This document shows, piece by piece, positions 1-64,000 of a DNA stretch of 64,000 nt. Under the pieces are notes generated by a model. That model was not told the origin of the DNA, searched no databases, and saw only the letters and a program-made list of their open reading frames with translations. Positions within the stretch are counted from its first letter, which is position 1. Each line of letters begins with the position of its first letter. The DNA lies in NCBI GenBank assembly GCA_035546575.1, contig DASZWN010000002.1, forward strand, positions 187,319-251,318, read 5' to 3'. Made by a program: the position numbers and the translations under genes. This stretch comes from Minisyncoccota bacterium (GTDB lineage: Bacteria; Patescibacteriota; Minisyncoccia; Phycocordibacterales; SBAW01).

Positions 1-555
1 TCCGAGTTGAGCAGAAGCACCAGGTCGTACGCCTCCTTGTCGAGCGGGTTCTCCCACTCGCCGAGCACGTTACGCTGCGCCAGATCGAGCCGCGAGTCGA
101 GACGCTTCTGATGCCGCTGCATCCGAAAGATCTTGAGCCGACGCTCGAAAGGCATATTCATCGTCGCCACGATAGTAAACGCCAAGTGTTCGCGCTCCAG
201 AGGATTGAGGAGCTCCAGAGCACGACGACGGTGCTGCCCATTGTCGATCGAAAGGTAGGCATCACTGGGACCGGTCAGGGTCCGTGCAGCCTCGTCGTAG
301 AGCCAACCGCCACCCAGGTCGCCCTGAATCGCTTCCAGCCAGATCATAGAGTGATCGATCATCGCCTGGGCGATATTCGTCGCATGATCTTCGTCGAGCT
401 TGCGGTTGACCCCGTTGGGATCCGTACCGAAGCGTTCCACCTTGCCGACCGTCACAAGCTGCTCGGCCGCGATGGAGAACATGAACACCCTGTCGCCGTG
501 CTGCTCCAGGACATTCACATTCGAGATAACGAGATTCCCCTTATCGTTAGTCATG
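1..555 (-). CDS. DGQHR-domain protein (DndB/DpdB-like, ParB/Srx fold), N-terminal part; C-terminus lies beyond the window edge
   Basis: Minus-strand translation from the ATG at 555 gives MTNDKGNLVISNV...NGVNRKLDEDHATNIAQAMID...AYLSIDNGQHRRRALELL. This contains the QR...DGQHR signature and extends past position 1. An upstream RBS-like GAGAGGAAA is present. The ORF was not in the supplied track because it has no in-window stop. Confidence 0.6.
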
Positions 556-731
556 GTTGCCAATTTCCTCTCAAGTTGGCGGGTTTAGGGATAGTTGCTC
601 AGCGGAGTATCGAGGGTCAGGTGAGGTACCTTACGCGACCTGTTCTGATTTCCAAGGAGCTAACTGTCTTCTACACTAATAGACTTATTGATGATTGTCA
701 ATATATATTCGATCTTTTATGCTACGTGAAA

Positions 732-749
732 GGCCGCGCGGACGCGGCC
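732..749 (-). terminator. GC-rich hairpin GGCCGCG-CGGA-CGCGGCC downstream of the small minus-strand gene; a T-rich tail follows on the minus strand
   Basis: Perfect 7-bp stem seen in the sequence. The minus-sense tail is TTTCACGTAGCATAAAAG. Confidence 0.35.
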
Positions 750-766
750 TCAATTGTTGAAAATAA

Positions 767-1066
767 TTACCCGTTGGCGCCTGGGTCATGCGGTGCTAGC
801 GGTTTGATCTCGTCTTTCAATACGGTGAAGGTTGTTCCTTCAGAAAAGTGGAGTTGGACTAGTCGTAGAGTACCGCGACCAGCAACTTCGGCCGAAAGGA
901 CAAATCCGGGCTTTTTTTCGGCAAGGTGAACATCGGTGATGTCGTTGCGCGAAATGCGCTTGGTGCCGAGGGCTGCGGTTAACTTGGGGACAAAGTCTGC
1001 GCTAACCCTGCCCTGTCCATATGCGTGAGCGCATACGTAGCGAATTTTATCGTCAGTGACTTTCAT
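767..1066 (-). CDS. Small hypothetical protein (about 99 aa) immediately upstream of the DGQHR gene
   Basis: ORF-track frame, with start chosen at MKVTDDKIRYVCAHAYGQG. It is preceded by a strong RBS GGAGG placed 7 nt from the ATG. No recognisable domain. Confidence 0.5.
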   Translation of the reverse strand: MKVTDDKIRYVCAHAYGQGRVSADFVPKLTAALGTKRISRNDITDVHLAEKKPGFVLSAEVAGRGTLRLVQLHFSEGTTFTVLKDEIKPLAPHDPGANG

Positions 1067-1145
1067 CGGTACCCTCCAAAGATCTCTCCTTCGCGGATTA
1101 TATACCTGCCTATTTAAAAAAGCATTTCGCGTATATAATCGCCTG

Positions 1146-3116
1146 ATGAAGGCTAAAAAACTCGTCGGGTTCGACCTCAAAGATATAGACACCGTGGTGC
1201 GGCCGCAGGACGACTTTTACCACTACGCAAACGGTGGTTGGCTCAAGAAAAACAAAATACCGGACTCGGAGAGCCGCTGGGGCAGCTTTATTATCCTGCG
1301 CGTCGAGGCAGAAAAAAATCTCAAAAAAATAATCGACTCACTTCTTAAAAACAAAAACCTTAAGAAAGGCAGTGCCGGGCAACTCGTGGGTGATCTATAC
1401 CGCTCGGCTATCGACATGAAGACGCGCAACAAGCTCGGCGCTTCGCCGCTCGCGCATCTGCGCAGCCGGATTGCCCAGGTTTCGAACCGTGAGGATCTGC
1501 TTTCGCTTGTGGGCTACTTCCACAAGCTGGGCATCGACACGCCCTGGCACCTGGTTGTTGATCAAGACTCCAAAGACAGTACGAGATATGCGCTCCATAT
1601 CTACCAAGGCGGTCTTGGCCTCCCCGACCGCGACTATTATCTCAAAGACGAGGCCGAATTTGTACGCGTGCGCGCTGCCTACCGAGAGTACGTAACAAAA
1701 GTGTTCGAGTTGCTGGGCTACAAAAAGGCCGAGGCATACAAAAAGGTAGAAACAATACTGCGGCTCGAGACCCGCCTCGCGCAAGCATCGATGAGCAAAG
1801 AGGATAGCCGGGACGCAGAAAAAATCTATCACAAAAAGAGTCTTTCCCGACTTCAAAAGGAGTTCTCGAGCATTGTATGGAACAAGTATTTTAGTACTGC
1901 AAAATTACCGAAAGTCCCATATGTGATTGTGGCGCAACCAAAATTTGTGGAGGCCGCTACGCATCTTATCGAAAATGGCTCGATCGACGACTGGAAAGTG
2001 TACTTAGAGTGGCATCTTGTAGGCGACGCTGCGACACTGCTTTCAGACTCTTTTTACAAAGCAGCGTTCAAATTCTCTCAGACCCTCACGGGTGCCAAAA
2101 CCATGAAGCCGCTTTGGCGTCGCGCGCTCGCAGCCGTAAACGGCGGGTTAGGAGAGCCTTTGGGACAAATGTACGTAGCAAAATATTTTGACCAGGCAAA
2201 GAAGCGCAAAATGGATACGCTCGTTAGCAACCTGTTTGCGGTCTACGAGGAGCGGATCAAGGCACTCGACTGGATGAGCCCGGCCACCAAGCGCAAAGCG
2301 GTTGCAAAGCTGCGCATGATCACGCGCAAAATAGGCTACCCAAGGGTGTGGAAGTCGTACAAAGGGCTGGTCATTAAGCCGCAAGAGTATTTTGAGAATA
2401 TCATGCGACTCACCGAGTTTGAGTATCGCCGGCAGATAAAAAAACTTACGCGCAAGTCGGTAGACCGCGGAGAGTGGTTTATGAGCCCGCAAACCGTTAA
2501 TGCCTATTGTAACTTTAACCTCAACGAGATTGTCTTCCCTGCCGCAATTCTCCAGCCGCCGTTCTTTAACTTTGCTGCGGATGACGCCTTTAACTACGGC
2601 GGCATAGGTGCGGTGATCGGCCACGAAGTAACCCACGCATTCGACGACCAGGGCGCCAAGTTTGACGGCCACGGCAACATGAAGACCTGGTGGCTCCCCA
2701 AGGACAAAAAGCAGTTTGAGCAGAAGGGTAAAATCCTTGTCGAGCAATACAATGGCTTTAGCGTAGCCGACGGGGTACAAGTAAACGGCCAATTAACGCT
2801 CGGCGAGAATATTGCCGACCTGGGCGGGCTCGTGATCGGCTACGATGCCTACCAAAAGCATCTTAAAACAGCGGGGCGAGAAGATATTGCCGGCCTCACC
2901 CCGGAACAGCGCTTCTTCTTGGGTTTTGCGCAGGTGGAGCGCGAGCTCGATAGGCCGGAGAGCATCAAAACCCGCACGCTCACCGACCCGCATTCGCCCT
3001 CGGAGTTTCGGATCAACGGCCCGCTCGCACATTTTGAGCCGTTTTACGAAGCGTACGGAGTCACCCCAAAAGACAAGCTCTACCGCGCTCCGAAAGACCG
3101 CGCGAAGATTTGGTAG
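1146..3116 (+). CDS. pepO: M13-family zinc metallopeptidase (PepO/neprilysin-like endopeptidase)
   Basis: HEVTHAFD zinc motif, an ENIADLGG motif, and N-terminal DDFYHYANGGW typical of the M13 family. Start chosen at MKAKKLVG. A TATAAT at 1134-1139 lies 6 nt upstream of the ATG, suggesting a leaderless transcript. Confidence 0.88.
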   Translation: MKAKKLVGFDLKDIDTVVRPQDDFYHYANGGWLKKNKIPDSESRWGSFIILRVEAEKNLKKIIDSLLKNKNLKKGSAGQLVGDLYRSAIDMKTRNKLGASPLAHLRSRIAQVSNREDLLSLVGYFHKLGIDTPWHLVVDQDSKDSTRYALHIYQGGLGLPDRDYYLKDEAEFVRVRAAYREYVTKVFELLGYKKAEAYKKVETILRLETRLAQASMSKEDSRDAEKIYHKKSLSRLQKEFSSIVWNKYFSTAKLPKVPYVIVAQPKFVEAATHLIENGSIDDWKVYLEWHLVGDAATLLSDSFYKAAFKFSQTLTGAKTMKPLWRRALAAVNGGLGEPLGQMYVAKYFDQAKKRKMDTLVSNLFAVYEERIKALDWMSPATKRKAVAKLRMITRKIGYPRVWKSYKGLVIKPQEYFENIMRLTEFEYRRQIKKLTRKSVDRGEWFMSPQTVNAYCNFNLNEIVFPAAILQPPFFNFAADDAFNYGGIGAVIGHEVTHAFDDQGAKFDGHGNMKTWWLPKDKKQFEQKGKILVEQYNGFSVADGVQVNGQLTLGENIADLGGLVIGYDAYQKHLKTAGREDIAGLTPEQRFFLGFAQVERELDRPESIKTRTLTDPHSPSEFRINGPLAHFEPFYEAYGVTPKDKLYRAPKDRAKIW

Positions 3117-3122
3117 TTTATA

Positions 3123-3197
3123 GCGAATATCTTTTAAAAAAGAGTGCACTCTGGCAAGTGACGGCCAAGTCTAACCCTCTTTTTTAAAAATATTCGC
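3123..3197. repeat. Near-perfect 21-22 bp inverted repeat (GCGAATATCTTTTAAAAAAGAG / CTCTTTTTTAAAAATATTCGC) flanking a 32-bp loop between convergent pepO and ung
   Basis: Read directly from the sequence. One indel separates the two arms. Confidence 0.6.
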
Positions 3198-3202
3198 AAA
3201 GA

Positions 3203-3871
3203 CTAAAGCCAGTCAATTGGTTTTTTGCCTTGCTTAACCAAGTAGTTGTTTGCTTTGCTGAATGGTTTTGAGCCAAAAAAACCGTTGTAGGCCGAGAATG
3301 GCGATGGGTGCGGAGATTCTATGACTAGATGTTTTGAGCGATCAATCCTCGCTCCTTTAGTGCGTGCATAGTTACCCCACAAGATAAACACTAAGTGCTC
3401 CCGCTGGTCCGAGAGCGCTGCAATAGCCGCGTCGGTAAACTGCTCCCAGCCCTTGTTTTGGTGTGATCCGGCCAAATGTGCTCGTACGGTAAGAGTTGCA
3501 TTTAAAAGGAGTACTCCTTGTTCTGCCCAACGAGTTAGATCGCCGCTTGTATGCACCATGGGTTTGCCCAAATCGTTCTCGATCTCTTTAAAAATATTCT
3601 GGAGGCTCGGTGGCAAGCGCATCCCCTCCTCTACTGCAAAAGAAAGACCGTTAGCTTGTTTAGGACCGTGATACGGGTCTTGGCCCAAAATCACGACCTC
3701 TACTTTTTCAAACGGGCAGAGTTGGAATGCCCTGAATATATTTTTTGGCGCGGGATATACGGCGCCGTTTTTATACTCGCTTTTTACAAAATCAGTAAGC
3801 TCCTTGAAGTACTCTTTACCAAACTCCTGCTCCAAATGTTGTTTCCAAGAAGCCTCGATCTTTACGTCCAT
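3203..3871 (-). CDS. ung: Uracil-DNA glycosylase (family 1)
   Basis: GQDPYH motif and overall UNG-like sequence (HPSPFSA, LLLNA). Confidence 0.9.
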   Translation of the reverse strand: MDVKIEASWKQHLEQEFGKEYFKELTDFVKSEYKNGAVYPAPKNIFRAFQLCPFEKVEVVILGQDPYHGPKQANGLSFAVEEGMRLPPSLQNIFKEIENDLGKPMVHTSGDLTRWAEQGVLLLNATLTVRAHLAGSHQNKGWEQFTDAAIAALSDQREHLVFILWGNYARTKGARIDRSKHLVIESPHPSPFSAYNGFFGSKPFSKANNYLVKQGKKPIDWL

Positions 3872-3875
3872 GGTT

Positions 3876-4172
3876 CTATAGTATCGCGCCTTCTTTTTTG
3901 AGGAGCGCGCGTTTTGCTTTTTCGCCGCCGCGGTTGTAGTTGCCTATCTTCCCGTCCGACCGGATCACACGGTGGCACGGTATGTTTTTGTCAAAATTCT
4001 GCGACATGTAAAACCCCACCGCCCGAGACGCTTTTGCGTTGCCTGCCTTTTTAGCAACTACGGCATAGGTCATAACCTGTCCCTTGGGGATTTTGGCAAC
4101 GACTGCGAGCACTCGCTTGCGGAAATCGCTTACTTTTTTAGAAGAGTTCTGCTGTCGTGGGCTCTTTTGCAT
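3876..4172 (-). CDS. Methylated-DNA-protein-cysteine methyltransferase DNA-binding domain protein (Ogt/MGMT C-terminal domain, standalone 98 aa)
   Basis: PCHRV active-site motif with the cysteine retained, plus HTH-like context. Confidence 0.75.
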   Translation of the reverse strand: MQKSPRQQNSSKKVSDFRKRVLAVVAKIPKGQVMTYAVVAKKAGNAKASRAVGFYMSQNFDKNIPCHRVIRSDGKIGNYNRGGEKAKRALLKKEGAIL

Positions 4173-4977
4173 CTTTTTTTGCTAATTTTTTAATCGCTGG
4201 GACTTTTTGCGGCGCTTTTTGCGAGGCTTGGTAGAGCGCTTTGCCCGCAGCTTGGCGATAGCGGCAGTAGTCGCAGTCATCGCTCGCCGCAGGAATCTGG
4301 TCAGAATCCAGACACTCTTTAAGCTTGGTAAGAGTTGGCTCGACCCAATCGGTTTTGCCCGTGTATGCAATAAGCGTTATATCAAACTCAAGCTTGCCGT
4401 CGAACGCTTCTTTGTCTTTAGACGCATTCGCGTATACAAAGTAGCCCGTGTCAGAAACTTTAAACCCCTTTTGACGCAGCAACCATTGATATATTTCCAT
4501 CTGGCGCTTATAGCCATCGTGCCAGTCCTGGTCGAGCGCCTCGATCTTGCTGTCTTTGCTCGTGGACTTATAGTCAACGACTATCAGCTCGCCTGCGGGG
4601 TTTACCCAAACATCGTCTACTGCTCCCGCGATAGTAAAACCCGTCGGCGTGTGTTGTATCTCAACTCCTTTAAAGTTTTCGCGCCAGGTGTCCATCTCGG
4701 CGTGCGCATAGGGCACCGCATCAATGCCATACGCTTTCATAAGCGGGTGTGGTGTTTTACCGTCGCGATGTATATCAAACTCTTTTTTAAGGAGTGCATC
4801 GACAGCGCTGTTGAGGTTAAATGGGAAGCCGGGCGGGCGGGCGGTCCCGAGTTTGTTGTCGAGATAAAAACAGCGCTGACACTCCAAAAAGAGTGCTATT
4901 TTTGAGCGCGAAAGGCGCCATTTTGGCCCGCCATAGTTCCAGTCCGGTTTGCGCTCGGGCTTGTAATAGAGGCTCAT
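4138..4977 (-). CDS. PD-(D/E)XK nuclease with 4-Cys cluster (Cas4/RecB-like family)
   Basis: VVDYKST motif (D..D/E.K nuclease core), N-terminal CQRC and C-terminal CDYC cysteine pairs. The start may be internal because the ORF overlaps the upstream gene by 35 nt. Confidence 0.65.
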   Translation of the reverse strand: MSLYYKPERKPDWNYGGPKWRLSRSKIALFLECQRCFYLDNKLGTARPPGFPFNLNSAVDALLKKEFDIHRDGKTPHPLMKAYGIDAVPYAHAEMDTWRENFKGVEIQHTPTGFTIAGAVDDVWVNPAGELIVVDYKSTSKDSKIEALDQDWHDGYKRQMEIYQWLLRQKGFKVSDTGYFVYANASKDKEAFDGKLEFDITLIAYTGKTDWVEPTLTKLKECLDSDQIPAASDDCDYCRYRQAAGKALYQASQKAPQKVPAIKKLAKKDAKEPTTAELF

Positions 4978-4994
4978 CGAGCCATTCTACCCTA

Positions 4995-5474
4995 TTAGTC
5001 TGAAGACGTCCCGTATCTATCTCTCAGCATGTTTTCCAGCTTAAGGAAGAGGGTGAAGATAATCAGACCCATAACCGTTGCCGCAAGACCGAGCAGGTAG
5101 AGCTCGAAAGCGCACGCAACGCCTATTGCCGCAGCCAGCCAGATGCCGGTTGCCGTAGTGAGCTCTACCGGGTGCTCGCCGCGGAATACCGCGAGGCCCG
5201 AGCCGATAAAACCCACTCCGATGATGACGGAGCTTGCAAGAGCAAGCGGCGTCACGCTCGCAAAGAAGCTGAATTGCAGACTTGCGAGTATGCCGACGGT
5301 TACAAACAGGCAGGAGCCCATAGCGACAAGCGCATAGGTACGCATACCAGCGTGTTTGCCTGCAATGGAGCGCTCAAGCCCAAGGACAGCCCCGAGTACT
5401 GCAGCTATTACGAGTGTTCCCACGAAGTGCACTTCTGAGAACGGGAGCAGTGCTGCAGTACTGACGGGTTCCAT
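4995..5474 (-). CDS. MgtC/SapB family membrane protein
   Basis: GLERSIAGKHAGMRTYALVAMGS signature of the MgtC family, with 4-5 TM segments. Confidence 0.8.
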   Translation of the reverse strand: MEPVSTAALLPFSEVHFVGTLVIAAVLGAVLGLERSIAGKHAGMRTYALVAMGSCLFVTVGILASLQFSFFASVTPLALASSVIIGVGFIGSGLAVFRGEHPVELTTATGIWLAAAIGVACAFELYLLGLAATVMGLIIFTLFLKLENMLRDRYGTSSD

Positions 5475-5483
5475 AAAGAATTA

Positions 5484-6182
5484 TTAGTTGGTCTTAAAGC
5501 TCGACCAAAGAGCACTGCCTGATGCGTCGGTTACCGGCTTATCGAGCGTGAGCGACAGCATATGATCGCCATCGTCTACGCGCTCGCCAAGTATGTATGT
5601 CTGAGCAGCCTGCGTTGCGCGCAAAAGCGGAATCGTAATGCCTTTGCCGTTATTTTCCGGGAAGAACATCGAGGCGCCGAGTATGCGCACTGGCTGACCA
5701 TTTGACGACTCGTATACGACAAGCCATGTAGGAACCGATACTGTTGCCGATGTCACAACCACCTGCATGCCCGCCGCCTGTGTTGCTACAGAAAGGCTGC
5801 CTGACGGGAGCATGCTGTTGCCTGTTGCTACGGAGCCAGACGGTTGCGAGCTTGAACTTGTGCTTGGCGTAGTCGTTGCTGTGTCGCTCGTGTCAGAAGT
5901 ACTCGAGCCCGCAGAAGTAAACCAGATCGTAGTAATGAGCGCCCCGATGATAAGTCCTGCGATAAAACCGCCGACTACCCGCGACGTGCTGTGTTGAGCC
6001 GAAGGCATGCTACTCGTGACTCCCGTACTCGACTTCATTGGCTGCGCTGGAGCTGCTGTCGGCCGTACTGATGCCGGTGTAGTAGTAAAACCGCTTGGAG
6101 CGCTTGCGGGCTTAGACTGCGTTTGAGTAGACGCTGCGGGCTGCGACCACGACAGGCCGCTTTGCTTCTTTTGTTCTTCCAT
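5484..6182 (-). CDS. Ser/Thr-rich membrane-anchored hypothetical protein
   Basis: ORF with a single TM segment (VVGGFIAGLIIGALITTIWF), low-complexity S/T-rich flanks and a C-terminal globular part. Confidence 0.5.
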   Translation of the reverse strand: MEEQKKQSGLSWSQPAASTQTQSKPASAPSGFTTTPASVRPTAAPAQPMKSSTGVTSSMPSAQHSTSRVVGGFIAGLIIGALITTIWFTSAGSSTSDTSDTATTTPSTSSSSQPSGSVATGNSMLPSGSLSVATQAAGMQVVVTSATVSVPTWLVVYESSNGQPVRILGASMFFPENNGKGITIPLLRATQAAQTYILGERVDDGDHMLSLTLDKPVTDASGSALWSSFKTN

Positions 6183-6197
6183 AACTGTTATCGCTTA

Positions 6198-6224
6198 CAA
6201 AAAACTGATAATGATTACTATCAG
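6198..6224 (-). terminator. Intrinsic terminator (hairpin CTGATAGTAATCATTATCAG followed by a T6 run on the minus strand) after the ATP-cone/Mrr gene
   Basis: 6-bp perfect stem plus TTTTTTG seen on the minus strand. Confidence 0.5.
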
Positions 6225-6252
6225 CTGGTTCCCCTGTGTACGAACCTCTCTA

Positions 6253-7062
6253 TCATATATCACTCCCTGGCACGCACAACGCGCCAACCTCCTCTAACAC
6301 CTTGTCGGCACGAGGCCCTACCACGCCTGCCTTTGAGAGCGCCTCCGTCTTTTCAGGCAATGCATTACACAACACCACACGCTCGCTCAGCAGAGCCGTT
6401 TTCTCGTGGTTTGAGAGACTGGTGAGCGCAGTGACCGGGTAGAGCTTTGCTTGGTCGATCCGGTCGTGCAGATTATTGCCCTGGGGATAATCCCACCCCA
6501 AAAGCTCAAGGCCGGCGCACTCAGCGTACTGTATTGCCTTGGTCGTGAATTTTGTATTAGTTACAACCAGGCCTCTTCCCTCACCAATATCGTCGACACG
6601 GGCTTTTACATAGAGCACTGTCTTGAGATCGGTTTTAAATCCCGCGGCATTGTGGAACTTTGCCTCCACAAATATCTTGTCGCTCCCTTTTGTAAGCACT
6701 ACATCAACCTCGTGTTCAACGCATCTGCCTTTTATGATTTGATCTATTTTTGCCTCATACCCTTGAGTGCGAAATAATTCGGCGACATAGGCCTCAAACG
6801 GAAACCCCGACGGGCCAAAGTCGAGCAGTGCGCGCTTGAGGCTGTAGCGCGCGGCAACCGTGTGCTTAACCTCGCGCAGATGTGCGAATGCGCGCGAGTA
6901 AATCTCCTGTGTGGTAATGCCGCTCCACAGCTGGCGCTCTATATCGTCTGCAACGCGCTGCGCAATATCCGGCTGCGCGCCCGCGCGCCGGAGCGATGCG
7001 ATAAGTTTCTGAGAGTCGAATGGCTCGCTGGTGCCGTCGGCTTTAGCAACAATAATACTCAT
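6253..7062 (-). CDS. ATP-cone domain fused to Mrr-like restriction endonuclease domain
   Basis: N-terminal ATP-cone (IVAKADGTSEPFDSQKLIASL...) and C-terminal PD-(D/E)XK Mrr_cat-like core (EVDVVL...FVEAKF). Confidence 0.72.
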   Translation of the reverse strand: MSIIVAKADGTSEPFDSQKLIASLRRAGAQPDIAQRVADDIERQLWSGITTQEIYSRAFAHLREVKHTVAARYSLKRALLDFGPSGFPFEAYVAELFRTQGYEAKIDQIIKGRCVEHEVDVVLTKGSDKIFVEAKFHNAAGFKTDLKTVLYVKARVDDIGEGRGLVVTNTKFTTKAIQYAECAGLELLGWDYPQGNNLHDRIDQAKLYPVTALTSLSNHEKTALLSERVVLCNALPEKTEALSKAGVVGPRADKVLEEVGALCVPGSDI

Positions 7063-7065
7063 GCG

Positions 7066-8139
7066 TCACTGAATTGTAGCATCTTTGATGACGCCTCCGC
7101 CCAAGCAACGCTCCCCCCGATACAGCACCATAGACTGGCCAAGCGGGACATAGTGCGGTTCTTTAAGCTCGACCTTTATTTGCTCTCCGGTAACTACAAG
7201 CTCTGCCGGTATGAGCGTTTGGCGATAACGGAACCGGGCTTCACACACGCCTCCGTCAACCTCTCCGATAAAGTGTACGTGTTCCAGATGTACTGAAGTG
7301 TTGCTGGCACCGTGCGGAAATTTAGATGCCGAGACCGTAATAGTATTGGCCAGCGTATTTTTGGATATCACAAAATGTGCTGGCACCTCGGGCCCCGCCA
7401 GAAACAGAGTGAAACCGTGCCGCTGCCCCAAGGTATAGAGCTCGCTGCCCTGGTGTACGCCAATAATCTCGCCCGCTTCCGAAAGTACATCGCCTGGTTT
7501 AGGCGCTACCTCGCGCTCAAGCATGTCCTCAAGCGATATATCGCCTAGAAAACAGAGTCCTTGGCTGTCTGGGCGCTTTGCGTTGGGCAGGTCAAATTTT
7601 TTGGCTAAGCGGCGTACCTTCGACTTCTCGAGATTTCCGACGGGAAACAGCGTGTGACGCAGTGCGGTTTCGGATACTCCGTACAAAAAATAGCTCTGAT
7701 CCTTATTTGCGTCGCGGCTCATGAGCAGCTTCCCGTCTTCTATGCGCGCATAGTGCCCGGTTGCAACCATATCAGCGCCGCGCGAGCGGCAAAACTCAAA
7801 AAATATACCGAATTTTATCTTTTCGTTGCACAGCGTGTCAGGGTTGGGGGTCTTGCCCAGTCTGAACTCTTCGATGGCGGGCTGAAATACCTCGCGCTCA
7901 TACTCGCGCGACAAATCTACCTCGATAAACGGTATCCCGAGGTGCGCTGCAACCCGCATTGCCTCTATGCGGTCGCGTGCGGCCGGGCATGGGTAGCCCG
8001 GGATCTGGATCTTGATAAATACGCCTGTCACGTCCCACCCTTCTTTTTGAAGCAGCGCCGCAGACACTGCAGAATCTACACCGCCGGAGATACCCACGTA
8101 CACCCTGCCTTTCTTTTTCTGTGTTAGTAAACCAAACAC
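7066..8139 (-). CDS. mnmA: tRNA-specific 2-thiouridylase MnmA
   Basis: PP-loop GISGGVDSAV plus overall MnmA/TrmU similarity. Confidence 0.9.
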   Translation of the reverse strand: MFGLLTQKKKGRVYVGISGGVDSAVSAALLQKEGWDVTGVFIKIQIPGYPCPAARDRIEAMRVAAHLGIPFIEVDLSREYEREVFQPAIEEFRLGKTPNPDTLCNEKIKFGIFFEFCRSRGADMVATGHYARIEDGKLLMSRDANKDQSYFLYGVSETALRHTLFPVGNLEKSKVRRLAKKFDLPNAKRPDSQGLCFLGDISLEDMLEREVAPKPGDVLSEAGEIIGVHQGSELYTLGQRHGFTLFLAGPEVPAHFVISKNTLANTITVSASKFPHGASNTSVHLEHVHFIGEVDGGVCEARFRYRQTLIPAELVVTGEQIKVELKEPHYVPLGQSMVLYRGERCLGGGVIKDATIQ

Positions 8140-8189
8140 ATTTCGAGACTAGCGCACCGGTTCGCCGAGCGCAATCAAACCAATAGATA

Positions 8190-8822
8190 CTAGTGGACCG
8201 TCGTAGTGGCCGTTACCGAAACAGAGGTCGATGCGGTAGTGCCTGGCGTTGTAGTCGCGGTGCTTGTCGCGGTAGTAGTTGATTCAGTCGGCATGATCGG
8301 CGCCTCCGGAGTGTCGGACGGGACATACGTCGGCATCGTATTTTCCGAATTACCCGGGAGATACGAGCTGATAACCGAAGGGTTCATGTATACCCATGCA
8401 CCAACACCGCCAACACCCAACAGGAGGAGAAGTACTGCGAGTATCAAAATCCATCTGCCCGTGTGGCGCACAGCCACCGGTGCAGTCTTAAGCTCGGAGG
8501 CAGCCATCATGGGGCGAGGCGTAAGCGGGGCCATAGACGCTGCAGTCGGAATCTGACCGCCCATCGGAGCCTGTGCTGCGGGAGTAACGGGATTAATTGC
8601 AGTGCCTGGTACAGCCGTAGGCGGAGTTAGTACGCGTGGGGCAACCGGTCCTGGAGCTGCAGGCGCTGGCGGAGGAGTCTTTACGCCCTCGATAGCCATA
8701 AACGCCTCGTTTGCATCTTGTGAGCTCCAGCCGCCTTGCGCAAGCGCCTGCGTAATAGCATCTTTTGAGAGCCCCGCTGCACGTTGCGCTCGTACATACT
8801 CGAGAAGTTGCGGATTGATCAT
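8190..8822 (-). CDS. Pro-rich single-pass membrane protein, hypothetical
   Basis: ORF with an N-terminal helical domain, a PAPAAPGP linker, a TM segment (WILILAVLLLLLGVGG) and a Thr-rich C-terminus. Confidence 0.5.
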   Translation of the reverse strand: MINPQLLEYVRAQRAAGLSKDAITQALAQGGWSSQDANEAFMAIEGVKTPPPAPAAPGPVAPRVLTPPTAVPGTAINPVTPAAQAPMGGQIPTAASMAPLTPRPMMAASELKTAPVAVRHTGRWILILAVLLLLLGVGGVGAWVYMNPSVISSYLPGNSENTMPTYVPSDTPEAPIMPTESTTTATSTATTTPGTTASTSVSVTATTTVH

Positions 8823-8882
8823 AGTCTTTTATAGTATCCCACGCATACATAGAGCCATCAAGTTTCTTCTATCCACATACGT

Positions 8883-9884
8883 TTAATTGCTGAGATACTT
8901 ATTTTTTGCTGCCAAATGCTGCTCATAGGTAGCGCTGTAGTGGAAGTTCCCACGCATATCAGAAAGATAGTATAGATAGTTGGTGCTAATCGGCGTAACT
9001 GCAGCCAAAATCGCATCGAGGCTCGGGTTGGCAATCGGCCCAGGCGGCAAGCCTGTGTTGGTATAGGTGTTGTATGGCGAGTCTTTTTGGAGATCAGCGC
9101 GAGTGAGGTCGAAAGAATTTTTGCCGATAATATAGGGGAATACGGCGTCTACCTGGAGCGGCATATTGAGCTTGATGCGCTTCCATAAGATGCCGGCAAT
9201 GACCCGACGGTCATACGTGTCGGGCGCTTCGCGCTCAAGAAGCGACGCCATGGTGATCACATCCGAAAGCGGTTTGCCGTACGCGTCGATAGAGGCTTGG
9301 ATCGAGTGGATATGCGTCGAAAAGTTGTTGGCAAACGCGCCTAAAATTGCATCGGTGTCCTGCCCGGGCATAAAAAAGTACGTGTCGGGGAATAAATACC
9401 CCTCTTTACCACGCGCCGCTTGCGTAAATGCCGCGAGATTAAAGTCCGGAATATTTTTTTGAAGGAGTGCGCCGATCTCGGCAACCGTGGCGCCCTCCGG
9501 CACGCGTATGCGCGCCGGATCCACCTCAAAATCGCCGTCGCCGAGCCGCGTGGCAACGCGCAAAATATTCCCTTTTTTAGGAAAAAAATATTCTCCTGCC
9601 ACGACCTGGCGTTTGGTGCCAAATAACCGGACCAGCGTTTCAAACATAATCGACGATCGTATAATATGCCGCTCTTTGAGCGCTGCCGCGGTCTCATGTA
9701 TGGTCTGGCCGCTCGGTACGCTCACGTATGCGCCGACAGGAAAGTCAAAAGGTGCTGAGAAAAACGCTAGGTACACAAAAAGAACGGCAACACACGCGCC
9801 AAGCGCCCAAGCATACGGGCGGCGTCGCACGCGCCTGCGCAGACTATAGAACCACCTCCACAAAAAGTTAGGGATCAGACGCAT
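8883..9884 (-). CDS. mltG: Endolytic murein transglycosylase MltG (YceG family)
   Basis: YceG-like sequence with an N-terminal TM segment and a conserved LLEREA region. Confidence 0.82.
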   Translation of the reverse strand: MRLIPNFLWRWFYSLRRRVRRRPYAWALGACVAVLFVYLAFFSAPFDFPVGAYVSVPSGQTIHETAAALKERHIIRSSIMFETLVRLFGTKRQVVAGEYFFPKKGNILRVATRLGDGDFEVDPARIRVPEGATVAEIGALLQKNIPDFNLAAFTQAARGKEGYLFPDTYFFMPGQDTDAILGAFANNFSTHIHSIQASIDAYGKPLSDVITMASLLEREAPDTYDRRVIAGILWKRIKLNMPLQVDAVFPYIIGKNSFDLTRADLQKDSPYNTYTNTGLPPGPIANPSLDAILAAVTPISTNYLYYLSDMRGNFHYSATYEQHLAAKNKYLSN

Positions 9885-9887
9885 GAG

Positions 9888-11297
9888 TTAGGAAGGCAGG
9901 TTTAAGGGCGGCGCAGCGGGACCGGTCGGCAAATTAGACGGCGCCTCGGCACGCTTGCTTGCCACGCGCTCAAGCCCTGGCGGGTTCACAAGCGAGTTCG
10001 GGAAGTGCCACAGGCTTGCGAGCTCCTCTACGTTAAAAAACTCGGGTGACTGGTCGTAGGGCACGTAAAAATATGCTCGCTCGCGGTAATAGAACATGAT
10101 CTGGTCCATGATCTTATTGCGGCGGATATTCATAAAGTCCTGCCACGGGTAGTCAAAAATGGACATGCCGCGGGTCACGTTGATGTTGTTAAAGTACTCG
10201 CCGGAGCGAAATGGATCGAACAAGCGCACCAGAGAACCGATGTTAACCAGCTGGAATCGTTCTTTTTTAACGATGTACATCGAGCGTATGCCACACTCAA
10301 ACAAAAGTTTGCTCATGGCGCGCTCGATAGCCTCCACTTTGCGCCTTTCTACTTCAGTCAAAAGCGTGAGACCGCGTGCCTGCGCTTGCGCTTGTTTTTC
10401 CGGGTCGTCACCCACGAGTTTTTTTGCCCGCTCGCCTGCGGCAGCCATCATGTCGGCTATTTCCTTTTTGCCGCCTTCTTTATAGGAGTCTTTGCTCTTA
10501 TAAAAACCGTACCACTCGTCCGCTTTGCGGGCCTTGATAATGAATTGCAGCCATACATACTCGCCCTGTCCGATAGACGACATATATTCGAGGATATTGG
10601 TGAGCGGGTCGACCTGAATCTCCGGCGTATCCGGATTTTTGTCGAGCGCATAGTCGACATAGGTCTTAATGGGTACGGCGCCAGCCTTCGACTTTTTATA
10701 TTCGGTCCCCCACCAGGTATATTCTTCCTTATTAAAATGCACTTTGGTGGTGTAGTCCTCTGCCTCGGTTACTTTTGCTTCAGGAAATTGCCCGTAGAGA
10801 CGCGCCTCAACGATGTTGCGCCAGTCTTTCGGCAAGTGTATGTAAAAGCTCACTTTGCCCTCGTTGCTTGCAATCTCAAGCGTCCAGATAACGCGGAATT
10901 GCCCCTTCCAGATGCGCTGGATAAAGCTGGTCTCCGAGCCGTTGTTCCAAAGCGCAGTTAAAAACAACTCCATTGCAAGCGGCGACTTTATAACCTCCGG
11001 AGGGAGCTGCACTTCAAGCAACACCATCTTGCGACGGAACAGATATTGGAAGCGCAGATACTCGATCCAGGTCGTCCAGAATACGGTCGCGAGAAAGAGC
11101 GGTATCCATACCGGCGACATGGCAACCGTTGCGGTGCCTACTGCTTTGATAGCCATCGGGTCGAGATACGCCGCAGTACATATCAAGATCATCAAACCGA
11201 TGAACGAGATGAGGAGCGTTTCCACGCGGTAGCCGCTCGGAGTCCAATTTTCGCTCTCGTCTGTGGCGTACACGTGCGCAAAATCATGCAAGAACAT
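9888..11297 (-). CDS. Large hypothetical membrane protein (2 N-terminal TM segments plus about a 380-aa soluble domain)
   Basis: 469-aa ORF with good coding appearance. No recognisable catalytic motifs. Confidence 0.55.
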   Translation of the reverse strand: MFLHDFAHVYATDESENWTPSGYRVETLLISFIGLMILICTAAYLDPMAIKAVGTATVAMSPVWIPLFLATVFWTTWIEYLRFQYLFRRKMVLLEVQLPPEVIKSPLAMELFLTALWNNGSETSFIQRIWKGQFRVIWTLEIASNEGKVSFYIHLPKDWRNIVEARLYGQFPEAKVTEAEDYTTKVHFNKEEYTWWGTEYKKSKAGAVPIKTYVDYALDKNPDTPEIQVDPLTNILEYMSSIGQGEYVWLQFIIKARKADEWYGFYKSKDSYKEGGKKEIADMMAAAGERAKKLVGDDPEKQAQAQARGLTLLTEVERRKVEAIERAMSKLLFECGIRSMYIVKKERFQLVNIGSLVRLFDPFRSGEYFNNINVTRGMSIFDYPWQDFMNIRRNKIMDQIMFYYRERAYFYVPYDQSPEFFNVEELASLWHFPNSLVNPPGLERVASKRAEAPSNLPTGPAAPPLNLPS

Positions 11298-11318
11298 ACG
11301 TGGTATTATACAGCATGT

Positions 11319-11678
11319 ATGACCGAGCTATTAAACATCATAGCCACGCACCCCGTACAAGATGTTGAAGTGCTGCTGAGTTTTCTTGGAGGATTTTCGG
11401 TTATTATTTTTCTGCGCGGATTTTTAAGCGGATTGCCGCAGCTTATACTCATCAATATGGACGCTGAGCACCTCGCGCACGCGCGCACGCGCGCTATGTG
11501 GGGCATGATGCTTTTGTGGGCATTGTTTGGGATCTGGGAATTATTCCGCTACACCCTTGCACTGCTTTTCGGAGAAACGCTGCCCCACTCACAAGGCGTG
11601 CTGGCGGTAATTATATTTGTCTTTATCGTATTTTTTGCACTACCGTACTACTTGATGCCTAAAGGCGGCGGACACTAA
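11319..11678 (+). CDS. Small hypothetical membrane protein (about 120 aa), divergent from the 9888-11297 gene
   Basis: Start chosen at MTELLNIIATHP. Three predicted TM segments. A terminator follows. Confidence 0.4.
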   Translation: MTELLNIIATHPVQDVEVLLSFLGGFSVIIFLRGFLSGLPQLILINMDAEHLAHARTRAMWGMMLLWALFGIWELFRYTLALLFGETLPHSQGVLAVIIFVFIVFFALPYYLMPKGGGH

Positions 11679-11690
11679 GCGGCGTGCAAC

Positions 11691-11719
11691 AAAAAAACAC
11701 CCAGCCGGGTGTTTTTTTG
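11691..11719. terminator. Bidirectional intrinsic terminator (A7-ACACCCAGCCGGGTGT-T7)
   Basis: Stem ACACCC/GGGTGT flanked by A and T runs, lying between convergent genes. Confidence 0.7.
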
Positions 11720-11723
11720 AATC

Positions 11724-12767
11724 TTATTTAACGAGGATAAATTTTGCGTCTTTGCCCCGCTTAAAGTATTTCTGGTTTTGGAGGTTGACCGCAACGGTGC
11801 CCGGCTTTACGTGGCGCTCTTTAAGCACCTTTTCGATTATCTGGTCTTTGGTCATCGGACCGCCCTCGCGCAATATATTGCGGATAACATCGCGGACAAC
11901 ACCCGACGCATAGCCCCACTCTTTGAGCGCGTACATGCCGCGTCCAACAAGCACAAAGCGGTCGTCCTTAATAAGCTCGTTGTGCGTCGTTGCAACATGC
12001 GCTGCGCGGTTGAACATCTTTTCAATAAGCTGCGCTACCTCGCGGAAGTGCAGAGGCGAGCCGTGCTTTTTAACAGCCAAGTAGGCGTAGTCGCGCACGC
12101 CCTTTGTCTTAACGTTTGGCGATGCAGAGTGGCCCCACTCGCCAAGTGGGTTTTTGCCGATGCGCTTGCTGATAGAGAGCCAGCGGCGCAGCACCTCGGT
12201 ATTGCGATGCTTGTCGTTGATGTCCTGGAGCTCTTTAAGAAAGCGGTCGATCATTTCGCCCTCGGGGATCAGGTCCTCGTCGGAGAGACCTTCGTAGAGG
12301 CGCTTGAGCGCAGTCTCAACCTTGTCGGCCAAACCCGGGTCAACGTACCAGCAACGCTCTACCTCGTCGTCCTCTTTGCGGTATTTAAACGGGTCGCCGA
12401 GCACGAGCAGGAAGTAGATATGGTTCTGCATGCTTGCGTCTTTGGTGATGAAGTCAAGCAAGTCTTGCTCGCAGACAATGCCGCCAAGGCTGTCTACGAT
12501 GCGCTCAAGCTCGTGGAATGCTGCCTGTGCTTCGCTAAACGAAGGAGATTTCTTGAGCGCTGCGAGAGCGTGGTTCTCGATCTGGCGTACGCGCTCGCGG
12601 GTGATGCCCCAGCGCTTGCCGATAGCCTCAAGCGTAACCTTTTCAGTGTTTGTGCCAAGGCCAAAACGAGCTTCAAGCACCACGCGAGAGCGCTCCGGGA
12701 GAGATGTGAGGAGTTTCTTTACGATTGCCTTTGGCTTAAAGCCTGTCTTGTCCGCTGTTTGTGGCAT
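11724..12767 (-). CDS. Sigma-70 region-4 HTH domain protein with C-terminal HARE-HTH-like domain
   Basis: N-terminal LPERSRVVLEARFGL...TLEAIGKRWGITRERVRQIENHAL is a sigma-70 region-4 signature. The C-terminal ...DDRFVLVGRGMYALKEW resembles HARE-HTH. Co-directional with, and immediately downstream of, leuS. Confidence 0.6.
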   Translation of the reverse strand: MPQTADKTGFKPKAIVKKLLTSLPERSRVVLEARFGLGTNTEKVTLEAIGKRWGITRERVRQIENHALAALKKSPSFSEAQAAFHELERIVDSLGGIVCEQDLLDFITKDASMQNHIYFLLVLGDPFKYRKEDDEVERCWYVDPGLADKVETALKRLYEGLSDEDLIPEGEMIDRFLKELQDINDKHRNTEVLRRWLSISKRIGKNPLGEWGHSASPNVKTKGVRDYAYLAVKKHGSPLHFREVAQLIEKMFNRAAHVATTHNELIKDDRFVLVGRGMYALKEWGYASGVVRDVIRNILREGGPMTKDQIIEKVLKERHVKPGTVAVNLQNQKYFKRGKDAKFILVK

Positions 12768-12826
12768 AATTTGTATGTTCTAATATATCACACACTAATC
12801 TGTTGGTCAAACCTTGCCAAGATAGG

Positions 12827-15247
12827 CTAAACGGGGTCTGTGGATACCGCAAAACTGATGATCCTGCCCGCAACATACACCGCCTTTTCCTCTTTGCCAA
12901 GGGCCAGCCACCGAGCTACCGCAGGGTCCTTACGGGCAGCCGCCAAAGCTTCCTCTTGTGTGGCCGCGGGTGGAAGCTCGATTGTCGCTCTAAGCTTTCC
13001 GTTTACTTGGATTGCGATAGGGGTGTTAAAGACAGGAAGATCCGATGTGTTGGGTTGGGGCCAAGCATCTAGCGAATAGCCCATTCTTTCCGCTATCTCA
13101 CTCGTGATATGCGGCGCAAGTGGAGACAACAAACGCAGGAGATCTTCGTACTGGGCTCGATTGATTTCTTTTCTTTTTGCTTCACCTACAAAAATCATCA
13201 GGGCTGAAATTGCTGTATTAAATTTCAAGTGTTCTAAATCACTTGAAACTTTTTCGACCGTTTTACGATGAACCATATCCATAGCTCCCGCAATTCCGTC
13301 GGTTACTTTTTCTTGCAGATCCCATACGTGCTCCAAAAACCGGCGGGCTCCCAAGATATTCTGGGTGTTCCACGGCTTCATGGCCTCAAGCGGACCCATA
13401 AACATCTCGTAGACTCGCAGCGTATCCGCGCCATACGTAGCCACTACGTCGTCGGGGTTAATGACATTCCCCTTACTTTTGCTCATTTTGTTGCCGTCCT
13501 CGGCCAAGATAATCCCCTGATGGCGGAGCTTTTTGAATGGCTCGCCAAAAGTAATATAACCCTCTTGCTGTAGCACTTTGGTGATAAAGCGTGAGTACAG
13601 GAGATGCAGTACCGTATGCTCGGCACCGCCAACGTAGAGGTCGACCGGGAGCCACTTTTGCATCGCCTCTTTAGAGGCAAACTCCTTGCTGTTGCGCGGG
13701 TCGGCAAAACGGAAGTAGTACCACGAGGAGCAGACGAAGGTATCCATCGTATCGATCTCTGGCTTCCAACCTATGCCAAAGATTTTTTCTGTTCGCTCAA
13801 GCAGCTCTTTGCTCTGGCCAAGCGGCGAGGTGCCGGTTGGCTTAAACTCCACATCAGTCGGGAGCAGCCACGGCAGATGCTCCTCCGGTACTGCGTGCGG
13901 TTTTCCTTCCGGATCGTACACCACCGGAATAGGCGCGCCCCAGTAGCGCTGGCGGGAGATCAGCCAGTCGCGCAAGCGATAAGTCTTTACCATTTTTCCC
14001 CCAACAGCTTCGGTGATTTTTTTCTTTGCCTCGGCGCTTTGTAGACCAGTAAAATCTCCAGAATTTATTAGTATATTCTCTCCTACAAATATATCTTCCG
14101 TAGAACCGGATTTTAATTTGGCTGTTTCCATAATCCTAGGATTTCCGGGTTCGACGACTTTTCGAATAGGCAACCCGAATACATCAGCAAATTCTCTATC
14201 GCGCCTATCGTGGGCCGGAACGGCCATGATTGCTCCGGTGCCGTAGTTGCCAAGCACATAATCCGCTACAAATACCGGGATCTCTTCTTGGTTTGCGGGG
14301 TTGATAGCTTTAATACCTTTAAGCTCGACACCGGTCTTCTCCTTCCCTTCCTCCTGGCGCTCGATATCGGTCTTGTTCTTCACCACTTCCATATATGGAA
14401 GTACCTCGGATTCCCAATTTTCAATATGATTCTTTAACTTTTGCAGCAAGGGATGCTCCGGAGCAAGCACGAGGTATGTCGCGCCGAATATCGTATCAGC
14501 ACGTGTTGTAAAGACAGTAATCGATTCGGAAGAGTTTGATATATCAAACTTAATCTCGGCACCCTCGCTGCGGCCTATCCAGTTGCGCTGCGCTATTTTG
14601 GTCGACTCGGGCCAATCAACTTGGTCGAGGTCGTCTACCAGCGCGTCGGCGTATTTAGTGATCTTAAAGAACCACTGCTCCAAGTCTTTTTGCACCACCT
14701 CGGTGCCGCAGCGCTCGCAGCACCCATTCACTACCTGCTCATTGGCGAGCACGGTCTGGTCCTTGGGGCACCAGTTAACCTTGGCGCGGCGCTTTTCTGC
14801 CAAGCCTTTGTTGTAAAGAAAGAGGAAGAACCACTGCGTCCATTTGTAGTACTCGGGCGTATGCGTGCCTATCTCGCGCGACCAATCGTACGAGAGACCG
14901 AGCGAGTTAATCTGCCTGGTGAATGTTTTGATCGCCTCGTCGGTGGTTTTGACCGGCGGTACGCCTGTTTTAATGGCGTAGTTTTCGGCAGGTAGGCCAA
15001 ACGCGTCCCAACCCATCGGGTGGAGCACGTTGTAGCCCTGCATGCGCTTAAAACGGCTGTAGATGTCAGTTGCAGTGTAACCTTCCACATGCCCAACATG
15101 TAGCCCTGCGCCGGAGGGATACGGGAACATGTCTAATATATAGAGCTTTTGTTTATCGGAAGAGTCCGATGCGGCAAAAGCATTCTCGTCGGCCCACTTC
15201 TTCTGCCACTTTTTTTCGATAGCTTTGTGGTCGTACTTGAGAGCCAT
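12827..15247 (-). CDS. leuS: Leucine--tRNA ligase
   Basis: HVGH (FPYPSGAGLHVGHVEGY) and KMSKSKGN class-I motifs. 806 aa. Confidence 0.95.
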   Translation of the reverse strand: MALKYDHKAIEKKWQKKWADENAFAASDSSDKQKLYILDMFPYPSGAGLHVGHVEGYTATDIYSRFKRMQGYNVLHPMGWDAFGLPAENYAIKTGVPPVKTTDEAIKTFTRQINSLGLSYDWSREIGTHTPEYYKWTQWFFLFLYNKGLAEKRRAKVNWCPKDQTVLANEQVVNGCCERCGTEVVQKDLEQWFFKITKYADALVDDLDQVDWPESTKIAQRNWIGRSEGAEIKFDISNSSESITVFTTRADTIFGATYLVLAPEHPLLQKLKNHIENWESEVLPYMEVVKNKTDIERQEEGKEKTGVELKGIKAINPANQEEIPVFVADYVLGNYGTGAIMAVPAHDRRDREFADVFGLPIRKVVEPGNPRIMETAKLKSGSTEDIFVGENILINSGDFTGLQSAEAKKKITEAVGGKMVKTYRLRDWLISRQRYWGAPIPVVYDPEGKPHAVPEEHLPWLLPTDVEFKPTGTSPLGQSKELLERTEKIFGIGWKPEIDTMDTFVCSSWYYFRFADPRNSKEFASKEAMQKWLPVDLYVGGAEHTVLHLLYSRFITKVLQQEGYITFGEPFKKLRHQGIILAEDGNKMSKSKGNVINPDDVVATYGADTLRVYEMFMGPLEAMKPWNTQNILGARRFLEHVWDLQEKVTDGIAGAMDMVHRKTVEKVSSDLEHLKFNTAISALMIFVGEAKRKEINRAQYEDLLRLLSPLAPHITSEIAERMGYSLDAWPQPNTSDLPVFNTPIAIQVNGKLRATIELPPAATQEEALAAARKDPAVARWLALGKEEKAVYVAGRIISFAVSTDPV

Positions 15248-15284
15248 GTGCTATACAAAGTACCACACAATTTCTAAAAAGGAA

Positions 15285-16235
15285 TTATTTATTGAGCGGA
15301 GGGAAGAAGTCTGGGTCTATAGTGCGTACAAAACACACGTGGCCCGCGTCATGCTGCCAGCCGTTGTCTCCTGTTACTCCATAGGCCTTTGGGGCAGACG
15401 TTGGCCGCTGCGAGATGCCCGTTGGCACGGTGTCGTCAGTATCGGCGAGCGTAAAGGTTGCGCACAACTCAAACCCGAGATCGGCTGTCTTTTTATATTC
15501 GTACTCAGCGCCTGTAGCAGGATCAACTGGCACCGTGTAGTAGAGCGTCGGGTCCATGAGCTGCGCAAGGCTGGTCGGGAGTGCCTGCTTTTGCTGATAG
15601 AACGAGAGTATTTGCGACTGGAGGCTCTGCAAATCTTGCACGCGCCTATCATCGAGCCGTGCTTGGCGTGCGTGCCAAGGCGTACCGATAATCAGGAAGC
15701 CTGATGCAATGGTTATAAGGATAAGCGCACCCACGCCCCACCCCACCGAGCGGGCGCGCTGCGGATACTCAATCCAATAACCCCAAATATCCGCGAGAAA
15801 ATGCATAAAGCCACCGCTTGCCACAAGCAGCACTACTGCGACTTTAAGAAGAAAGCGGATCGTGATGTCCTCGCCGGAAAGGAAGTAGTAGATGAGCGTA
15901 ACAAGGTCGCCCACAATAGTGAGGCCCGCAATAAACACGGTCAGATAGAGCGCCCAACGGCGCACCCAGACGTCGCGGCGCGTAGAGTCTTTGGCAATCT
16001 CCCGGCGGATTGCACGCATAAGGAGGAGGAATACAGGAAAGAGCACGATCAATGTCGCAATCTCAAAAGAGACCGAGCCTTGGTACGGATCGTAGTAGTA
16101 CGAGAGAGAATCTGGGAAAACATAATTGATGTAATCAAACAAGAGCCGAATGAGCGCGATAGCGCTGCCGTAGAGCATAATCATTGCTCCCGCCCACAAA
16201 AAGAAATCTCGAGGTGTTGCCTTTGGGTGTTCCAT
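15285..16235 (-). CDS. DUF5671-like multi-pass membrane protein
   Basis: N-terminal 5-6 TM domain typical of DUF5671 proteins common in Patescibacteria, plus a C-terminal soluble domain. Confidence 0.55.
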   Translation of the reverse strand: MEHPKATPRDFFLWAGAMIMLYGSAIALIRLLFDYINYVFPDSLSYYYDPYQGSVSFEIATLIVLFPVFLLLMRAIRREIAKDSTRRDVWVRRWALYLTVFIAGLTIVGDLVTLIYYFLSGEDITIRFLLKVAVVLLVASGGFMHFLADIWGYWIEYPQRARSVGWGVGALILITIASGFLIIGTPWHARQARLDDRRVQDLQSLQSQILSFYQQKQALPTSLAQLMDPTLYYTVPVDPATGAEYEYKKTADLGFELCATFTLADTDDTVPTGISQRPTSAPKAYGVTGDNGWQHDAGHVCFVRTIDPDFFPPLNK

Positions 16236-16312
16236 ATATTATAGAAAACGAATAATTCTACAGCTACCTAATAATCATACATTATAAGGCTATATGACTG
16301 TCTGGGGATAAC

Positions 16313-16341
16313 TTGACATACAGCCGTTTTGGGTGTATAAT
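16313..16341 (+). promoter_or_regulatory. Perfect consensus sigma-70 promoter TTGACA-N17-TATAAT
   Basis: TTGACA at 16313-16318, a 17-nt spacer and TATAAT at 16336-16341. It shares the TTTGGGTGTATAAT module with the promoter at 24138. Confidence 0.55.
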
Positions 16342-16382
16342 AGCCATCAAGTTCGTTTGTTCTTCAATAAAGGAGGTGGCCC

Positions 16383-16607
16383 ATGTCGGCCATTGATCAC
16401 AGATACAACTTGCCGGTTATCAAGCCAGCGAGTAAGTTCGAGAAGCGGATGCGGATCGGACTTGCAGTTTGCCTTACGGCCGCTGCAATTCTGATCGTCG
16501 CAGACAAGATCGGCGAACGTCTCCAGAACGAAGCTGCGGACTCTGTCGGCGCCTCGATTTCAAGCGGGATCAACATCGTCGGCAGCATTATGGGAAATCT
16601 TCCCTGA
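16383..16607 (+). CDS. Small membrane protein (74 aa), hypothetical
   Basis: Strong RBS AAGGAGGTG placed 6 nt from the ATG, one TM segment, a consensus promoter upstream and a terminator downstream. Confidence 0.55.
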   Translation: MSAIDHRYNLPVIKPASKFEKRMRIGLAVCLTAAAILIVADKIGERLQNEAADSVGASISSGINIVGSIMGNLP

Positions 16608-16625
16608 TACCCAAACAGGTTCGAC

Positions 16626-16668
16626 CGCCGCCCCCACCTACCTCAGGTGCGGGCGGCGTTCTGTTTTT
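16626..16668. terminator. Bidirectional intrinsic terminator (CGCCGCCC...GGGCGGCG stem with an inner CACCT/AGGTG stem, followed by TTCTGTTTTT)
   Basis: Seen in the sequence between the convergent small gene and ychF. Confidence 0.6.
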
Positions 16669-17611
16669 ATCCGTGCAAAAACTCCATCACTTCGCCGTCT
16701 TTGACGATATATTCTTTGCCCTCGGTGCGGATCCAGCCCAAGTCGCGCGCTTTGCTCCAACTCCCCGCCTCAAGCAGCTTATCCCAGGCAATAACCTCGG
16801 CGCGGATAAACTTTGTCTCAAAATCGGTGTGGATTGCAGCACCGGCTTTAGGCGCGGCTGAGCCTTTTGTGATCGTCCATGCACGCGTCTCGTCTTTGCC
16901 GGTCGTAAAAAAGCTGATAAGCCCGAGCAACTCGTAGCCGCCTCTAATCAGCGCGTTAACACCGTCCTCAAACATGCCGTACTCCTGGCGGAACTGCTGC
17001 TTGTCATCAGCATGGAGCTCGCGCAGATCGTTCTCGACATGTGCGTCTACCACCACCCAGGTAGCATTGGTATTTTTAAAGAATTCCATCAGCCTGTCCC
17101 ATCGCTCGTCCTTCATCTCATCGAGGTTGTGGCCGCCGGACTCCTTGTTCAACACGTAGAGCACCGGCTTTTGGCTGATCAGATTCTCTTTTTTATCCAA
17201 ATCGGCCAACTGGAGTTCGGTATTGATAAGTTCGATGTCGTGCACCGGGTCGATAGTGTCCTCCACCTGCGCAATGTTTTCGTTGTCAAAGATACGCACC
17301 ACATGCGCGATGGCGTCTACCTCGCGGATATGCTGCAAAAATTGGTTGCCGAGCCCTTCGCCCTCACTCGCACCCTTAACCAGACCTGCAATGTCGACAA
17401 ACTCCACTGCTGCCGGGATATCTTTTGCCGACTGCGAGAACTTGGCGAGCTTTTCGCGACGCTCGTCTGGGACCGCAACTACACCAACCGACGGGTCAAT
17501 GGTCGCAAACGGATAGTTGGCAATAAGCACGCTCTTTTTAGTGAGCGCCTGAAAAAGAGTCGACTTACCCACGTTGGGGAGGCCAACAATACCTATAGAA
17601 AGTTTCGCCAT
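16667..17611 (-). CDS. ychF: Ribosome-binding ATPase YchF (Obg-family GTPase)
   Basis: G1 motif GIVGLPNVGKST, G4 NKES-like region and the TGS-domain C-terminus. Confidence 0.9.
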   Translation of the reverse strand: MAKLSIGIVGLPNVGKSTLFQALTKKSVLIANYPFATIDPSVGVVAVPDERREKLAKFSQSAKDIPAAVEFVDIAGLVKGASEGEGLGNQFLQHIREVDAIAHVVRIFDNENIAQVEDTIDPVHDIELINTELQLADLDKKENLISQKPVLYVLNKESGGHNLDEMKDERWDRLMEFFKNTNATWVVVDAHVENDLRELHADDKQQFRQEYGMFEDGVNALIRGGYELLGLISFFTTGKDETRAWTITKGSAAPKAGAAIHTDFETKFIRAEVIAWDKLLEAGSWSKARDLGWIRTEGKEYIVKDGEVMEFLHG

Positions 17612-17685
17612 GAGCCTGGATTATGCCATGGATTTACAACATTGTCTCTCAGCCATTAGATAAAATATCTCATGCCATGAGGTAA

Positions 17686-17714
17686 TTGACTACTCGAGGC
17701 CAAACTGATAGTAT
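17686..17714 (+). promoter_or_regulatory. Candidate promoter TTGACT-N17-TAGTAT for the RND operon, with an upstream 13-bp palindrome CTCATGCCATGAG (17669-17681)
   Basis: Hexamers and spacing read from the sequence. The ATG is 9 nt downstream of the -10, suggesting a near-leaderless transcript. Confidence 0.35.
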
Positions 17715-17722
17715 AGCTGCAC

Positions 17723-19288
17723 ATGATAAACGACATTTTGTATAGGGTTTGGGCCTTTCTGCGCGGCCTGTGGAAGCGCATTCATTTATTCTTCAGCAAG
17801 CTTGGGGTCTGGAAGTCGGTCGCACTCATTGCAGGCGTTATTATCGTACTGCTCGTAGCTAAACATTTTATTTTTGGCGGCGCTCCGGCAGCAGAAGTAA
17901 CTACTAACGACACGCCAACCGTCACGGTTAAGTCGGTTGCCGCTCTCATGGAAGGCGGCTCTCCCCTTTCTATTGCAGGCCAGGTGCAATCGCAAACTCA
18001 GGCAACCGTTAATAGCGAAAAATCTGGCACCATCACCTCGGTCAACTACGCACTCGGCGATTATGTATACGCAGGCGCGGTAATAGCACAAATAGAGAAC
18101 GCATCTGAGCGCGCAGCGGTTGCACAAGCACAGGCAGCGGTAGATGCCGCTACCGCAGGCTCGCAAACCTCGCAAACAACGCTTGCGGCAGCACAAGGCA
18201 ACGCAGTTACTGCGCTTCTTTCTGCGTACGGCACCACAGACAGCTCCATAAAGGGCACGGTAGACCCGATGTTTTCTAACCCGACCAGCAATCAGCCGCA
18301 GCTCAATGTCACGAGCTCCGACTCACAGGCAAAAGTAGACTCCGAGAACGGCCGCCTGAAGATCAACACCGTCCTTAACCGCGAGCATGCACGCTCGGCG
18401 TCTCTCTCGAGCTCTGACGATCTTATGGCTGAGATCACTACAACTCAGGCTGAGCTTAGACAAACTCGTGACTTCTTTGACACACTGATCCGCGCACTCA
18501 ACGCAGGTATCGCAACGCAGACGGTAAGCGACTCAACGCTCACTGCCTACAAAGCATCTGCGGCTGCCGCGCGCGCCTCTATCACAGGCAGCATTTCAAC
18601 GCTCATAGGCATACAACAGGCGCTTCAGACCGCGCAGCAAAACTCCTCGCAGACAACCGGCGTTTCGGCAACGCAGGCTGGTCTGGCGCAGGCACAAGCG
18701 GGCCTTGCTGCGGCTCGCGCTAACCTCGAGAAGAGCATTATCCGTGCGCCTATCTCGGGCACGATCAACTCGCTCCCGCTTAAAGTGGGCAACTTTATTG
18801 CATCGTTCTCGCCGGCAGTCACTATTGCCAACAACGGCGCGCTTGAGGTTATCGCATACGTCACGCAAAACGACACCGCACAGATCAGCGTTGGCGGCAA
18901 AGCAGTAATCGAGGGCAGCGTTGCGGGCGTGATCACCCGTATCGCGCCAGCGCTCGACCCGCTTACCAAAAAGATCGAGGTTCGCGTCGGCATCACCGGC
19001 AAAAACACGCTCATAAACGGCCAGTCTGTCTCGGTTGAGCTCGGCAGCGCACCAAAACCAACTACTGCTCTTACAAAAATCACGATCCCACTCGCGGCAC
19101 TTAAAATTGCTGCCGACGGCATGAGCGTATTCACCGTAAACGCCTCAAACACACTCGAAACACAGCCGGTTACTATCGGCGAGCTTATGGGCGACCGTGT
19201 AGTTATTATCAGCGGCCTCACTGCAACGACCACTATTGTTACCGACGCGCGCGGTCTCCGCGCAGGCCAGAGTGTAAACGTTCGCTAA
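17723..19288 (+). CDS. RND efflux periplasmic adaptor (membrane fusion protein, HlyD family)
   Basis: N-terminal TM segment, coiled-coil Ala/Gln-rich region and C-terminal beta-barrel domains. Precedes an AcrB-like permease. Confidence 0.8.
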   Translation: MINDILYRVWAFLRGLWKRIHLFFSKLGVWKSVALIAGVIIVLLVAKHFIFGGAPAAEVTTNDTPTVTVKSVAALMEGGSPLSIAGQVQSQTQATVNSEKSGTITSVNYALGDYVYAGAVIAQIENASERAAVAQAQAAVDAATAGSQTSQTTLAAAQGNAVTALLSAYGTTDSSIKGTVDPMFSNPTSNQPQLNVTSSDSQAKVDSENGRLKINTVLNREHARSASLSSSDDLMAEITTTQAELRQTRDFFDTLIRALNAGIATQTVSDSTLTAYKASAAAARASITGSISTLIGIQQALQTAQQNSSQTTGVSATQAGLAQAQAGLAAARANLEKSIIRAPISGTINSLPLKVGNFIASFSPAVTIANNGALEVIAYVTQNDTAQISVGGKAVIEGSVAGVITRIAPALDPLTKKIEVRVGITGKNTLINGQSVSVELGSAPKPTTALTKITIPLAALKIAADGMSVFTVNASNTLETQPVTIGELMGDRVVIISGLTATTTIVTDARGLRAGQSVNVR

Positions 19289-19298
19289 CTCTCCTCAC

Positions 19299-22200
19299 AT
19301 GCTTGCTATCTGGAAATTCTTTATAGAAAAGCGCCAGTTCACTACGCTCTTAATCGCAGCTGTCGTATTGTGGGGCGTTGTTGCAGCGATACAAATAACC
19401 AAGGAGTCCGGCCCCGAGGTATCTATCCCGGTTGGTATTGTCACCACGGTGCTCCCAGGCGCCTCGGCCGAGGACGTTGAGCGTCTTGTGACCGACAAGA
19501 TGGAAACACATCTTGCTAACATCGAGAACCTCGACACCATCACCTCAACTTCGCGTGACGGAGTCTCTTCAGTGGTCGTACAGTTCCTCGCATCTGCCGA
19601 CCTTGATAAGTCGATCCAGAAACTCAAAGACGAGGTAGACAAAGCCAAGATCGACCTCCCAACCGAGGCAAAAGATCCGACCGTTTCCGATGTTAACTTT
19701 GTCGACCAACCGATCCAGATTATTTCTGTTTCCGCAGACGCGCCGTTTGTAAAACTTGCGGAGCTGGCCGACCAGCTCAAAGACGAACTCCAGTCAGTTA
19801 AGGGCGTGCAGCGCGTTGAGATCTCTGGTGTCCGCAATCGTGAGATCGATGTTGTTGTTAAAAAAGAGGAGCTCGCTCGCCTCAACATCAGCCTGCCGCA
19901 GGTGGTACAGGCTATCAGTGCCGCAAACTCGTCGCTCCCGGTTGGCGCTATCACCGTAGACAATGTCAACTACAATATTGCGTTTGAGGGCAGCTTCGAT
20001 ACTGTTTCTGACATCGGTAGCGTTGCGATCCTTAACGTAAACGGCCAAGTAGTGTATGTGCGCGATATCGCAGATGTATCTGATGGTATCGAAAAAGCAA
20101 CTTCGTACTCGCGAGTTTCGGTAAGCGGAGCACCGTCCGAGCAAGCAATGTCGCTCCTTGTATACAAGGTACGCGGCCAGGACGTCACTACCGTAACTCG
20201 CACCGTTAAAGCAAAACTCGACGATCTTAAAAAGTCGATTCTTAACGGCAGCCAGGTGGTGGTCTCGCTCGACGCTGGCGACGAGGTGCAAAAAGATCTC
20301 ACTGAACTGACGCGCACCGGCCTCGAGACTATGGCGCTCGTAATGTTGGTGCTGTTTTTGACGCTTGGCTGGCGCGAGGCAGTTGTGGCCGGCGCTTCTA
20401 TCCCGCTTTCATTCCTCATCGCATTCGTGGGGCTTCTCTACTCGGGCAACACGCTCAACTTTATATCGCTCTTCTCGCTCATTCTTGCTATCGGCATTCT
20501 TGTGGACTCCGGTATCGTGGTGGTTGAGGCGATCCACACGCGTATTCGCAAATTTGGCGACAAACAGATGGCGGGCATGGAAGCCTTGCGCGAATATGCC
20601 TGGCCGCTCATGGGCGGCACTATTGCAACGGTCTCGTTCTTCGTACCGCTTTTCTTTATCTCGGGCATTGTCGGCAAATTTATCGCTTCGATCCCTTTTA
20701 CGCTTATCTTCGTGCTTATTGCCTCGATATTCGTAGCGCTCGGCCTTGTGCCGACGCTCACCATTATGTTTTCCAAGAGCGGGCACGACAGCCGCCTGGT
20801 AGCAATACAGGAGGAGTACACCGAGCGCGCCCGCAAATGGTACGCAGACAAGCTGCAACACTTCCTGGACCGTCGTACATGGCAAAACCGCTTTTTGTGG
20901 GGCATGGGTCTGGCGTTTGCACTTGCGATTGCCCTCCCTATAACCGGCATATTGCCCGTTTCCTTCTTCCCGCAGGAGGACATCGACTTCCTCTACGCCG
21001 ATATTGAACTTCCTCCGGGCAGCACCCTTGCGCAGACCGACCTTTCGGTGCGCGAAGTCGAGGATCGCCTCTACGGAGACAACAATATCGCATCGTTTGT
21101 AGCCGAGGTAGGCGCCTCGAGTGAGTTCGGCAATAACCCGCAACGCGACCCGCGTTTTGGCAACATCACCATCAACCTTGCAAAGGACCGCAGCAAAACC
21201 AGTACCGAAATACTCAGCGATATCCGCAAAGATCTCTCCGACATCACCAGTGCCAAAATAACCGCAGGCGAGCCGAACAACGGACCACCCGTAGGCGCGG
21301 CCGTTGACGTTAAGTTCCTCGGTCTCGACCAAGACGCTCTCGATACTACTGTAGCAAAAGCACGCGCAGTGCTTGAGGCAACACCGGGAGCAACCAGCGT
21401 AGATGCATCAAATAAAAACGAGACGCTTGAGTTTGACCTTAAGGTAGACCGCGCAAAACTCTCGCAAGTCGGGCTTTCCCCTGCTGCGGTAGCAAGCACG
21501 CTGCGCACTGCAGTCTCTGGCGTTAAAGCAACCTCGATCTCAGGTCTTGACCGCGATGTCGATGTGAACGTGTATCTTAATATCAATCCGTCATACACCG
21601 ACCCGCACGACACCACCAATACCAGCCTCGACGGCCTCCACCAGATCCCGATCACTACGCCAAGCGGCACTACCGTGCTTTTAGGCTCCTTACTCGAGGA
21701 GAGCATTACGCGCAACAACTCGATCATTAACCACGAGGATCGCAAACGCGTTGTAGAGCTGACCGCAAATACGCTCCCAGGCTACACTGCAGCCGGCGTA
21801 CTCGCTGCATACAACAAGGGTATGGAGCAGGTTGAGCTCCCACCAGGCGTGACTGTCTCGATCGGCGGCGAGAACGAGGAGACCAACAAGTCGTTTGCAG
21901 AAATGGGTTACGCGCTCCTCGCCGGTATTGCGCTCACGTTCGTTATCCTGGTTATCTCGTTTAACTCCTACCGTTTTGCGGGCTTCTTGCTTATCTTGGT
22001 GCCGCTCTCGCTTATTGGCGTCTTCGGCGGCTTGGTGCTCACCGGCCAGATGCTCTCATTCTCATCGCTCTTGGGCGTTATTGCGCTCGCAGGCGTTATC
22101 ATCAACCATGCGATTATCCTCATGGACTCGATCATTCAGCGCCTCAAGCATGGCGCCGGCCGTACGCTCAGCGACATTGTTATCGAGGCTGCAGTATCGC

Positions 22201-22409
22201 GCCTTCGCCCAATTATCCTCACGACTGTCACGACCGTAATCGGCATGATTCCGCTCACCTATGCCTCGGCGCTCTGGGGCCCGCTCGCATTTGCGATCCT
22301 CTTCGGCCTCTCGTTTGCGATGATCCTTACGCTCGTACTGATCCCAACGCTCGTGTACCGCTGGCCAGGCGTATTGCCGGAAGGAGTAGTAAAACCTAAA
22401 AATAAATAA
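19299..22409 (+). CDS. RND efflux transporter permease (AcrB/AcrD/AcrF family)
   Basis: 1036 aa, 12-TM architecture with two large periplasmic loops, and AcrB-like N-terminus. Confidence 0.9.
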   Translation: MLAIWKFFIEKRQFTTLLIAAVVLWGVVAAIQITKESGPEVSIPVGIVTTVLPGASAEDVERLVTDKMETHLANIENLDTITSTSRDGVSSVVVQFLASADLDKSIQKLKDEVDKAKIDLPTEAKDPTVSDVNFVDQPIQIISVSADAPFVKLAELADQLKDELQSVKGVQRVEISGVRNREIDVVVKKEELARLNISLPQVVQAISAANSSLPVGAITVDNVNYNIAFEGSFDTVSDIGSVAILNVNGQVVYVRDIADVSDGIEKATSYSRVSVSGAPSEQAMSLLVYKVRGQDVTTVTRTVKAKLDDLKKSILNGSQVVVSLDAGDEVQKDLTELTRTGLETMALVMLVLFLTLGWREAVVAGASIPLSFLIAFVGLLYSGNTLNFISLFSLILAIGILVDSGIVVVEAIHTRIRKFGDKQMAGMEALREYAWPLMGGTIATVSFFVPLFFISGIVGKFIASIPFTLIFVLIASIFVALGLVPTLTIMFSKSGHDSRLVAIQEEYTERARKWYADKLQHFLDRRTWQNRFLWGMGLAFALAIALPITGILPVSFFPQEDIDFLYADIELPPGSTLAQTDLSVREVEDRLYGDNNIASFVAEVGASSEFGNNPQRDPRFGNITINLAKDRSKTSTEILSDIRKDLSDITSAKITAGEPNNGPPVGAAVDVKFLGLDQDALDTTVAKARAVLEATPGATSVDASNKNETLEFDLKVDRAKLSQVGLSPAAVASTLRTAVSGVKATSISGLDRDVDVNVYLNINPSYTDPHDTTNTSLDGLHQIPITTPSGTTVLLGSLLEESITRNNSIINHEDRKRVVELTANTLPGYTAAGVLAAYNKGMEQVELPPGVTVSIGGENEETNKSFAEMGYALLAGIALTFVILVISFNSYRFAGFLLILVPLSLIGVFGGLVLTGQMLSFSSLLGVIALAGVIINHAIILMDSIIQRLKHGAGRTLSDIVIEAAVSRLRPIILTTVTTVIGMIPLTYASALWGPLAFAILFGLSFAMILTLVLIPTLVYRWPGVLPEGVVKPKNK

Positions 22410-22413
22410 TAAA

Positions 22414-22444
22414 AAAACCGCTCGTTATGGAGCGGTTTTTTATT
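22414..22444. terminator. Bidirectional intrinsic terminator (AAACCGCTC-GTTATG-GAGCGGTTT followed by a T run)
   Basis: 9-bp stem flanked by A and T runs. Confidence 0.7.
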
Positions 22445-23057
22445 TCCCAAGTCGGCCTAGATGCGCCACTTTGCGGCGCCACTCGTTGCGCTTCCATTCG
22501 GGCGCTGTCTCACTGGGGCCAAATAGCGACGTCTTTACCCGGAAACCCGCAAACCACAAGATCCCCATCTTGATCTCGTTGGTGTAGTCGCCAAAGAGCA
22601 TCCAGATAAAAAACGGATGCGTACCGGAGAGGATTATGACGCGCGCTGTTTTGCCCTTGAGGCGTTTTTTCCAACCTAAAGCCGGCGTCCCCTGCTTGGT
22701 CTTGCGCATATTAAACGCAAAGCCAGGCATCCACATGCGGTCAAACAGGCCTTTAAGCAAGGCCGGCATCGAGCACCACCAGTTGGGATACAACAATACA
22801 AAATGGTCGCACCACTTGATTGCCTCTTGGAGCGCTACCAGGTCGGGCTCGTAGGCTTGTATCACTTTGTAGCCTTTATGGAGGATCGGGTCAAAGTGCA
22901 TCTGTGCTAAGTGAAAGTGCTTGACCTCGTGGCCTGCCTTTTTTGCAGACTCCTCGTATAAAAGCGCTAGCTCGCTGGTGATCGTTGGGTCCGAGTCGGA
23001 GTGCCCTACGAGCACAACGATTTTCTTTTTAACTTCGTGATTATGAAAAAACGACAT
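22440..23057 (-). CDS. NAD(P)H-dependent oxidoreductase, flavodoxin-like fold (Flavodoxin_2/NQO-type)
   Basis: Flavodoxin-like N-terminus (IVVLVGHSDS) and a NAD(P)H dehydrogenase (quinone)-type sequence. Confidence 0.7.
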   Translation of the reverse strand: MSFFHNHEVKKKIVVLVGHSDSDPTITSELALLYEESAKKAGHEVKHFHLAQMHFDPILHKGYKVIQAYEPDLVALQEAIKWCDHFVLLYPNWWCSMPALLKGLFDRMWMPGFAFNMRKTKQGTPALGWKKRLKGKTARVIILSGTHPFFIWMLFGDYTNEIKMGILWFAGFRVKTSLFGPSETAPEWKRNEWRRKVAHLGRLGK

Positions 23058-23071
23058 ACAAATATTCCTGC

Positions 23072-24193
23072 TTAGAATTGTACCGTGCTTGCACGATTTT
23101 GTTTGTCCACATCTTGTGGCGTGCGAGGCATAACGCGTATCGCGGGCAATCCCGGGTTCTCGTCGGGATCTAGCGCGTCTTGTCCGGTAGGTTTAATAGG
23201 TGCAGGTTTTATTGGGACAGAAAGTGTAGGCGCGACTGGTATGGGCATAACGGGCGCAGGTGTAACTTTTGGCAGCCGCGGTGCCACTGCAAGCTCGTGA
23301 GACTGTGCAACTATCGGGAGGGGCGCATGCGGGCGCTCTGGCATCGGTGGTATAGGTGCAGGTTTTGCTGCTACCGGAGTTGGAGGCGGCACCGGCTTTG
23401 GCACGACAGGCTTTGGCTGAGGAGGAGATGCTGTTGGCTTTTGTTGTACAACTGGAGCAGGCTTGGGCTGTGGCGGCGGCGTAGACTTTGGCACGGGTTT
23501 AGGAGCCTCCTTTTTTGGCTCGATAACCTTTTTTTCTGTAACCGCTGCTGGTTTGCTTAGTTTTTGCCGCTGTTTGAGCGACGGTGCGCGCAGGATACGG
23601 AAGATCGCCATGTAACATAACACAAAGGCTGCGCCGCACAAAATGTAGATGATAAAGAGATCAACCCAATTCGTAACGGGTGCGATAATATGCACGATAA
23701 AGAGTGCATACCAATTAGCGCCGATGATCCCCTCCCAGATATAGCTGGGGTACGGCTTGTTTTGACGGAATAAGCTTGCGCCAAATAACAATGCGATCAG
23801 AAGCCACTTAAATAAAAACGCCGGGGAGAGTACGATCCCGAGTGCTCCGCCCGAGATATGCATTGCGGTTATTACAAGACCGGAAAGAATAATAATCCAG
23901 AGACCAAGAGTCTGTACGCGGGTTACCGCACGGCCAAACTGCTCTTCTTTGGGGTCTATCGTACCGTCGTACACTGAGACTAAGTAGGCTACGAGGAGGA
24001 TCGACGCCGAGCCGACGCCGAGCATTACGCCCAACTGCTGCGCAGAATAAAGGATGAGGTTGACCACATCAACCGAAAAGGACATGCAAAAATTGTAGCA
24101 TGAGAAATGTTCCTCTATCTCAGTTGCTTTGCCATATTTGACAAATTCTATATTTGGGTGTATAATTAAAACCGGCAGTTTCGTCGAAATCAA
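23072..24193 (-). CDS. Multi-pass membrane protein with long Pro-rich (PxP repeat) C-terminal tail, hypothetical
   Basis: ORF with 6 or more TM segments and about 130 aa of PKPxP low-complexity sequence. The true start may be an internal Met (MSFSVDV). Confidence 0.5.
   Translation of the reverse strand: MISTKLPVLIIHPNIEFVKYGKATEIEEHFSCYNFCMSFSVDVVNLILYSAQQLGVMLGVGSASILLVAYLVSVYDGTIDPKEEQFGRAVTRVQTLGLWIIILSGLVITAMHISGGALGIVLSPAFLFKWLLIALLFGASLFRQNKPYPSYIWEGIIGANWYALFIVHIIAPVTNWVDLFIIYILCGAAFVLCYMAIFRILRAPSLKQRQKLSKPAAVTEKKVIEPKKEAPKPVPKSTPPPQPKPAPVVQQKPTASPPQPKPVVPKPVPPPTPVAAKPAPIPPMPERPHAPLPIVAQSHELAVAPRLPKVTPAPVMPIPVAPTLSVPIKPAPIKPTGQDALDPDENPGLPAIRVMPRTPQDVDKQNRASTVQF
24138..24167 (+). 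promoter_or_regulatory. Perfect consensus sigma-70 promoter TTGACA-N17-TATAAT
   Basis: TTGACA at 24138-24143, a 17-nt spacer and TATAAT at 24162-24167. It shares the TTTGGGTGTATAAT module with the promoter at 16313. Confidence 0.55.
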
Positions 24194-24209
24194 CAGAGGA
24201 AAGACGATT

Positions 24210-24626
24210 ATGGAAATCGAGGAAGGACTTTTGCCTGACTGGCGCTATGCGCTAGAAAAGGCGGGGCTACTGGTGGCCTACGACCAATTCCTGGCCAAGG
24301 TGAAAGAAATGACCGCTCCGCTCAAACCGACTAGTCGGCATGCAGCATGGGTGATTTCTGGCTATGGCGGCATCGCGCCGGAACACCTGAGGCAAGGTTA
24401 CCAACATACTCTGGTGCTCAAGGTGACACCGATCGATAACATGCGGACCCACGAAGGTTGGCTTCGCGCGCTCCTTCACTTCAACGGACCCGAGGACGCT
24501 GTCAGCGTCATCGAAAGCGCCTCAGATTCGATCGAGTATCCGCGCGAACACAAGGGTACACTGGAGAAGGTGATTCAGGAGCTGATCAGCGACATCATCC
24601 CCATCGTTCCGCGTTTAAAGTTCTAA
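24210..24626 (+). CDS. Hypothetical protein (138 aa)
   Basis: Start chosen at MEIEEGLLPDW, with RBS AGAGGAAAG placed 6 nt upstream. A consensus promoter lies upstream. Confidence 0.5.
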   Translation: MEIEEGLLPDWRYALEKAGLLVAYDQFLAKVKEMTAPLKPTSRHAAWVISGYGGIAPEHLRQGYQHTLVLKVTPIDNMRTHEGWLRALLHFNGPEDAVSVIESASDSIEYPREHKGTLEKVIQELISDIIPIVPRLKF

Positions 24627-24711
24627 CAACCCATCAACATTGGCTTAACCCGCTGCGTTGGTGGGTTTTGCTGTATGCAAGGAGTAAACTCTTTGCCAAT
24701 TAAACAGAGGA

Positions 24712-24948
24712 TTAGAGAATCACCGTGGCACCATCGTGGCGGACCTCCATCACACCTCCCTCAACCTCAATTTCTTTTGGGCTCGCGCCTGCGGTTTCTC
24801 GTATCGAAATAGTGCCCGGTTTAAGTGTGGTAATGAGCGGCATATGCTCGCCGAGCACGGTCATGTCGCCTGCAGTTGCAGGAACGGTCATGGAGTACGC
24901 TTCTCCATCGAAAAATACTTCGCTTACTTTTGCAATTACGACGTGCAT
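24712..24948 (-). CDS. atpC: F-type ATP synthase epsilon subunit (short form, beta-sandwich domain only)
   Basis: Last gene of the atp operon, with an epsilon N-terminal domain-like sequence. Confidence 0.75.
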   Translation of the reverse strand: MHVVIAKVSEVFFDGEAYSMTVPATAGDMTVLGEHMPLITTLKPGTISIRETAGASPKEIEVEGGVMEVRHDGATVIL

Positions 24949-25041
24949 TATTTTGTATATTTGCGGATCACCAACACAAGAAAGTAGCCGATAACAATAC
25001 CAACCGCTACTCCCTTGATAAAGTCGACATCAAACATGGTT

Positions 25042-26442
<1,401 letters not shown>

Positions 26443-26449
26443 TTAATTT

Positions 26450-26473
26450 GGAAGCTATGCAAGCATAGCTTCC
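26450..26473 (-). promoter_or_regulatory. 24-bp perfect palindrome GGAAGCTATGC-AA-GCATAGCTTCC overlapping the atpG stop codon (atpG-atpD intercistronic stem-loop)
   Basis: Perfect 11-bp arms read from the sequence. It encodes the atpG C-terminus MEAMLA plus the stop codon. Confidence 0.5.
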
Positions 26474-27432
26474 ATTCCTCCAGTAATTTCCGAGACTTCT
26501 CTCGTAATCGCAGCCTGTCTCGCTTTGTTAAACTTTAATGTTAGCGAGCCCCGCATCTCCCCCGCTTTGTCCGAGGCCGACTTCATCGCCACCATGCGCG
26601 CCGAGTGTTCAGAAGCTTGGGTCTCGAGTAATGCGTGGTAGACAAAGATGGAGGCTAGGCGCGGGAGGATTGCGCTGAGCACCTCGCCCTCTGATGGCTC
26701 TATTGTATATACAGACTGTTTTGAATTTGTATCAGATTGCGCTGCATACACACCCCGCACTGGGAGAATATCGTTGACCACCTCCTGGAGCTCCTCAAGC
26801 GAGAGCGGAAAGACAGTGTGTATGGTCGGGCGCTGCTCAAAGGTTGATACGAAGTTTTGATAGACAATTTTAACCACTTCTACCTCGCCCAAAGTAAACC
26901 GTTTTGCGGCCCCACTAACCAAGGTGTCGATAAGCTCCGGCGTTATCTGGTCAGTATTTGGATAAAACGCGCTTATCGTAAAGCCGCGCATTGTAAAAAA
27001 GTCGTTTGCTTTGCGACCTACTGCCACCACCTCTACCTGTGATGGATTGAGACCCATATTGGCAATATCTGCTGCACTCCCGCGCAGCACGGCCGAGTTG
27101 AGAGCGCCGGCCAAACCCTTGTCGCTGGTGATGACTATATACAAAGCTGTCTTGGGTGCGGAAAATGTATCTTCTCGACCATCCCCGCGATGACCTGCAG
27201 GGAGAGAAGACACGTTTTCTGCACCCCTCATGAGCGGATGGCTCGCAAGGTCTTTGCTGCCCGAGGTGCGTGCAAGGATAGAGGCAGCGGCCCGAGCATA
27301 TGCGCGGCCCGAAAGCGCGCGCTGCTGCGCCTTGCGCATCTTGGCAGCAGAAACTGCCTCCATCGCTTTGGTTACTTTTTGCGTCTTCTCGACGCTCTTT
27401 ATTTTAGATTTAATTGCTTTCAGCGCTGCCAT
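26455..27432 (-). CDS. atpG: F-type ATP synthase gamma subunit (carries an in-frame palindromic element insertion)
   Basis: N-terminal MAALKAIKSKIKSVEKTQKVTKAM and ITSDKGLAGALN gamma signatures. Contains the inserted peptide SSLPAGHRGDGREDTFS. Confidence 0.9.
   Translation of the reverse strand: MAALKAIKSKIKSVEKTQKVTKAMEAVSAAKMRKAQQRALSGRAYARAAASILARTSGSKDLASHPLMRGAENVSSLPAGHRGDGREDTFSAPKTALYIVITSDKGLAGALNSAVLRGSAADIANMGLNPSQVEVVAVGRKANDFFTMRGFTISAFYPNTDQITPELIDTLVSGAAKRFTLGEVEVVKIVYQNFVSTFEQRPTIHTVFPLSLEELQEVVNDILPVRGVYAAQSDTNSKQSVYTIEPSEGEVLSAILPRLASIFVYHALLETQASEHSARMVAMKSASDKAGEMRGSLTLKFNKARQAAITREVSEITGGMEAMLA
27161..27219 (-). repeat. In-frame palindromic insertion element, copy 1 (in atpG)
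   Basis: Core GACCATCCCCGCGATGACCTGCAGGGAG flanked by 16-nt complementary arms GAAAATGTATCTTCTC and GAGAAGACACGTTTTC. The core is shared with the copies at 55522 and 60141. Confidence 0.65.
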
Positions 27433-27438
27433 ACAATG

Positions 27439-29004
27439 TTATTTTGCCTGCACAAGGTCCGGGTGCGTCTCTGCAAAGCTCGTGAGCGCCTGCTTGAGGT
27501 GCTCCTCGGTCTGCTCCGCAATGAGCTTTGATTCGCGGATAGACTCAATGACCTCAGGATATTCGGACTCGATATATGCAAGCATCTTCTGCTCGTACTC
27601 CGGCACGCGATCTACTGCCACATCTTTGAGGTAGCCGTTTACCGAAGCGTAGATAGAGATAGCCTGGAGCTCAAAGCCCATCGGATTGCCGTTGCGCTGC
27701 TTGAGCGTTGCCATCATGCGCTGACCAAAGTCGATGCGCTTTTTAGTGTCTGCATCGAGGTCCTGGCTAAACTGCATAAAGGCCTCAAGCTCGCGGAACT
27801 GGGCGAGCTCAAGCTTGATTTTGCCGGAGACCTTCTTCATTGCCTTAGTTTGTGCGGCCGAACCCACGCGCGACACCGAGATGCCCGCGTTGATAGCAGG
27901 ACGAATGCCTTTGTTAAAGAGATCAGTCTCGAGGAATATCTGCCCGTCGGTAATAGAAATAACGTTGGTCGGGATGTAGCCGGAGACGTCGTTTTCCTGT
28001 GTCTCGATAACTGGGAGCGCGGTCAAAGATCCGCCGCCCTTCTCCTTAGAGAGTTTTGCGGCACGCTCGAGGAGGCGGGAGTGGAGATAAAACACATCGC
28101 CCGGATACGCCTCACGGCCCGGGGGGCGGCGCAACAGCAGCGAGAGCTGGCGATATGCAACTGCGTGCTTGGAAAGATCGTCGTAGATCACGAGTGCGTC
28201 GCGGCCCTGGTCCATAAAGTACTCGCCGATAGCAGCGCCCGCAAAAGGAGCCAGGTACTGGAGCGCCGCCGGAGCCGAAGCGCCTGCATCGACAATAATC
28301 GAGTACTCCATTGCGCCCGCATCGCGCAGCTGAGCCATCAAACGCGCAGTCTTACTCTCCTTTTGGCCGATCGAAACATAAATACAAATCGGGCGGCTCT
28401 CCTTCGGCTCAGTCTTTTGGTTAAGGATGGTGTCGATAGCCACGGTCGTCTTGCCGGTGTAGCGGTCGCCGATGATAAGCTCGCGCTGGCCACGGCCTAT
28501 CGGGATCATCGCGTCGATTGCCTTGATGCCAGTGTGGAGCGGCTGGTTAACCGACTGGCGATCCATCACGCCGTACGCCTCGCGCTCAATTGGGTTTTGT
28601 TTGTCTGCCTTGATAGCGCCCTGGCCGTCAAGCGCCTCACCCAAAGGAGATACGACACGACCAATAAGCGCATCGCCCACCGGGATCGAGAGCACCGAGC
28701 CGGTAGACTCGACAGTCATACCCTCGCGCACCAGCGCCACATCGCCCAAAATAATCGCGCGGACAGACTCCTCTTCCAGATTCAAAATAACTCCGTAGAC
28801 TTCGCTTGAGGTTTCAATTGCATCCTTGAGGTTTTTGCCGTGTGCCGTGTCAAAGCGGACCATTTCTGACATCACCGCATTTGAAAGGCCCTCGATCTCG
28901 GCCACACCGTCGGAGACGCGCAGCACAGTACCCGCTCCCTGAGCGCGCTTCTCGGGAGTAAACCCTTCTATCTCTTTTTTAAATTGTTCGATGAAGTTTT
29001 GCAT
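27439..29004 (-). CDS. atpA: F-type ATP synthase alpha subunit
   Basis: Walker A GDRYTGKT and overall alpha-subunit similarity. Confidence 0.95.
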
Positions 29005-29005
29005 C

Positions 29006-29257
29006 TTATTTGCTGGCTACAAGTTTGCGATAAAGTTCGAGAAGATTTCTGGTCTGTTGCCGCTCGGGAGTGTCCTTTTGGTGCATCTCCATGCGGGCTT
29101 TGTGCACCTGGAGCTTTTGATACTCGGAGAAGATTCTTGGCAGAAGTTTTTGATGTCCGCGCTTCTCTAATGCCTGCTTAAGAGCGTCTAAAACTTTTTT
29201 CGGCTCACTCGTTTGTGTTTGCGAGAGCGCGTGCGCGTACATTTCTTCTAATTTCAT
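29006..29257 (-). CDS. atpH: Putative ATP synthase delta (OSCP) subunit, unusually short (83 aa)
   Basis: Occupies the atpH position between atpF and atpA and is translationally coupled to both. Weak resemblance to the delta C-terminal region. Assignment is by synteny. Confidence 0.45.
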
Positions 29258-29703
29258 GCTCGTTTTTCGTTAAGGACCTTTTCAGCTCCGAGCACGATCA
29301 TCTTTGCAACCTCCTCACGACTCTCGGTGATTGCCTGCACTTTCAATTCTTTTGCTTGCGCCTCTGCCTCTGTGAGGATGCGCTGCGCTGCGCTCTCGCC
29401 CTGTGTAATAAGCTCGCGTTCCTTCTGCGAGCCCGCAGTGCGCGCCTGAGAGACAATGGTGTCTGCCTCGCGGCCGGCCTCGGCAAGCTTGGCTGCACGA
29501 GAGTGTTCAATCTGCGCAAGCTCCTCGTGCGCCTTTTGCGCATCTGCTACACCCTGCATAACCTTTTGGCGGCGCTCCTCGAGCATCCGCATGACCGGCC
29601 CGTACAAAAAGTACCAAAGGCCGACAAGCAAGATGCCAAAGTTAAGCCCCTGAATTAAGAGGAGCTTCCAATCAATGCCAAAAGTTGTAAAGATTGCTTG
29701 CAT
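29254..29703 (-). CDS. atpF: F-type ATP synthase subunit b
   Basis: N-terminal TM segment plus a long charged helix (AEAQAKELK...). Confidence 0.85.
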   Translation of the reverse strand: MQAIFTTFGIDWKLLLIQGLNFGILLVGLWYFLYGPVMRMLEERRQKVMQGVADAQKAHEELAQIEHSRAAKLAEAGREADTIVSQARTAGSQKERELITQGESAAQRILTEAEAQAKELKVQAITESREEVAKMIVLGAEKVLNEKRA

Positions 29704-29817
29704 GGGATTATGCGAAGGAAAATGTTCTTAAAAAATAGTCTGGCCCGAGAGAATTCCGCGAAGACGGAATTGCGATACGGGAGACCCGAGGACTTTTTTT
29801 AAGGACATTTTTTGGAG

Positions 29818-30069
<252 letters not shown>

Positions 30070-30072
30070 TTA

Positions 30073-30834
30073 TTAATGCGCTGCCTTGTGGCTCCCATGC
30101 GGCTCCTCGACCGCCAGCTTAATGTACGCCAGGGTAAGGATCGCAAAGATAGCTGCCTGCAAAAGCCCGATAAAGAGCTCAAATGCCATCAGCGGCACTG
30201 GCGCTATATAAGGAGCAAAAAAGGCTATCACCAAAAGGAGGGTTTCTCCCGCAAAGATCGCCCCGAAGAGCCGGAACGACAACGAGACAAGCCGTGCCAG
30301 GTTTCCGATAATCTCGAGCAACCCGATAATAAACCCCATTGCGCCTCCCCTAAAATTAACAAATTTTGAGCCATATTTCAACACGCCGAGCGTGAGGATG
30401 CCGGAAAACTCTGCTACAAAAAAAGCGATGATCGCGAGCGCGAGCGTAGTGTTTAGGTCGGCGCTTGGCACATGGAGGAGCGATGCTGTCTCTCCTTCTG
30501 TATGCACAGTAAACGGCGCGAATATGGGCAGGAATGCAAAAAAGTTTACCGTAAGCACAAACAGGAAAATAGTCGCGATAAGCGGGAAATAGCGGTTTGC
30601 GAGCTTATCGCTCTGGAGGGCCTCATGCACATAGCCATAGACGTACTCATAGGCCATCTCGATAGCGCTCTGGGTGCGACCCGGAGTGAGTTTGAGCGAG
30701 CGACCTATCAAAAAGGCGCCCAGAAGGAGCACGGCCATGATCAGCCAGGTGGTCAAAACCGTGTTGGTGACAGGTATCCCCCACACCGAGAATAAGCGCT
30801 CAGCTGCGAGCGTGATATGCAGCCCTGACTCCAT
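30073..30834 (-). CDS. atpB: F-type ATP synthase subunit a
   Basis: Conserved arginine region LSFRLFGAI, and 5-6 TM segments. Confidence 0.9.
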   Translation of the reverse strand: MESGLHITLAAERLFSVWGIPVTNTVLTTWLIMAVLLLGAFLIGRSLKLTPGRTQSAIEMAYEYVYGYVHEALQSDKLANRYFPLIATIFLFVLTVNFFAFLPIFAPFTVHTEGETASLLHVPSADLNTTLALAIIAFFVAEFSGILTLGVLKYGSKFVNFRGGAMGFIIGLLEIIGNLARLVSLSFRLFGAIFAGETLLLVIAFFAPYIAPVPLMAFELFIGLLQAAIFAILTLAYIKLAVEEPHGSHKAAH

Positions 30835-30984
30835 ATATAGGTATGTTATAGCACAAAAATTTACATCTGGCTTATCGTATTAGAGAACATCTATACCGAT
30901 GTAGTCAATAGTGTAAGAACTCTAAAAGTATAGCGTCTTCATGTAGGTGCTACAGGACGCTTAGTAGATAACCTATATACAGAT

Positions 30985-31299
30985 ATGCCCTTTATTGCTA
31001 TTGCTCTCGCAGTTTCGTTGTTTCTTGGAGGCTCAGCCGTGGTGGCACAGACTCCGCAGGCGCATAGCGCAGCGGCGCACGCAGCTCATGCCTGGGACTT
31101 TTTTGAAGCAAAAGTAACCGGCCACGAGCGCGTTGATGCAGACACTACTGCTACAAGCACTACGCAGGTACAAGGCGGACTCCGCGTCCGCTCTGATGCC
31201 GACGCAGATGCAAAGGCCGCTGATGATCGCGCAAATGGAAACGCATCTAGCGACATCAAGCTCAATGCAGACGGCTCTCTCAAAGTAAACGTGTTCTAA
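30985..31299 (+). CDS. Small secreted hypothetical protein (signal peptide, Ala/Asp-rich)
   Basis: ORF with an N-terminal signal-like hydrophobic segment, followed by a strong terminator. Confidence 0.4.
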   Translation: MPFIAIALAVSLFLGGSAVVAQTPQAHSAAAHAAHAWDFFEAKVTGHERVDADTTATSTTQVQGGLRVRSDADADAKAADDRANGNASSDIKLNADGSLKVNVF

Positions 31300-31344
31300 C
31301 GCCTGGGCGGGGTTGTAGTCATTCCTCCACATCGGGTTGCAGAC

Positions 31345-31377
31345 AAAAACTCCCCGCTATTACGCGGGGAGTTTTTG
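31345..31377. terminator. Bidirectional intrinsic terminator (AAAAACTCCCCGC-TATTAC-GCGGGGAGTTTTT)
   Basis: Perfect 13-nt arms that include the A and T runs. Confidence 0.75.
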
Positions 31378-31384
31378 TTGCGGA

Positions 31385-31879
31385 CTATTCCTGTGCTGAA
31401 GGTGCAGTTGGCTCCTGCGGCATTGGTGTTGTCGGCGGTACTTCGACAGGCGGCGTCTGAGCCGGTGTACCTGTATCAGGTGTCTGTGGTGGCATGTCAA
31501 TGTCGTTAACGGGTAATGGCTGCTCAGGAAGTATATCTTGTATCGTATCAGTTCCACTAATCGTTACGATAGGGTCGGATATCTCAAGCGGTAGCGGAGG
31601 CTCGTCCGACGTTTCGTCCACGAACGATTCTCCGGAGAATGTAACTACCGCCGCGCTTATCTGAAGCGGCTGAGGCTCCCAGGTCCCCGCCTGGAACGTA
31701 TTGGCTGTCGCTTTTTCCTGGTTAAGGAAAGCGGAGAGGGTGTTGCCTATAGCTGCAATACTCCACAGCATAAGGCAGCATGCGCCGATTATAACCGCCA
31801 CCCGCGTGAGCGGGTCAGACAGTTTAGTCAACACGCGGCCGTGCAGATTGTTTTGAGTTGTAGATGGGTTGTGCTGCAT
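31385..31879 (-). CDS. Small TasA/camelysin-like protein with SipW-cognate-type signal peptide and Pro-rich C-terminus
   Basis: N-terminal ...AAIGNTLSAFLNQEKATANTFQAGTW matches the SipW-cognate motif class. The start is uncertain: ATG at 31879 or GTG at 31834, which overlaps the sipW stop codon. Confidence 0.5.
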   Translation of the reverse strand: MQHNPSTTQNNLHGRVLTKLSDPLTRVAVIIGACCLMLWSIAAIGNTLSAFLNQEKATANTFQAGTWEPQPLQISAAVVTFSGESFVDETSDEPPLPLEISDPIVTISGTDTIQDILPEQPLPVNDIDMPPQTPDTGTPAQTPPVEVPPTTPMPQEPTAPSAQE

Positions 31880-32426
31880 GTGATGGTGAGGGTTTGCGTT
31901 CCGCTTCGGATCGCGTAAAGCGAGACGAGCGCATACGCATAAGTTCGCGCGCAATTTTGCCTAGCTCTTCGAGGATAATGAACGCTGCGGGTACTCCGAC
32001 CAAGAGCATAAAGCCCAGTGGCTTGCGCGCGAAGTCGAGCACATAGCCTACAAACGGAATCGTGAGTAGCACTTTGCCATGCACCTCTCCGATCGGCGTG
32101 GGCGTTGGATCCGGAGCATCGTTCGCATCGCCTTTGGTCGTAAAGACTCTGTCCGCTCCTGTGCCCTCAACCGCAACAATACGGTGAGTGGTCGGGATCT
32201 GCGTTTTTGTGTCTTGGCCAAAGGTAATGATGTCGCCAATCTCGTAACTGCTCGCGGGCATATCTATGACGATCCCGCCGGTCTTAATAGTCGGCTCCAT
32301 CGAGCCCGACTTGACTACCTTTACCTGGATGTGCGCCAAGGGCACGAGCGAGATCATGAGCAGACCGCCAAGCACGGCGACTGCCGCTACAAACATCCAA
32401 TAGATTCCTTTATAGAGCCATTGCAT
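31824..32426 (-). CDS. sipW: Signal peptidase I, SipW/archaeal-ER type
   Basis: N-terminal TM segment, then the catalytic SGSMEPT motif and a downstream His. Embedded among TasA-like genes. Confidence 0.8.
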   Translation of the reverse strand: MQWLYKGIYWMFVAAVAVLGGLLMISLVPLAHIQVKVVKSGSMEPTIKTGGIVIDMPASSYEIGDIITFGQDTKTQIPTTHRIVAVEGTGADRVFTTKGDANDAPDPTPTPIGEVHGKVLLTIPFVGYVLDFARKPLGFMLLVGVPAAFIILEELGKIARELMRMRSSRFTRSEAERKPSPSHAAQPIYNSKQSARPRVD

Positions 32427-32432
32427 ACGTTA

Positions 32433-33680
32433 TTACTGTTGATTCAGGCTTGAGCACGTGAAGTTGCTGTTATTGCGAGACTGCGTTGCATAGAACGTAA
32501 TATCCGCAAGCGTCGAGTCTGTTTGTGCTGCGTTGCTGACCGATGACCCATCGCACGAGATAGCTCCGCTGCCGTCTACCGAGAGTGTGCCTGCGCACCA
32601 TGCCGAGCCAATGTAGTCGGTAGTGTTGCCCAGGAGCGGCCCGCCAAGCGTTGTTGAGTCGTGGATAGCAAGCGTGGTCGTACCTGATGAATTGAAGATG
32701 TTCGTGTACGTTCCTGCGCCAACTGGTGTTTCTGTCGGCGGGTTATAGATGCCGTCTTGGTTGAGGTCGTGCCACAAGAAGAGCTGCAGATACTGCCCCA
32801 ACTCGCCGTTGAGTCCATTTGCAGGACCGGCATCGCCCGCATCGATTTCTGGATCGATGAGATCGTTCTCGTTGTTGCGGACATTGCCGACCTCCATACA
32901 TGCCCATGCATCGTTGGTAGCGACATGGAGCGAGAGCACGTCGCGGCCCTGGTCGGCCGGCTTTACGTCGTCGAAGTTCCAGATCGGCTGGCCCGTGAGA
33001 TCGATCGGGTCAGACCACGTGTTGCCCGCGCCATGCACCTCAAGGCGAAAGCGCACGCCTGCCGGATTCTGCACTTGGTCAGGCGGGCTCGACTGGGCAT
33101 CGTTTTGCCCAAGCACCACAAGCGTGTTAACGCCTTGGTTTATCCACGAAGGGTCAATGATATAGCTGTCGGCAGACACATGCTGGTCGTTGCTTGCAAA
33201 GCCTGCGCCCAGGTCGACATCGTGGCCGTTGAGCGTTGCTTTGTAGCGGTTATCTGCGGTGATAGCGAGCGATGCGCTCGTAACGGTGCCCGTCCAGTTG
33301 AAGGTGCGCGTGAATGTTTTTTGTACATTGCTGTTAATAGCGTCGTTTGCGGCAGGATTCTCAGACCAGATCCAGGTCGAGCTTGCAAGAAGCGGGCTCG
33401 AGGAGGCTGTCCAGTATTGCGTCGTGATCGGCGTGTCGGTAATCACTACCGCTGCATGGCTATCGACTTGCGTTTGCGGGTCCGACACTACCACGAGGTC
33501 GGTCGCCGCCGCATTGCCGTTGTAGGTCGAGAGGCTGTGATCGACCTTGAGATCGATCGACCCTGCGGTGAAGATGTTCCCTGCGGAGGTCTCTGTATCG
33601 GAGAAGAACGCTCCTGTTGAGGCGGTAGCGACCGCGCCGACAAAGATGATCGTTCCGAGGCTGAATAAGATTCGTTTCAT
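32433..33680 (-). CDS. TasA/camelysin-family protein with SipW-cognate signal peptide, paralog C; TasA core is at the C-terminus (permuted arrangement)
   Basis: N-terminal MKRILFSLGTIIFVGAVATASTGAFFSDTETSAGNIFTAGSIDLKVD. Core motifs DVKPADQGRDVLSLHVATNDAWAC, AWCAGT and QSRNNSNFTC. Confidence 0.7.
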   Translation of the reverse strand: MKRILFSLGTIIFVGAVATASTGAFFSDTETSAGNIFTAGSIDLKVDHSLSTYNGNAAATDLVVVSDPQTQVDSHAAVVITDTPITTQYWTASSSPLLASSTWIWSENPAANDAINSNVQKTFTRTFNWTGTVTSASLAITADNRYKATLNGHDVDLGAGFASNDQHVSADSYIIDPSWINQGVNTLVVLGQNDAQSSPPDQVQNPAGVRFRLEVHGAGNTWSDPIDLTGQPIWNFDDVKPADQGRDVLSLHVATNDAWACMEVGNVRNNENDLIDPEIDAGDAGPANGLNGELGQYLQLFLWHDLNQDGIYNPPTETPVGAGTYTNIFNSSGTTTLAIHDSTTLGGPLLGNTTDYIGSAWCAGTLSVDGSGAISCDGSSVSNAAQTDSTLADITFYATQSRNNSNFTCSSLNQQ

Positions 33681-33700
33681 ATGCGTGTGCTGATAATTGA

Positions 33701-35026
33701 TTACGGAGTAACGCCCGTTACCGAGACGTTGTCGATATAGACATGGTCACTCGAGTTCGTCGCCGTGACGCTGAAGCGGACTTTGACTGCCGCTTTGTTG
33801 TCGGCCGACGGCGAAAGCGAGAATGTTTTAGTAGTAGTGTCAGAATCGACACCGGTTGTTTCAAGCGTCGTCCACGTCGCTCCGTTGTCTGAGGAGTACG
33901 CGACGGTAAGCGTGAGCGGTGCGCCCGGAGGAGCGTCGATGTTGCGGTCGTACTTGAGGGTTATGTTGTGATACCCGGTTGTCGAGAAGGCCACAGTGGT
34001 AAGCGTCGAGGTCTTGCCCGATGCCTTGCCGGCGTCGAGGAACGCGACTTTGCCATACGGCGATCCCCAATCATCGCCCACTACTTTGCCCGTGGTGTCC
34101 CACTTGGTGTTGTCGACTTTGTTGAAGTCCTTACCCTTGCTGCAGGAGTTGAAGTCGTCCGCAAAGAGAGTCGAGGTGGTCGGAGGCGTTGTCGAGTCGC
34201 CGGCAACCTGCCCGCTGCAGAGATATGAGCCGTTGTTGCGCGCTTGCGCGACCGAAAAGCTCACGTCTGCCTTGATGCCGTCGCTCTGGACGATATTGCC
34301 GACATCAGTGCCGCTGCATGAGAAGCCGGTTCCGCGTACAAGCGGTCCGTTGGTAGCACCCGCAAGCTTGCCTTTGCCGTCTTGGGGTTTAGGCGCCACG
34401 GTCATAGTGCCAAAGCACCATGCCTTGCCGATGTAGCGCACCGTGTCGCCAGGAATGTATTTGCCCGAGTCATTCCAGATGCTCTTGCTCGCGTCTGCGA
34501 GCGTCCATTGCTGGCCGTTGAAGAGGTCTTTCGCAAGACCTTGCTTGAAGATCTGCTCGCCAGCCTCGTACACGTTGTCGCCATCGTCTGCCCAGAAGTC
34601 GAAGTAGAGGTTGTTCTGCAGCTCGCCGTCGTTCGTGCCAGTCGTTGGATCGACAGCCGCTTCAGGCTCGTTCTGCCCGTTCTCTGGCGTTGCAGTTGTT
34701 TTGATGTTCATGCACGCCCACGCGTTGTTATTGTTTACGTGGAGCGAGATCGTATCTTCGCCAATGTCACCCGGCTTGAGGTCGAGGAAGTTGAAGAAGA
34801 GCTTCCCCGCCAGATTCGATAGCTGCCACGAAGTCGCAAGGCTCAGGGCGAGCACACCGAGATTGTTGGTGACATAACTTTCGTTATCGACTTGGAGGTC
34901 AACCACGCCGGAGGCGAAGGTGTTCCCCGTCGACGAGTTCTGGTCGGCGAAGAATGCTCCCGTGCCGCCGGCGAGCAAAGCGCCGGCAAACACGATAGAG
35001 CCCAAACTGAGTAATATTTTTTTCAT
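33701..35026 (-). CDS. TasA/camelysin-family protein with SipW-cognate signal peptide, paralog B
   Basis: N-terminal MKKILLSLGSIVFAGALLAGGTGAFFADQNSSTGNTFASGVVDLQVD. Core motifs LKPGDIGEDTISLHVNNNNAWAC, AWCFGT and AQARNNGSYLCS. Confidence 0.75.
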   Translation of the reverse strand: MKKILLSLGSIVFAGALLAGGTGAFFADQNSSTGNTFASGVVDLQVDNESYVTNNLGVLALSLATSWQLSNLAGKLFFNFLDLKPGDIGEDTISLHVNNNNAWACMNIKTTATPENGQNEPEAAVDPTTGTNDGELQNNLYFDFWADDGDNVYEAGEQIFKQGLAKDLFNGQQWTLADASKSIWNDSGKYIPGDTVRYIGKAWCFGTMTVAPKPQDGKGKLAGATNGPLVRGTGFSCSGTDVGNIVQSDGIKADVSFSVAQARNNGSYLCSGQVAGDSTTPPTTSTLFADDFNSCSKGKDFNKVDNTKWDTTGKVVGDDWGSPYGKVAFLDAGKASGKTSTLTTVAFSTTGYHNITLKYDRNIDAPPGAPLTLTVAYSSDNGATWTTLETTGVDSDTTTKTFSLSPSADNKAAVKVRFSVTATNSSDHVYIDNVSVTGVTP

Positions 35027-35066
35027 GTCAGATGTTCAGTGAATGCTGGTTTCCCGTTAAGAGAAA

Positions 35067-36611
35067 CTAGTTTCCGAAGTCGAAGGTCTTAGTTGTTGCC
35101 CCAATGGTGATTGAGAACTTATCTACATTGCCAGTGAAGCCGTTTGCGTATGGCTCACCCACTCGCATACCGAGCCATGAGTCGGTCGTGCGGGTCTTAA
35201 TTCCTGGATAGTCAGCAAGAATATCAGCCCAGGTCTTAAGCGTTGTGCCTGGAGTTCCAACTTGGCCTATATGAGGTCCTGCTGTGGGAGTAGGCCATAC
35301 AGACCCAGAGAAACTCCACTTAGCTGCACCACCCTGTATTGCATCCCAATTCTGCCATGTATCCGCAACTACTGAGCCGTTTTGCTTCGGTACGAATACG
35401 AGACGATTCTGGAAGGTGTCAGAGCCGTTGAAGTCTACGTTAAAGTTAAGGTATGCATCGCGTCCCGTACCAGGTGAGCCATCTCCTGCAGATTGCGCAA
35501 GAGTACTAAAGCTCATTGCACTAATTGTAGAGAGTGGAACGTTGCTGAACTGATAGGTTGCGAGATTGCGACGCTGAGAGCCAGTTACGGTCATTTGTGC
35601 GCTATTTGACCCAAGCGGAGGAGTGCCTGGACCTGAAACAAACGATCCAAGCGAGTTATCAATGACATCACTTTCATCGTTATAGAAGAACCACTTATCT
35701 GACCCGAATGCCGTTGCAAGATCTGCATGCGCAGTATTTGGCTGAAGATCATTTGTGGTTACATCAATTTCTGTAGAAGCCGGCGCCGTACAAGTGAAGT
35801 TTCCGTTATTGCGAGCCTGCTCTACACGCAATGATATATCTGCCGTGTATGAGTCAGTCTGAACATTATTGCCCATAGATGTACCGTTACATACTGGTGT
35901 TATGCCAGGACCACCCGCGGTAAATGTACCTGCGCACCATGCAAAGCCCAAATAACGGGTCTGTGTGCCAGGAATAGCACCTGTTCCCGAATCTGCAAGC
36001 GTAAATGATTGAGGGGTTACAGGTGCCCCAGCTGAGTGTGTACCAACTTCATCTGCGTCCCAGATGTTATTACCTGCATTTGCACCTGCGCCATTGTCAG
36101 ACCAGATCAAGAAATCCAGATTTGATGCAAGCTCGCCCGTTGCAAGTCCATTTGCATCAACAGCAGCCTCAGGCTCTGTTTGCGTATTGTCGTTGTTGTG
36201 GATATTAGATATATCTGCGCAAGCATACGCATCATTGTTGTCGATATGGAGCGAGATTGTATTTTCGCCCTCGTCTCCTGGCTTTATATCGTTAAAGTTA
36301 AAGAATTGATTGGTCGGACCAAGGTTGGTTGCCAGCCAGGTGCCACTGCATGCACTACCTTGAGCCGGATATGGAGCATTCCCTACCCAGTAATATCCTG
36401 GAGTTTCCAGAGTAGTGCTAGAAGTAGGAGTCAAGAGAGTGCAAATATTACCGTTATAATGCTGCGTTGAATCAACGGTAAGGTCGATAGCACCTGCGCT
36501 GAAGGTGTTGCCTGTTGAGGTTTCTGTATCGCTAAAGAACGCGCCCGTTGCGCCCCAGGCCACTGCGCCCACAAATACGATCGCGCCCAAACTCATTAAT
36601 ATTCGTTTCAT
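35067..36611 (-). CDS. TasA/camelysin-family protein with SipW-cognate signal peptide, paralog A (first gene of locus)
   Basis: N-terminal MKRILMSLGAIVFVGAVAWGATGAFFSDTETSTGNTFSAGAIDLTVD. Core motifs IKPGDEGENTISLHIDNNDAYAC, AWCAGT and EQARNNGNFTC. Confidence 0.72.
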   Translation of the reverse strand: MKRILMSLGAIVFVGAVAWGATGAFFSDTETSTGNTFSAGAIDLTVDSTQHYNGNICTLLTPTSSTTLETPGYYWVGNAPYPAQGSACSGTWLATNLGPTNQFFNFNDIKPGDEGENTISLHIDNNDAYACADISNIHNNDNTQTEPEAAVDANGLATGELASNLDFLIWSDNGAGANAGNNIWDADEVGTHSAGAPVTPQSFTLADSGTGAIPGTQTRYLGFAWCAGTFTAGGPGITPVCNGTSMGNNVQTDSYTADISLRVEQARNNGNFTCTAPASTEIDVTTNDLQPNTAHADLATAFGSDKWFFYNDESDVIDNSLGSFVSGPGTPPLGSNSAQMTVTGSQRRNLATYQFSNVPLSTISAMSFSTLAQSAGDGSPGTGRDAYLNFNVDFNGSDTFQNRLVFVPKQNGSVVADTWQNWDAIQGGAAKWSFSGSVWPTPTAGPHIGQVGTPGTTLKTWADILADYPGIKTRTTDSWLGMRVGEPYANGFTGNVDKFSITIGATTKTFDFGN

Positions 36612-36682
36612 TAGTAAGATTGATTATTTCTAATTTTCTAATTCTTTCGCTGCGGCTATGAGACGACCGACCTCGTTACTCA

Positions 36683-36730
36683 AATAAAAAGGCCGCCTCC
36701 TGGTGCGTGAGTACGCAACAAAAAGCGGCC
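36683..36730 (-). promoter_or_regulatory. Terminator-like hairpin (GGCCGC...GCGGCC followed by TTTTTATTT on the minus strand) in the leader region upstream of the TasA-like operon
   Basis: Read from the sequence. It lies about 75 nt upstream of the first tasA-like start codon. Candidate attenuator or upstream terminator. Confidence 0.35.
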
Positions 36731-37094
36731 CATCTATGGGTGCCTGCCTTGCGATTCGCCGGAAACACAATCCCCATGTGTGTATTCCAAAACTGCTATG
36801 GATAATGTTGACGGAACAGAACTCTAAACAGAAACCCTGTCGCTTTTGTTGCGACGTAAACGAAATGTAGCATCACAAAAATGAAGCTAGAGTAAAGTCG
36901 AATATATTTTTGTTGAAAACTCTGTGGGCAACACGTTGGCAATCATGTATAACCTGTTGATAGAAAATTCGAGAGTATTTTTTAGTTACACGCAACGGAT
37001 TGACAGATTCTTTTGAGAGCGCATAGTGAGAGTATTGGGAACCAGCCCGGCCATGCGCCGACGGTTCTTTACACTCAAATAAGAGAGGCCTACT

Positions 37095-37457
37095 ATGCGG
37101 CTCATTCGCAGGCTTTTACTAGGGTTGTGCCTCCTTCCAGGAGTTGCGCAGGCGGGACCCGCCTTCGAGGAAGATCGCGACTTTCTGAACAAGAGTCACC
37201 TGTATTGCGAGGGGGAAACGGCGGAGAATCTTCCCTTCTTTGCTATTGTCGACATGGAAAACGAAAAAGACGTTGCCTCTATGGAGGAGATGGGAATATC
37301 CTGCAGGATATTCAAGGGCAGTAACCTTACGTTCTTGGGCTCTCTCGCCATAGACGTCAAAGGCAATACGCCAACCTACAAGGTGACCATCTACGAATTT
37401 TGCGACGACAACCATGTCAGTTGGTATCACTGGGAGTACGAGAATATTCGCTACTAG
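37095..37457 (+). CDS. Small secreted Cys-containing hypothetical protein (120 aa)
   Basis: RBS AAGAGAGG, signal peptide MRLIRRLLLGLCLLPGVAQA. Contains the 18-bp palindrome AATATCCTGCAGGATATT. Confidence 0.5.
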   Translation: MRLIRRLLLGLCLLPGVAQAGPAFEEDRDFLNKSHLYCEGETAENLPFFAIVDMENEKDVASMEEMGISCRIFKGSNLTFLGSLAIDVKGNTPTYKVTIYEFCDDNHVSWYHWEYENIRY

Positions 37458-37575
37458 TGCACGGCTTTCCACAACTCTGTATCTGAATTGTCTTGTATCT
37501 CATACACAAACGATACATAGTGCAATAAGGAAACGCCGGGCATGACTTCAACCCGTTCTTTGAAAGGAACACGTC

Positions 37576-37983
37576 ATGCGGTTACTGAAATATGCGCTTC
37601 TTGCGCTTTCCCTATCGGTTACGGCTCCTGTGCAAGCACAGGAAATCGAGCCGATCGTTATCGGCGCCAACGAACACATAGACGCGTTCGGCGCCTGCTT
37701 GAACGAAGAATCTACTCAGTCTCTGGTCAACACCGCCAAGACCATCGGCACAAGCGCTCTGCAGTTTAAGTACCTGGCAGAGCTTCAGGTATGTCAGGTG
37801 GTGCAGAATGCAAATGTGGTGGTAGACCGGCTTATCGAAATGTATATCGATGACCTGGGTATCGACGAACCCCACATAATGTGGGAAGTCGAACTTCGGA
37901 TTCTCAACTGGAACGGCACCTCTGTACGGGTATGGGCACTCATGAACCGTCCCGTAATCAAATCTGCAAAGGGTTCAATCTGA
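37576..37983 (+). CDS. Small secreted hypothetical protein (135 aa)
   Basis: RBS AAAGGAA, signal peptide MRLLKYALLALSLSVTAPVQA. Confidence 0.5.
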   Translation: MRLLKYALLALSLSVTAPVQAQEIEPIVIGANEHIDAFGACLNEESTQSLVNTAKTIGTSALQFKYLAELQVCQVVQNANVVVDRLIEMYIDDLGIDEPHIMWEVELRILNWNGTSVRVWALMNRPVIKSAKGSI

Positions 37984-38050
37984 ACCTTTTTACTCGCCGC
38001 GGCCAAAAGCTGCGGCGGTTTCTTTTTGCATGATAAAATCACGTTATCCT

Positions 38051-38593
38051 ATGGACATGCTCCCCAACTCGATAACGATCACTATCGTATTGCTGACCGC
38101 ATTTCTTTCTTTTATCACGGCTATTAAATACGGGGTCGAGGACGACTTTGTACGTACACGGTTCATCATGACCGCGTTCTTTTTCTTTATAGTAGCAACG
38201 CTCACCGTATCGTTTTGGCACTATACCTTCGACACGCTCCCCTACACGGTGCCTGCATGGGGTTTAGGCGCCTTGATCGGCTATATATTGGGCGTACGCA
38301 CCGAGCAGCAGAAGTTGCGTGACCAAGGTTTGGCTTACTACACCGAGCACTTTGCGCATATCCATATGCAAGACATCGAAAAGCTCAACTGGTGGGCTGT
38401 GATCAACTTCTACTCCGTCATAAGTGCGCTTATTATGATCAATTTGGTGGGCCTAAGCACCGTGATCTTTAAACAAGCCGAGAGTTGGGCGATCATCACG
38501 AGCGTCGTGGGAGCGTTTCTGCTCGGCACCATCGCTCCGTACCTAGTTCATCTTTGGAGCCTGCCTGCCGGCAGGCAGGTATCAAATAAATAG
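38051..38593 (+). CDS. Hypothetical integral membrane protein
   Basis: Start chosen at MDMLPNS. 5 or more TM segments. The 3-prime end overlaps the 20-bp palindrome CCTGCCTGCCGGCAGGCAGG. Confidence 0.5.
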   Translation: MDMLPNSITITIVLLTAFLSFITAIKYGVEDDFVRTRFIMTAFFFFIVATLTVSFWHYTFDTLPYTVPAWGLGALIGYILGVRTEQQKLRDQGLAYYTEHFAHIHMQDIEKLNWWAVINFYSVISALIMINLVGLSTVIFKQAESWAIITSVVGAFLLGTIAPYLVHLWSLPAGRQVSNK

Positions 38594-39286
38594 ACCTGCT
38601 GATATCAAAGCACCGCATACTATCAAAAGCACAACGAGCGAAATATAAAATACGATCCTTGCGCGGCGGCGCTGCTTATCATTCTGCGGGCGTCTAACCA
38701 AGAGCGGCACGCCCGCATTGGCGTACTCGTCGTAGCGGTAGCGCGCAATCGCCAAAAAGTGCGGTAGCTGCCATACAAACAGTATTGCAAAGAGCCACAA
38801 GGCGGTCATATCTAGCGCATGGGCAGCAGCAACGTAACCCACGACCGGCGGCATAGCGCCCGCAACAGCACCCGGAAAAAGGGCGAGGCCCGTACGCGGC
38901 TTGAGCGGCGTATAGATAAGCACGTAGACAACAAATCCGATAAGCGCCATATCGAGCGAGCGCATGTCGAGCGGGAGCATAAGCAGTATCCCGACCGCAA
39001 GCAGTGCAAACCCGAACACGAGCGCATGTGCCGAGACAATACTGCCCGATGGGAGCGCGCGCTTTTGAGTGCGCTCCATTTTGGCGTCGATAAACCGGTC
39101 TGAGTAGTTATTAAAGACGCATGCGCTTGCAACAATGCACGCAAGACCTAGCACCATGGCAGCAAACGCTTTCCAGTCGACTACACCATGCGAGCCAAAT
39201 ATAAATGCAGCAGCCGCAACCGCCACATTCATGTAGACCATGCGCGGCTTGGCGAGGCGATAATACGAGCTAATCAGTGTCGGCAT
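38582..39286 (-). CDS. cyoE: Protoheme IX farnesyltransferase (heme O synthase)
   Basis: UbiA-family prenyltransferase motifs (NNYSDRFIDAKMERT). Last gene of the cyo operon. Confidence 0.8.
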   Translation of the reverse strand: MPTLISSYYRLAKPRMVYMNVAVAAAAFIFGSHGVVDWKAFAAMVLGLACIVASACVFNNYSDRFIDAKMERTQKRALPSGSIVSAHALVFGFALLAVGILLMLPLDMRSLDMALIGFVVYVLIYTPLKPRTGLALFPGAVAGAMPPVVGYVAAAHALDMTALWLFAILFVWQLPHFLAIARYRYDEYANAGVPLLVRRPQNDKQRRRARIVFYISLVVLLIVCGALISAGLFI

Positions 39287-39632
39287 GAGGGAATATATTT
39301 TCTCCTTTAAATATATCGATGTCGGACATCTGCATATGCTCCAGGTTGGTCATTATCCAAAGCGTACCAACAACAAGAATTAAAACGACAACAACCGCAA
39401 ACACGAGCGCGGTTAAGTTCCACCGCGGCTTGCGCTCCTGCCCTATATGCAAAAAGAAGATCAGCTGCACACATAGCTGTGCGAGGGCCAGGATAACAAA
39501 CCCGAATCTAAGCTCCTGGTGCGTCGGGAATGAGTGCGAGGTAGCTCCGTGCAACCATAAGAGCCCGAGCGGCACGAATGTGAGGAGTATTGAGAGTATA
39601 AAACCGGTTATGTAGGCGTGTTGCGGTTTCAT
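39270..39632 (-). CDS. cyoD: Quinol oxidase subunit IV
   Basis: About 120 aa, 3-TM CyoD/QoxD-like protein in the expected operon position. Confidence 0.65.
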   Translation of the reverse strand: MKPQHAYITGFILSILLTFVPLGLLWLHGATSHSFPTHQELRFGFVILALAQLCVQLIFFLHIGQERKPRWNLTALVFAVVVVLILVVGTLWIMTNLEHMQMSDIDIFKGENIFPHADTD

Positions 39633-39635
39633 AGT

Positions 39636-40205
39636 TTAGAGCGAGCCAAACAGATACACAAACGTAAAGATAAAGATCCAGATAATATCGAGGAAGTGCC
39701 AGAACAAGCTTAGTATGGTAAGCCGGCGCACCGCAGTATCGGTAAATCCCCGCCTCCATATATAGGCTGCGAGTATCAGCATCCAGAGCAGGCCGATCGA
39801 TACATGGAGCCCATGCGTGCCAAGGAGCACGAAGAACGAGGAGAGGAACGCGCTCACCCCAGGCCCGCTCCCCTCCCCAACTAGATGCACAAATTCGCTA
39901 CCTTCAAGCAATATGAAGAAGAATCCCAGTATCCACGTTGCCGCAAGCGCAAAAAGGGACTGCGCTTTTTTACCCTCGCGTGCCCGCAAGACTGCGATCC
40001 CTGCGGTAAAGCTGGAGCTGAGCAGTACTACTGTTTCCAAAAGCACAAACGGCAGGTCAACAATCGTTTCTATAGATACTCTGCCAAAGGTTGCATCTTG
40101 GAGCACTGCATAGGTGGCAAAAAGGCCGGCAAACAAAACGCAGTCGCTCATGAGATATACCCAGAAGCCGAAGGTTACTTTGTCGAGTAGAGATTCTTCT
40201 TTCAT
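39636..40205 (-). CDS. cyoC: Heme-copper quinol oxidase subunit III
   Basis: Subunit III-like 5-TM sequence ([16 protein letters not shown]). Confidence 0.8.
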
Positions 40206-42115
40206 ATGGTTATGGTGTGCTCTGTGTGTTCCTCAAGTGAGCGGATTATCAGCACGATAACGATAGCCACGATACCAAGTACTGCGAGCCACCACATGTG
40301 CCATACCATCGCAAAACCGAACGCAAATGCACACGCAGCGATAATACACCCAATAAACGAGTTATTTGGAATTTCAATCTCGACTTTCTTTTCAGAAATA
40401 GTTTTAAGATTTTGTTTTTTTATCTCCCACCACGCATCTCTGTCGGTAACAGTCGGGATCACCGCAAAGTTGTAGTGCGGCGGCGGCGAAGAGGTCGACC
40501 ACTCGAGCGTGCGGCCGTTCCATGGATCGCCAGTAGTATCGCGATACTGGTTGCGCTGTTTGATGCTGACAACAAGTTGGAGGAATTGGAAAAAGATCGC
40601 AAGCGCTATAACGCATACGCCAAGCGCGGCAACAATAAAGAGCGGCTGCCAGCTCGGGTCTACCACATCGAGCCTGCGCGTTGCGCCCATAAAGCCCAAA
40701 ATGTAGAGCGGCATAAACGCGAGCAAAAACCCGGTGATCCAGCTCCAAAAGGCGTAGCGACCAAGGCGCTCGTTGAGGGTAAAGCCAAATAGTTTTGGGA
40801 ACCAGTATGCAAGCCCCGCAAAATAGCCAAACAGCACGCCTCCGATAACCATGTTATGGAAGTGCGCTACCAAAAACAGGCTGTTGTGGAGCTCAAAGTC
40901 CGCGGCGGGCACCGACATAAGCACCCCTGTCATGCCGCCGATAATAAACGTGCTGAGGAAGCCCATAAACCACAGCATTGGCGTTGGGAATAAAATCCGC
41001 CCGCGGAACATCGTAAACAGCCAGTTAAACACCTTAACGCCTGTTGGTATCGCAATCACCATGGTCATGATGCCAAAGAACGCGTTTACATCCGCTCCCG
41101 CGCCCATCGTAAAGAAGTGGTGCACCCATACCAAAAACGAGAGTACGACAATGCTCATGGTCGCAACGACCATTGAGGTATAGCCAAAAAGCTTTTTTTG
41201 CGAAAAGACCGGAACAATTTCGGAGAATATGCCGAAGGCTGGCAAAATAAGGATATATACCTCCGGGTGGCCCCAGGCCCAAATGAGGTTGACGTACATC
41301 ATGGCCGAGCCGCCTAAATCGGTCGTAAAAAAGTGCATACCGAGCGTGCGGTCGAGTGCTAGGAGCGCTAACGTGACCGTGAGTATCGGAAAGGCAAATA
41401 TCACAAGGATCATCGAACCGAGGCTGGTCCAGACAAAAATCGGCATGCGCATGAGGCTCATACCCGGCGCGCGCATTTTTATAATCGTTACCAAAAAGTT
41501 AATACCGGCAGCAAGCGTGCCCACGCCCGCTATCTGGAGCGCCCAAATGTAGTAGTCAACCCCTACCCCGGGGCTATACGCGAGTTCGGAGAGAGGCGGG
41601 TATGCAAGCCAGCCGGTTGCGGCAAAGTCGCCGATTACGAGCGAGGCGTTGAGAAGCATCGCGCCCACAACCGTGAGCCAAAAGCTTATCGAGTTGAGGA
41701 GCGGGTAGGCCACGTCGCGTGCGCCGATCTGCAGCGGCACGATAAAGTTAAGCAGCGCAAACATGAACGGCATCGCGACAAAAAAGATCATGATAACTCC
41801 GTGCGCTGTAAAAATCTGCCCGTAGTGCTCGGGGGTGAGAAACCCGGGGCTCCCGGGCAAGCTGGTGGCCTGTTGCACGCGCATCATTGCCGCGTCGGCG
41901 CCGCCGCGGAATAGCATGACAACCGAGAGTATCAGATACATCACGCCGATTTTTTTATGGTCGAGGGTTGTGAGCCACTCGCGGTAGAGCCAGCCCCACG
42001 CACGGTAATAGAGCACGAGCCCCATTACCGCAATGCCGCCAAAGACCACCATGAGTTGCGGTACTGTCTCGATCGGTCCATGTATGAATGCTTGTGGGGT
42101 AAGGATGCCAAACAT
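40202..42115 (-). CDS. cyoB: Heme-copper oxidase subunit I
   Basis: [17 protein letters not shown] and other conserved His ligand regions. 637 aa. Confidence 0.95.
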
Positions 42116-42116
42116 A

Positions 42117-42935
42117 TTAGTGATGATGCGCGCCAGGGCTCAGGAGGTCCATGTACTTTTCCATGATCGTAGTATACAGACCATCTTCTACCTCTCCATA
42201 ATATGCCACAGGGTCGCCAGTGCTTGGCCGAGCAAGAAAAGTATACGAATCGTCGGAGAGCACATTGGCGGAGAGCTTGGTCGTTTGTGCCCATGCATCA
42301 AACTCGTCTTCCGGCACCGCTTCGACCACGAACTTCATCCCCGCAAAACCGGCACCACTATAGTTGGCCGAGCCGCCCGCAAAGGTGCCCGTCTCGCTCG
42401 CTTCTAGGTTTAGTACATTGCTCATGCCGGTCATGGCATAAATCTGGCCGCCGAGCTGCGGCACCCAAAACGAGTTCATCGGTGCATCGGCAGTAACTTC
42501 AAACTGTACCGGGCGGCCAACAGGAATGCGCAGATAGTTTATGGTTGCGATTCCCTCTTCCGGATAGATAAAAAGCCACTTCCAATTGAGCGCTACAACC
42601 TGCACCACCAATGGCGGTTCACCCCGAGCAGAGTCGAGGGGCTTATTGGGCGCAAGCGCGTGCGTGCTGCTCCAGGTGAGGGCGCCCAGAATAAGGATGA
42701 TCTCAAAGGGGATTGCCCACCAGACTAACTCGTCCATTTTGGAGTGCTCCCAATCGGGCATATACTTTGCCTTGGTGTTGCCGGCGCGGTATTTCCATGC
42801 AAAAAAGAAAAGGAGTATGTAGACCGGGATAGCCACAATGAGCATAAACTCCACTGCGTGGAGCATAAGCCCGCGCTCGGCAAGGGCAATCGTGCCCGAT
42901 GGTTGTAGCAGTGGGAATGCGCTCGTGAGCGGCAT
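42117..42935 (-). CDS. cyoA: Quinol oxidase subunit II (lacks CuA cysteine ligands)
   Basis: Cupredoxin-fold subunit II with [10 protein letters not shown] but no CxxxC CuA motif, which indicates the quinol-oxidase type. Confidence 0.8.
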
Positions 42936-42942
42936 GTGATTT

Positions 42943-43323
42943 TTAAAAGCCCAACGAGATAGTGAGGGCGAAGAGGGCTACGCTTGCAATAACGGGCGAA
43001 AGCACAAGGCGCGTCGGATACACGAGCGCAATGTTGCGCATTTTTGCAAAAAGGGCTGCTTCCACTACCGCGCATACGCCTAGGTACTCAAGAATATGGA
43101 GGCTGAGCGCTGTTGCAGAAAGGTCGGGCGAAGTAATTGCGAGTACGGTGCCGCTAAAAACTTCAAATGCAGCAACTCCCGCAAGTGCGAGCGCAATACT
43201 GCGATACATCTGTACATGTCCGCGCAGTACTGCATAAAGAGCATATAAAATAACCGCTCCGGTCAATGCCGCAGTCGCGAGATGGAGACCTAAGGTAATT
43301 ACGTATGTCATATCTATAATCAT
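42943..43323 (-). CDS. Small 4-TM membrane protein, hypothetical; first gene of the cyo cluster
   Basis: ORF co-directional with and 7 nt upstream of cyoA. Confidence 0.45.
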   Translation of the reverse strand: MIIDMTYVITLGLHLATAALTGAVILYALYAVLRGHVQMYRSIALALAGVAAFEVFSGTVLAITSPDLSATALSLHILEYLGVCAVVEAALFAKMRNIALVYPTRLVLSPVIASVALFALTISLGF

Positions 43324-43336
43324 ACCCTATATTTTG

Positions 43337-43409
43337 TGGACCGGAGGGAAGTCGAATCCCTGACCTCGTCAATGCGAATGACGCGCTCTACCAGCTGAGC
43401 TACCGGCCC
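43337..43409 (-). tRNA. tRNA-Ala (anticodon CGC)
   Basis: Cloverleaf folded by hand: acceptor GGGCCGG with a G3:U70 pair, anticodon loop TTCGCAT, T-loop TTCGACT. Confidence 0.8.
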
Positions 43410-43430
43410 ATAGACACAGAATAAAATATC

Positions 43431-44048
43431 TTATTTCTTGCGTTTGTGCATGTTCCGGTCGGACTCTTTGCGGTCGACAAACCAGCTATCGGCTTTGTTA
43501 AACCACCAAGAATCAGGGCGAGTCTTTGCGAGGAGCCTCCCTAGATCTTTCCCGGCAGGAGTCTTGAGCCGTTTGATTGCAATCACAATCCACTCTTTTG
43601 CCTTTGCGTTGCCTTTTACCTCCTCTTCGCGAAGTGATGCGATCCACTCTAATGTATCTGCATCTTTTACTACCTTTGCTTCGGGAGTTTTGCGATCATG
43701 CTCTTCTACATACACGTCTCGCAGTTCTTTACCAAAAGGAACTGCTTTTGAAATATCTTCAAATGCCGCCGTCTCTGCCAAACGGCCATATCGCTGGTGG
43801 ACATAGTTAAGGTCTGAGGTGCGGCCTTCTGCAAAGTCATGCACAAGCGCCATAAATACTACCTTCTGCTTATCAACTTTAGGCGTGAGGTACGCAAGCG
43901 CATAGGCAATAATCGCCGCACGGAAAAGATGCTCCGCAACAGACTGCTGTCCGCTACCTAAAAACCAATATCCTGATCGCGGCGTATGCCGCAGTATCCC
44001 GGCTTCGTAAATGAAGTCGGTAATTTTTTGTAAGTCGTCTTTTTTCAT
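43431..44048 (-). CDS. HD-domain phosphohydrolase (YfbR-like 5-prime-deoxynucleotidase family)
   Basis: HD motif region (FMALVHDFAEGRTSD). Confidence 0.75.
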   Translation of the reverse strand: MKKDDLQKITDFIYEAGILRHTPRSGYWFLGSGQQSVAEHLFRAAIIAYALAYLTPKVDKQKVVFMALVHDFAEGRTSDLNYVHQRYGRLAETAAFEDISKAVPFGKELRDVYVEEHDRKTPEAKVVKDADTLEWIASLREEEVKGNAKAKEWIVIAIKRLKTPAGKDLGRLLAKTRPDSWWFNKADSWFVDRKESDRNMHKRKK

Positions 44049-44084
44049 AGCTGCCGGCTACCAAAGTCTAAATTCAGAAACAGG

Positions 44085-44109
44085 GTCGGAGTGCCGAGAA
44101 TCGGACTCG
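44085..44109 (-). repeat. Partial duplicate of the 3-prime T-arm and acceptor segment of the downstream tRNA-Pro-like gene (25-bp direct repeat of 44171-44195)
   Basis: Exact 25-bp direct repeat GTCGGAGTGCCGAGAATCGGACTCG, followed by a different hairpin (GGTGCGT-CTC-ACGCACC). Confidence 0.6.
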
Positions 44110-44171
44110 CTGGTGCGTCTCACGCACCAAAATGTAAAAGATACGCACGCATTGTATTTTCGAAGGCTCTG

Positions 44172-44242
44172 TCGGAGTGCCGAGAATCGGACTCGGGTCT
44201 TACGCACCCGAAGCGCATGTAATACCACTATACCACACTCCG
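44172..44242 (-). tRNA. tRNA-Pro-like (anticodon CGG) with a non-canonical T-loop (C55) and a 20-bp extended perfect stem (44160-44179 / 44236-44255)
   Basis: Hand fold: acceptor CGGAGTG/CACTCCG, anticodon stem TGCGC/GCGTA with loop TTCGGGT, T-arm CCGAG-TCCGATT-CTCGG. Thirteen extra perfectly paired bp extend beyond the acceptor stem. Confidence 0.4.
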
Positions 44243-44346
44243 ACAGAGCCTTCGACGAGGCATGTGTTACCATTCCCAAAAGGAAACAGATGCAGCAATA
44301 CTAGCCGAATTTCCAGAAAAAGAAAATGTGCTAAGATGCGGTATGT

Positions 44347-45393
44347 ATGCGGCTGGAGGAGGACGTAAAGCTCGATTTTAAAGATGTCCTTATTCGACCT
44401 AAACGCTCTACCCTCACCTCTCGCTCTGAAGTAGATCTTACTCGCACGTTCGACTTTAAAGTCTCCGGACAATCACTCACAACGGTACCGCTTATCGCCG
44501 CCAATATGGACGGCGTTGGCACCATGGCGATGGCTCGCGCATTTGCTCCGCACAACATGCTCGTGGCACTCCATAAGTATTACTCGGCTGAGGAATTAAA
44601 GAATTTTTTTGAGTCGCTTAATCCAGAGGACGCTAAGTACGTGTTCTACACAATGGGTATTAAGGAGCGCGACGTGCAGCAACTTGATGCGTTGCTCGTG
44701 ATTATGGACGAGGATCGTATTAAGAGTATCTGCATTGATGTTGCCAACGGCTACACCGAGCGTTTTGTCGAGTTTTGCAAGCAGGTCCGGACCCGCTTCC
44801 CCAATAAGATCTTGATGGCTGGCAATGTAGTGACCGGCGAGATGGTCGAGGAGCTAGCGCTGGCAGGAGTCGACATAATTAAGGTTGGTATCGGCCCAGG
44901 CTCGGTATGCACCACGCGCAAAATGACCGGTGTTGGCTACCCGCAGCTTTCGGCCGTTGTGGAGTGCGCAGATGCGGCACACGGCATCGGTGCGCGCATC
45001 TGCTCCGACGGCGGCTGCCAGGTGCCCGGCGATGTGGCAAAAGCGCTCGGTGCCGGAGCCGACTTTGTGATGATGGGCAGCATGTTTGCCGGCCACGAAG
45101 AGGCCGAGATGGAGCGATTTACTAAAAACGGTAAGGAATATTTGAAGTATTACGGCTCTTCTTCCAAAGAAGCGATGCTCAAACACCAAGGCGGTGTAGC
45201 CAAGTATCGCGCGAGCGAGGGCAAAAGCGTTGAGATCGAGTACAAAGGCAAAGTAGAAAACACGCTCCAAGACATTTTAGGCGGCCTGCGCTCGGCGTGC
45301 ACCTATGTCGGTGCCGCGCATTTGCGCGAACTCCCCAAGCGCACCACCTTTATCAGGGTGACGCAGCAGCTCAACCCGCAATATAAAGATTAA
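44347..45393 (+). CDS. guaC: GMP reductase
   Basis: N-terminus [23 protein letters not shown]..., an IAANMD motif and a GSVCTTR catalytic-Cys loop. Strikingly close to enterobacterial GuaC from memory. Confidence 0.9.
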
Positions 45394-45417
45394 AGGCGCG
45401 CCGATGACGGCGCGCCT
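45394..45417. terminator. Bidirectional hairpin AGGCGCGCC-GATGAC-GGCGCGCCT between convergent guaC and gpt; T-rich tail on the minus strand
   Basis: Perfect 9-bp GC-rich stem. The minus-strand tail is TTTAATCTTT. Confidence 0.55.
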
Positions 45418-45438
45418 GAAATAGTGAGGAGTCTTCGA

Positions 45439-46113
45439 TCAGTCGGAGCCTTGATGGTCTGTTCCATCCAGCTTGTACGAGGGAGTTACTTCTTCGGCCC
45501 GCTCCTCAGGAGAGCGGTACAACTGACCATCCGAGCCCATTGGGATAGGTGGAAAATCAATCGCCATCTCCCACCCGGGTTCGCCACGTGCCACCGGCTT
45601 CCAATCCCATGGAAAGTCGACCCAGCAGTCTTGGTCGACGCTGATAGCGTAGTGATCAACCAAAGGCTTGCCCGAAGTTTTGACTACAGCCGCAACAAAA
45701 ACGTAATCGGTGATGTTCAGCCGCCGCATCTCGCCGCGAACAAACTCGGCCGTCACGCCTGTGTCTGCAACGTCCTCAAAAACGTAGATCTTTCGACGTC
45801 TGGCTTGATGCAACCATTCGACGCTGATGCTTTTGAGGACTCGAAGGCCTTTTTGCTCGCGAGTAGCATCGTACGAGGTCACACCAAAGGTCTCGATGTT
45901 CTTCACCTTGCTGAGCATTGCGGTGAGGATACATGAGACACCCAACCCGCCGCGCGTTACAACGATCGCCTCGGTGATATCGGGGTATTTTTCTTGTAGA
46001 GTCTGCGCGAGCTTCCAAAGCTCGCTATGGAGCATATCCCAGGAAATCGGTAAGGATTTTGTCTCTGGTCTACTCGCAGAAGGCGGAACAAATTTCAAAA
46101 TCTTATGCATCAT
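45439..46113 (-). CDS. gpt: Xanthine-guanine phosphoribosyltransferase-like (type I PRTase) with about 70-aa C-terminal extension
   Basis: PRPP-binding motif VFEDVADTGVT, VSRGGL-like (VTRGGLGVS) region and Gpt-like overall order. Confidence 0.75.
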   Translation of the reverse strand: MMHKILKFVPPSASRPETKSLPISWDMLHSELWKLAQTLQEKYPDITEAIVVTRGGLGVSCILTAMLSKVKNIETFGVTSYDATREQKGLRVLKSISVEWLHQARRRKIYVFEDVADTGVTAEFVRGEMRRLNITDYVFVAAVVKTSGKPLVDHYAISVDQDCWVDFPWDWKPVARGEPGWEMAIDFPPIPMGSDGQLYRSPEERAEEVTPSYKLDGTDHQGSD

Positions 46114-46254
46114 CCTACCCTTTGTTCCGCGATCCGCGCGGCACGGTCGGCTTTTAACCGAGGTTCAAATAACAAGCTGCCTAAGAAATAGCACAGAACC
46201 CAGACATTGTTAAGCATTCAGGCAGTCTTCATATTTTTAAGCGACAATGGGTAT

Positions 46255-46767
46255 ATGCGAGGACAATCACCAGCAACAGTAAATACTATTATTGGTATTA
46301 TATTACTCGTACTTATTATTGGTCTTGGATATTGGTGGTACAGCACCACTCCCTCAGAATCCCAAACACAAATCGGCACCGCCGATGAGCAAGCAGTGCG
46401 CTCGGTCGTAACCAATTTCGGCAAGCAGCTCCAGATGGTGCCGCTTACCGCAAGCTCAGATGACATCGCAAGCGCAGTTGATCGATATTACAAACCGTAT
46501 ATAGCTCCTGAGCTGCTTGAAAAGTGGGAGGCGGCTCCTGCCAACGCGCCAGGCCGATTTACGTCGAGCCCATGGCCGGATCATATCGACATACTGACAA
46601 CCAGCAAAAACCCGGACGGCTCCTATGTTGTTGAGGGAAGCGTGGTTGAGATAACAAGCGCCGAGGTAGAGCAAGGCGGCTCCTCCGACACCTACCCGGT
46701 TGAACTGAAGTTGGAAAACAGAGACGGTAAGTGGTTGATAACCGATTACGCCCGCCGGGCGCAGTAA
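46255..46767 (+). CDS. Membrane-anchored hypothetical protein
   Basis: Start chosen at MRGQSPATV. N-terminal TM segment followed by a soluble domain. Confidence 0.45.
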   Translation: MRGQSPATVNTIIGIILLVLIIGLGYWWYSTTPSESQTQIGTADEQAVRSVVTNFGKQLQMVPLTASSDDIASAVDRYYKPYIAPELLEKWEAAPANAPGRFTSSPWPDHIDILTTSKNPDGSYVVEGSVVEITSAEVEQGGSSDTYPVELKLENRDGKWLITDYARRAQ

Positions 46768-46814
46768 ACAAAAACAGAGAACCCCGACAATTGCTTTCGC
46801 AATCATCGGGGTTC
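46767..46814 (-). terminator. Minus-strand intrinsic terminator (GAACCCCGA...TCGGGGTTC followed by TCTGTTTTTGTTT)
   Basis: 9-bp stem. The T-rich tail is on the minus strand only. Confidence 0.55.
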
Positions 46815-46910
46815 CAGGAAGCGAGGAAACGGTTCTTGTTCTGCCCTTGGCTCGTGCGAGCGAGGTGCAATTACCCGTTTAAGAGGACTAGGTCCTCACC
46901 TTGGCTTTCG

Positions 46911-47192
46911 TTAGCGATCAGACATCGTGATCGAGACACTATTCTTGTTGAACATCTTGCCGACCAATTTCGGCAATATGTCCGCATAGAAATCTCTAAG
47001 CTCATTCAGATCAACTCCGGCGTCCTTGGCGATGTTACCGAGTTCGCGATTGAAGTTGTTCGGGGTCGGCATCGGTGTGCTCAAAAACCGATACTCGACG
47101 AGCTTGAGAGCGATCTCGCCCTTACGTTTGTCGTCCATCTTCTTTCCTTCAAAGTACATCATCCACGAAACTCTCGTGGCAGAGGTTACCAA
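46911..47192 (-). CDS. Small hypothetical protein (93 aa)
   Basis: ORF with a TATAAT-containing upstream region. AT-richer than its surroundings. Confidence 0.4.
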   Translation of the reverse strand: MVTSATRVSWMMYFEGKKMDDKRKGEIALKLVEYRFLSTPMPTPNNFNRELGNIAKDAGVDLNELRDFYADILPKLVGKMFNKNSVSITMSDR

Positions 47193-47308
47193 AGGTCTTT
47201 AGTAACTCTATAATTATACCCCCAAACAATACAAAAGTCAATAGGTCAAGGGAGCTTTAAAATAAGGGTTCTGAGGGCCGGAAAAGAAAAGAGCTACACA
47301 GGGTAGCT

Positions 47309-47848
47309 CTAGGAAAAAATTTCTTCTTCTCGAGTGTCTTTGTCGACAGTGTCTAGCAATTGCATGGCGTTTTTGTAGAACTGTGCCGACTGAGTTACGA
47401 GGCTCCCTTGAAGAGTTTCGATCTCTACGAATACGGGAGCGCCTATAGGGCTCGGGCTATTCCGAACGATATCGTTGCGCGTCTCAAGCCTGCGCCCCGT
47501 TATCTCAAACAACCGAGTGATCGTAATCAGCAAATCTTTGCACTCCTCAACTACCCGATTCGTACTCTCTCGGTTGCGATGGAAACGTGGATCCGTATTC
47601 CGCAACATTTCTAGGGTGTCGATCAGTTCTTGGAGAGAGCCGGGAATAGAGAGTATGGATTGCCACTGGGCATCATAATCCTTGTCCCCTATCTCGATAT
47701 GATCGACTACAAGGTAGAGGAAGAATTTGACGCATCCATGCACGATGTCAGCAACTTGTGAGTAACAACCAACAAATGGTTGCAACTTGCCCCTCTTGTA
47801 GATGTGGTCTCCAAATGCAATGACCTTACCGTCACTTTCTTCTACCAT
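47309..47848 (-). CDS. Hypothetical protein (179 aa), AT-rich relative to the window; possible Rx6H (HEPN-like) motif
   Basis: ORF of about 47% GC against about 57% for the window. RNTDPRFH fits the HEPN Rx4-6H pattern, but only weakly. Confidence 0.45.
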   Translation of the reverse strand: MVEESDGKVIAFGDHIYKRGKLQPFVGCYSQVADIVHGCVKFFLYLVVDHIEIGDKDYDAQWQSILSIPGSLQELIDTLEMLRNTDPRFHRNRESTNRVVEECKDLLITITRLFEITGRRLETRNDIVRNSPSPIGAPVFVEIETLQGSLVTQSAQFYKNAMQLLDTVDKDTREEEIFS

Positions 47849-47917
47849 GAACGTATCCTCCGAATAGGAAAGAACCTGTATAGAAAAGTAGCATTACTAA
47901 TGCCGCTCGGTAAAGCC

Positions 47918-56745: not shown

Positions 56746-57213
56746 TGTTGTGGGACCCTTAGGATCCCGTCTGGAGGGTTTAGCCCTCCTGATGGGACCA
56801 TATGGTCCCCGATCGCGATGCCAACATTGCTGCCAGCTCGCACATCGATAGCTCTTGGCTTTGCACCATGAGCGAGTCATTAATTTCGTTTCATCTCGAA
56901 CGTCCATGCCCTCCTCGCGGAAGTTACTTCTGCTCGAACTGATTCGAAACTCACGACTTGATAAGAGTTGTCAGCAGTCGCCACCGCCGATCGGTGAAGC
57001 TTTGACCAAACTTCTCTCTTACCTCGCAACCATGTCCGAATGGTCATCCCGAATTTCGAACTTCAGGTACTCGATTCTGATTGCCTCGGCGTCACTTTCT
57101 TTCTTACGATCAATCGTGCGCCGGTAATGTATGAGTCTACTCCTCTCACTTTGACCTACAAGTGGATAACTTATTGGAGAATATTTTTTAAAAATCCGCA
57201 AGAGTTCCTATTC

Positions 57214-59286
57214 TTATTTCTTAGGTTTTTTTGGTTTTCCTTCGCTTCCCTGCCCGCTTAAGGCATAAATTTCATCTCTTATTAGCGCGGCGGTTTCAAA
57301 GTCGAGATTCTTTACCGCCTCGGCCATTTCAGCTCGCTTTGCTGCTATAAATTTACGTGGATTCTTTTTATACTCTGCATGCTCGATGGTCATCATCTCT
57401 ACAACCGCCTTGCCGTGCTCGCTACGCAGCTCTTCAGTAATATCTTTTATCGCTTTGCTGACCGTTTTTGGAGTGATGTTGTGCTCTTTGTTGTAGGCCA
57501 TCTGGATTTCGCGACGACGATTGGTCTCGCTGATAGCGCTTGTAAGCTGCGGTGTCATTTCGTCGGCATACAAGAGTACGCGACCGTGTATGTTGCGCGC
57601 CGCGCGCCCGATAGTCTGTATCAGCGATGTCTCGCTGCGCAAAAAGCCCGATTTATCGGCATCTAGAATGGCGACCAGCTCCACCTCGGGCAGGTCAAGC
57701 CCCTCGCGCAGAAGGTTAACGCCTACCAAAACGTCGTACTCACCCTTACGCAGGTCGGTGAGGGTGGTAATGCGGTCGAGCGTCTCTACATCGCTGTGCA
57801 GATATGCCGCTTTTATCTTGCGATCCTTAAGAAACTCCGCCAAGTCCTCGGCCATCTTTTTGGTAAGTGTGGTCACCATGATGCGCCCGCCATGCTCGAT
57901 CACTTTATCGGCCTCTTCAAGAAAATCTTGCACTTGGCCTTTTATATCGTGGTCGAAGCTGCCGGTGACCGGACGGACGATAATCTCGGGGTCGACAAGG
58001 CCAGTGGGGCGTATGATCTGCTCCACCACATTTGAGCCCGAATGTTCCTTTTCGTACGGTCCTGGTGTAGCGGAAGTGTAGATTACCTGACCTACGCGCT
58101 CCTCAAACTCTTCGAACTTGAGCGGGCGGTTGTCTATTGCCGACGGCAGGCGGAAGCCGTACTCAACCAAATTTTCTTTACGTGCGCGGTCGCCCGCATA
58201 CATGCCACCGATCTGCGGCACTGTAACATGGCTTTCGTCGATAACGGTCAAAAAGTCGGGGGTACCGTCTGCTTTGTGCGGAAAGTATTCCAAAAGGGAA
58301 AATGGCGGCTGTCCCGGCGCGCGGCCGTCGAAATGGCGCGAGTAATTTTCGATCCCATTGCAGTATCCGATCTCGCGGATAAGCGCGAGGTCGTGATTGG
58401 TGCGGCGCTTGAGGCGCTCGGCCTCCAGCATTTTACCTTTACGCTCAAATTCAGCGAGCTGCTCTTTTAACTCGTGCTTGATATCCTCGATAGCGCGTAC
58501 GCGCTCGTCCTCAGGCGTTACGTAGTGTTTTGCGGGGAAAAGGAAGAGTGATTCTTTCGGCTCCTTTTCCGCGCGCGTTATGGCATCGATCACCCGTACG
58601 CGCGAGATCTCTTCGCCCGCTTGGCCTGAGCTTGTCGAATGGCCAAACTCTACGCGGTATAGTACGCGCTCGCCAGTCGGCATAATCTCGATCGAGTTCC
58701 CTATTGCGCGGAAGGTCCCCGGCGTAATGTCGGCGTTGGTGCGGCTAAAGTACACCGAGATAAGCTCGCGTATGAGTTCGGCGCGGTTTTTCTTAAGCCC
58801 CGGTGCAATCTCGAGATGTACTTTGCGATACTCCTCGGGCGAGCCCAGCGCGTAGATGCACGAGACCGATGCAACAATGATCACATCTTTGCGGCTCAGC
58901 AGCGCCTGGGTTGAGGCGTGGCGCAAGCGGTCGATCTCTTCGTTGATCTGCGCCTCCTTCTCTATATACGTGTCGCTATGCGGGATATAGGCCTCCGGCT
59001 GATAGTAGTCGTAGTAAGAGACAAAGTATTGCACCGAGGCATCAGGAAAGAACTCGCGATACTCTTGTGCGAGCTGCGCCGCGAGCGTTTTATTGTGTGC
59101 AATTACGAGCGTGGGCTTGCCGATTTGCTCAATAACATTTGCAATCGTAAATGTTTTGCCCGAGCCGGTTACACCAAGGAGAGTCTGGTGCTCTTTCCCC
59201 GCTTTAATACCCTTTACAAGGGCCTCTATAGCCTTGGGCTGGTCGCCGGCAGGCTTGTAGTCGGACTTGATCTTAAAGACAGCCAT
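57214..59286 (-). CDS. uvrB: Excinuclease ABC subunit B
   Basis: Walker A GVTGSGKT, a helicase DEAH-like DESH motif, and a C-terminal UVR domain (ALIRDEIYAL). Confidence 0.95.
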   Translation of the reverse strand: MAVFKIKSDYKPAGDQPKAIEALVKGIKAGKEHQTLLGVTGSGKTFTIANVIEQIGKPTLVIAHNKTLAAQLAQEYREFFPDASVQYFVSYYDYYQPEAYIPHSDTYIEKEAQINEEIDRLRHASTQALLSRKDVIIVASVSCIYALGSPEEYRKVHLEIAPGLKKNRAELIRELISVYFSRTNADITPGTFRAIGNSIEIMPTGERVLYRVEFGHSTSSGQAGEEISRVRVIDAITRAEKEPKESLFLFPAKHYVTPEDERVRAIEDIKHELKEQLAEFERKGKMLEAERLKRRTNHDLALIREIGYCNGIENYSRHFDGRAPGQPPFSLLEYFPHKADGTPDFLTVIDESHVTVPQIGGMYAGDRARKENLVEYGFRLPSAIDNRPLKFEEFEERVGQVIYTSATPGPYEKEHSGSNVVEQIIRPTGLVDPEIIVRPVTGSFDHDIKGQVQDFLEEADKVIEHGGRIMVTTLTKKMAEDLAEFLKDRKIKAAYLHSDVETLDRITTLTDLRKGEYDVLVGVNLLREGLDLPEVELVAILDADKSGFLRSETSLIQTIGRAARNIHGRVLLYADEMTPQLTSAISETNRRREIQMAYNKEHNITPKTVSKAIKDITEELRSEHGKAVVEMMTIEHAEYKKNPRKFIAAKRAEMAEAVKNLDFETAALIRDEIYALSGQGSEGKPKKPKK

Positions 59287-59300
59287 AAAAGGCTATTCTA

Positions 59301-60566
59301 TCATTTTTGATACTCTGACAGAAACGCTTCTTTATATTTCTCAAAGGTACCGTCGATAATTGATGCGCGGATTTTTTTCGTGAGATTCGCTAAAAAGTAG
59401 AGATTGTGCTGGCTTGCGAGTATCGGCCCGAGCATCTCACCCGTGCGAAAGAGGTGATGGATATAGCTTTTGGTATAACGCTTGCAGACCGGGCACGCGC
59501 ATTCGGGGTCTATAGGGTTCTGATCCTCTTTGTACTCGGCATTTGGGATCTGGATCTTACCCTTGTTGCTGTAGAGCCCGCCGGTGCGACCATTGCGCGT
59601 TGGGAGCACGCAGTCAAAGGTGTCGCACCCTGCCGCAGCACCAATAAACAAATCCTCGGGCTCGCCGATGCCGAGCAGATGGCGCGGTTTTTCTTTTGGC
59701 AGTTCCGCATTTACTTTGTCGAGAATGCCGAGCAGATCCCATTTGCTAAAAGACCCGCCGATGCCGTAGCCGTCAAAGTCCATGGTGGCTATTTCGCGGG
59801 CGCTCTCGATGCGCAGGTCGGCAAAGCGTCCGCCCTGGACGATGCCGAAGATCCCTTGCTTTGCATTTTTATCGATATTGCCGCGATGCGCGCGCAGAGA
59901 GCGCTCGGCCCAGCGATGCGTGCGGTCCATCGCCTCTTTTTGGTACTCATATTCGGCGTTTGGCGCAGTACACTCGTCGAACGCAAAGATAATGTCGGCG
60001 CCGAGCGCATGCTGGATCTCGATCGAGCGCTCAGGAGTAAAGCGGTGGAGCGAGCCGTCGATATGCGAGGTAAACGAAACGCCTTCGTCGTCGATGACGG
60101 CAAGCTTGCCGTGGCTTGTTGCCAGATCCTCATCCCAGACAGCCGGAACAGAGTCGTTTGACCGACCATCCCCTTGCTGGCCTGCAGGGAGGGCAGACGA
60201 CTCTGCTCCGGCTGCTTTGCTAAATTTAGAAATCTTTTTTCCAAAGCCGACGCCAAGCGAGAATACCTGAAAGCCGCCGGAGTCGGTCATGCTTGGCCTA
60301 TCCCACGTCATAAATTTGTTTACGCCGCCGCCTTTTTCAACTATTTTTTCGCCCGGGGAGAGATATAAATGGTAAGTGTTTGCGATAATACCCTGCACCC
60401 CAAGCTCTGCGAGCCGCGAGGCTTCAATCCCCTTAACATCGGCTTTGGTAGCAACCGCAATAAACGCAGGCGTCTCAATAGTGCCATGGGGTGTATGCAA
60501 AACTCCGGCTCTCGCAAGAGAGCCGGTGAGTTCTTTCTCAATCGTGAGCGAAATCGGCCGCATCAC
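59301..60566 (-). CDS. tgt: Queuine tRNA-ribosyltransferase (carries an in-frame palindromic element insertion)
   Basis: Catalytic Asp region (MTDSGGFQVFSL) and a Zn site CxCxxC...H (ECACPVCKRY...HHL). Contains the inserted peptide SSALPAGQQGDGRSNDSVP. Confidence 0.9.
   Translation of the reverse strand: MMRPISLTIEKELTGSLARAGVLHTPHGTIETPAFIAVATKADVKGIEASRLAELGVQGIIANTYHLYLSPGEKIVEKGGGVNKFMTWDRPSMTDSGGFQVFSLGVGFGKKISKFSKAAGAESSALPAGQQGDGRSNDSVPAVWDEDLATSHGKLAVIDDEGVSFTSHIDGSLHRFTPERSIEIQHALGADIIFAFDECTAPNAEYEYQKEAMDRTHRWAERSLRAHRGNIDKNAKQGIFGIVQGGRFADLRIESAREIATMDFDGYGIGGSFSKWDLLGILDKVNAELPKEKPRHLLGIGEPEDLFIGAAAGCDTFDCVLPTRNGRTGGLYSNKGKIQIPNAEYKEDQNPIDPECACPVCKRYTKSYIHHLFRTGEMLGPILASQHNLYFLANLTKKIRASIIDGTFEKYKEAFLSEYQK
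60141..60213 (-). repeat. In-frame palindromic insertion element, copy 3 (in tgt)
   Basis: Core CGACCATCCCCTTGCTGGCCTGCAGGGAGGG flanked by 19-20 nt complementary arms AGCCGGAACAGAGTCGTTTG and CAGACGACTCTGCTCCGGCT. Confidence 0.65.
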
Positions 60567-61054
60567 TACTGGGCAGCGGGAGTCACTTTAACGAGTTCGA
60601 CTTCAAATACGAGTGTCGCGTTAGGAGGTATTGGACCATAGCCAGAGGCGCCATATCCGAGCGCAGGCGGAATAATAAGCAAACGCCTGCCGCCCTGCTT
60701 CATGCCCTGGAGCCCCTGCTCCCAACCCGGGATCACTGTGCCTGCGCCAAGCACAAACGAGATTGGAGCTTTACCAACCGAAGTGTCAAACACGGTACCG
60801 TCCTCAAGCTTGCCGGTGTAGTTAACAGAAACCGTGTCGCCAAGTTTAGCTTCTGCTCCGGTGCCCACCGTCTCGTCTTGTACAACCAACTGCGTTACCT
60901 GGCCTAAGCCAGTCGCATCATTCGATTGCCCTGTTGTTCCCGAAGAAGCGAGATCGTTTGCCATCTGAAAAGGATTACCAATAACAAAAAATAGTAGCAC
61001 TACTGCTAAAGCAACTACAACCGCGATACCGGCAATGAGGGTGCGTTTTGTCAT
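60566..61054 (-). CDS. FKBP-type peptidyl-prolyl cis-trans isomerase, membrane-anchored
   Basis: FKBP core (VSVNYTGKLEDGTVFDTS...LIIPPALGYG) with an N-terminal TM segment. Confidence 0.8.
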   Translation of the reverse strand: MTKRTLIAGIAVVVALAVVLLFFVIGNPFQMANDLASSGTTGQSNDATGLGQVTQLVVQDETVGTGAEAKLGDTVSVNYTGKLEDGTVFDTSVGKAPISFVLGAGTVIPGWEQGLQGMKQGGRRLLIIPPALGYGASGYGPIPPNATLVFEVELVKVTPAAQ

Positions 61055-61132
61055 ATGCTCCTACGATACTGCTTGGGGCCATGGCGGGCAACCCTTGTTA
61101 TCCCCGCCTAGTGTGGGCTAGTATCAAGGTAT

Positions 61133-61606
61133 ATGGTGCGTATTCCATTTTTTAAACAGAAGAATATCCATTTTTGTGCGCCCGCTATCGTACAGATGAT
61201 CTTTGCCGCACACGGCATTAAGATGTCGCAGACCAAGATCGCAAAAGAGATGAAAACGCCGCTTACAATGCATGAGGGCACCAAGCCTGAGCGTATGGTG
61301 CATATGCTCGCAAAACACGGATTTGGCGTGCAAGCCGGGCAAAGGAAAAAAATTTCTGATATAACGCATGCGCTTAATCAGAATGTAATCGTGGTCGTCT
61401 GCTACACCGATCCGTTTGATCAGTACGGCCACTATGTGATCGTAAAGTCGTGTACAAAAAGCCGAATTGTATTTATTGACCCCGACAGATATATGGGCCG
61501 ATTTTCTTTGCCTGCAAAAAAGTTTGAGAGTCTCTGGAAAGACCCGCTTTTTACTAAAACCGTAGGGTGGGCAGCGTTTGTTACTGCGCCGAAGAAGCTG
61601 CGATAG
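61133..61606 (+). CDS. Papain-like cysteine peptidase domain protein (C39-like)
   Basis: Candidate catalytic Cys (NIHFCAPAIVQMIF) and downstream His (GHYVIV). Weak family-level assignment. Confidence 0.5.
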   Translation: MVRIPFFKQKNIHFCAPAIVQMIFAAHGIKMSQTKIAKEMKTPLTMHEGTKPERMVHMLAKHGFGVQAGQRKKISDITHALNQNVIVVVCYTDPFDQYGHYVIVKSCTKSRIVFIDPDRYMGRFSLPAKKFESLWKDPLFTKTVGWAAFVTAPKKLR

Positions 61607-62657
61607 AGTCTATAAACCCGCCGCTGGTTGGCATTGCACCAAAGACCGAGGCCGATTGCGTTGTGTTAAGCGGCACGTTAAACGGTGTCTTGGAGTTGAG
61701 GAACAGGAGCGAAAGCGCGATAACGGCAACTACTGCACCGCCTACAAGCATTTCGGTTGCCTGCACTTGGATATGGATAAAAAACGCAAGCGCTATACCT
61801 ATAACCAATAGTGTGGCGATACCAGCCAGTATCCAAGAGATTGCTGCACTCGGCCGCACTTCATTGCGGGTTAGCTCGCGAGCAAATGAGCTCCACGGAG
61901 TTTCATTTCTCTGCACTGTTGGAGTAACTGCCGTCTCTACAGGAGCCGTTATCTCGGGCTGTTGTGGCTGCCCAATTTCTGTCTCAGCGCCTTGCACTTG
62001 CGAAGAGGCTGGTGGAGCTGTGGCTACATTTTGCGTTGGTGCTGTTGCAACTGCGGCTGCAATACCACGCGGCGTTCCAAAATACTGTACGACAAACGTT
62101 GCAGGCTGGCCTTGGTAGGTCCCTTGTGCCACGCCGACGCCGATCTCTGTATAAACCGGTTTTACAATGTTTGCACGATGCGTGGGCGACGCCATCCATG
62201 CATTAACTACGTCTGTCGAGTCTTCAAAATGTACGGCCAGGTTTTCGCCCGCGTACGAGTAGTTGTATCCGGCGCCCGCGACCCATGCCCATGGCTCCTT
62301 GCCGTCAGGCCCAACATGCGAAAAGTAGCCCTTGGTTGCCATGTCATTTGCTTTTGCCTGCGCAGCAGCATCAAGCAGCGCGTTCTCGCCTAGCGTACTT
62401 ACCGTGTTCTGCGAACGTTCGTCGTTAGTCAGCGCAATGATCTCGCCCGGAAGCACCGACGCAACAAAGTTAAATGCCGATTGTCGCGCGATAAGATCGG
62501 CGATAAATACTCCTTCAGATGTAAGAATTACCGTAAGAAAGAATAAGAGCCACGAGCGGCGCAGCATATGCGGACGGTACACATTGCTCGATGAGGGAAT
62601 AAAGTGATCTCTGAACTTCCTGAAAAAATTCTGCAGAAATTCCGCTATAGAATGCAT
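61581..62657 (-). CDS. CAP (SCP/PR-1-like) domain protein with TM segments
   Basis: CAP-domain signatures (GYFSHVGPDG, GENLA, WMASPTHRANI). Start chosen at MHSIAEF to avoid overlap with the divergent gene. Confidence 0.65.
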   Translation of the reverse strand: MHSIAEFLQNFFRKFRDHFIPSSSNVYRPHMLRRSWLLFFLTVILTSEGVFIADLIARQSAFNFVASVLPGEIIALTNDERSQNTVSTLGENALLDAAAQAKANDMATKGYFSHVGPDGKEPWAWVAGAGYNYSYAGENLAVHFEDSTDVVNAWMASPTHRANIVKPVYTEIGVGVAQGTYQGQPATFVVQYFGTPRGIAAAVATAPTQNVATAPPASSQVQGAETEIGQPQQPEITAPVETAVTPTVQRNETPWSSFARELTRNEVRPSAAISWILAGIATLLVIGIALAFFIHIQVQATEMLVGGAVVAVIALSLLFLNSKTPFNVPLNTTQSASVFGAMPTSGGFIDSIAASSAQ

Positions 62658-62671
62658 AGTATAATAGTAGC

Positions 62672-63451
62672 ATGCGATATATCGTCGCCCTGGCATTATT
62701 GTTAATACTCCTCCCCTCCTGCGCCTTTGCCGCAGGCTTTGCAAAACAATCGCTTTTTTTGTCTAAGACTCCCGTAACCGAGGGCGAGACAGTATTGATA
62801 CACGCCGTGGTAGCCAACGATACGACTACAAAGTTTGTCGGCGAGGTTGTCTTTAAAGATGCTGATATAAAAGTCGGGAGTATAGCAACAACGATTGCCG
62901 CAGGCGGTGCAAATGCGGTTTCTGTTTCGTGGAAGCCTGCTGCCGGCTCGCACACCATAACCGCAGAGCTTACTTCCGACGGCGATATGATAGTGGCGCA
63001 GGAATCTGCAATATTCTCAATTGAGGAAAAACCAAAACCTGTTTCTACAAGCACGCAGGCAGCCGCTGCAGTCGAATCATCGCAAAAAATCCAGGACACT
63101 ATTAATCAGTATGTTCCTGCAGCCGGAGGCATCACTGAGCCTGTTTTCTCTGCACTAGACTCGGTAAGGGCAAAAGCCGCCGATGCGCTCGACAAAGGGA
63201 TCGACTGGGCAAAGAGCAACTCGAGCAGCAAAAAATCATCAGGGCAGGTCTTAGGCACTTCAACCTCTACGGTACCGGTTGGAGCTTTGGGTACTGCGTA
63301 TAGCGTACTGGCTTCTATACTGTTTTATATACTCTCCTTCCTGCGCTGGGGCGTTGAGAACCCGGGTATTTTCTACCCCGCCTTTGTACTAATCTTCTTC
63401 TATATTTTATGGAAGACGTATAAACGCTTCCGCAGACCTAGTTACGAGTAG
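62672..63451 (+). CDS. Secreted/membrane-anchored hypothetical protein
   Basis: Signal peptide MRYIVALALLLILLPSCAFA and a C-terminal TM segment. TATAAT lies 6 nt upstream of the ATG, suggesting a leaderless transcript. Confidence 0.5.
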   Translation: MRYIVALALLLILLPSCAFAAGFAKQSLFLSKTPVTEGETVLIHAVVANDTTTKFVGEVVFKDADIKVGSIATTIAAGGANAVSVSWKPAAGSHTITAELTSDGDMIVAQESAIFSIEEKPKPVSTSTQAAAAVESSQKIQDTINQYVPAAGGITEPVFSALDSVRAKAADALDKGIDWAKSNSSSKKSSGQVLGTSTSTVPVGALGTAYSVLASILFYILSFLRWGVENPGIFYPAFVLIFFYILWKTYKRFRRPSYE

Positions 63452-63863
63452 TACGCCAATGCCAGATCGCTAGGCCAAAAAGTATAAGCGTGGTGAGCGC
63501 GGAGATGGCGCAATACATGCAGTACGCGCCGATAAGTACACCCTGGATATAGAACTCAAAGTATGCCGAGAATGCTACGCCTATCGCGGTATATGCCAAC
63601 AGGCCAACTCTAAGCGCTTTAGAGCGCGGCTCTATTGCAAGCAGGACAGCAAGCGCTAGCATGTATATATAGAAAACAAGCCCAATATACGCGAGCGGCA
63701 CATTATAAAACTTGGAGTACACACTCGTGAGTACCTGCTCGCAGCCGCCGATAGCGCAGCCCGGCACGGCGTTAGTGTATGCAAAATACGAAAGGTACAT
63801 GGTGTCGGCGAGTCCAACAAATGTTGCTGATATAAGATAAAACGGCGTGAGTAGCGGCTTCAT
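63438..63863 (-). CDS. Vitamin K epoxide reductase (VKOR) family protein
   Basis: 4-TM protein with CxxC pairs (CAIGGC and CMYC) typical of VKOR. Confidence 0.75.
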   Translation of the reverse strand: MKPLLTPFYLISATFVGLADTMYLSYFAYTNAVPGCAIGGCEQVLTSVYSKFYNVPLAYIGLVFYIYMLALAVLLAIEPRSKALRVGLLAYTAIGVAFSAYFEFYIQGVLIGAYCMYCAISALTTLILFGLAIWHWRTTRN

Positions 63864-64000
63864 GACTACTTAAATGTAACAGTCTTCAGAAGATTTTGGA
63901 AATCACTGCGTATCGGCGCATTGGCGTCGCTCCACGATCCAAAAAAGAGATACACCCGGCCAGCATGCGCTACTGCAACGGCATCGTTCTCATACAAACC

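What the first reader, a model, noticed from the sequence alone, without database searches (positions are those of the whole stretch)
1..7062. DNA-defence and repair gene cluster at the window edge: DGQHR-domain (DndB/DpdB-like) gene with small partner, plus ung, MGMT-like, Cas4-like nuclease and ATP-cone-Mrr fusion
A minus-strand ORF running off the left edge carries the QR...DGQHR signature (NGVNRKLDEDHATNIAQ...SIDNGQHRRRALELL). This signature belongs to DndB/DpdB-type proteins, which act in DNA phosphorothioation or 7-deazaguanine modification and restriction.

A 99-aa unknown protein with a strong GGAGG RBS lies immediately upstream. The segment from here to 600 is GC-richer than the segment that follows.

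Within 7 kb downstream there are several more DNA-targeting genes:
- a family-1 UDG;
- a standalone MGMT DNA-binding domain protein;
- a 4-Cys PD-(D/E)XK Cas4/RecB-like nuclease;
- an ATP-cone fused to an Mrr-like endonuclease.

The remainder of the putative modification/restriction module would lie beyond the window start.
Basis: partly seen in the sequence, partly recalled or inferred. Interest (0 to 1): 0.55.

Follow-up and report, generated by a model that had tools for sequence, protein, structure and literature searches.

The report
Lone DndB-like gene, not defence island

Summary
All the domain calls in the finding check out:
- a DGQHR/DndB-like gene cut by the window edge;
- a 99-aa ORF with a GGAGGG ribosome-binding site;
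- family-1 ung;
- a 98-aa MGMT C-domain protein;
- a Cas4-like PD-(D/E)XK nuclease;
- an ATP-cone–Mrr fusion.

The cluster interpretation fails. A 100%-identical contig extends past the edge. It shows a complete 342-aa DGQHR gene with its own terminator, followed by alaS. In 15 homologous loci, all from Patescibacteria, the gene is solitary among core genes (alaS, serS, groES/EL, mur/ddl). No Dnd, Dpd or Ssp partner appears, and no neighbour is shared by more than three loci. The 99-aa "partner" is an ORFan. The window's TGT-like gene is ordinary tRNA Tgt. The ATP-cone–Mrr family sits in nucleotide-metabolism operons in other phyla.

Three new features of the DGQHR family turned up:
- The family is small and so far seen only in CPR genomes, and it scores nearer DpdB than DndB.
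- The gene is about 0.1 GC-richer than its flanks in 24 of 25 loci, entirely at third codon positions.
- It has a long leader ending in a covarying hairpin that holds the Shine-Dalgarno sequence (17/25 versus 6/111 control genes).

The function remains inferred: probably an NTP-switched DNA-binding protein under translational control.

The parts
1..554 (-). N-terminal 184 codons of a 342-aa solitary DGQHR-domain (DpdB/DndB-like, ParB/Srx-fold) protein. The rest lies beyond the window edge.
555..701 (-). Putative promoter (TTGACA at 701-696; weak -10 TAGTGT at 678-673) and 5' leader of about 120 nt. Conserved blocks are CCTTGGAAATCA (657-646) and GATACTCCGCTGA (611-599).
   Evidence: No Rfam match.
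559..580 (-). Hairpin GCCAA / loop CTTGAGAGGAAA / TTGGC, with the Shine-Dalgarno in its loop, 4 nt before the ATG.
   Evidence: 17/25 family genes versus 6/111 control genes, with stem sequences that covary between lineages.
767..1066 (-). 99-aa lineage-specific ORFan with a GGAGGG RBS (1077-1072). It is followed by a GC hairpin at 749-732. It is not a conserved partner.
1146..3116 (+). M13 (PepO-like) zinc endopeptidase. Unrelated to DNA functions.
3203..3871 (-). Family-1 uracil-DNA glycosylase (ung).
   Evidence: NF003592 329 bits; TIGR00628 277 bits, above cutoffs
3876..4172 (-). 98-aa stand-alone MGMT C-terminal (alkyltransferase) domain that retains the PCHRV active-site cysteine.
4138..4977 (-). 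Solo Cas4-like PD-(D/E)XK nuclease with conserved Cys. It overlaps the MGMT gene by 35 nt. The window has no CRISPR array or cas genes.
   Evidence: PMC5704561
4995..5474 (-). MgtC-family membrane protein (context).
5484..6182 (-). S/T-rich membrane-anchored DUF7282 protein (context).
6253..7062 (-). ATP-cone + Mrr-like PD-(D/E)XK fusion with an invariant D119/E132/K134 triad. Its start lies 3 nt after the mnmA stop.
7066..8139 (-). tRNA 2-thiouridine synthase MnmA (context; housekeeping).

Best explanation
Window 1-7062 is an ordinary, vertically inherited stretch of a Patescibacteria (CPR) chromosome. Several unrelated DNA-handling genes happen to lie in one long co-directional gene string. 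It is not a defence or modification-restriction island.

**The DGQHR gene**
- It is a solitary member of a small DGQHR family found so far only in CPR genomes. The family scores closer to DpdB than to DndB.
- It is a self-contained transcription unit: its own promoter, a 5' leader of roughly 100-190 nt, a covarying hairpin holding the Shine-Dalgarno sequence, and its own terminator before alaS.

**Inferred mechanism**
- This is by analogy with DpdB, DndB and ParB.
- The protein would be a homodimeric NTP-binding or NTP-hydrolysing switch. Its ParB/Srx-fold N-domain carries the nucleotide pocket (GVNR and D(D/N)GQHR motifs).
- Its helical C-domain would engage DNA.
- With no transglycosylase or sulfur-transfer partner nearby, it most likely acts alone as a DNA-binding or regulatory protein.
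- Its own synthesis would be controlled post-transcriptionally through the leader and SD hairpin, possibly by autoregulation.

**The other genes**
- Cas4-like, MGMT-domain and ung form a housekeeping repair string.
- The ATP-cone-Mrr protein belongs to a cross-phylum family that elsewhere heads nucleotide-metabolism operons.

**What is shown and what is inferred**
- Shown: gene identities, context, solitude, composition and hairpin statistics.
- Inferred: NTPase activity, DNA binding, and regulation by the leader.
For: **The left flank is housekeeping.**
- L001 is 100% identical to the window and runs past the edge.
- It shows the 342-aa gene, an intrinsic terminator, then alaS.

**Context in related loci.**
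- The gene lies upstream of alaS in 3 loci and of serS in 2.
- It lies beside or near groES/EL in 3, and beside ddl/mur in 1.
- No neighbour family is shared by more than 3 of 15 loci.

**Inheritance looks vertical.** Divergence tracks the adjacent core genes:
- AlaS 80% and 70% against DGQHR 78% and 64%.
- SerS 72% against DGQHR 75%.

**No sign of mobility.** No relatives on phage or viral contigs.

**Family identity.**
- 44/44 members hit TIGR03187, best E=1e-21.
- 26/44 hit PADLOC DpdB and 5/44 hit DndB.
- The AF2 model has pLDDT 93.
- PMC10164549 reports the same top hit for DpdB, which is a DNA-stimulated ATPase homodimer.
- DndB is a homodimeric autoregulatory DNA-binding protein (PMC4507180).

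**Leader and hairpin.**
- Promoters lie 130-230 nt upstream.
- The SD hairpin with >=5 Watson-Crick pairs occurs in 17/25 family genes versus 6/111 neighbouring genes, p=4e-11.
- Its stems covary between lineages.
- Leader MFE z-scores average -1.1, with 14 of 16 negative.

**No DpdA in the window.** The TGT-like ORF is canonical Tgt (TIGR00430 451 bits; DpdA 18 bits), next to uvrABC.

**ATP-cone-Mrr context.** Homologues at 42-44% identity sit in an operon of ATP-cone protein, MBL hydrolase, thymidine-phosphorylase-family protein and Prs, in Pontibacter and Criblamydia.
Against: - Only about 1.3 kb beyond the edge and 64 kb of a larger genome were seen, so a distal partner elsewhere in the genome cannot be excluded.
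- This protein scores below the curated cutoffs of TIGR03187 and PF14072. It also has Asn in place of the motif's Asp, so NTP hydrolysis may be altered.
- The window's own leader is not significantly more stable than shuffles (z about -1).
- Covariation in the upstream leader helix is minimal with 5 sequences.
- A hairpin with the SD in its loop could enhance translation rather than repress it.
- The persistent GC3 excess is not explained by this model.
- The family is rare: 92 clusters at 50% identity, and 12 GTDB species found by a pattern-limited scan. It is therefore not a CPR core gene.
Confidence: 0.7

Rival explanations
1. One reading: the DGQHR gene and its small neighbour are the edge of a Dnd, Dpd or Ssp-type DNA modification/restriction module. 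The module continues beyond the window start. Together with ung, MGMT, Cas4 and ATP-cone-Mrr it forms a defence-and-repair island.
For: - The DGQHR domain is genuinely the DndB/DpdB domain.
- Several DNA-acting genes lie within 7 kb.
- The gene is compositionally distinct from its surroundings.
Against: - The gene beyond the edge is alaS, after a terminator.
- 0 of 15 homologous loci have modification or restriction partners.
- The small ORF is an ORFan.
- PADLOC calls no system.
- The intervening genes are a peptidase, MgtC and a membrane protein.
- Synteny with core genes is conserved in relatives.
- The GC excess is family-wide and tracks host GC, which does not fit a recent island.
Confidence: 0.03
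2. The solitary DGQHR protein works in trans with partners encoded elsewhere in the genome. One candidate is a DpdA-like enzyme, or even the housekeeping Tgt, acting to insert 7-deazaguanine into DNA. That would make it a dispersed minimal Dpd-like modification system.
For: - The family scores closest to DpdB.
- DpdB is an ATPase that is obligatory for DpdA transglycosylation (PMC10164549).
- A tgt gene is present 59 kb away.
Against: - That tgt is a canonical tRNA enzyme, above its equivalog cutoff and a poor DpdA match.
- It sits with uvrABC.
- Known dpdA and dpdB genes are adjacent.
- No TGT-like gene lies near any of the 15 loci.
Confidence: 0.1
3. It is a stand-alone defence or abortive-infection effector, or another potentially toxic ParB-like NTPase or nuclease. 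It would be kept nearly silent by the SD hairpin and leader. Its high GC3 would reflect frequent recombination or exchange among CPR strains (GC-biased gene conversion).
For: - The translation-initiation hairpin is tightly conserved, and in several loci it pairs part of the SD or the AUG.
- Distribution is patchy and rare.
- The gene carries its own promoter and terminator.
- Family-wide GC3 excess.
- ParB/DUF262-type domains act in SspE, GmrSD and BrxU defence.
- The conserved loop E-x2-R-x2-E-x2-H-R-P-x-G-x-N lies between two short strands and a helix.
Against: - No nuclease domain is detected by Pfam, NCBIfam or PADLOC.
- Divergence parallels the neighbouring core genes, which indicates vertical descent.
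- It is absent from phage and viral collections.
- It does not lie in variable islands.
Confidence: 0.12
4. The high GC3 and the open antisense frame mean that a second, overlapping gene is encoded on the opposite strand of the DGQHR gene.
For: - Antisense ORFs of 300-425 codons cover the gene in many loci.
- 8 of 23 genes contain no TTA, CTA or TCA codon at all.
Against: - All A-ending codons are avoided (4-12%).
- TCA is not specifically depleted against other NCA codons (p=0.10).
- A codon-aligned open antisense frame is the expected by-product of low A3.
- No antisense start or RBS conservation was seen.
Confidence: 0.03

Closest known systems
DpdB (DGQHR-domain ATPase of the Dpd 7-deazaguanine DNA modification system; Salmonella Montevideo, PMC10164549)
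   Same: - ParB/Srx-fold N-domain with a DGQ(H/Q)R-type motif, plus a helical C-domain.
- Size of about 340-370 aa.
- 26/44 family members hit the PADLOC DpdB model and 20/44 hit NF041060.
   Different: - No adjacent dpdA, dpdC or dpdD-K in any of 15 loci.
- This particular protein hits DpdB only at E=0.017.
- The family is seen only in Patescibacteria and lies among housekeeping genes.
- It has a structured leader, an SD hairpin and a GC3 excess, none of which is described for dpdB.
DndB (regulator of the dndBCDE phosphorothioation operon; PF14072, TIGR03233; PMC4507180)
   Same: - DGQHR motif family.
- Homodimeric DNA-binding autoregulator, which is the functional model for a partner-less member.
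- Weak PF14072 hit (24-26 bits).
   Different: - Scores are below the Pfam cutoff.
- Only 2/44 members touch TIGR03233.
- There is no dndCDE operon for it to regulate.
- The TACG-N10-CGTA operator was not looked for. The conserved elements lie in the transcribed leader.
ParB-family CTPase switches (ParB, Noc, KorB, PadC)
   Different: - No HTH or parS-type domain was detected.
- There is no ParA partner.
- Sequence identity is 9-15%.
- The motif is DGQHR rather than GERRxR.
Solo-Cas4 of small-genome bacteria and archaea (PMC5704561)
   Same: - PD-(D/E)XK core, QxxxY motif and conserved Cys.
- No CRISPR-cas nearby.
- Vertically inherited in CPR.
- A repair-type neighbourhood (MGMT, ung).
   Different: - Below the TIGR00372 cutoff (32 versus 65 bits).
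- The Cys pattern is CxxC ... C ... CxxC, rather than the classical C ... CxxCx5C.
NrdR and other ATP-cone regulators; Mrr-type (Type IV) endonucleases
   Same: - An ATP-cone N-domain above the Pfam cutoff.
- An Mrr_cat PD-(D/E)XK domain with an invariant D...ExK triad.
   Different: - No Zn-ribbon, unlike NrdR, and no Mrr N-terminal DNA-recognition domain.
- In Bacteroidota and Chlamydiota the family heads an operon of MBL hydrolase, thymidine-phosphorylase-family protein and Prs.
- Here it follows mnmA. No methyltransferase or defence context is present.

Membership tests
DGQHR domain (TIGR03187) / DndB superfamily (PF14072) | Profile score at or above the curated cutoff | tested here: not met
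   - Full-length protein: TIGR03187 at 37.1 bits against a 58.85 cutoff; PF14072 at 23.9 against 29.1.
- Window fragment: 27.3 and 26.4 bits.
DGQHR domain (TIGR03187) / DndB superfamily (PF14072) | Statistically significant, near full-length homology to the domain | tested here: met
   - E=2.8e-9 over profile positions 5-269 of 276.
- 44/44 family members hit, best E=1e-21.
DGQHR domain (TIGR03187) / DndB superfamily (PF14072) | Conserved QR/NR and DGQHR motifs | tested here: met
   - GVNR and S-I-D-(D/N)-G-Q-H-R.
- G, Q, H and R are invariant in 44 sequences.
- This protein has N for the motif's D.
DGQHR domain (TIGR03187) / DndB superfamily (PF14072) | ParB/sulfiredoxin-fold N-terminal domain | tested here: met
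DndB proper (Dnd phosphorothioation system) | Encoded with dndCDE (dndBCDE operon), with or without dndA and dndFGH | tested here: not met
   Neighbours are alaS, serS, groES/EL, mur/ddl and peptidases in 15 loci. No PAPS-reductase-like, SMC-like or DndE genes are present.
DndB proper (Dnd phosphorothioation system) | Match to the DndB equivalog model TIGR03233 | tested here: not met
   No hit for this protein. Only 2/44 members hit, at E>=2e-4.
DpdB (Dpd 7-deazaguanine system) | Match to DpdB models (NF041060, PADLOC PDLC02811) | tested here: inconclusive
   - This protein: PADLOC E=0.017 only.
- Family: 20/44 hit NF041060 (best 1.2e-12) and 26/44 hit PADLOC DpdB (best 6e-17).
DpdB (Dpd 7-deazaguanine system) | Adjacent dpdA (TGT-like DNA transglycosylase) and dpdC | tested here: not met
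   - None in 15 loci.
- The only TGT-like gene in the window is canonical Tgt, 59 kb away.
DpdB (Dpd 7-deazaguanine system) | DNA-stimulated ATPase activity required for preQ0 insertion | not testable with these tools
   This is a biochemical property (PMC10164549).
Cas4 (TIGR00372 / COG1468) | Equivalog score, PD-(D/E)XK motifs, four Fe-S cysteines, association with cas1/cas2 | tested here: inconclusive
   - 32.3 bits against a 65-bit cutoff.
- PF12705 at 55.9 bits, above its cutoff.
- D...DxK...QxxxY and 5 conserved Cys are present.
- The window has no CRISPR array or cas genes.
- The best fit is solo-Cas4-like (PMC5704561).
Family-1 uracil-DNA glycosylase (Ung) | Equivalog models above cutoff; GQDPYH and HPSP motifs | tested here: met
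   NF003592 at 329 bits against 162; TIGR00628 at 277 against 186. The motifs are visible in the translation.
O6-alkylguanine-DNA alkyltransferase (Ogt/MGMT) | C-terminal DNA-binding/active-site domain with PCHR cysteine; N-terminal domain | tested here: inconclusive
   - C-domain met: PF01035 at 97.7 bits, TIGR00589 at 76.3 against 46.4, and PCHRV is present.
- Full-length equivalogs are far below cutoff because the N-domain is absent.
Mrr-type Type IV restriction endonuclease | Mrr_cat catalytic domain plus a modified-DNA-recognition N-domain, in a defence context | tested here: not met
   - Mrr_cat is present (47 bits) with an invariant D/E/K triad.
- The N-domain is an ATP-cone, not a DNA reader.
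- Homologues sit in nucleotide-metabolism operons.
- PADLOC gives only weak domain hits.
Known cis-regulatory RNA families (Rfam 15) | Covariance-model match of the DGQHR leader | tested here: not met
   - No hit with E<2 on window 520-790.
- No leader hits in 17 homologous loci.

The most novel reading that the evidence does not exclude
The CPR DGQHR genes may define an undescribed, self-contained unit with these features:
- a solitary DpdB-like ParB-fold NTPase;
- mRNA carrying a new class of structured leader, made of a long imperfect hairpin with conserved internal loops followed by a covarying SD-presenting hairpin;
- the leader acting as a ligand-sensing or protein-binding (autoregulatory) translational switch;
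- a sustained, gene-specific GC3 excess that reflects selection on the mRNA or DNA itself and not on the protein.

This would be a new regulatory RNA motif. It would also be a new, partner-independent biological role for the DGQHR domain in ultra-small bacteria.
Probability: 0.3. Interest if true: 0.65.

Novelty: new variant of a known kind. Interest (0 to 1): 0.4.

Why it matters
**As a defence island, the finding does not stand.** This is a caution against reading function from the proximity of DNA-related domains. In compact CPR genomes nearly everything lies in long co-directional strings.

**What remains is a small open question.**
- DGQHR proteins are understood only as accessory parts of the Dnd and Dpd systems.
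- Here a whole clade has lived without those partners, inherited alongside core genes.
- It carries a conserved translational hairpin and a synonymous-site composition unlike every neighbouring gene.
- If the leader is a true regulatory RNA, it would add a motif from a part of the tree where very few are known.
- It would also give a handle on what a stand-alone DGQHR protein senses or binds.

**The ATP-cone–Mrr family is a second tractable lead.** Elsewhere it sits beside MBL hydrolase, thymidine-phosphorylase-family and PRPP-synthetase genes. That points to a nucleotide-sensing nuclease or regulator in nucleotide salvage rather than a restriction enzyme.

Tried and rejected
- **Homologue search with the 184-aa fragment.** The word-index search found nothing. 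The full-length sequence from L001 was needed.
- **Solved structures by sequence.** A search with the family profile gave no relative.
- **The 99-aa ORF.**
  - No family in three libraries, and no homologue other than itself.
- **AFDB50 fold search.** The library was unavailable.
- **Expression-linked codon bias as the cause of high GC3.** Rejected. Ribosomal-protein genes and groEL in the same loci have ordinary GC3 of 0.44-0.68.
- **Recent HGT as the cause.** Disfavoured.
  - The gene tracks host GC with a roughly constant offset.
  - Its divergence parallels the neighbours.
- **An overlapping antisense gene.** Not supported.
- **Internal repeats or palindromes in the gene body.** Nothing notable.
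- **RNAalifold on the five group-A leaders.**
  - It recovered the pairing of the two conserved blocks, with only one compensatory pair.
  - MAFFT could not put the SD hairpins of all lineages in register.
  - The hairpin was therefore scored by a script against control genes instead of with the pair-counting tool.
- **Thermodynamic stability of the window's own leader.** Not significant.
- **MBL, thymidine-phosphorylase and Prs partners of the ATP-cone-Mrr gene.** A tblastn search of the window found none.
- **Literature.** No paper links DndB or DGQHR to Patescibacteria, or describes an ATP-cone-Mrr fusion.

Full report
**1. Checking the observation**

The left 8 kb of the window carries these genes, all on the minus strand except the peptidase:

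| Window coordinates | Gene |
|---|---|
| 3-554 | DGQHR-type ORF running off the edge |
| 767-1066 | 99-aa ORF |
| 1146-3116 (+) | M13 peptidase |
| 3203-3871 | ung |
| 3876-4172 | 98-aa MGMT C-domain protein |
| 4138-4977 | Cas4-like PD-(D/E)XK nuclease |
| 4995-5474 | MgtC |
| 5484-6182 | S/T-rich DUF7282 protein |
| 6253-7062 | ATP-cone + Mrr_cat fusion |
| 7066-8139 | mnmA |

- The edge fragment (184 aa) matches PF14072 DndB at E=4.5e-6 and TIGR03187 DGQHR at E=2.7e-6. Both scores are below the curated cutoffs.
- The motif reads SIDNGQHR rather than DGQHR.
- GGAGGG lies 5 nt before the ATG of the 99-aa ORF.
- The DGQHR segment is 0.597 GC. The window mean is 0.525 with sd 0.027, and only 0.4% of 1-kb windows reach that value.

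**2. Looking past the window edge**

- The intact 99-aa protein was looked up by exact sequence. This returned a 5.2-kb contig (L001) that is 100% identical to the window over 1.2 kb and extends about 1.3 kb further.
- On L001 the DGQHR gene is complete at 342 aa. It is followed by a 12-bp GC-rich hairpin with a T-run, then by the N-terminus of alanyl-tRNA synthetase (PF01411 at 2e-56; NF002436 at 2e-79).
- Full-length, the protein matches TIGR03187 across nearly the whole profile (positions 5-269 of 276, E=2.8e-9, 37 bits). PADLOC gives only DpdB at E=0.017.
That test is met.

**3. The family and its contexts**

- The full-length protein has 88 relatives at 37-78% identity. All are about 340 aa, and those that carry names come from Patescibacteria. 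The exact protein is an NCBI 'Candidatus Paceibacterota' hypothetical.
- An exhaustive HMMER search of 1.84 billion cluster representatives found only 92 at E<=1e-3.
- A pattern-based scan of 185,579 GTDB species genomes gave 12 loci, all Patescibacteria.
- Neither IMG/VR viral contigs nor INPHARED phages hold a relative.
- All 44 aligned members hit TIGR03187 (best E=1e-21). 26 hit PADLOC DpdB and 20 hit NF041060 DpdB. Only 5 and 2 hit the DndB models.
- In eight annotated contexts, and 15 non-redundant loci overall, the gene is always alone among core genes:
  - upstream of alaS in three loci;
  - upstream of serS in two;
  - downstream of or near groES-groEL in three;
  - next to ddl/mur in one.
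- All-against-all clustering of neighbouring ORFs found no family shared by more than three loci.
- The 99-aa ORF has no homologue other than itself among 5.8 billion proteins. Different genes replace it in the closest relatives.
- DGQHR divergence parallels the adjacent housekeeping genes. This indicates vertical co-inheritance.

| Adjacent gene | Its identity between loci | DGQHR identity, same loci |
|---|---|---|
| AlaS | 80% and 70% | 78% and 64% |
| SerS | 72% | 75% |

- In a relative whose DGQHR protein is 78% identical, the gene order is conserved: yceG, mnmA, ATP-cone-Mrr, MgtC, PDDEXK, MGMT, DGQHR, alaS, then infA-rpsM-rpsK-rpsD-rpoA. This is core chromosome, not an island.

**4. The protein**

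- An AlphaFold model built from the 44-sequence alignment is confident (pLDDT 93.2).
- DndB is a homodimeric autoregulator of dndBCDE (PMC4507180).
- The invariant residues (GVNR, DGQHR, R139, F143, Q146) fit a preserved nucleotide pocket.
- The only TGT-like gene in the 64-kb window (59301-60566) is canonical tRNA Tgt. It scores 451 bits on TIGR00430 against a 307-bit cutoff, and only 18 bits on DpdA. It lies beside uvrB, uvrA and uvrC.
- My inference is that the protein is an NTP-switched, probably DNA-binding dimer acting without the known partners. Nothing here tests activity.

**5. Unexpected features of the gene itself**

*Composition*
- In 24 of 25 loci the gene is 0.05-0.27 GC-richer than its flanks. 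Host flanks range from 33% to about 60% GC.
- The excess lies entirely at third codon positions. GC3 is 0.80-0.93 for the DGQHR gene against 0.39-0.71 for every neighbour. Those neighbours include ribosomal-protein genes and groEL, so expression-linked codon bias is excluded.
- Recent transfer from one donor is unlikely, because the gene tracks host GC and diverges with its neighbours.
- The long antisense ORFs are best explained as a by-product of avoiding A-ending codons.
- I have no explanation for the GC3 excess.

*Leader*
- Most loci have a TTGACA-N16-18-TAnnnT promoter 130-230 nt upstream of the start codon.
- The leaders fall into lineage-specific groups with conserved blocks.
- RNAfold folds them as a long imperfect hairpin followed by a short hairpin.
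- No Rfam family matches the leader in the window or in 17 homologous loci.

*SD hairpin*
- The short hairpin has a 5-8 bp stem. GGAG sits in its loop or 3' arm, and the hairpin ends 0-7 nt before the start codon or overlaps it.
- With identical start-codon selection for both sets, a hairpin with at least 5 Watson-Crick pairs occurs in 17 of 25 DGQHR genes. It occurs in 6 of 111 neighbouring genes (Fisher p=4e-11).
- The stems differ between lineages while pairing is kept:
  - GCCAA/TTGGC
  - GTTGC/GCAAC
  - GTTAC/GTAAC
  - GTCGA/TCGAC
  - TCGAT/ATCGA
  - ACCGAC/GTCGGT
  - CTTAC/GTAAG
  - CATTGC/GCAATG
- Variable stem sequence and loop length argue for an RNA element rather than a DNA operator.

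*Caveats*
- The window's own leader is not more stable than shuffles (z about -1).
- Leader z-scores across 16 loci average -1.1, with 14 of 16 negative.
- Covariation in the long hairpin is not yet demonstrable.
- The loci are phylogenetically related, so the p-values overstate independence.

**6. The other DNA genes**

- ung is a bona fide family-1 UDG.
- The 98-aa MGMT-domain protein keeps the PCHRV cysteine.
- The Cas4-like protein keeps D...DxK...QxxxY and five Cys, and overlaps the MGMT gene by 35 nt. The same pairing is conserved in a relative.
- The window has no CRISPR array.
- Solo-Cas4 is already documented as over-represented and vertically inherited in CPR genomes (PMC5704561).
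- The ATP-cone-Mrr fusion has an invariant D119/E132/K134 triad.
- It has full-length homologues (42-44% identity) annotated 'ATP cone domain-containing protein' on Pontibacter and Criblamydia plasmids.
- In both plasmids it heads the same run: ATP-cone protein, MBL-fold hydrolase, thymidine-phosphorylase-family protein, ribose-phosphate pyrophosphokinase.
- None of those partner genes is in the window.
- That context points to nucleotide metabolism or sensing rather than restriction.

**7. Verdict**

- The finding as written is not supported as a functional unit. It described a defence-and-repair cluster with the rest of an R-M module off-window.
- It is a run of independent housekeeping and repair genes in a compact CPR chromosome.
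- The DGQHR gene is a new variant of a known kind: a solitary DpdB/DndB-like clade seen only in CPR genomes.
- Its reproducible peculiarities are a gene-specific GC3 excess, a long structured leader and a covarying SD hairpin. These are unexplained and were the most interesting result of the follow-up.
- Interest is moderate. It is low for the original claim, and higher for the leader and composition features if they prove functional.

Noticed in passing
L001:3395-4423 (window 1-554 plus the off-window part), and 24 other family loci: The DGQHR gene is 0.05-0.27 GC-richer than its flanks in 24 of 25 loci. The excess lies wholly at third codon positions: GC3 is 0.80-0.93 against 0.39-0.71 for all neighbours, including ribosomal-protein genes and groEL. 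It tracks host GC with a constant offset. This is unexplained.
   Followed up: yes
window 555-701 (-) and the homologous 5' regions of L003-L036: The DGQHR gene has a long 5' leader (about 100-190 nt). It carries lineage-specific conserved blocks and a covarying hairpin that holds the Shine-Dalgarno sequence (17/25 family genes versus 6/111 control genes). No Rfam family matches it.
   Followed up: yes
L032:1301-1355 (+) and L028:2662-2712 (+): Type III hammerhead ribozyme matches (RF00008) score 34.2 and 32.4 bits, below the 48.5-bit gathering score, with E=1.5e-4 and 4.7e-4.
- They lie on the same strand, about 190-200 nt downstream of the DGQHR stop, in two independent metagenomic loci. Each sits just before the next ORF.
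- L032 has a complete canonical core; L028 is imperfect.
- No such match was found in L004, L006, L007 or L009, or in the window.
   Followed up: partly
window 6253-7062 (-); L022:1972-6597; L023:4995-9602: On Pontibacter and Criblamydia plasmids the ATP-cone-Mrr family heads a conserved four-gene run: ATP-cone protein, MBL-fold hydrolase, thymidine-phosphorylase-family protein, ribose-phosphate pyrophosphokinase. This suggests a role in nucleotide metabolism or sensing rather than restriction. Those partners are absent from the window.
   Followed up: partly
window 40202-42115 (-), with flanking ORFs 42117-42935 and 38582-39286: Cytochrome o ubiquinol oxidase subunit I (CyoB, TIGR02843 at 1040 bits, above its cutoff) is encoded in a Patescibacteria genome. 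Terminal oxidases are uncommon in this group.
   Followed up: no
window 52535-60566 (-): uvrC, uvrA, uvrB and canonical tgt lie in one co-directional run. DNA-repair genes are therefore dispersed over the window and not concentrated at the left edge.
   Followed up: partly
window 19299-22409 (+) and 49118-50590 (+): An RND-type efflux permease (1036 aa) and a DHA2-family MFS transporter are present. These are large transporters for a reduced genome.
   Followed up: no
window 111-929 (+) / L001:3020-4186 (-): The frame antisense to the DGQHR gene is fully open: 388 codons in L001 and 300-425 codons in many relatives. The codon test indicates this is a by-product of general avoidance of A-ending codons and not an overlapping gene.
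   Followed up: yes
window 767-1066 (-): The 99-aa ORFan has a strong RBS and a terminator-like GC hairpin (749-732). It occurs only in this genome and in one sister sample. The single-sequence AF2 model (pLDDT 70) shows two helices plus a four-stranded sheet, with only generic cystatin-like matches.
   Followed up: yes
P0120, P0124 (534-536 aa) and P0137, P0138, P0144, P0147 (441-458 aa): Distant relatives found by the exhaustive search carry N-terminal extensions of about 110-190 aa in front of the DGQHR module. These are possible fusions that could hint at function.
   Followed up: no

What the first reader, a model, noticed from the sequence alone, without database searches (positions are those of the whole stretch)
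16313..24626. Two perfect-consensus sigma-70 promoters sharing a 14-nt module (TTTGGGTGTATAAT) drive small unknown proteins
The promoter at 16313-16341 is TTGACA-tacagccgtTTTGGGTG-TATAAT. The promoter at 24138-24167 is TTGACA-aattctataTTTGGGTG-TATAAT.

Both match the full consensus with a 17-nt spacer, and both end in the identical TTTGGGTGTATAAT sequence. Each precedes a short gene of unknown function with a good RBS:
- a 74-aa single-TM protein (16383-16607) with a GGAGG RBS and its own terminator;
- a 138-aa protein (24210-24626).

Identical extended promoter modules on unrelated small genes point to very high or co-regulated expression, or to a recently duplicated promoter cassette.
Basis: seen in the sequence. 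Interest (0 to 1): 0.5.

Follow-up and report, generated by a model that had tools for sequence, protein, structure and literature searches.

The report
Strong promoters heading orphan small-gene cassettes
Two textbook-perfect bacterial promoters with an identical 8-base stretch between their two core boxes are real, and each drives a small gene found in no other organism, inserted between housekeeping genes of an uncultured ultra-small bacterium; this is a tidy but fairly ordinary case.

Summary
TTGACA-17 nt-TATAAT occurs twice without mismatch (16313-16341 and 24138-24166), against 0.005 expected, and both copies carry TTTGGGTG directly before TATAAT.

- **More of the same:** a third promoter (47241-47213, minus strand) has TTTGGGGG. 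A fourth (48331-48359) is its diverged 53-nt inverted-repeat copy.
- **Organism:** a Candidatus Paceibacterota (CPR) chromosome.
- **Not the local consensus:** ordinary promoters in this lineage are TRTGn-extended -10 boxes with no -35, placed 5-10 nt before the ATG (leaderless).
- **Cassette structure:** promoter, 35-70 nt leader with a ribosome-binding site, small ORF; three of the four end in a convincing terminator. The 74-aa and 138-aa proteins have no homolog in 5.8 billion proteins. The 74-aa cassette is an insertion between ychF and a DUF5671 gene that are adjacent in five relatives.
- **Not a recent duplication:** P1 and P2 share nothing outside the functional blocks.
- **Elsewhere:** the exact promoter gives at least 120 hits in uncultured phage contigs (about 60% from one freshwater phage family) and at least 120 in metagenomes. 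One-base variants of the octamer are nearly as common, so the class is loose (TTTG-NN-TG).
- **Reading:** strong housekeeping-sigma promoters on autonomous orphan-gene cassettes, with a selected promoter-proximal spacer.
- **Unexplained:** a second shared block, AGTT(T)CGT, in all four leaders.

The parts
16313..16341 (+). P1: -35 TTGACA (16313-16318), spacer tacagccgt + octamer TTTGGGTG (16328-16335), -10 TATAAT (16336-16341)
16350..16356 (+). Leader box AGTTCGT: 9th nt after the -10 box, 33 nt before the ATG
16372..16376 (+). Shine-Dalgarno GGAGG, 6 nt before ATG
16383..16607 (+). p74: 74-aa single-TM orphan protein (VHD31_02740)
16623..16670 (+). Intrinsic terminator: G+C-rich hairpin plus TTCTGTTTTTAT. 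Lies between the convergent genes p74 and ychF
   Evidence: -31.1 kcal/mol, z -5.2
16236..16666 (.). The whole 431-bp segment between the DUF5671 gene and ychF. It is absent in relatives, where the two genes are 0-90 nt apart, so it is a lineage-specific insertion. It also holds minus-strand TATAAT boxes for the DUF5671 gene
24138..24166 (+). P2: -35 TTGACA (24138-24143), spacer aattctata + octamer TTTGGGTG (24153-24160), -10 TATAAT (24161-24166)
24177..24184 (+). Leader box AGTTTCGT: 11th nt after the -10 box, 33 nt before the ATG
24196..24200 (+). Shine-Dalgarno GAGGA
24210..24626 (+). p138: 138-aa soluble orphan protein (VHD31_02770)
24628..24672 (+). Probable terminator hairpin followed by TTTTGCTG
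   Evidence: -20.1 kcal/mol, z -2.5
47213..47241 (-). P3: TTGACT-tttgtattg-TTTGGGGG-TATAAT, preceded by a second -35-like TTGACC
46911..47138 (-). p75: 75-aa protein (VHD31_02915) driven by P3. Leader box AGTTTCGT at 47172-47165, Shine-Dalgarno AAGGA at 47149-47145
48331..48359 (+). P4: TTGACA-tttatgttg-TTTTAGTA-TATACT, a paralog of P3. The two form a 53-nt inverted repeat, 47210-47262 and 48310-48362
48421..48978 (+). p185: conserved Paceibacterota-specific protein (VHD31_02930; 19 homologs found, 58-83% identity in all but the two weakest, partial hits) driven by P4. Leader box AGTTTTCGT at 48367-48375, terminator at 48984-49040

Best explanation
P1 and P2 are genuine, very strong promoters for the housekeeping sigma factor (sigma-A / sigma-70 type). 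P3 belongs to the same set, and P4 is a diverged copy of P3.

**What each promoter heads.** A compact, self-contained, one-gene cassette: full -35/-10 promoter, a 35-70 nt leader with a Shine-Dalgarno site and a small lineage-restricted ORF, followed in three of the four cases by a convincing intrinsic terminator. These cassettes sit between conserved housekeeping genes of a Candidatus Paceibacterota chromosome. At least the p74 cassette is an insertion relative to related genomes.

**Why they stand out.** Most other genes of this lineage use an extended -10 (TRTGn-TAnnnT) promoter without a -35 box, placed so that the mRNA is leaderless.

**The shared octamer at -20 to -13.** I read TTTGGGTG as a selected promoter-proximal spacer sequence, not a relic of duplication.
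- It has a T-run at -20 to -18, the region where sigma residue R451 and the beta-prime zipper are known to sense spacer DNA.
- A G-run follows at -17 to -15.
- Its TG is one base out of register with the classical extended -10. This avoids stacking an extended -10 on top of perfect -35 and -10 boxes.

**Where else the architecture occurs.** The same design (TTGACA-N9-TTTG-NN-TG-TATAAT, a leader of about 34 nt, ORFs of about 90 aa) is common in uncultured phage genomes and on chromosomal contigs of groundwater bacteria. The cassettes therefore look like phage 'moron'-style or ORFan expression units.

**Shown:** sequence anatomy, non-randomness, orphan status, the insertion, the contrast with host promoters, and recurrence elsewhere.

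**Inferred:** promoter strength, the role of the octamer, and cassette origin. What the proteins do remains unknown: p74 is a small single-pass membrane protein, and p138 and p75 are small soluble proteins.
For: - **Perfect promoters are non-random:** 2 observed against 0.005 expected, 0 of 1000 shuffles reaching 2. Both are intergenic and correctly oriented, with a ribosome-binding site; a strong terminator follows p74 and a weaker hairpin follows p138.
- **Octamer recurrence:** identical in P1 and P2, 7/8 in P3, with no similarity in the other 9 spacer bases or the flanks.
- **The known duplicate pair differs in the octamer:** P3 and P4 differ at 4 of 8 octamer positions.
- **Host-type promoters:** 126 leaderless-geometry -10 boxes in related Paceibacteria loci show T-17 0.56, T-15 0.61, G-14 0.63, which is TRTGn. 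P2's divergent neighbour p337 has TCTCATGC-TACAAT-6 nt-ATG.
- **Insertion:** ychF and the DUF5671 gene are 0-90 nt apart in L005, L006, L007, L009 and L010. L008 has a different 2.6-kb insert at the same junction.
- **Variable P2 site:** the atpC-p337 junction differs between L005 and L006.
- **Orphans:** p74 and p138 matched only themselves. There are no Pfam, PHROG, PADLOC or NCBIfam hits.
- **Codon usage:** scores are below the host mean.
- **Recurrence of the exact 20-base-specified promoter:** at least 120 stretches in IMG/VR and at least 120 in metagenomes, against 1 for a shuffled octamer.
- **What the hits drive:** a median of 34 nt to an SD-ATG and a median ORF of 93 aa.
- **Chromosomal examples:** contigs from Hainich groundwater.
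- **Published work on spacer sensing:** -18T stimulates sigma-70 transcription via R451 (PMC3130263). The beta-prime zipper reads positions -22 to -18 (PMC3173786). A TG motif added to a consensus promoter dampens output (PMC8695583).
Against: - There are no expression or transcription-start data, so strength is inferred from consensus match alone. Perfect-consensus promoters can be limited by promoter escape.
- The octamer is not uniquely favoured. The single-base variants TTTGGCTG and TTTGAGTG give 103 and 70 viral stretches. In a sample of 130 TTGACA-N15-TGTATAAT phage promoters, only 1 had TTTGGG.
- About 60% of the viral hits come from one phage family in which the whole spacer is conserved by descent. 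The case for a universal RNAP-read element is therefore weak.
- P4 and its ortholog in L902 work without the octamer.
- For a phage origin, there are no phage or integrase genes near P1 or P2, and the cassettes' G+C content equals the host's.
- The extra conserved leader box AGTT(T)CGT is not explained by this model.
- Only 64 kb of the genome could be surveyed.
Confidence: 0.5

Rival explanations
1. The octamer, the AGTT(T)CGT leader box, or both, are binding sites for one regulator. That would most likely be a repressor, since the octamer overlaps -20 to -13. The small orphan genes would then form a co-regulated set.
For: - Conservation is block-wise, with unrelated sequence between the blocks. 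That is the typical signature of a regulon.
- 4 of the window's 9 AGTT{1,3}CGT matches fall within the roughly 200 nt of these four leaders, where 0.015 would be expected.
- The box lies 33, 33 and 34 nt before the ATG in P1, P2 and P3.
- A MarR-family regulator gene is present in the window at 50595-51017.
Against: - The octamer has no dyad or direct-repeat symmetry and no second half-site. Eight bases is short for an operator.
- The same octamer recurs in contigs of 27-70% G+C and in many phages that cannot share one regulator.
- The leader box was found post hoc.
- In the P4 ortholog L902, the bases between the -10 box and AGTT vary while AGTTTTCGT onwards is conserved. That fits a transcript 5' end better than an operator.
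- No regulator is linked to any of the cassettes.
Confidence: 0.2
2. P1 and P2 are copies of one recently duplicated promoter cassette or small mobile promoter element.
For: - 20 of 29 promoter positions are identical, and the leader lengths are similar (33 nt from the leader box to the ATG in both).
- Promoter duplication does happen in this genome: P3 and P4 form a 53-nt inverted repeat at 79% identity.
Against: - All identity is confined to functional blocks: 1 of 9 matches in the rest of the spacer, and none in the 12 nt upstream or in the leader apart from the 7-8 nt box.
- A recent copy would keep neutral positions, as P3 and P4 do.
- There are no terminal repeats or target-site duplications around either cassette.
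- The genes driven are unrelated.
Confidence: 0.07
3. Nothing special: TTTGGGTG-TATAAT is simply the consensus extended promoter of this genome or clade, or the identity is chance among strong promoters with T-rich, G-containing spacers.
For: - Other -10 boxes in the window are also preceded by G/T-rich runs: GCGTGGGA-TACTAT, GTGTGGGC-TAGTAT, ACATGCTG-TATAAT.
- L066, another Patescibacteria contig, has TTGACA-N9-AATGGGTG-TATAAT.
- Positional base preferences in phage promoters raise the chance of a match.
Against: - The clade's extended -10 is TRTGn, with TG at -15/-14. The octamer's TG is at -14/-13.
- The closest relatives L005 and L006 have no near-consensus -35/-10 promoter in 40 kb.
- Even using the positional frequencies, two promoters would share all 8 bases with a probability of about 1e-4 (my calculation from the table). 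A third promoter matches at 7/8.
Confidence: 0.1

Closest known systems
Consensus sigma-70 / sigma-A housekeeping promoters (such as synthetic Ptac-type or phage early promoters)
   Same: Perfect TTGACA and TATAAT boxes, the optimal 17-bp spacer, an intergenic position, and a leader with a Shine-Dalgarno site.
   Different: - There is no A/T-rich UP element upstream.
- A conserved G-rich octamer occupies -20 to -13.
- They occur in a lineage whose ordinary promoters lack a -35 box and produce leaderless mRNAs.
Extended -10 (TGn / TRTGn, '-16 region') promoters
   Same: A T/G-rich element directly upstream of the -10 hexamer. The host's other promoters are of this kind.
   Different: In P1, P2 and P3 the TG sits at -14/-13, directly against the hexamer, not at -15/-14. 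These promoters also have a perfect -35 box, which extended -10 promoters usually lack.
Spacer-sensing elements: sigma-70 R451 at position -18 (PMC3130263) and the beta-prime zipper Z-element at -22 to -18 (PMC3173786)
   Same: The conserved T-run covers -20 to -18, the region these contacts read, and -18T is stimulatory in E. coli.
   Different: The T7A1 Z-element is AACCT. Here -22 to -18 reads GTTTT in P1 and TATTT in P2. No G-run at -17 to -15 has been described in those papers.
Phage 'morons' and ORFan gene cassettes (an autonomous promoter-gene-terminator unit inserted between conserved genes)
   Same: - Own promoter and, for three of the four cassettes, a convincing terminator.
- Small genes of unknown function with restricted distribution.
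- Insertion between syntenic genes.
- A promoter style shared with many uncultured phages.
   Different: They are not inside a recognisable prophage, no integrase or phage genes are nearby, and their G+C content equals the host's.
Promoter family of uncultured freshwater phages found here: ggTTGACA-(A/T)TAAATGGN-TTTGGG-(TA/CA/TG)-TATAAT
   Same: The same -35 box, the same TTTGGG at -20 to -15, the same -10 box, a short leader, a Shine-Dalgarno site and small ORFs.
   Different: The phage family also conserves the upstream half of the spacer and the leader, and mostly has TA rather than TG at -14/-13. P1 and P2 share neither of these features. The host of these phages is unknown.

Membership tests
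Sigma-70/sigma-A housekeeping promoter | -35 hexamer matching TTGACA | tested here: met
   6/6 in P1, P2 and P4; 5/6 in P3
Sigma-70/sigma-A housekeeping promoter | -10 hexamer matching TATAAT at 17 +/- 1 bp | tested here: met
   6/6 in P1, P2 and P3, 5/6 in P4; all have 17-bp spacers
Sigma-70/sigma-A housekeeping promoter | Lies upstream of a gene, in the gene's orientation, more often than chance allows | tested here: met
   All four are intergenic and point at an ORF that follows a ribosome-binding site. 0.005 perfect sites expected per window
Sigma-70/sigma-A housekeeping promoter | Transcription initiates about 7 nt downstream of the -10 box | not testable with these tools
   No transcriptome or 5'-end data. 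Indirect hint for P4 only: sequence is conserved from AGTT onward while the 7 nt before it vary
Extended -10 promoter | TG at -15/-14 (TGnTATAAT) | tested here: not met
   P1 and P2 read GGGTG-TATAAT (TG at -14/-13); P3 reads GGGGG-TATAAT
T7A1-type Z-element | AACCT-like sequence at -22 to -18 | tested here: not met
   GTTTT in P1 and TATTT in P2 (PMC3173786)
Duplicated promoter cassette / repeat element | Similarity extends through neutral positions and flanks | tested here: not met
   P1 against P2: 1 of 9 spacer bases, no flank similarity. The feature is met for P3 against P4
Phage moron / autonomous inserted cassette | Own promoter and own terminator around a single gene | tested here: met
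   The terminator is strong for p74 and p185, moderate for p138 and weak for p75
Phage moron / autonomous inserted cassette | Absent from the same position in related genomes | tested here: met
   For p74, ychF and the DUF5671 gene are adjacent in 5 relatives. For p138 the junction is variable, so the result is less clean
Phage moron / autonomous inserted cassette | Located inside a prophage or other mobile element | tested here: not met
   Neighbours are LeuRS, YchF, an RND pump and ATP synthase, with no integrase or phage hits. Only p185 homologs lie near serine recombinases, and that is in other genomes
Type I toxin-antitoxin (small membrane toxin with antisense RNA) | Hydrophobic peptide, usually under 60 aa, with an overlapping antisense RNA promoter | tested here: not met
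   p74 is 74 aa with one TM segment. The consensus scan found no minus-strand promoter within or after the gene. Rfam gave no hit

The most novel reading that the evidence does not exclude
The -35 box, the TTTGGG(T/G)G octamer, the -10 box and the AGTT(T)CGT box together form a dedicated expression module. Patescibacteria chromosomes share it with a large family of uncultured freshwater phages.

If so, the small orphan cassettes are phage-derived morons captured by the host. The promoter signature would also point to Patescibacteria as the hosts of those phages. The octamer would be read by a lineage-specific feature of the RNA polymerase or by a phage or host factor.
Probability: 0.1. Interest if true: 0.65.

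Novelty: new member of a known kind. Interest (0 to 1): 0.33.

Why it matters
If the reading is right, this CPR bacterium runs two promoter styles side by side. One is a minimal extended -10, leaderless style for housekeeping genes. The other is a full-consensus, leadered, phage-like style for newly acquired or newly born small genes.

- **Gene calling and expression prediction:** the rule is useful in Patescibacteria, where there is almost no promoter biology.
- **Targets:** it flags three or four probably abundant small proteins to look for in proteomes.
- **Phage link:** the same exact promoter recurs in hundreds of uncultured phage contigs, which is a usable handle for linking phages to hosts.

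None of this changes what is known about bacterial promoters in general.

Tried and rejected
- **Homology for p74 and p138:** word-indexed search of 5.8 billion proteins, exhaustive HMMER on 1.84 billion representatives for p138, and Pfam, PHROGs, PADLOC and NCBIfam. Nothing but the proteins themselves.
- **Structure of p138:** single-sequence AlphaFold gave pLDDT 49, unusable.
- **Structure and fold search of the p185 family:** N-terminal half pLDDT about 90, C-terminal half about 50, no PDB match with E below 2. The profile search against PDB sequences found nothing. My impression that the C-terminus resembles an RNAP alpha-CTD helix-hairpin-helix could not be confirmed, so I dropped it.
- **Cultured phage relatives of the phage-family promoter:** none in GenBank phages.
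- **Literature search for the motif string:** no relevant paper.
- **RNA genes:** Rfam and tRNA scans found only three tRNAs, and no RNA family under either promoter.
- **The 40341-40354 near-match (2 mismatches):** it lies inside the cytochrome oxidase subunit I gene with no -35 box, so I treated it as chance.
- **L901:** it turned out to be the same organism at 100% identity, so it gave no comparative information.
- **Recent-duplication reading for P1 and P2:** rejected on the alignment.
- **'Local consensus' reading:** rejected on the census of 126 promoters.
- **Early idea that TTTGGGTG is a sharply defined universal element:** weakened by controls. TTTGGCTG gave 103 stretches and TTTGAGTG gave 70. 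About 60% of the viral hits belong to one phage family.

Full report
**1. The observation**

P1 is TTGACA (16313-16318), then tacagccgtTTTGGGTG, then TATAAT (16336-16341). The 14-mer TTTGGGTGTATAAT occurs exactly twice; at up to two mismatches there are 4 matches against 0.22 expected. In 1000 dinucleotide-preserving shuffles of the window, the mean number of perfect TTGACA-N17-TATAAT sites was 0.005, and no shuffle had two.

- GGAGG lies 6 nt before ATG 16383.
- GAGGA lies 9 nt before ATG 24210.
- The 74-aa product has one transmembrane-grade segment (residues 25-43).
- A strong hairpin and T-run follow its gene (-31 kcal/mol, z -5.2). A weaker hairpin follows the 138-aa gene.

**2. More of the same in the window**

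- **P3**, minus strand, 47241-47213: TTGACT-tttgtattg-TTTGGGGG-TATAAT. It drives a 75-aa ORF (47138-46911).
- **P4**, plus strand, 48331-48359: TTGACA-tttatgttg-TTTTAGTA-TATACT. It drives a 185-aa ORF (48421-48978).

P3 and P4 are true paralogs. They form a 53-nt inverted repeat (79% identity) that fires outward around a 1-kb segment holding a 179-aa ORF, two 94-nt-spaced repeats and tRNA-Ala(TGC). A fourth near-match to the 14-mer, at 40341, lies inside the cytochrome oxidase gene without a -35 box. I treat it as chance.

**3. Organism and context**

The window is chromosomal DNA of a Candidatus Paceibacterota (Patescibacteria/CPR) MAG.

- The proteins carry NCBI tags VHD31_02740 (p74), VHD31_02770 (p138), VHD31_02915 (p75) and VHD31_02930 (p185), on a 327-kb contig. 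The same DNA occurs in two Logan runs.
- Neighbouring genes are LeuRS, a DUF5671 protein, YchF, an HlyD/AcrB pair, a flavodoxin-like protein, F-type ATP synthase, a quinol oxidase, UvrABC, Ddl and IMPDH.

**4. The genes**

- p74 and p138 have no relative other than themselves in 5.8 billion clustered proteins. For p138 the same holds in an exhaustive HMMER pass over 1.84 billion representatives.
- No family library matches any of the four products.
- All four ORFs score best in their annotated frame but at or below the host mean for codon usage (host 0.33 +/- 0.11): p74 0.07, p138 0.13, p75 0.22, p185 0.27. p185 has GC3 of 0.83 against 0.62 for the host.
- p185 is a real, conserved, Paceibacterota-restricted family: 19 homologs, 58-83% identity in all but the two weakest, partial hits, with 45 invariant columns. 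In other genomes it lies next to large serine recombinases, an HTH_17 protein and CBASS genes. Its fold gave no match.
- The p138 model was too poor to use.

**5. The cassettes are insertions**

In five related genomes (YchF 58-80% identical), ychF and the DUF5671 gene are 0-90 nt apart on one strand. A sixth relative has a different 2.6-kb insert at that junction. Here, 431 bp (16236-16666) separate the two genes and hold P1, p74 and the terminator on the opposite strand. The site of P2-p138, between atpC and the p337 gene, is also variable: L005 has a nucleotidyltransferase, a 99-aa ORF and a tRNA there, and L006 has 6.8 kb.

**6. Is the octamer the local consensus?**

No, as far as 64 kb and the relatives can tell.

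- I collected -10-like hexamers ending 5-10 nt before the first ATG of long ORFs. In 39 related Paceibacteria loci (126 sites), the bases upstream of the hexamer, which I did not select on, show T-17 0.56, R-16, T-15 0.61 and G-14 0.63. This is the classical TRTGn '-16 region'.
- These promoters have no -35 box and imply leaderless mRNAs. P2's divergent neighbour is a clean example: TCTCATGC-TACAAT-ttttgc-ATG.
- In P1 and P2 the TG is at -14/-13, one base out of that register.
- The two closest relatives have no near-consensus -35/-10 promoter in 40 kb.

So P1 to P4 are a separate promoter class in this genome: full -35/-10, a leader, and a Shine-Dalgarno site.

**7. Duplication or constraint?**

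Outside the -35 box, the octamer and the -10 box, P1 and P2 share 1 of 9 spacer bases and no flanking similarity. The one proven duplicate pair, P3/P4, keeps its neutral positions but differs at 4 of 8 octamer positions. Identity confined to discrete blocks therefore points to constraint or convergence, not recent copying.

Using the positional base frequencies of 130 phage promoters, I estimate that two strong promoters would share all eight bases with a probability of about 1e-4. A third promoter matches at 7/8.

**8. The same promoter elsewhere**

- **Hit counts.** A shuffled octamer gave a single viral hit.
- **Association with a -35 box.** Of the first 120 viral occurrences of the bare 14-mer, 29 carry a perfect TTGACA at exactly N9.
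- **One phage family dominates.** About 60% of the viral hits belong to one family of uncultured, mostly freshwater phages. Its whole promoter is conserved, ggTTGACA-(A/T)TAAATGGN-TTTGGG-(TA>CA>TG)-TATAAT-agaatcttaaacag...AGGA...ATG, with up to six copies in 2 kb. There is no cultured relative.
- **The rest are diverse.** The remaining viral hits and most metagenome hits have unrelated spacers and flanks, with G+C from 27 to 70%. They include chromosomal contigs of 0.1-um-fraction groundwater bacteria.
- **What the hits drive.** Across all hits, the median distance from the -10 box to an SD-ATG is 34 nt and the median ORF is 93 aa. This is the same cassette shape as in the window.
- **Controls that temper this.** The one-base variants TTTGGCTG and TTTGAGTG give 103 and 70 viral stretches. 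Only 1 of 130 generic TTGACA-N15-TGTATAAT phage promoters has TTTGGG. The recurrent class is therefore loose (TTTG-NN-TG). Much of the raw count reflects one phage lineage plus positional base preferences.

**9. Mechanism**

Published work shows that RNA polymerase senses this part of the spacer.

- Sigma-70 R451 lies next to position -18, and -18T stimulates transcription (PMC3130263).
- The beta-prime zipper reads -22 to -18 in Thermus, E. coli and B. subtilis enzymes (PMC3173786).
- Adding an in-register TG to a promoter with consensus hexamers and a 17-bp spacer lowers output, probably by over-stabilising the polymerase (PMC8695583).

The octamer's T-run at -20 to -18 and its out-of-register TG fit a spacer selected for high output from an already perfect core. 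That is inference. The G-run at -17 to -15 has no described reader, and the T7A1-type Z-element (AACCT) is not present.

**10. An unexplained second block**

All four leaders contain AGTT(T)(T)CGT.

| Promoter | Position | Distance to ATG |
|---|---|---|
| P1 | 16350 | 33 nt |
| P2 | 24177 | 33 nt |
| P3 | 47172, minus strand | 34 nt |
| P4 | 48367 | 54 nt |

The window has 9 matches to the pattern, as many as shuffles give (9.5). Yet 4 of them fall in the roughly 200 nt of these leaders, where 0.015 would be expected. I found the motif post hoc. In an ortholog of P4 (L902), the 7 nt between the -10 box and AGTT differ while AGTTTTCGTaccctgact is conserved. This suggests the A is the transcript's first base. 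That reading fits P1 and P4 but not P2 (11th nt after the -10 box) or P3 (42nd nt). It could be a start-site box, a 5'-UTR element or an operator.

**11. Verdict**

- The 'strong promoter' reading is well supported by sequence.
- Co-regulation remains possible.
- Recent duplication is not supported.
- The motif is not the local consensus in the DNA available.

The thing is a set of strong housekeeping-sigma promoters heading autonomous, lineage-specific small-gene cassettes in a CPR chromosome. This promoter style is shared with many uncultured phages. That makes it a new member of a known kind. The interest is modest: the two-style promoter economy of this lineage, and a possible phage link that remains unproven.

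Noticed in passing
window 47210-47262 and 48310-48362 (with 47933-48105 and 48185-48258 in between): P3 and P4 form a 53-nt inverted repeat (79%) whose promoters fire outward. The repeat brackets a 179-aa ORF, two direct repeats spaced 94 nt apart, and tRNA-Ala(TGC). A similar repeat block follows the tRNA-Ala of relative L005 (about 6230-6410). This may be a rearrangement hot spot or a remnant of an integration site.
   Followed up: partly
window 16350, 24177, 47172 (minus strand), 48367: The motif AGTT(T)(T)CGT is shared by the leaders of all four strong promoters. It lies 33, 33 and 34 nt before the ATG in three of them. Four of the window's 9 matches fall in about 200 nt. I found it post hoc and cannot explain it.
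   Followed up: partly
window-wide; for example 24086-24115 (minus strand), and loci L011-L049: Ordinary genes of this lineage appear to use TRTGn-extended -10 promoters with no -35 box, placed 5-10 nt before the ATG, which implies leaderless mRNAs. In 126 sites, T-17 is 0.56, T-15 is 0.61 and G-14 is 0.63.
   Followed up: yes
window 38582-43323 and 24712-30834: The window holds a quinol/cytochrome oxidase subunit I (COX1, 637 aa), a UbiA/CyoE-like prenyltransferase and a complete F-type ATP synthase. Respiratory oxidases are uncommon in Patescibacteria.
   Followed up: no
window 17723-22409: An HlyD/AcrB RND efflux pair lies between ychF and the flavodoxin-like gene. It is missing from that position in relatives L005 and L006, which makes it a second lineage-specific insertion next to the p74 cassette.
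   Followed up: partly
IMG/VR loci such as L104, L635, L639, L647: A large family of uncultured phages (G+C 36-42%, mostly freshwater samples) carries many copies of a 29-nt promoter whose spacer is also conserved: ggTTGACA-(A/T)TAAATGGN-TTTGGG-TA-TATAAT. Each copy precedes a small ORF. There is no cultured relative and the host is unknown.
   Followed up: partly
L897 7575-8552; L899 1670-3244 and 5219-8558: Homologs of p185 in other Paceibacterota lie beside large serine recombinases, an HTH_17 (excisionase-like) gene and CBASS components (SMODS, HORMA). This suggests the family travels with integrative elements.
   Followed up: no
L216, L221, L239, L270 (Hainich groundwater, 0.1-um fraction): The exact P1/P2-type promoter sits on chromosomal contigs (PBP2, RF/PheRS, TopA/SerRS/DnaX, GatB). 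In each case it precedes a small secreted or unknown protein.
   Followed up: partly
window 48361-48978: NCBI annotates VHD31_02930 as 205 aa, starting at 48361. The homolog alignment and the promoter position indicate that the true start is ATG 48421 (185 aa).
   Followed up: yes

What the first reader, a model, noticed from the sequence alone, without database searches (positions are those of the whole stretch)
27161..60213. A family of in-frame palindromic insertion elements inside three essential genes (atpG, uvrA, tgt), analogous to Rickettsia palindromic elements
Three copies share a conserved core (plus strand: GACCATCCCC-N7-CCTGCAGGGAG) and sit at 27161-27219 in atpG, 55522-55589 in uvrA and 60141-60213 in tgt.

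All three are in the sense orientation and the same reading frame of their host gene, and the ORFs continue through them. Each adds a roughly 20-aa peptide built on a common pattern: [40 protein letters not shown] and ESSALPAGQQGDGRSNDSVP.

Each core is flanked by 16-20 nt arms. Within a copy the arms are almost perfectly reverse-complementary, but between copies they differ. For example GAAAATGTATCTTCTC/GAGAAGACACGTTTTC in atpG versus AGCCGGAACAGAGTCGTTTG/CAGACGACTCTGCTCCGGCT in tgt. So every copy can fold into a hairpin of about 60-70 nt in DNA or mRNA, with co-varying arms.

That pattern is what one expects either from selection on a structure or from a hairpin-generating insertion mechanism. 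In-frame, structure-preserving insertion into conserved proteins is the hallmark of RPEs in Rickettsia. I do not know of it being described for this kind of organism.

The core also carries the 8-bp palindrome CCTGCAGG, which occurs four times in the window.
Basis: partly seen in the sequence, partly recalled or inferred. Interest (0 to 1): 0.85.

Follow-up and report, generated by a model that had tools for sequence, protein, structure and literature searches.

The report
Protein-coding hairpin insertion elements in Paceibacterota
Three housekeeping genes of an uncultivated ultra-small (CPR/Paceibacterota) bacterium each carry an in-frame ~75-base DNA palindrome of one repeat family, a counterpart of the Rickettsia palindromic elements that I could not find described for this phylum.

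Summary
The core GACCATCCCC-N7-CCTGCAGGGAG occurs three times (none expected by chance), each inside a 73-75-nt hairpin read through in frame in atpG, uvrA and tgt of a Candidatus Paceibacterota genome.

Each insert falls in an alignment gap against solved structures. Many close orthologs lack it: segment lengths are bimodal, and some relatives are empty at both sites that could be paired on one contig.

The same three sites are hot spots. Relatives carry the same core, a sister core (TCCGCTGCAGG-N7-GGGGACGCTGCA), other cores, or the same core inverted.

The arms are not unrelated. They are 48% identical between sites (chance 25%) and drift by double compensatory changes (74 two-sided against 2 one-sided cells), which points to maintenance of a DNA palindrome. 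The core is far better conserved, even at synonymous positions.

No known RNA family, transposase, consistent target duplication, phage or plasmid match, or prior description in this phylum was found.

Best reading: an RPE-like, translated, selfish palindromic insertion family, a new variant of a known kind. Its means of spread and the reason for core conservation are unresolved.

The parts
27154..27226 (-). Element copy 1 in atpG. 23-nt arms (GGGTGCAGAAAACGTGTCTTCTC / GAGAAGATACATTTTCCGCACCC) around a 27-nt core (TCCCTGCAGG-TCATCGC-GGGGATGGTC, host sense). Encodes ...GAENVSSLPAGHRGDGREDTFSAP...
   Evidence: RNA fold -38.7 kcal/mol, z -7.3; 20 Watson-Crick pairs and 3 transition mismatches; 77.6 bits. 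Net +20 aa against the empty ortholog L039 and against PDB 6n2y.
55518..55592 (-). Element copy 2 in uvrA. 22-nt arms around the core TCTCCCTGCAGG-TCGTCGA-GGGGATGGTCGC. Encodes ...[24 protein letters not shown]...
   Evidence: 78.2 bits. 27 query residues correspond to 3 residues of UvrA 2r6f. L033 has a different short hairpin insert at the same site.
60140..60214 (-). Element copy 3 in tgt. 21-nt arms around the core CCCTCCCTGCAGG-CCAGCAA-GGGGATGGTCGGT. Encodes ...AGAESSALPAGQQGDGRSNDSVP...
   Evidence: I1; -51.1 kcal/mol, z -5.9; 81.7 bits. +16 aa against empty orthologs. Model pLDDT is below 50 over residues 99-153.
26455..27432 (-). Host gene atpG (ATP synthase gamma, 325 aa; empty orthologs are 304-305 aa).
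53935..56583 (-). Host gene uvrA (882 aa; 852 aa in the insert-free relative that carries P0007).
59301..60566 (-). Host gene tgt (421 aa; empty orthologs are about 405 aa).
53400..53520 (-). Possible older or other-family insert in uvrC. It is an imperfect large palindrome: two inserted blocks flank the host residues FSSKK. It lies at the site where the close relative L022/L027 has an intact copy of the element. Assignment is uncertain.
   Evidence: The covariance model does not detect it.

Best explanation
The three sequences are copies of a family of short (about 65-80 nt) protein-coding palindromic insertion elements. Each has two 18-25-nt complementary arms around an asymmetric 27-33-nt core. 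They reside in frame in exposed, structurally tolerant loops of housekeeping proteins in Paceibacterota (CPR) bacteria.

They behave like the Rickettsia palindromic elements: selfish or neutral non-autonomous DNA that arrives as a discrete unit. It survives only where the added ~20 residues, rich in Gly, Ser, Ala, Pro and charged residues, do no harm.

Shown:
- The inserts are discrete, lineage-specific and in frame, and they sit at recurrent hot spots.
- There are several core families, each seen in both orientations.
- The arms of different copies are homologous but diverged. They stay complementary almost only through double (Watson-Crick to Watson-Crick) changes.

Inferred:
- The inserts are transcribed and translated with the host protein.
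- Arm complementarity is kept at the DNA level by intrastrand template switching (quasipalindrome correction). The same process, or recombination between the arms, can flip the core.
- The core is conserved because it is the part recognised by whatever machinery propagates or maintains the element. That machinery was not identified.
For: - Discrete insertion: segment lengths are bimodal at both sites. Tgt has 34/120 orthologs at 12 aa against a mode of 25-28 aa. AtpG has 60/120 at 8 aa against a mode of 27-28 aa.
- Alignment gaps against solved structures, and a disordered region in the Tgt model.
The window has three copies. L033 has three elements in tgt and uvrB plus a short hairpin in uvrA within 12 kb. 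L038 has no family copy and only three modest long hairpins in 21 kb.
- Turnover: Tgt of L032 is 87% identical to the window's but carries another core family at the same site.
- Copy-paste: an identical 20-21-nt core at six independent sites in atpG, uvrA, tgt, uvrC and uvrB (two sites).
- Arm homology across sites: 48% against 25%.
- Covariation: 24 of 25 pairs with changes on both sides; 89% paired against 61% (shuffled) and 45% (slid).
- Only 2 one-sided cells, and 208 Watson-Crick pairs against 12 transition mismatches with no strand bias.
- Inverted cores at the same sites.
- All 113 filled orthologs in the two alignments keep an open frame.
- The RPE literature describes the same behaviour, including different groups at the same locus in orthologs (PMC2229807, PMC10969869, PMC3767692). 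Template switching as a keeper of coding palindromes: PMC6649704.
Against: - No consistent target-site duplication. Only one 9-nt direct repeat was seen, at L033 uvrB site 1.
- No transposase-like gene in the window.
- No two copies share the same arms, so there is no direct sign of recent transposition.
- No intergenic copy in about 155 kb searched.
- Cores are better conserved than the synonymous sites of their host genes, and than their own arms: 9/9 and 7/8 third positions against 0.52 and 0.46 gene-wide. A purely neutral resident copy should not show this.
- Forward copies always use one frame although other frames are also stop-free.
- Translation is not demonstrated.
Confidence: 0.62

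Rival explanations
1. A functional structured nucleic-acid signal. The hairpin, with its sequence-specific core, would be a cis-acting DNA or RNA element under selection. Possible roles include a binding site for a lineage-specific protein, an mRNA processing or stability signal, a translational pause, or a replication or repair signal. Its peptide would merely be tolerated.
For: The pattern is the classical signature of a functional structure: a conserved core with covarying stems. Synonymous positions of the core are invariant between genomes whose host-gene fourfold sites are near saturation. The apical N7 and the arms vary freely.
Against: - Many close relatives lack the element at the same sites, and some at both sites examined.
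- Different cores substitute for each other at one site.
- The core works in either orientation relative to the transcript.
- Many orthologous copies have decayed cores.
- The near absence of G:U pairs argues against an RNA helix under selection.
- No Rfam family matches.
Confidence: 0.2
2. An intron-like or bypassed element. The hairpin would be cut out of the mRNA, or the ribosome would hop over it, as in T4 gene 60 or the mitochondrial 'byp' elements. The extra residues would then never appear in the protein.
For: Very stable hairpins within coding sequence (-39 to -51 kcal/mol). CPR bacteria are known for unusual insertions in rRNA genes (my own knowledge, not tested here).
Against: - Every copy and every decayed derivative keeps a whole number of codons and no stop in the host frame. 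This holds for 70 filled Tgt and 43 filled AtpG orthologs. A removed sequence would not need that.
- There is no take-off/landing codon pair with an intervening stop, and no bulge-helix-bulge geometry (read from the sequence).
- Caveat: gene calling would miss broken genes.
Confidence: 0.04
3. A protein-level module. The LPAGx(R/Q)GDGR peptide, which contains RGD in two copies, would be the selected entity, for example as a surface interaction motif. The palindrome would be incidental.
For: The same frame is used at six independent sites although other frames are open. N7 varies, yet it mostly encodes H, R or Q.
Against: Selection on the protein cannot hold synonymous third positions fixed. 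The inverted core encodes a quite different peptide (TSPRRPAET) at the same place. The host proteins are cytoplasmic enzymes. The region is predicted to be disordered.
Confidence: 0.04
4. Ordinary variable loops, or an assembly or amplification artefact (inverted chimeras), with the repeated core arising by coincidence.
For: All sequences come from metagenome assemblies. The sites are variable loops in any case.
Against: A 21-nt core occurs three times in 64 kb with 0 expected. The same elements recur at the same codons in independent assemblies from NCBI, JGI, ENA and Logan. All are in frame.
Confidence: 0.01

Closest known systems
Rickettsia palindromic elements (RPE-1 to RPE-10; also protein-coding palindromic repeats of Wolbachia)
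   Same: Palindromic repeats that fold into long stem-loops. They insert in frame into conserved housekeeping genes without destroying them and encode a conserved peptide. They fall into several families that proliferate in particular lineages. Orthologs may carry different families at the same locus. The hosts have reduced genomes and depend on other cells (PMC2229807, PMC10969869, PMC3767692, PMC1779305).
   Different: - About half the size: 65-80 nt against 100-150 bp.
- An unrelated phylum.
- No intergenic or RNA-gene copies seen so far.
- The identity of a copy lies in a 27-33-nt central core, while the arms have drifted to 48% identity.
- The arms stay almost perfectly complementary, whereas RPEs are reported to lose repeat identity with time (PMC6649704).
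- The core is found in both orientations at one site.
- Sequence relatedness to RPEs was not tested.
Bacterial MITEs that occur intragenically (Correia/NEMIS 107-bp form, ERIC/IRU, Coxiella QMITE, Anabaena MITEs)
   Same: Small non-autonomous repeats with a hairpin-forming transcript and open frames that can fuse in frame to host ORFs (PMC2229807, PMC10969869).
   Different: MITEs are defined by conserved terminal inverted repeats matching an IS transposase, and by target-site duplications. Here the termini are the least conserved part, no consistent duplication is seen, and no partner IS is known.
Coding palindromes in mitochondrial genes of Nematomorpha
   Same: Near-perfect inverted repeats inside protein-coding genes that are translated. 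They are gained and lost between species and actively kept perfect, with template switching proposed as the mechanism (PMC6649704).
   Different: In hairworms both arms encode conserved residues of the protein itself, and there is no shared core between palindromes. Here the whole palindrome is an insertion and carries a family-specific core.
REP/REPIN elements with RAYT transposases
   Same: Short palindromic repeats whose populations are specific to a genome or lineage.
   Different: REPs are extragenic, 20-40 bp, tagged by GTAG or CGTC at one end, and conserved in the stem with a variable loop (PMC3733652). Here the pattern is the reverse (conserved centre, variable stem), the location is intragenic, and no tag or RAYT was seen.

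Membership tests
Rickettsia palindromic elements (RPE) | Interspersed repeat able to fold into a long stem-loop | tested here: met
Rickettsia palindromic elements (RPE) | Inserted in frame in conserved protein genes, absent from orthologs outside the lineage, at structurally tolerant positions | tested here: met
Rickettsia palindromic elements (RPE) | Sequence homology to one of the RPE families (membership is by HMM, 100-150 bp) | not tested
   No RPE models or Rickettsia sequences were available to the tools. The size (65-80 nt) and the phylum differ, so I claim analogy only.
Rickettsia palindromic elements (RPE) | Insert retained in mRNA and protein (shown for R. conorii gmk) | not testable with these tools
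   Only open frames are available as indirect support.
MITE | Terminal inverted repeats conserved among copies and shared with an autonomous IS | tested here: not met
   The arms are the least conserved part (48% between sites). No IS or transposase in the window. A genome-wide search was not possible.
MITE | Target-site duplication flanking each copy | tested here: inconclusive
   The filled/empty comparisons show one 9-nt direct repeat (L033 uvrB site 1) and none that is clear elsewhere. Divergence blurs the boundaries.
REP/REPIN | Extragenic, 20-40 bp, GTAG or CGTC tag, conserved stem | tested here: not met
   All 11 or more copies are intragenic. The ends read GGGTGCAG, GTGACGCT and CAGCCGGA. 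The stem varies.
Any Rfam RNA family (ribozymes, riboswitches, cis-regulatory hairpins) | Match to a curated covariance model | tested here: not met
   At gathering thresholds only three tRNAs match. The permissive search gives only generic miRNA-precursor hairpin matches far below threshold.
Translational bypass or intron-like element | No constraint on frame or stops inside the element; take-off/landing codons or splice structure | tested here: not met
   Frame and length are preserved in all copies and in decayed derivatives.

The most novel reading that the evidence does not exclude
The elements may be a distinct class of hairpin mobile or maintained DNA. In this reading its identity is carried by the loop (a sequence-specific core recognised by an unknown structure-specific enzyme), the stem need only pair, and the core is kept or renewed independently of its arms. 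That could happen by nucleotide-level selection, by core replacement within resident palindromes, or by in-situ flipping. The result would be a living population of protein-coding palindromes across Paceibacterota.
Probability: 0.22. Interest if true: 0.85.

Novelty: new variant of a known kind. Interest (0 to 1): 0.62.

Why it matters
In-frame colonisation of conserved proteins by palindromic DNA has been treated as a peculiarity of Rickettsia and Wolbachia. Finding an independent and structurally different family in Paceibacterota has three consequences.

First, Paceibacterota are another lineage of small-genome, host-dependent bacteria, so the phenomenon may be a recurrent outcome of that lifestyle.

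Second, it provides a second system in which to study how proteins acquire new loops from selfish DNA.

Third, it matters in practice. These inserts inflate and diversify protein lengths in CPR genomes, create hot spots of apparent indels in marker genes, and could serve as lineage markers.

The contrast between a highly conserved core and freely covarying, almost wobble-free arms also offers a natural test case for DNA-level palindrome maintenance.

Tried and rejected
- A genome-collection scan with a variable gap returned 22 loci, of which only 2 were real; the rest were single chance hits in unrelated phyla. The metagenome and viral scans added nothing beyond the same two elements. The source genome itself is not in those DNA collections.
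- A profile of the 22-aa element peptide, doubled to reach the 40-aa minimum, found nothing usable in the large protein database. This cost the last protein search.
- I tested the idea that the arms are copied from host flanking sequence (fold-back synthesis). It was rejected as a general rule. Net insert sizes at atpG and uvrA equal the whole palindrome. The arms of L033 uvrB site 1 have no similarity to the empty-site flanks. Arms at different sites are homologous to each other. The window's uvrC insert and the mini-hairpin in the empty Tgt site leave some room for local templating.
- The idea that cores are strictly genome-specific was rejected: L033 carries different cores in different genes.
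- A bias towards G:U pairs on one transcript strand was not significant (3 against 9).
- A restriction-site explanation (CTGCAG/CCTGCAGG avoidance) was rejected: CTGCAG occurs 28 times against about 17 expected from composition.
- Ogata et al. 2002 (PMC186582) is not in the held library.
Full report
**1. The observation**

The pattern GACCATCCCC-N7-CCTGCAGGGAG matches exactly three times in the window, at 27177, 55542 and 60164, all on the + strand. Dinucleotide-preserving shuffles gave no match.

The host ORFs lie on the minus strand and read through the copies:
- atpG, 26455-27432
- uvrA, 53935-56583
- tgt, 59301-60566

A purpose-written hairpin scan puts the three palindromes at 27154-27226, 55518-55592 and 60140-60214. 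The arms are 21-23 nt and the centres 27-33 nt. Apart from terminators, a tRNA and two intergenic hairpins, these are the only long hairpins in 64 kb: 7 observed against 0-2 in shuffles.

On the host-sense strand the atpG and tgt copies fold at -38.7 and -51.1 kcal/mol (z -7.3 and -5.9). The uvrA copy reaches only -26.9 kcal/mol (z -0.6) there. On the + strand all three fold well: -38.9, -37.4 and -50.1 kcal/mol (z -8.0, -4.6 and -6.1).

A covariance model built later finds no further copy in the window. One small correction: CCTGCAGG occurs five times, not four.

**2. Source organism and surroundings**

The Tgt and AtpG proteins are identical to proteins of a 'MAG TPA: Candidatus Paceibacterota bacterium' on a 327-kb contig.

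The window is ordinary chromosome. It holds the atp operon, uvrABC, tgt, ddl, leuS, tRNAs, a haem-copper oxidase operon and an AcrB pump. No transposase-like gene was found.

**3. The segments are insertions**

Against solved structures, each element falls in an alignment gap:
- UvrA: 27 query residues correspond to 3 residues of 2r6f.
- ATP synthase gamma: 25 residues correspond to 5 residues of 6n2y.
- Tgt: 53 residues correspond to 5 residues of 1ozm. Part of this is a lineage-specific extension into which the element is inserted.

An AlphaFold model of Tgt is confident overall (mean pLDDT 85, pTM 0.84). The exception is residues 99-153, which have pLDDT below 50 and contain the insert.

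Among the 120 closest orthologs of each protein, the length of the segment is bimodal (alignments):
- Tgt: 34 orthologs have a 12-aa segment, and 70 have at least 8 more residues (mode 25-28 aa).
- AtpG: 60 orthologs have 8 aa, and 43 have at least 8 more (mode 27-28 aa).

Codon-level comparison with the empty loci L038 and L039 shows net in-frame additions of 16 aa in tgt and 20 aa in atpG. For uvrA, the insert-free relative carrying P0007 encodes 852 aa against 882 aa in the window. L038 and L033 carry other inserts at that site.

Four pairs of Tgt and AtpG orthologs have matching longest-contig lengths, so I take each pair to lie on one contig: P0007/P0128, P0012/P0164, P0065/P0190 and P0092/P0181. 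All four pairs are empty at both sites. The element load therefore differs between lineages.

**4. Further copies and hot spots**

Scans of public DNA for the exact core found only two real elements outside the source genome. All other hits lacked arms and were chance.
- One is in tgt of Parcubacteria GW2011_GWA2_50_10b (L018, the same contig as L026).
- The other is in uvrC of a relative whose UvrC is 86% identical to the window's (L022, the same element as L027).

Fetching DNA for orthologs chosen from the protein alignments showed that the same three sites, plus sites in uvrB and uvrC, are hot spots for hairpin inserts:
- L034 tgt holds the same core with two transitions.
- L033 uvrB holds two related elements that are absent from the window and from L034.
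- L036 and L037 atpG and L033 uvrB site 1 share a sister core, TCCGCTGCAGG-N7-GGGGACGCTGCA. It is identical to the base, although arms and N7 differ.
- At tgt, L032 (87% identical to the window's Tgt) carries another core family, and L040 carries a third.
- L033 uvrA has a short, different hairpin at the window's uvrA site.

Cores occur in both orientations.
- The atpG element of L035 has outer arms nearly identical to the window's, but its core matches the window core on the opposite strand at 22 of 27 positions.
- The tgt 'family 2' and 'family 3' cores are reverse complements of each other, 22 of 26.

Because the arms are palindromic, flipping in place and independent insertion in reverse cannot be told apart from sequence alone.

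**5. Anatomy and mode of evolution**

I aligned eleven family-1 copies from six independent sites.
- The core is invariant at CT-A-G-C ... GGGGA-G-T.
- The seven central bases vary.
- The arms are much less conserved.

The arms are still homologous. Left arms of copies at different sites are 48% identical, against 25 +/- 1.3% for composition-matched shuffles. Same-site copies are 60% identical. The core without N7 is 81-86% identical.

Stem covariation is extreme. Of 25 pairs, 24 show changes on both sides (74 cells), and only 2 cells show a one-sided change. Pairing is 89%, against 61% in shuffles and about 45% when the partner columns are slid.

Counting stems directly gives 208 Watson-Crick pairs, 12 transition mismatches (3 would be G:U on the sense strand and 9 on the antisense strand; not significant) and 2 transversions.

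The near absence of wobble pairs and of strand bias fits a palindrome kept perfect at the DNA level better than an RNA helix under selection. The known process that does this is intrastrand template switching, also called quasipalindrome correction. It has been proposed for the coding palindromes of hairworm mitochondria (PMC6649704). That the process acts here is an inference.

**6. The puzzle of the core**

Fourfold-degenerate sites of the host genes are only 36-58% identical between these genomes. Yet in pairs chosen at the protein level, synonymous third positions inside the core are almost invariant:
- L036 against L037: 9 of 9, where the gene-wide value is 0.52.
- Window tgt against L034: 7 of 8, where the gene-wide value is 0.46.

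So the core either is under nucleotide-level constraint or is younger than the arms around it. Protein-level selection cannot explain this.

Many orthologs nevertheless show decayed cores, for example ASGQNGNALKND. Any constraint is therefore not universal.

Forward copies at six sites all use the same frame, although other frames are also free of stops.

I found no consistent target-site duplication (one 9-nt direct repeat at L033 uvrB site 1). No two copies share the same arms, and there was no intergenic copy in 155 kb.

**7. Explanations**

The best-supported reading is an RPE-like family of selfish or neutral protein-coding palindromes. They are gained and lost in particular lineages, filtered by tolerance of the host protein, translated with it, and kept palindromic by DNA-level templating.

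Its weak points are the unidentified means of spread and the unexplained conservation of the core.

The main rival is a functional DNA or RNA signal, which would explain the core. It fits poorly with four facts: many relatives lack the element, different cores are interchangeable at one site, the core occurs in both orientations, and wobble pairs are lacking.

Removal from the mRNA or ribosomal bypass is unlikely, because frame and length are preserved in all 113 filled orthologs and their decayed forms. This rests on gene calls, which would miss broken genes.

A protein-level module is contradicted by the synonymous-site conservation and by the very different peptide of the inverted core.

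Artefact is excluded by recurrence in independent assemblies.

**8. Comparison with what is known**

No Rfam family matches. There is no similarity in the phage or plasmid collections.

RPEs are 100-150-bp palindromic repeats found fused in frame in conserved Rickettsia genes. They are translated, at least in gmk. They fall into several families with lineage-specific proliferation, and orthologs sometimes carry different groups at one locus (PMC2229807, PMC10969869, PMC3767692, PMC1779305).

The present family behaves in the same way, but it differs in five respects:
- It is about half the size.
- It lives in an unrelated phylum.
- It has a conserved centre with drifting arms.
- Its arms stay near-perfect.
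- Its core occurs in both orientations.

It fails the defining tests for MITEs (conserved termini; target duplications were inconclusive) and for REPs. Sequence relatedness to RPEs could not be tested.

Full-text searches found no description of such elements in Patescibacteria/CPR. The library does not cover all journals.

**9. Verdict**

I rate it a new variant of a known kind, of moderate to high interest. The unresolved behaviour of the core is what could make it more than that.

Noticed in passing
window 44160-44255: tRNA-Pro(CGG) (44171-44242, minus strand) sits inside a perfect 20-nt inverted repeat (44160-44179 / 44236-44255). Its acceptor stem is therefore extended by about 11 further base pairs between leader and trailer. 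This may be a processing signal.
   Followed up: no
window 3132-3189; L036 3108-3184: An intergenic hairpin with A/T-rich arms. Its loop (GGTTAGACTTGGCC...GCA on one strand) is conserved in a relative, where the hairpin lies between atpD and atpC. This looks like another hairpin family with a conserved loop, this time outside genes.
   Followed up: partly
window 29719-29811; L039 658-720: A hairpin between atpE and atpF. The arms are 17 nt (AAAATGTTCTTAAAAAA) and the loop 59 nt. The loop ends (TAGTCTGG...CCCGAGGACT) are conserved at the same operon position in a relative. It may be an intra-operon processing or attenuation signal.
   Followed up: partly
window 53400-53520 (uvrC): The window's UvrC has two inserted blocks (RGLREAPQRDGARTER and IEYSREPAFVA) flanking the host residues FSSKK. 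The blocks are imperfectly complementary to each other, and part of the left arm is host sequence (EDE). This hints that some arms may be templated locally. The relative L022/L027 has an intact element at this site.
   Followed up: partly
window 58618-58641 (uvrB): An 8-aa extra segment, HSTSSGQA (RVEFGHSTSSGQAGEEISRV), is absent from L033 and L034 UvrB. It may be a remnant of a deleted element, since it contains SSGQ.
   Followed up: no
L038 10001-11218 (empty Tgt site): The 'empty' site contains a 7-bp stem with an 11-nt loop, CTTCCGG-N11-CCGGAAG. It shares the string CCGGAGCAG with the window's element arm, but in a different reading frame. It is either a remnant of a centre deletion or a pre-existing hairpin that acts as a target.
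   Followed up: no
window 38582-42935 and 17723-22409: This Paceibacterota genome encodes a haem-copper oxidase set (COX1, COX2, COX3 and a UbiA-family prenyltransferase) and an HlyD/AcrB-type efflux system. These are unusual for a group generally described as lacking respiratory chains.
   Followed up: no
window 53935-56583 (uvrA): In the alignment to G. stearothermophilus UvrA (2r6f), query residues 2-26 match chain residues 279-303 and residues 27-52 match 417-442. The ~113-residue segment between them in the solved protein appears to be absent here.
   Followed up: no

What the first reader, a model, noticed from the sequence alone, without database searches (positions are those of the whole stretch)
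31385..36611. TasA/camelysin-SipW fibre locus with three divergent paralogs, one of them domain-permuted, plus a small TasA-like gene translationally coupled to sipW
The minus-strand operon runs: TasA-like A (514 aa), TasA-like B (441 aa), TasA-like C (415 aa), then sipW (carrying the SGSMEPT catalytic motif), then a small TasA-like gene of 150-165 aa.

All four substrates carry the SipW-cognate N-terminal signature (for example GATGAFFSDTETSTGNTFSAGAIDL). The three large ones share the TasA core motifs (LKPGD..., xAWAC, AWCxGT, QARNNGxFxCS).

In A and B the TasA core is N-terminal, followed by a large extra domain. In C the extra domain (residues about 40-230) comes before the core. That looks like domain shuffling among paralogs.

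The small fourth gene overlaps the sipW stop codon through a candidate GTG start and has a Pro-rich tail. By analogy with TapA-like minor or anchor subunits, it could play that role.

Overall this looks like a multi-subunit TasA-type (archaeal bundling-pilus-like) extracellular fibre system. Two small secreted proteins (37095-37457 and 37576-37983) lie just upstream on the opposite strand, and a terminator-like hairpin sits in the operon leader.
Basis: partly seen in the sequence, partly recalled or inferred. Interest (0 to 1): 0.65.

Follow-up and report, generated by a model that had tools for sequence, protein, structure and literature searches.

The report
Sugar-binding TasA-type fibre operon in CPR bacterium
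An uncultured ultra-small (Paceibacterota) bacterium carries an operon for three TasA-like secreted subunits, two with recognisable sugar-binding modules, plus a dedicated signal peptidase and a tiny strand-only partner protein; this conserved kit probably builds an adhesive extracellular fibre, but nobody has tested that.

Summary
The five minus-strand genes exist as described: A, B, C, sipW and S.

**Supported**
- SipW is an archaeal/ER-type signal peptidase I (TIGR02228, 104.7 bits against a cut-off of 51.85).

**Not supported**
- "Domain-permuted" is wrong. All three keep the same order, and C has a CBM67-like lectin module inserted after the N-terminal strand.
- A and B carry different, unrelated C-terminal domains. 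B's is CBM/reelin-like; A's is unknown.
- S is not a small TasA. It has only the SipW-type signal and donor-strand-like motif, then a Pro/acid-rich tail.
- The two small secreted ORFs upstream are not conserved near any related locus.

**Conservation**
- 49 of 60 related Patescibacteria loci have 2-5 core paralogs followed by sipW.
- At least 36 of the 50 sipW-containing loci (window included) have an S-type protein next. In at least 13 it is fused in frame to SipW.
- The leader hairpin is real and belongs to a conserved ~128-nt element.

**Best reading:** a donor-strand-exchange heteropolymer primed by S. That step is inferred, not shown. It is a new variant of a known kind.

The parts
36661..36786 (-). 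Conserved 5' leader element. It contains a small hairpin with loop AUGGGGA, a terminator-like hairpin and the motif GAGGUCGGUCG.
   Evidence: Covariance model R1 scores the window at 119 bits. It finds an untrained homologue in L059 (80 bits) and 10 weaker plus-strand hits, and every locus hit lies just upstream of a TasA-like gene. Rfam gives no match.
36682..36731 (-). Terminator-like hairpin (36691-36731) plus U-run (36682-36690), about 70 nt upstream of the A start codon.
   Evidence: The fold is shown. RNAalifold finds 9 pairs with compensatory changes. On the model-fitted alignment 89.9% of cells pair, against 43-58% when the partners are slid. The upstream genes are divergent, so this is not the terminator of a co-directional upstream gene.
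35067..36611 (-). Subunit A (514 aa): SipW-type signal, TasA-like core (residues ~25-275) and a conserved C-terminal domain of unknown family (residues 275-514, nt 35070-35789).
   Evidence: Core HMM E 2.7e-57. Pfam PF12389 scores 24.9 bits on residues 12-50. The C-terminal domain is conserved in 7 other loci but has no PDB or Pfam match.
33701..35026 (-). Subunit B (441 aa): SipW-type signal, TasA-like core (residues ~25-272) and a CBM/reelin-subrepeat-like beta-sandwich (residues ~280-441, nt 33704-34189).
32433..33680 (-). Subunit C (415 aa): SipW-type signal, N-terminal strand, inserted lectin module, then the TasA-like core (residues ~233-411). It has no C-terminal extension.
   Evidence: BLASTP to A and B. 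The core HMM aligns residues 221-410 to HMM positions 27-229. The same architecture recurs in L018, L027, L037, L038, L039 and L060. Homologous insert sequence is found in L007, L018, L027, L037, L039 and L060.
32976..33536 (-). CBM67-like lectin module inserted in C (residues 49-235).
   Evidence: A 7-sequence profile hits fungal lectins 6T0Q, 6T1D and 6KBJ (E ~1e-13). It also hits residues 130-249 of the Streptomyces rhamnosidase 3W5M (E 3.6e-11). NCBIfam rhamnosidase matches residues 93-246 at E 8e-6.
31824..32426 (-). sipW: archaeal/ER-type signal peptidase I (200 aa) with two TM segments (6-38 and 134-159) and a basic cytoplasmic tail.
   Evidence: TIGR02228 scores 104.7 bits against a cut-off of 51.85. 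Pfam Peptidase_S26 scores 25 bits. The SGSMEP, THRI and GDAND motifs are in the translation.
31385..31834 (-). S: a donor-strand-only protein (149 aa from GTG; 164 aa from ATG 31879). It has a TM/signal segment, the motif TLSAFLNQEKATANTFQAGTW (nt 31679-31741) and a 97-aa Pro/Thr/Glu-rich tail. It overlaps sipW by 11-131 nt depending on the start.
   Evidence: TIGR04088 scores 19.3 bits against a cut-off of 19. It has no core domain. Positional equivalents were found by motif search in 36 of the 50 sipW-containing loci counted (window included), 13 of them fused in frame to SipW. Fused forms were also called independently as proteins P0326, P0368 and P0383.
31343..31378 (-). Bidirectional intrinsic terminator that closes the operon.
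   Evidence: -29.5 kcal/mol, z -8.1, flanked by an A-run and a U-run.

Best explanation
This is a five-gene operon of a Candidatus Paceibacterota (CPR/Patescibacteria) genome. It encodes a SipW-dependent, TasA-type extracellular fibre whose subunits display carbohydrate-binding modules.

**Proposed mechanism**
1. A, B and C are exported. The dedicated archaeal-type signal peptidase SipW cleaves them after the conserved ..TGA motif.
2. Cleavage frees a very conserved mature N-terminus (FF.D.ETSTGNTF.AG..DL).
3. As in B. subtilis TasA, this segment acts as a donor strand. It inserts into the beta-sandwich core of a neighbouring subunit, so the subunits chain into a fibre.
4. The donor segment is nearly interchangeable among the three paralogs, so the fibre is probably a heteropolymer.
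5. The fibre's surface is studded with accessory modules: a CBM67-like lectin in C, a CBM/reelin-like sandwich in B, and an unknown domain in A. These bind glycans on a surface or host cell.
6. S is the same signal plus donor strand with no acceptor core. It supplies the first strand to start or cap the fibre, as the N-terminus of TapA does. Its production is tied to SipW by gene overlap here and by in-frame fusion in other lineages.
7. A conserved leader with an intrinsic-terminator-like hairpin probably gates transcription.

**Shown:** gene content, homologies, the fold, the domain identities, and conservation of the locus and leader.

**Inferred:** cleavage site, polymerisation, heteropolymer, glycan binding, the role of S, and attenuation.
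For: **SipW identity**
- TIGR02228 scores 104.7 bits, above the 51.85 cut-off.

**Core fold**
- AF2 gives pLDDT 87.5 and pTM 0.81.
- Foldseek gives 8AUR at E 1.2e-5, probability 1.00, the only hit below 1e-3.

**Donor segment**
- In 104 within-locus paralog pairs, the 24 residues after the predicted cleavage site are 71% identical. The core is 45% identical and the signal peptide 57%.
- The N-terminus is the more conserved region in 103 of 104 pairs.
- The same segment is low-confidence and unstructured in the monomer models (residues 17-39). That is expected for a strand that only orders in a neighbour.
- TasA residues 28-38, directly after the SipW site, are the donor strand, and TapA's N-terminus mimics it (PMC9674648, PMC10151520).

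**Accessory modules**
- B's C-terminal domain.
- C's insert.

**Locus conservation**
- 49 of 60 related loci have 2-5 core paralogs followed by sipW on the same strand.
- S-type proteins are separate in 23 loci and fused in 13 by regex among the 50 sipW-containing loci counted, window included. About 10 more are visible by eye.
- Fused SipW-S proteins were also called by independent pipelines.

**Leader**
-.

**Family size**
- 2761 clusters at 50% identity match the core profile.
Against: - No filament has been seen. Polymerisation was not tested, even in silico, because no multimer prediction was available.
- Sequence profiles do not link the core to TasA. The core-containing profiles gave no TasA hit among PDB sequences, and Pfam M73 aligns only the first ~50 residues.
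- The core has four conserved cysteines.
- An Asp-rich stretch (ADDGDN in B, DLNQDG in C) looks like a possible Ca-binding loop. That reading is mine, from the sequence, and untested.
- I believe TasA lacks both features, from memory and not checked here, so assembly details may differ.
- After cleavage S has no recognisable anchor, so where it sits in or on the fibre is unclear.
- High N-terminal conservation could partly reflect SipW recognition alone.
- The leader hairpin could insulate the operon rather than regulate it.
Confidence: 0.6

Rival explanations
1. These are secreted or surface-bound, non-filamentous lectin-like adhesins, or a 2-D surface or matrix lattice. They share a TasA-like beta-sandwich scaffold and a dedicated signal peptidase. 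The conserved N-terminus serves SipW recognition and self-complementation only.
For: - The monomer models are complete, confident beta-sandwiches in which residues 42-53 pair within the same chain.
- Monomeric TasA is likewise stable and self-complemented (PMC9674648).
- Related biomatrix proteins can form lattices rather than simple fibres (abstract of bioRxiv 10.64898/2026.01.04.697558).
- There is no direct evidence of polymerisation.
Against: - The four best structural neighbours are all donor-strand filaments.
- The post-cleavage segment is far more conserved than the core across paralogs. Such conservation is unusual for residues beyond +1/+2 of a signal-peptidase site.
- A strand-only protein (S) is conserved next to sipW or fused to it. 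That is hard to explain without strand donation.
Confidence: 0.25
2. C is a circularly or domain-permuted paralog produced by shuffling the same extra domain between the N- and C-terminal sides of the core.
For: The position of the extra sequence differs between C (before most of the core) and A and B (after the core).
Against: - C's insert shows no meaningful similarity to the A or B C-terminal domains. Those two also differ from each other (only short chance-level hits with E above 0.2; each domain finds only its own orthologues).
- The insert is CBM67-like. B's domain is CBM4/reelin-like. A's matches nothing.
- The order of core elements is unchanged in C.
- Each architecture is an old, separately conserved class.
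Confidence: 0.02
3. A, B and C are camelysin-type (MEROPS M73) metalloproteases rather than structural proteins.
For: The Pfam family hit is named 'Camelysin metallo-endopeptidase'.
Against: - The Pfam match covers only the signal and first strand.
- None of the three has an HExxH motif.
- The structural neighbours are filament subunits and sugar-binding modules, not proteases.
Confidence: 0.03
4. S is not a working component. It would be a chance ORF overlapping sipW, or a decaying remnant of a SipW C-terminal extension.
For: - The database search found only one sequence homologue, 99% identical and from the same MAG.
- S has no Pfam domain.
- Its tail is low-complexity.
- No Shine-Dalgarno motif helps fix its start.
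Against: - A protein with the same basic region, TM segment and motif occupies the same position, or is fused to SipW, in most loci across very divergent lineages. Short Pro/acid-tailed forms like S are among them.
- TIGR04088 is above its cut-off.
- An independent assembly keeps the same sipW end.
Confidence: 0.05

Closest known systems
B. subtilis tapA-sipW-tasA biofilm fibre operon (TasA fibre, PDB 8AUR)
   Same: - A dedicated SipW-type signal peptidase is encoded in the operon.
- Substrates share the SipW-cognate N-terminus.
- An accessory protein's N-terminus mimics the subunit donor strand.
- The accessory gene overlaps sipW. The overlap of tapA and sipW is noted in PMC10151520.
   Different: - Gene order is subunits, then sipW, then accessory, rather than tapA-sipW-tasA.
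- There are three (2-5 elsewhere) divergent subunit paralogs instead of one.
- Each subunit carries an extra domain: a CBM67-like insert, a CBM/reelin-like C-terminal domain, or an unknown domain.
- The core has four conserved cysteines.
- The core is not detectable from TasA by sequence.
- The accessory protein lacks TapA's Ig-like domain and is fused to SipW in many lineages.
- The host is a CPR bacterium.
Archaeal bundling pili (AbpA, PDB 7UEG) and other archaeal donor-strand filaments (Sulfolobus threads 7PNB, cannulae CanX 9H8B)
   Different: - There is no sequence similarity.
- According to PMC9245690, ABP loci lack a dedicated signal peptidase.
- The subunits here are larger and multidomain.
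TapA (TasA anchoring/assembly protein)
   Same: Both are minor, SipW-processed proteins whose N-terminal residues resemble the major subunit's donor strand. Only TapA's N-terminal part is needed for its function (PMC9674648).
   Different: S has no folded domain, only a 97-residue Pro/Thr/Glu-rich tail, and shows no sequence homology to TapA. In other CPR loci the equivalent protein carries lamin-tail (LTD) or other domains or is part of the SipW polypeptide.
CBM67 rhamnose-binding module (S. avermitilis rhamnosidase 3W5M) and related fungal lectins (6KBJ, 6T0Q)
   Same: The profile of C's insert matches these at E 1e-13 to 4e-11 over ~110-130 residues.
   Different: Here the module is inserted into a loop of a fibre-subunit core, directly after the putative donor strand. 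In the known cases it sits in a glycosidase or a free lectin. Its sugar specificity is unknown.

Membership tests
TasA/camelysin family (Pfam PF12389 Peptidase_M73; NCBI 'TasA family protein') | Match to PF12389 at or above the gathering score (22.5 bits) | tested here: inconclusive
   A scores 24.9 and B 23.7, both passing. C scores 16.0 and fails. All alignments cover only residues ~2-52 of a 196-position model.
TasA/camelysin family (Pfam PF12389 Peptidase_M73; NCBI 'TasA family protein') | TasA-type jelly-roll/beta-sandwich fold of the mature domain | tested here: met
TasA/camelysin family (Pfam PF12389 Peptidase_M73; NCBI 'TasA family protein') | SipW-cognate signal region (TIGR04088, cut-off 19 bits) | tested here: inconclusive
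   A scores 16.8, B 16.2 and C 18.1, all just below the cut-off. S scores 19.3, above it. The motif is obvious by eye and in an in-house HMM.
TasA/camelysin family (Pfam PF12389 Peptidase_M73; NCBI 'TasA family protein') | Polymerisation by N-terminal donor-strand exchange | not testable with these tools
   Support is indirect only: N-terminus conservation of 71% against 45% for the core and filament-type structural neighbours.
SipW / archaeal-ER-type signal peptidase I (TIGR02228) | Profile score above the curated cut-off | tested here: met
   104.7 bits against 51.85.
SipW / archaeal-ER-type signal peptidase I (TIGR02228) | Catalytic Ser/His (plus Asp) motifs of the Ser-His type peptidases | tested here: met
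   SGSMEP, TTHRIV and KGDANDAPD are present in the translation. Their assignment as catalytic residues rests on general knowledge of the family.
SipW / archaeal-ER-type signal peptidase I (TIGR02228) | Equivalog of Bacillus SipW (NF046067, cut-off 190) | tested here: not met
   98.7 bits. It belongs to the same subfamily but not to the Bacillus orthologue group.
TapA | N-terminus resembling the subunit donor strand, processed by SipW | tested here: met
   S has TLSAFLNQEKATANTFQAG, against FFSDTETSTGNTFSAG in A. TIGR04088 scores 19.3 bits.
TapA | Central Ig-like/beta-sandwich TapA domain and sequence homology to TapA | tested here: not met
   S has no domain hits and a low-complexity tail. It is a functional analogue at most.
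CBM67-like lectin module | Sequence-profile similarity to solved CBM67 or related lectin domains | tested here: met
   E 7e-14 to the fungal lectins and 3.6e-11 to residues 130-249 of 3W5M.
CBM67-like lectin module | Calcium-dependent sugar binding | not testable with these tools

The most novel reading that the evidence does not exclude
Patescibacteria as a group possess a previously undescribed surface organelle. It would be a heteropolymeric TasA-type fibre whose subunits each present a different glycan-binding module, used to grip host cells or particles. A strand-only primer would nucleate it. That primer is so tightly coupled to its own signal peptidase that the two are one polypeptide in many lineages, giving a self-processing peptidase-substrate fusion. 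A new leader RNA element with a built-in terminator would switch the fibre on.
Probability: 0.3. Interest if true: 0.75.

Novelty: new variant of a known kind. Interest (0 to 1): 0.55.

Why it matters
How ultra-small CPR bacteria attach to hosts and surfaces is largely unknown outside the type IV pili of a few Saccharibacteria.

This operon type recurs across many Patescibacteria lineages. The core profile matches 2761 protein clusters at 50% identity. All 60 loci recovered from GTDB species genomes come from uncultured MAGs, and most are labelled as CPR groups. Its subunits carry lectin or CBM modules, so it is a concrete candidate for an adhesion fibre.

It also extends the TasA donor-strand system beyond Firmicutes and archaea, in a modular form. 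That makes several ideas testable:
- mixed-subunit assembly;
- priming by a minimal donor-strand peptide;
- a signal peptidase fused to its own substrate.

The conserved leader may be a new regulatory RNA for CPR, a group with almost no known cis-regulators.

Tried and rejected
- **phmmer of A, B and C against PDB sequences:** no hits, even at E 10.
- **Profile of the core family against PDB:** only a chance IsdH hit, and no TasA. The TasA link therefore had to come from structure.
- **A's C-terminal domain:** no PDB or Pfam relative, even with an 8-sequence profile.
- **S homologue search:** only one hit, 99% identical and from the same MAG. Its relatives were found by position instead.
- **afdb50 fold library:** unavailable.
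- **Rfam on the leader:** nothing at E up to 1.
- **GGTCG in the loop of a covarying hairpin:** a crude stem test was barely above background (47% against 39% with at least 4 bp). I keep GGTCG only as a sequence motif.
- **Promoter scan:** no minus-strand sigma-70-like site in the leader.
- **The two small secreted ORFs as part of the system:** rejected, since they have no homologues in any related locus.
- **Protease reading:** rejected, since there is no HExxH motif.
- **Literature searches for SipW or TasA in CPR:** only a one-line mention of PF12389 hits in Patescibacteria, in PMC9245690.

Full report
**What is there**

The minus strand between 36611 and 31385 holds five tightly packed ORFs:
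- A: 514 aa
- B: 441 aa
- C: 415 aa
- a 200-aa signal peptidase
- a small ORF, S, that overlaps the peptidase gene's 3' end

The gaps between them are 40, 20 and 6 nt. S overlaps sipW by 11 nt from its GTG start or 56 nt from its ATG start.

A strong bidirectional terminator follows S at 31343-31378 (-29.5 kcal/mol, z -8.1). The flanking genes are an F-type ATP synthase operon on one side and heme o synthase, CyoD and CyoC on the other.

Exact-sequence look-up places the window in a 327-kb contig of a Candidatus Paceibacterota MAG, locus tags VHD31_02820 to 02840. NCBI names B 'TasA family protein' and the peptidase 'signal peptidase I'. A, C and S are 'hypothetical'.

**The peptidase**

It scores 104.7 bits on TIGR02228, the archaeal/ER-type signal peptidase I that includes SipW. 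The cut-off is 51.85. It scores 98.7 bits on the Bacillus SipW equivalog, below that model's cut-off of 190.

It has the SGSMEP, THRI and GDAND motifs. It has two hydrophobic segments, 6-38 and 134-159, and a basic tail.

**The three large proteins**

BLASTP shows one shared core:
- A1-275 matches B1-271 at 40% identity.
- A1-55 matches C1-56 at 73%.
- A103-276 matches C233-411 at 37.5%.

Sequence profiles barely connect this core to TasA:
- Pfam Peptidase_M73 aligns only residues ~2-52. It passes for A and B and fails for C.
- TIGR04088 is just under its cut-off for all three.
- Neither single sequences nor a family profile find TasA among PDB sequences.

So the TasA-like assignment is supported, as a distant relative.

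**'Domain-permuted' is not supported**

C keeps the signal and first strand at its N-terminus and the rest of the core at its C-terminus. Residues 49-235 are an insertion.

A profile of that insertion from seven loci matches fungal lectins (E ~1e-13). It also matches residues 130-249 of the Streptomyces rhamnosidase 3W5M (E 3.6e-11). From memory, that region is the rhamnose-binding CBM67.

A's C-terminal 240 residues match nothing known.

The three accessory domains share no similarity. Each architecture is conserved as its own class in other genomes. The paralogs therefore differ by independent domain accretion, not by shuffling one domain.

**The small gene S**

S has no core and no Pfam domain. 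It does reach TIGR04088's cut-off (19.3 bits).

It consists of three parts:
- a basic stretch plus a hydrophobic segment;
- the motif TLSAFLNQEKATANTFQAGTW, which parallels FFSDTETSTGNTFSAGAIDL of the subunits;
- a 97-residue tail with 21 prolines.

A database search found only one hit, 99% identical and from the same MAG. Position, however, reveals relatives. Fifty sipW-containing loci were counted, including the window. A motif search found the gene right after sipW carrying the same 'basic, TM, [ST].SY[FY].D.E.S..N.L.AG' arrangement in 23 of them. Twenty-one of those 23 overlap sipW. In 13 more the same arrangement is fused in frame to the SipW C-terminus. About ten further cases are visible by eye.

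The parts downstream of the motif vary:
- short Pro/acid-rich tails like the window's;
- lamin-tail domains;
- a ~250-300-residue form with a recurring '..EPIQY' motif (seen by eye);
- very long proteins.

Fused SipW-S proteins with short acidic tails were also called independently in public data (P0326, P0368, P0383).

S is therefore a real, conserved component. It is best described as donor-strand-only, not as a small TasA.

**Conservation of the system**

A scan of one genome per GTDB species returned 60 loci. All are uncultured MAGs. Most are labelled as CPR groups: Parcubacteria/Paceibacterota, Kaiser-, Taylor-, Zambryski-, Moran-, Giovannoni-, Portnoy- and Levybacteria, and Microgenomatus. 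A few carry other automatic labels.

Forty-nine loci have 2-5 core paralogs, usually three, directly followed by sipW on the same strand. Most of the rest are short contigs or loci cut at a contig end.

The core profile matches 2761 clusters at 50% identity.

The literature tools found only a one-line note that PF12389 hits occur in Patescibacteria (PMC9245690). No study of such operons turned up.

**Mechanism**

In B. subtilis, the residues right after the SipW cleavage site (28-38) are the donor strand that links TasA subunits. TapA's N-terminus mimics that strand to start assembly (PMC9674648, PMC10151520).

Here the equivalent 24 residues are 71% identical between paralogs of the same locus. 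The core is 45% identical. The N-terminus is the more conserved in 103 of 104 pairs. The segment is also disordered in the monomer models.

I infer the following:
- SipW cleavage exposes a common donor strand.
- A, B and C co-assemble by strand exchange.
- The lectin-like modules decorate the fibre.
- S supplies a primer or cap strand.

None of these steps is shown here.

Three points differ from TasA or are otherwise worth noting:
- four conserved cysteines;
- an Asp-rich stretch that may bind calcium (my reading of the sequence);
- no HExxH motif, which argues against a protease role.

That TasA lacks the cysteines and the loop is from memory and was not checked here.

**Leader**

In the window and several relatives the upstream genes are divergent, so it is not the terminator of a co-directional upstream gene.

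It is part of a ~128-nt conserved element. A covariance model built from five loci finds a sixth at 80 bits and ten weaker hits. Every hit in a related locus lies just upstream of a TasA-like gene, out of 827 kb searched on both strands. The only other forward-strand hit is a weak one elsewhere in the window (56663-56761, E 0.08).

The stem shows compensatory changes.

A GGTCG motif lies 48-113 nt before the start codon in 32 of 52 leaders. Rfam has no match.

Whether this element is an attenuator or an insulator placed ahead of a promoter is open.

**Verdict**

The TasA/SipW fibre reading is supported at the level of fold and locus. The permutation idea is rejected. The role of S is sharpened.

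This is a new variant of a known kind and is partly annotated already. It has some unusual features: lectin-bearing paralogs, a strand-only partner often fused to its peptidase, and a conserved leader. These make it moderately interesting and experimentally approachable.

Noticed in passing
window 36661-36786 (-); also L059:7804-7933, L046:1155-1283, L004:1209-1345, L034:7827-7956, L042:7796-7918: A conserved ~128-nt leader element lies upstream of TasA-like operons. It has an AUGGGGA-loop hairpin, a terminator-like hairpin with compensatory changes, and a GGTCG motif. It is absent from Rfam and may be a new cis-regulatory RNA in Patescibacteria.
   Followed up: partly
L010:10750-12318, L011:10734-12302, L026:8240-9844, L041:5043-6836, L042:11453-13183, L046:4621-6165; proteins P0326, P0368, P0383: In many lineages the signal peptidase is one polypeptide with a downstream TM segment and its own cognate cleavage/donor-strand motif. 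This is a peptidase fused to an apparent substrate. Several fused tails carry lamin-tail domains (LTD).
   Followed up: partly
window 36612-36650, 35027-35066, 33681-33700, 32427-32432, 31835-31880 (-): None of the five gene starts has a Shine-Dalgarno-like motif. The sequence before the first gene is simply AU-rich. The same AU-rich pattern appears in the related leaders.
   Followed up: no
window 37095-37457 (+) and 37576-37983 (+): These two small ORFs have classical Sec-type signal peptides. They have no Pfam or NCBIfam match and no homologue in any of the 60 related loci. They lie in the lowest-GC stretch of the window (0.477 for 36001-38000). They may be lineage-specific or acquired genes.
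   Followed up: partly
window 38030-38593 (+) and 30985-31299 (+): A 187-aa multi-pass membrane protein and a 104-aa small protein flank the operon. Both are conserved in the same relative positions in close relatives: L022, L034 and L059 for the first, L004 and L034 for the second. No family was assigned to either.
   Followed up: no
window 38582-40205 (-): Heme o synthase and cytochrome o ubiquinol oxidase subunits IV and III are encoded in a Paceibacterota genome. CyoD and CyoC score just above their NCBIfam cut-offs. This is a terminal oxidase in a group usually described as fermentative.
   Followed up: partly
B residues 145-157 (window ~34556-34594), C residues ~300-312: An Asp-rich stretch (FWADDGDNVYE in B, WHDLNQDGIYNPP in C) looks like a calcium-binding DxDxDG-type loop. 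There are also four conserved cysteines (B: 105, 204, 237, 270) that probably form two disulfides. Neither feature was examined structurally.
   Followed up: no
window 43337-43409, 44172-44242, 48186-48258 (-): Rfam found three tRNA genes. Nothing else in the 64-kb window reached a gathering score.
   Followed up: no
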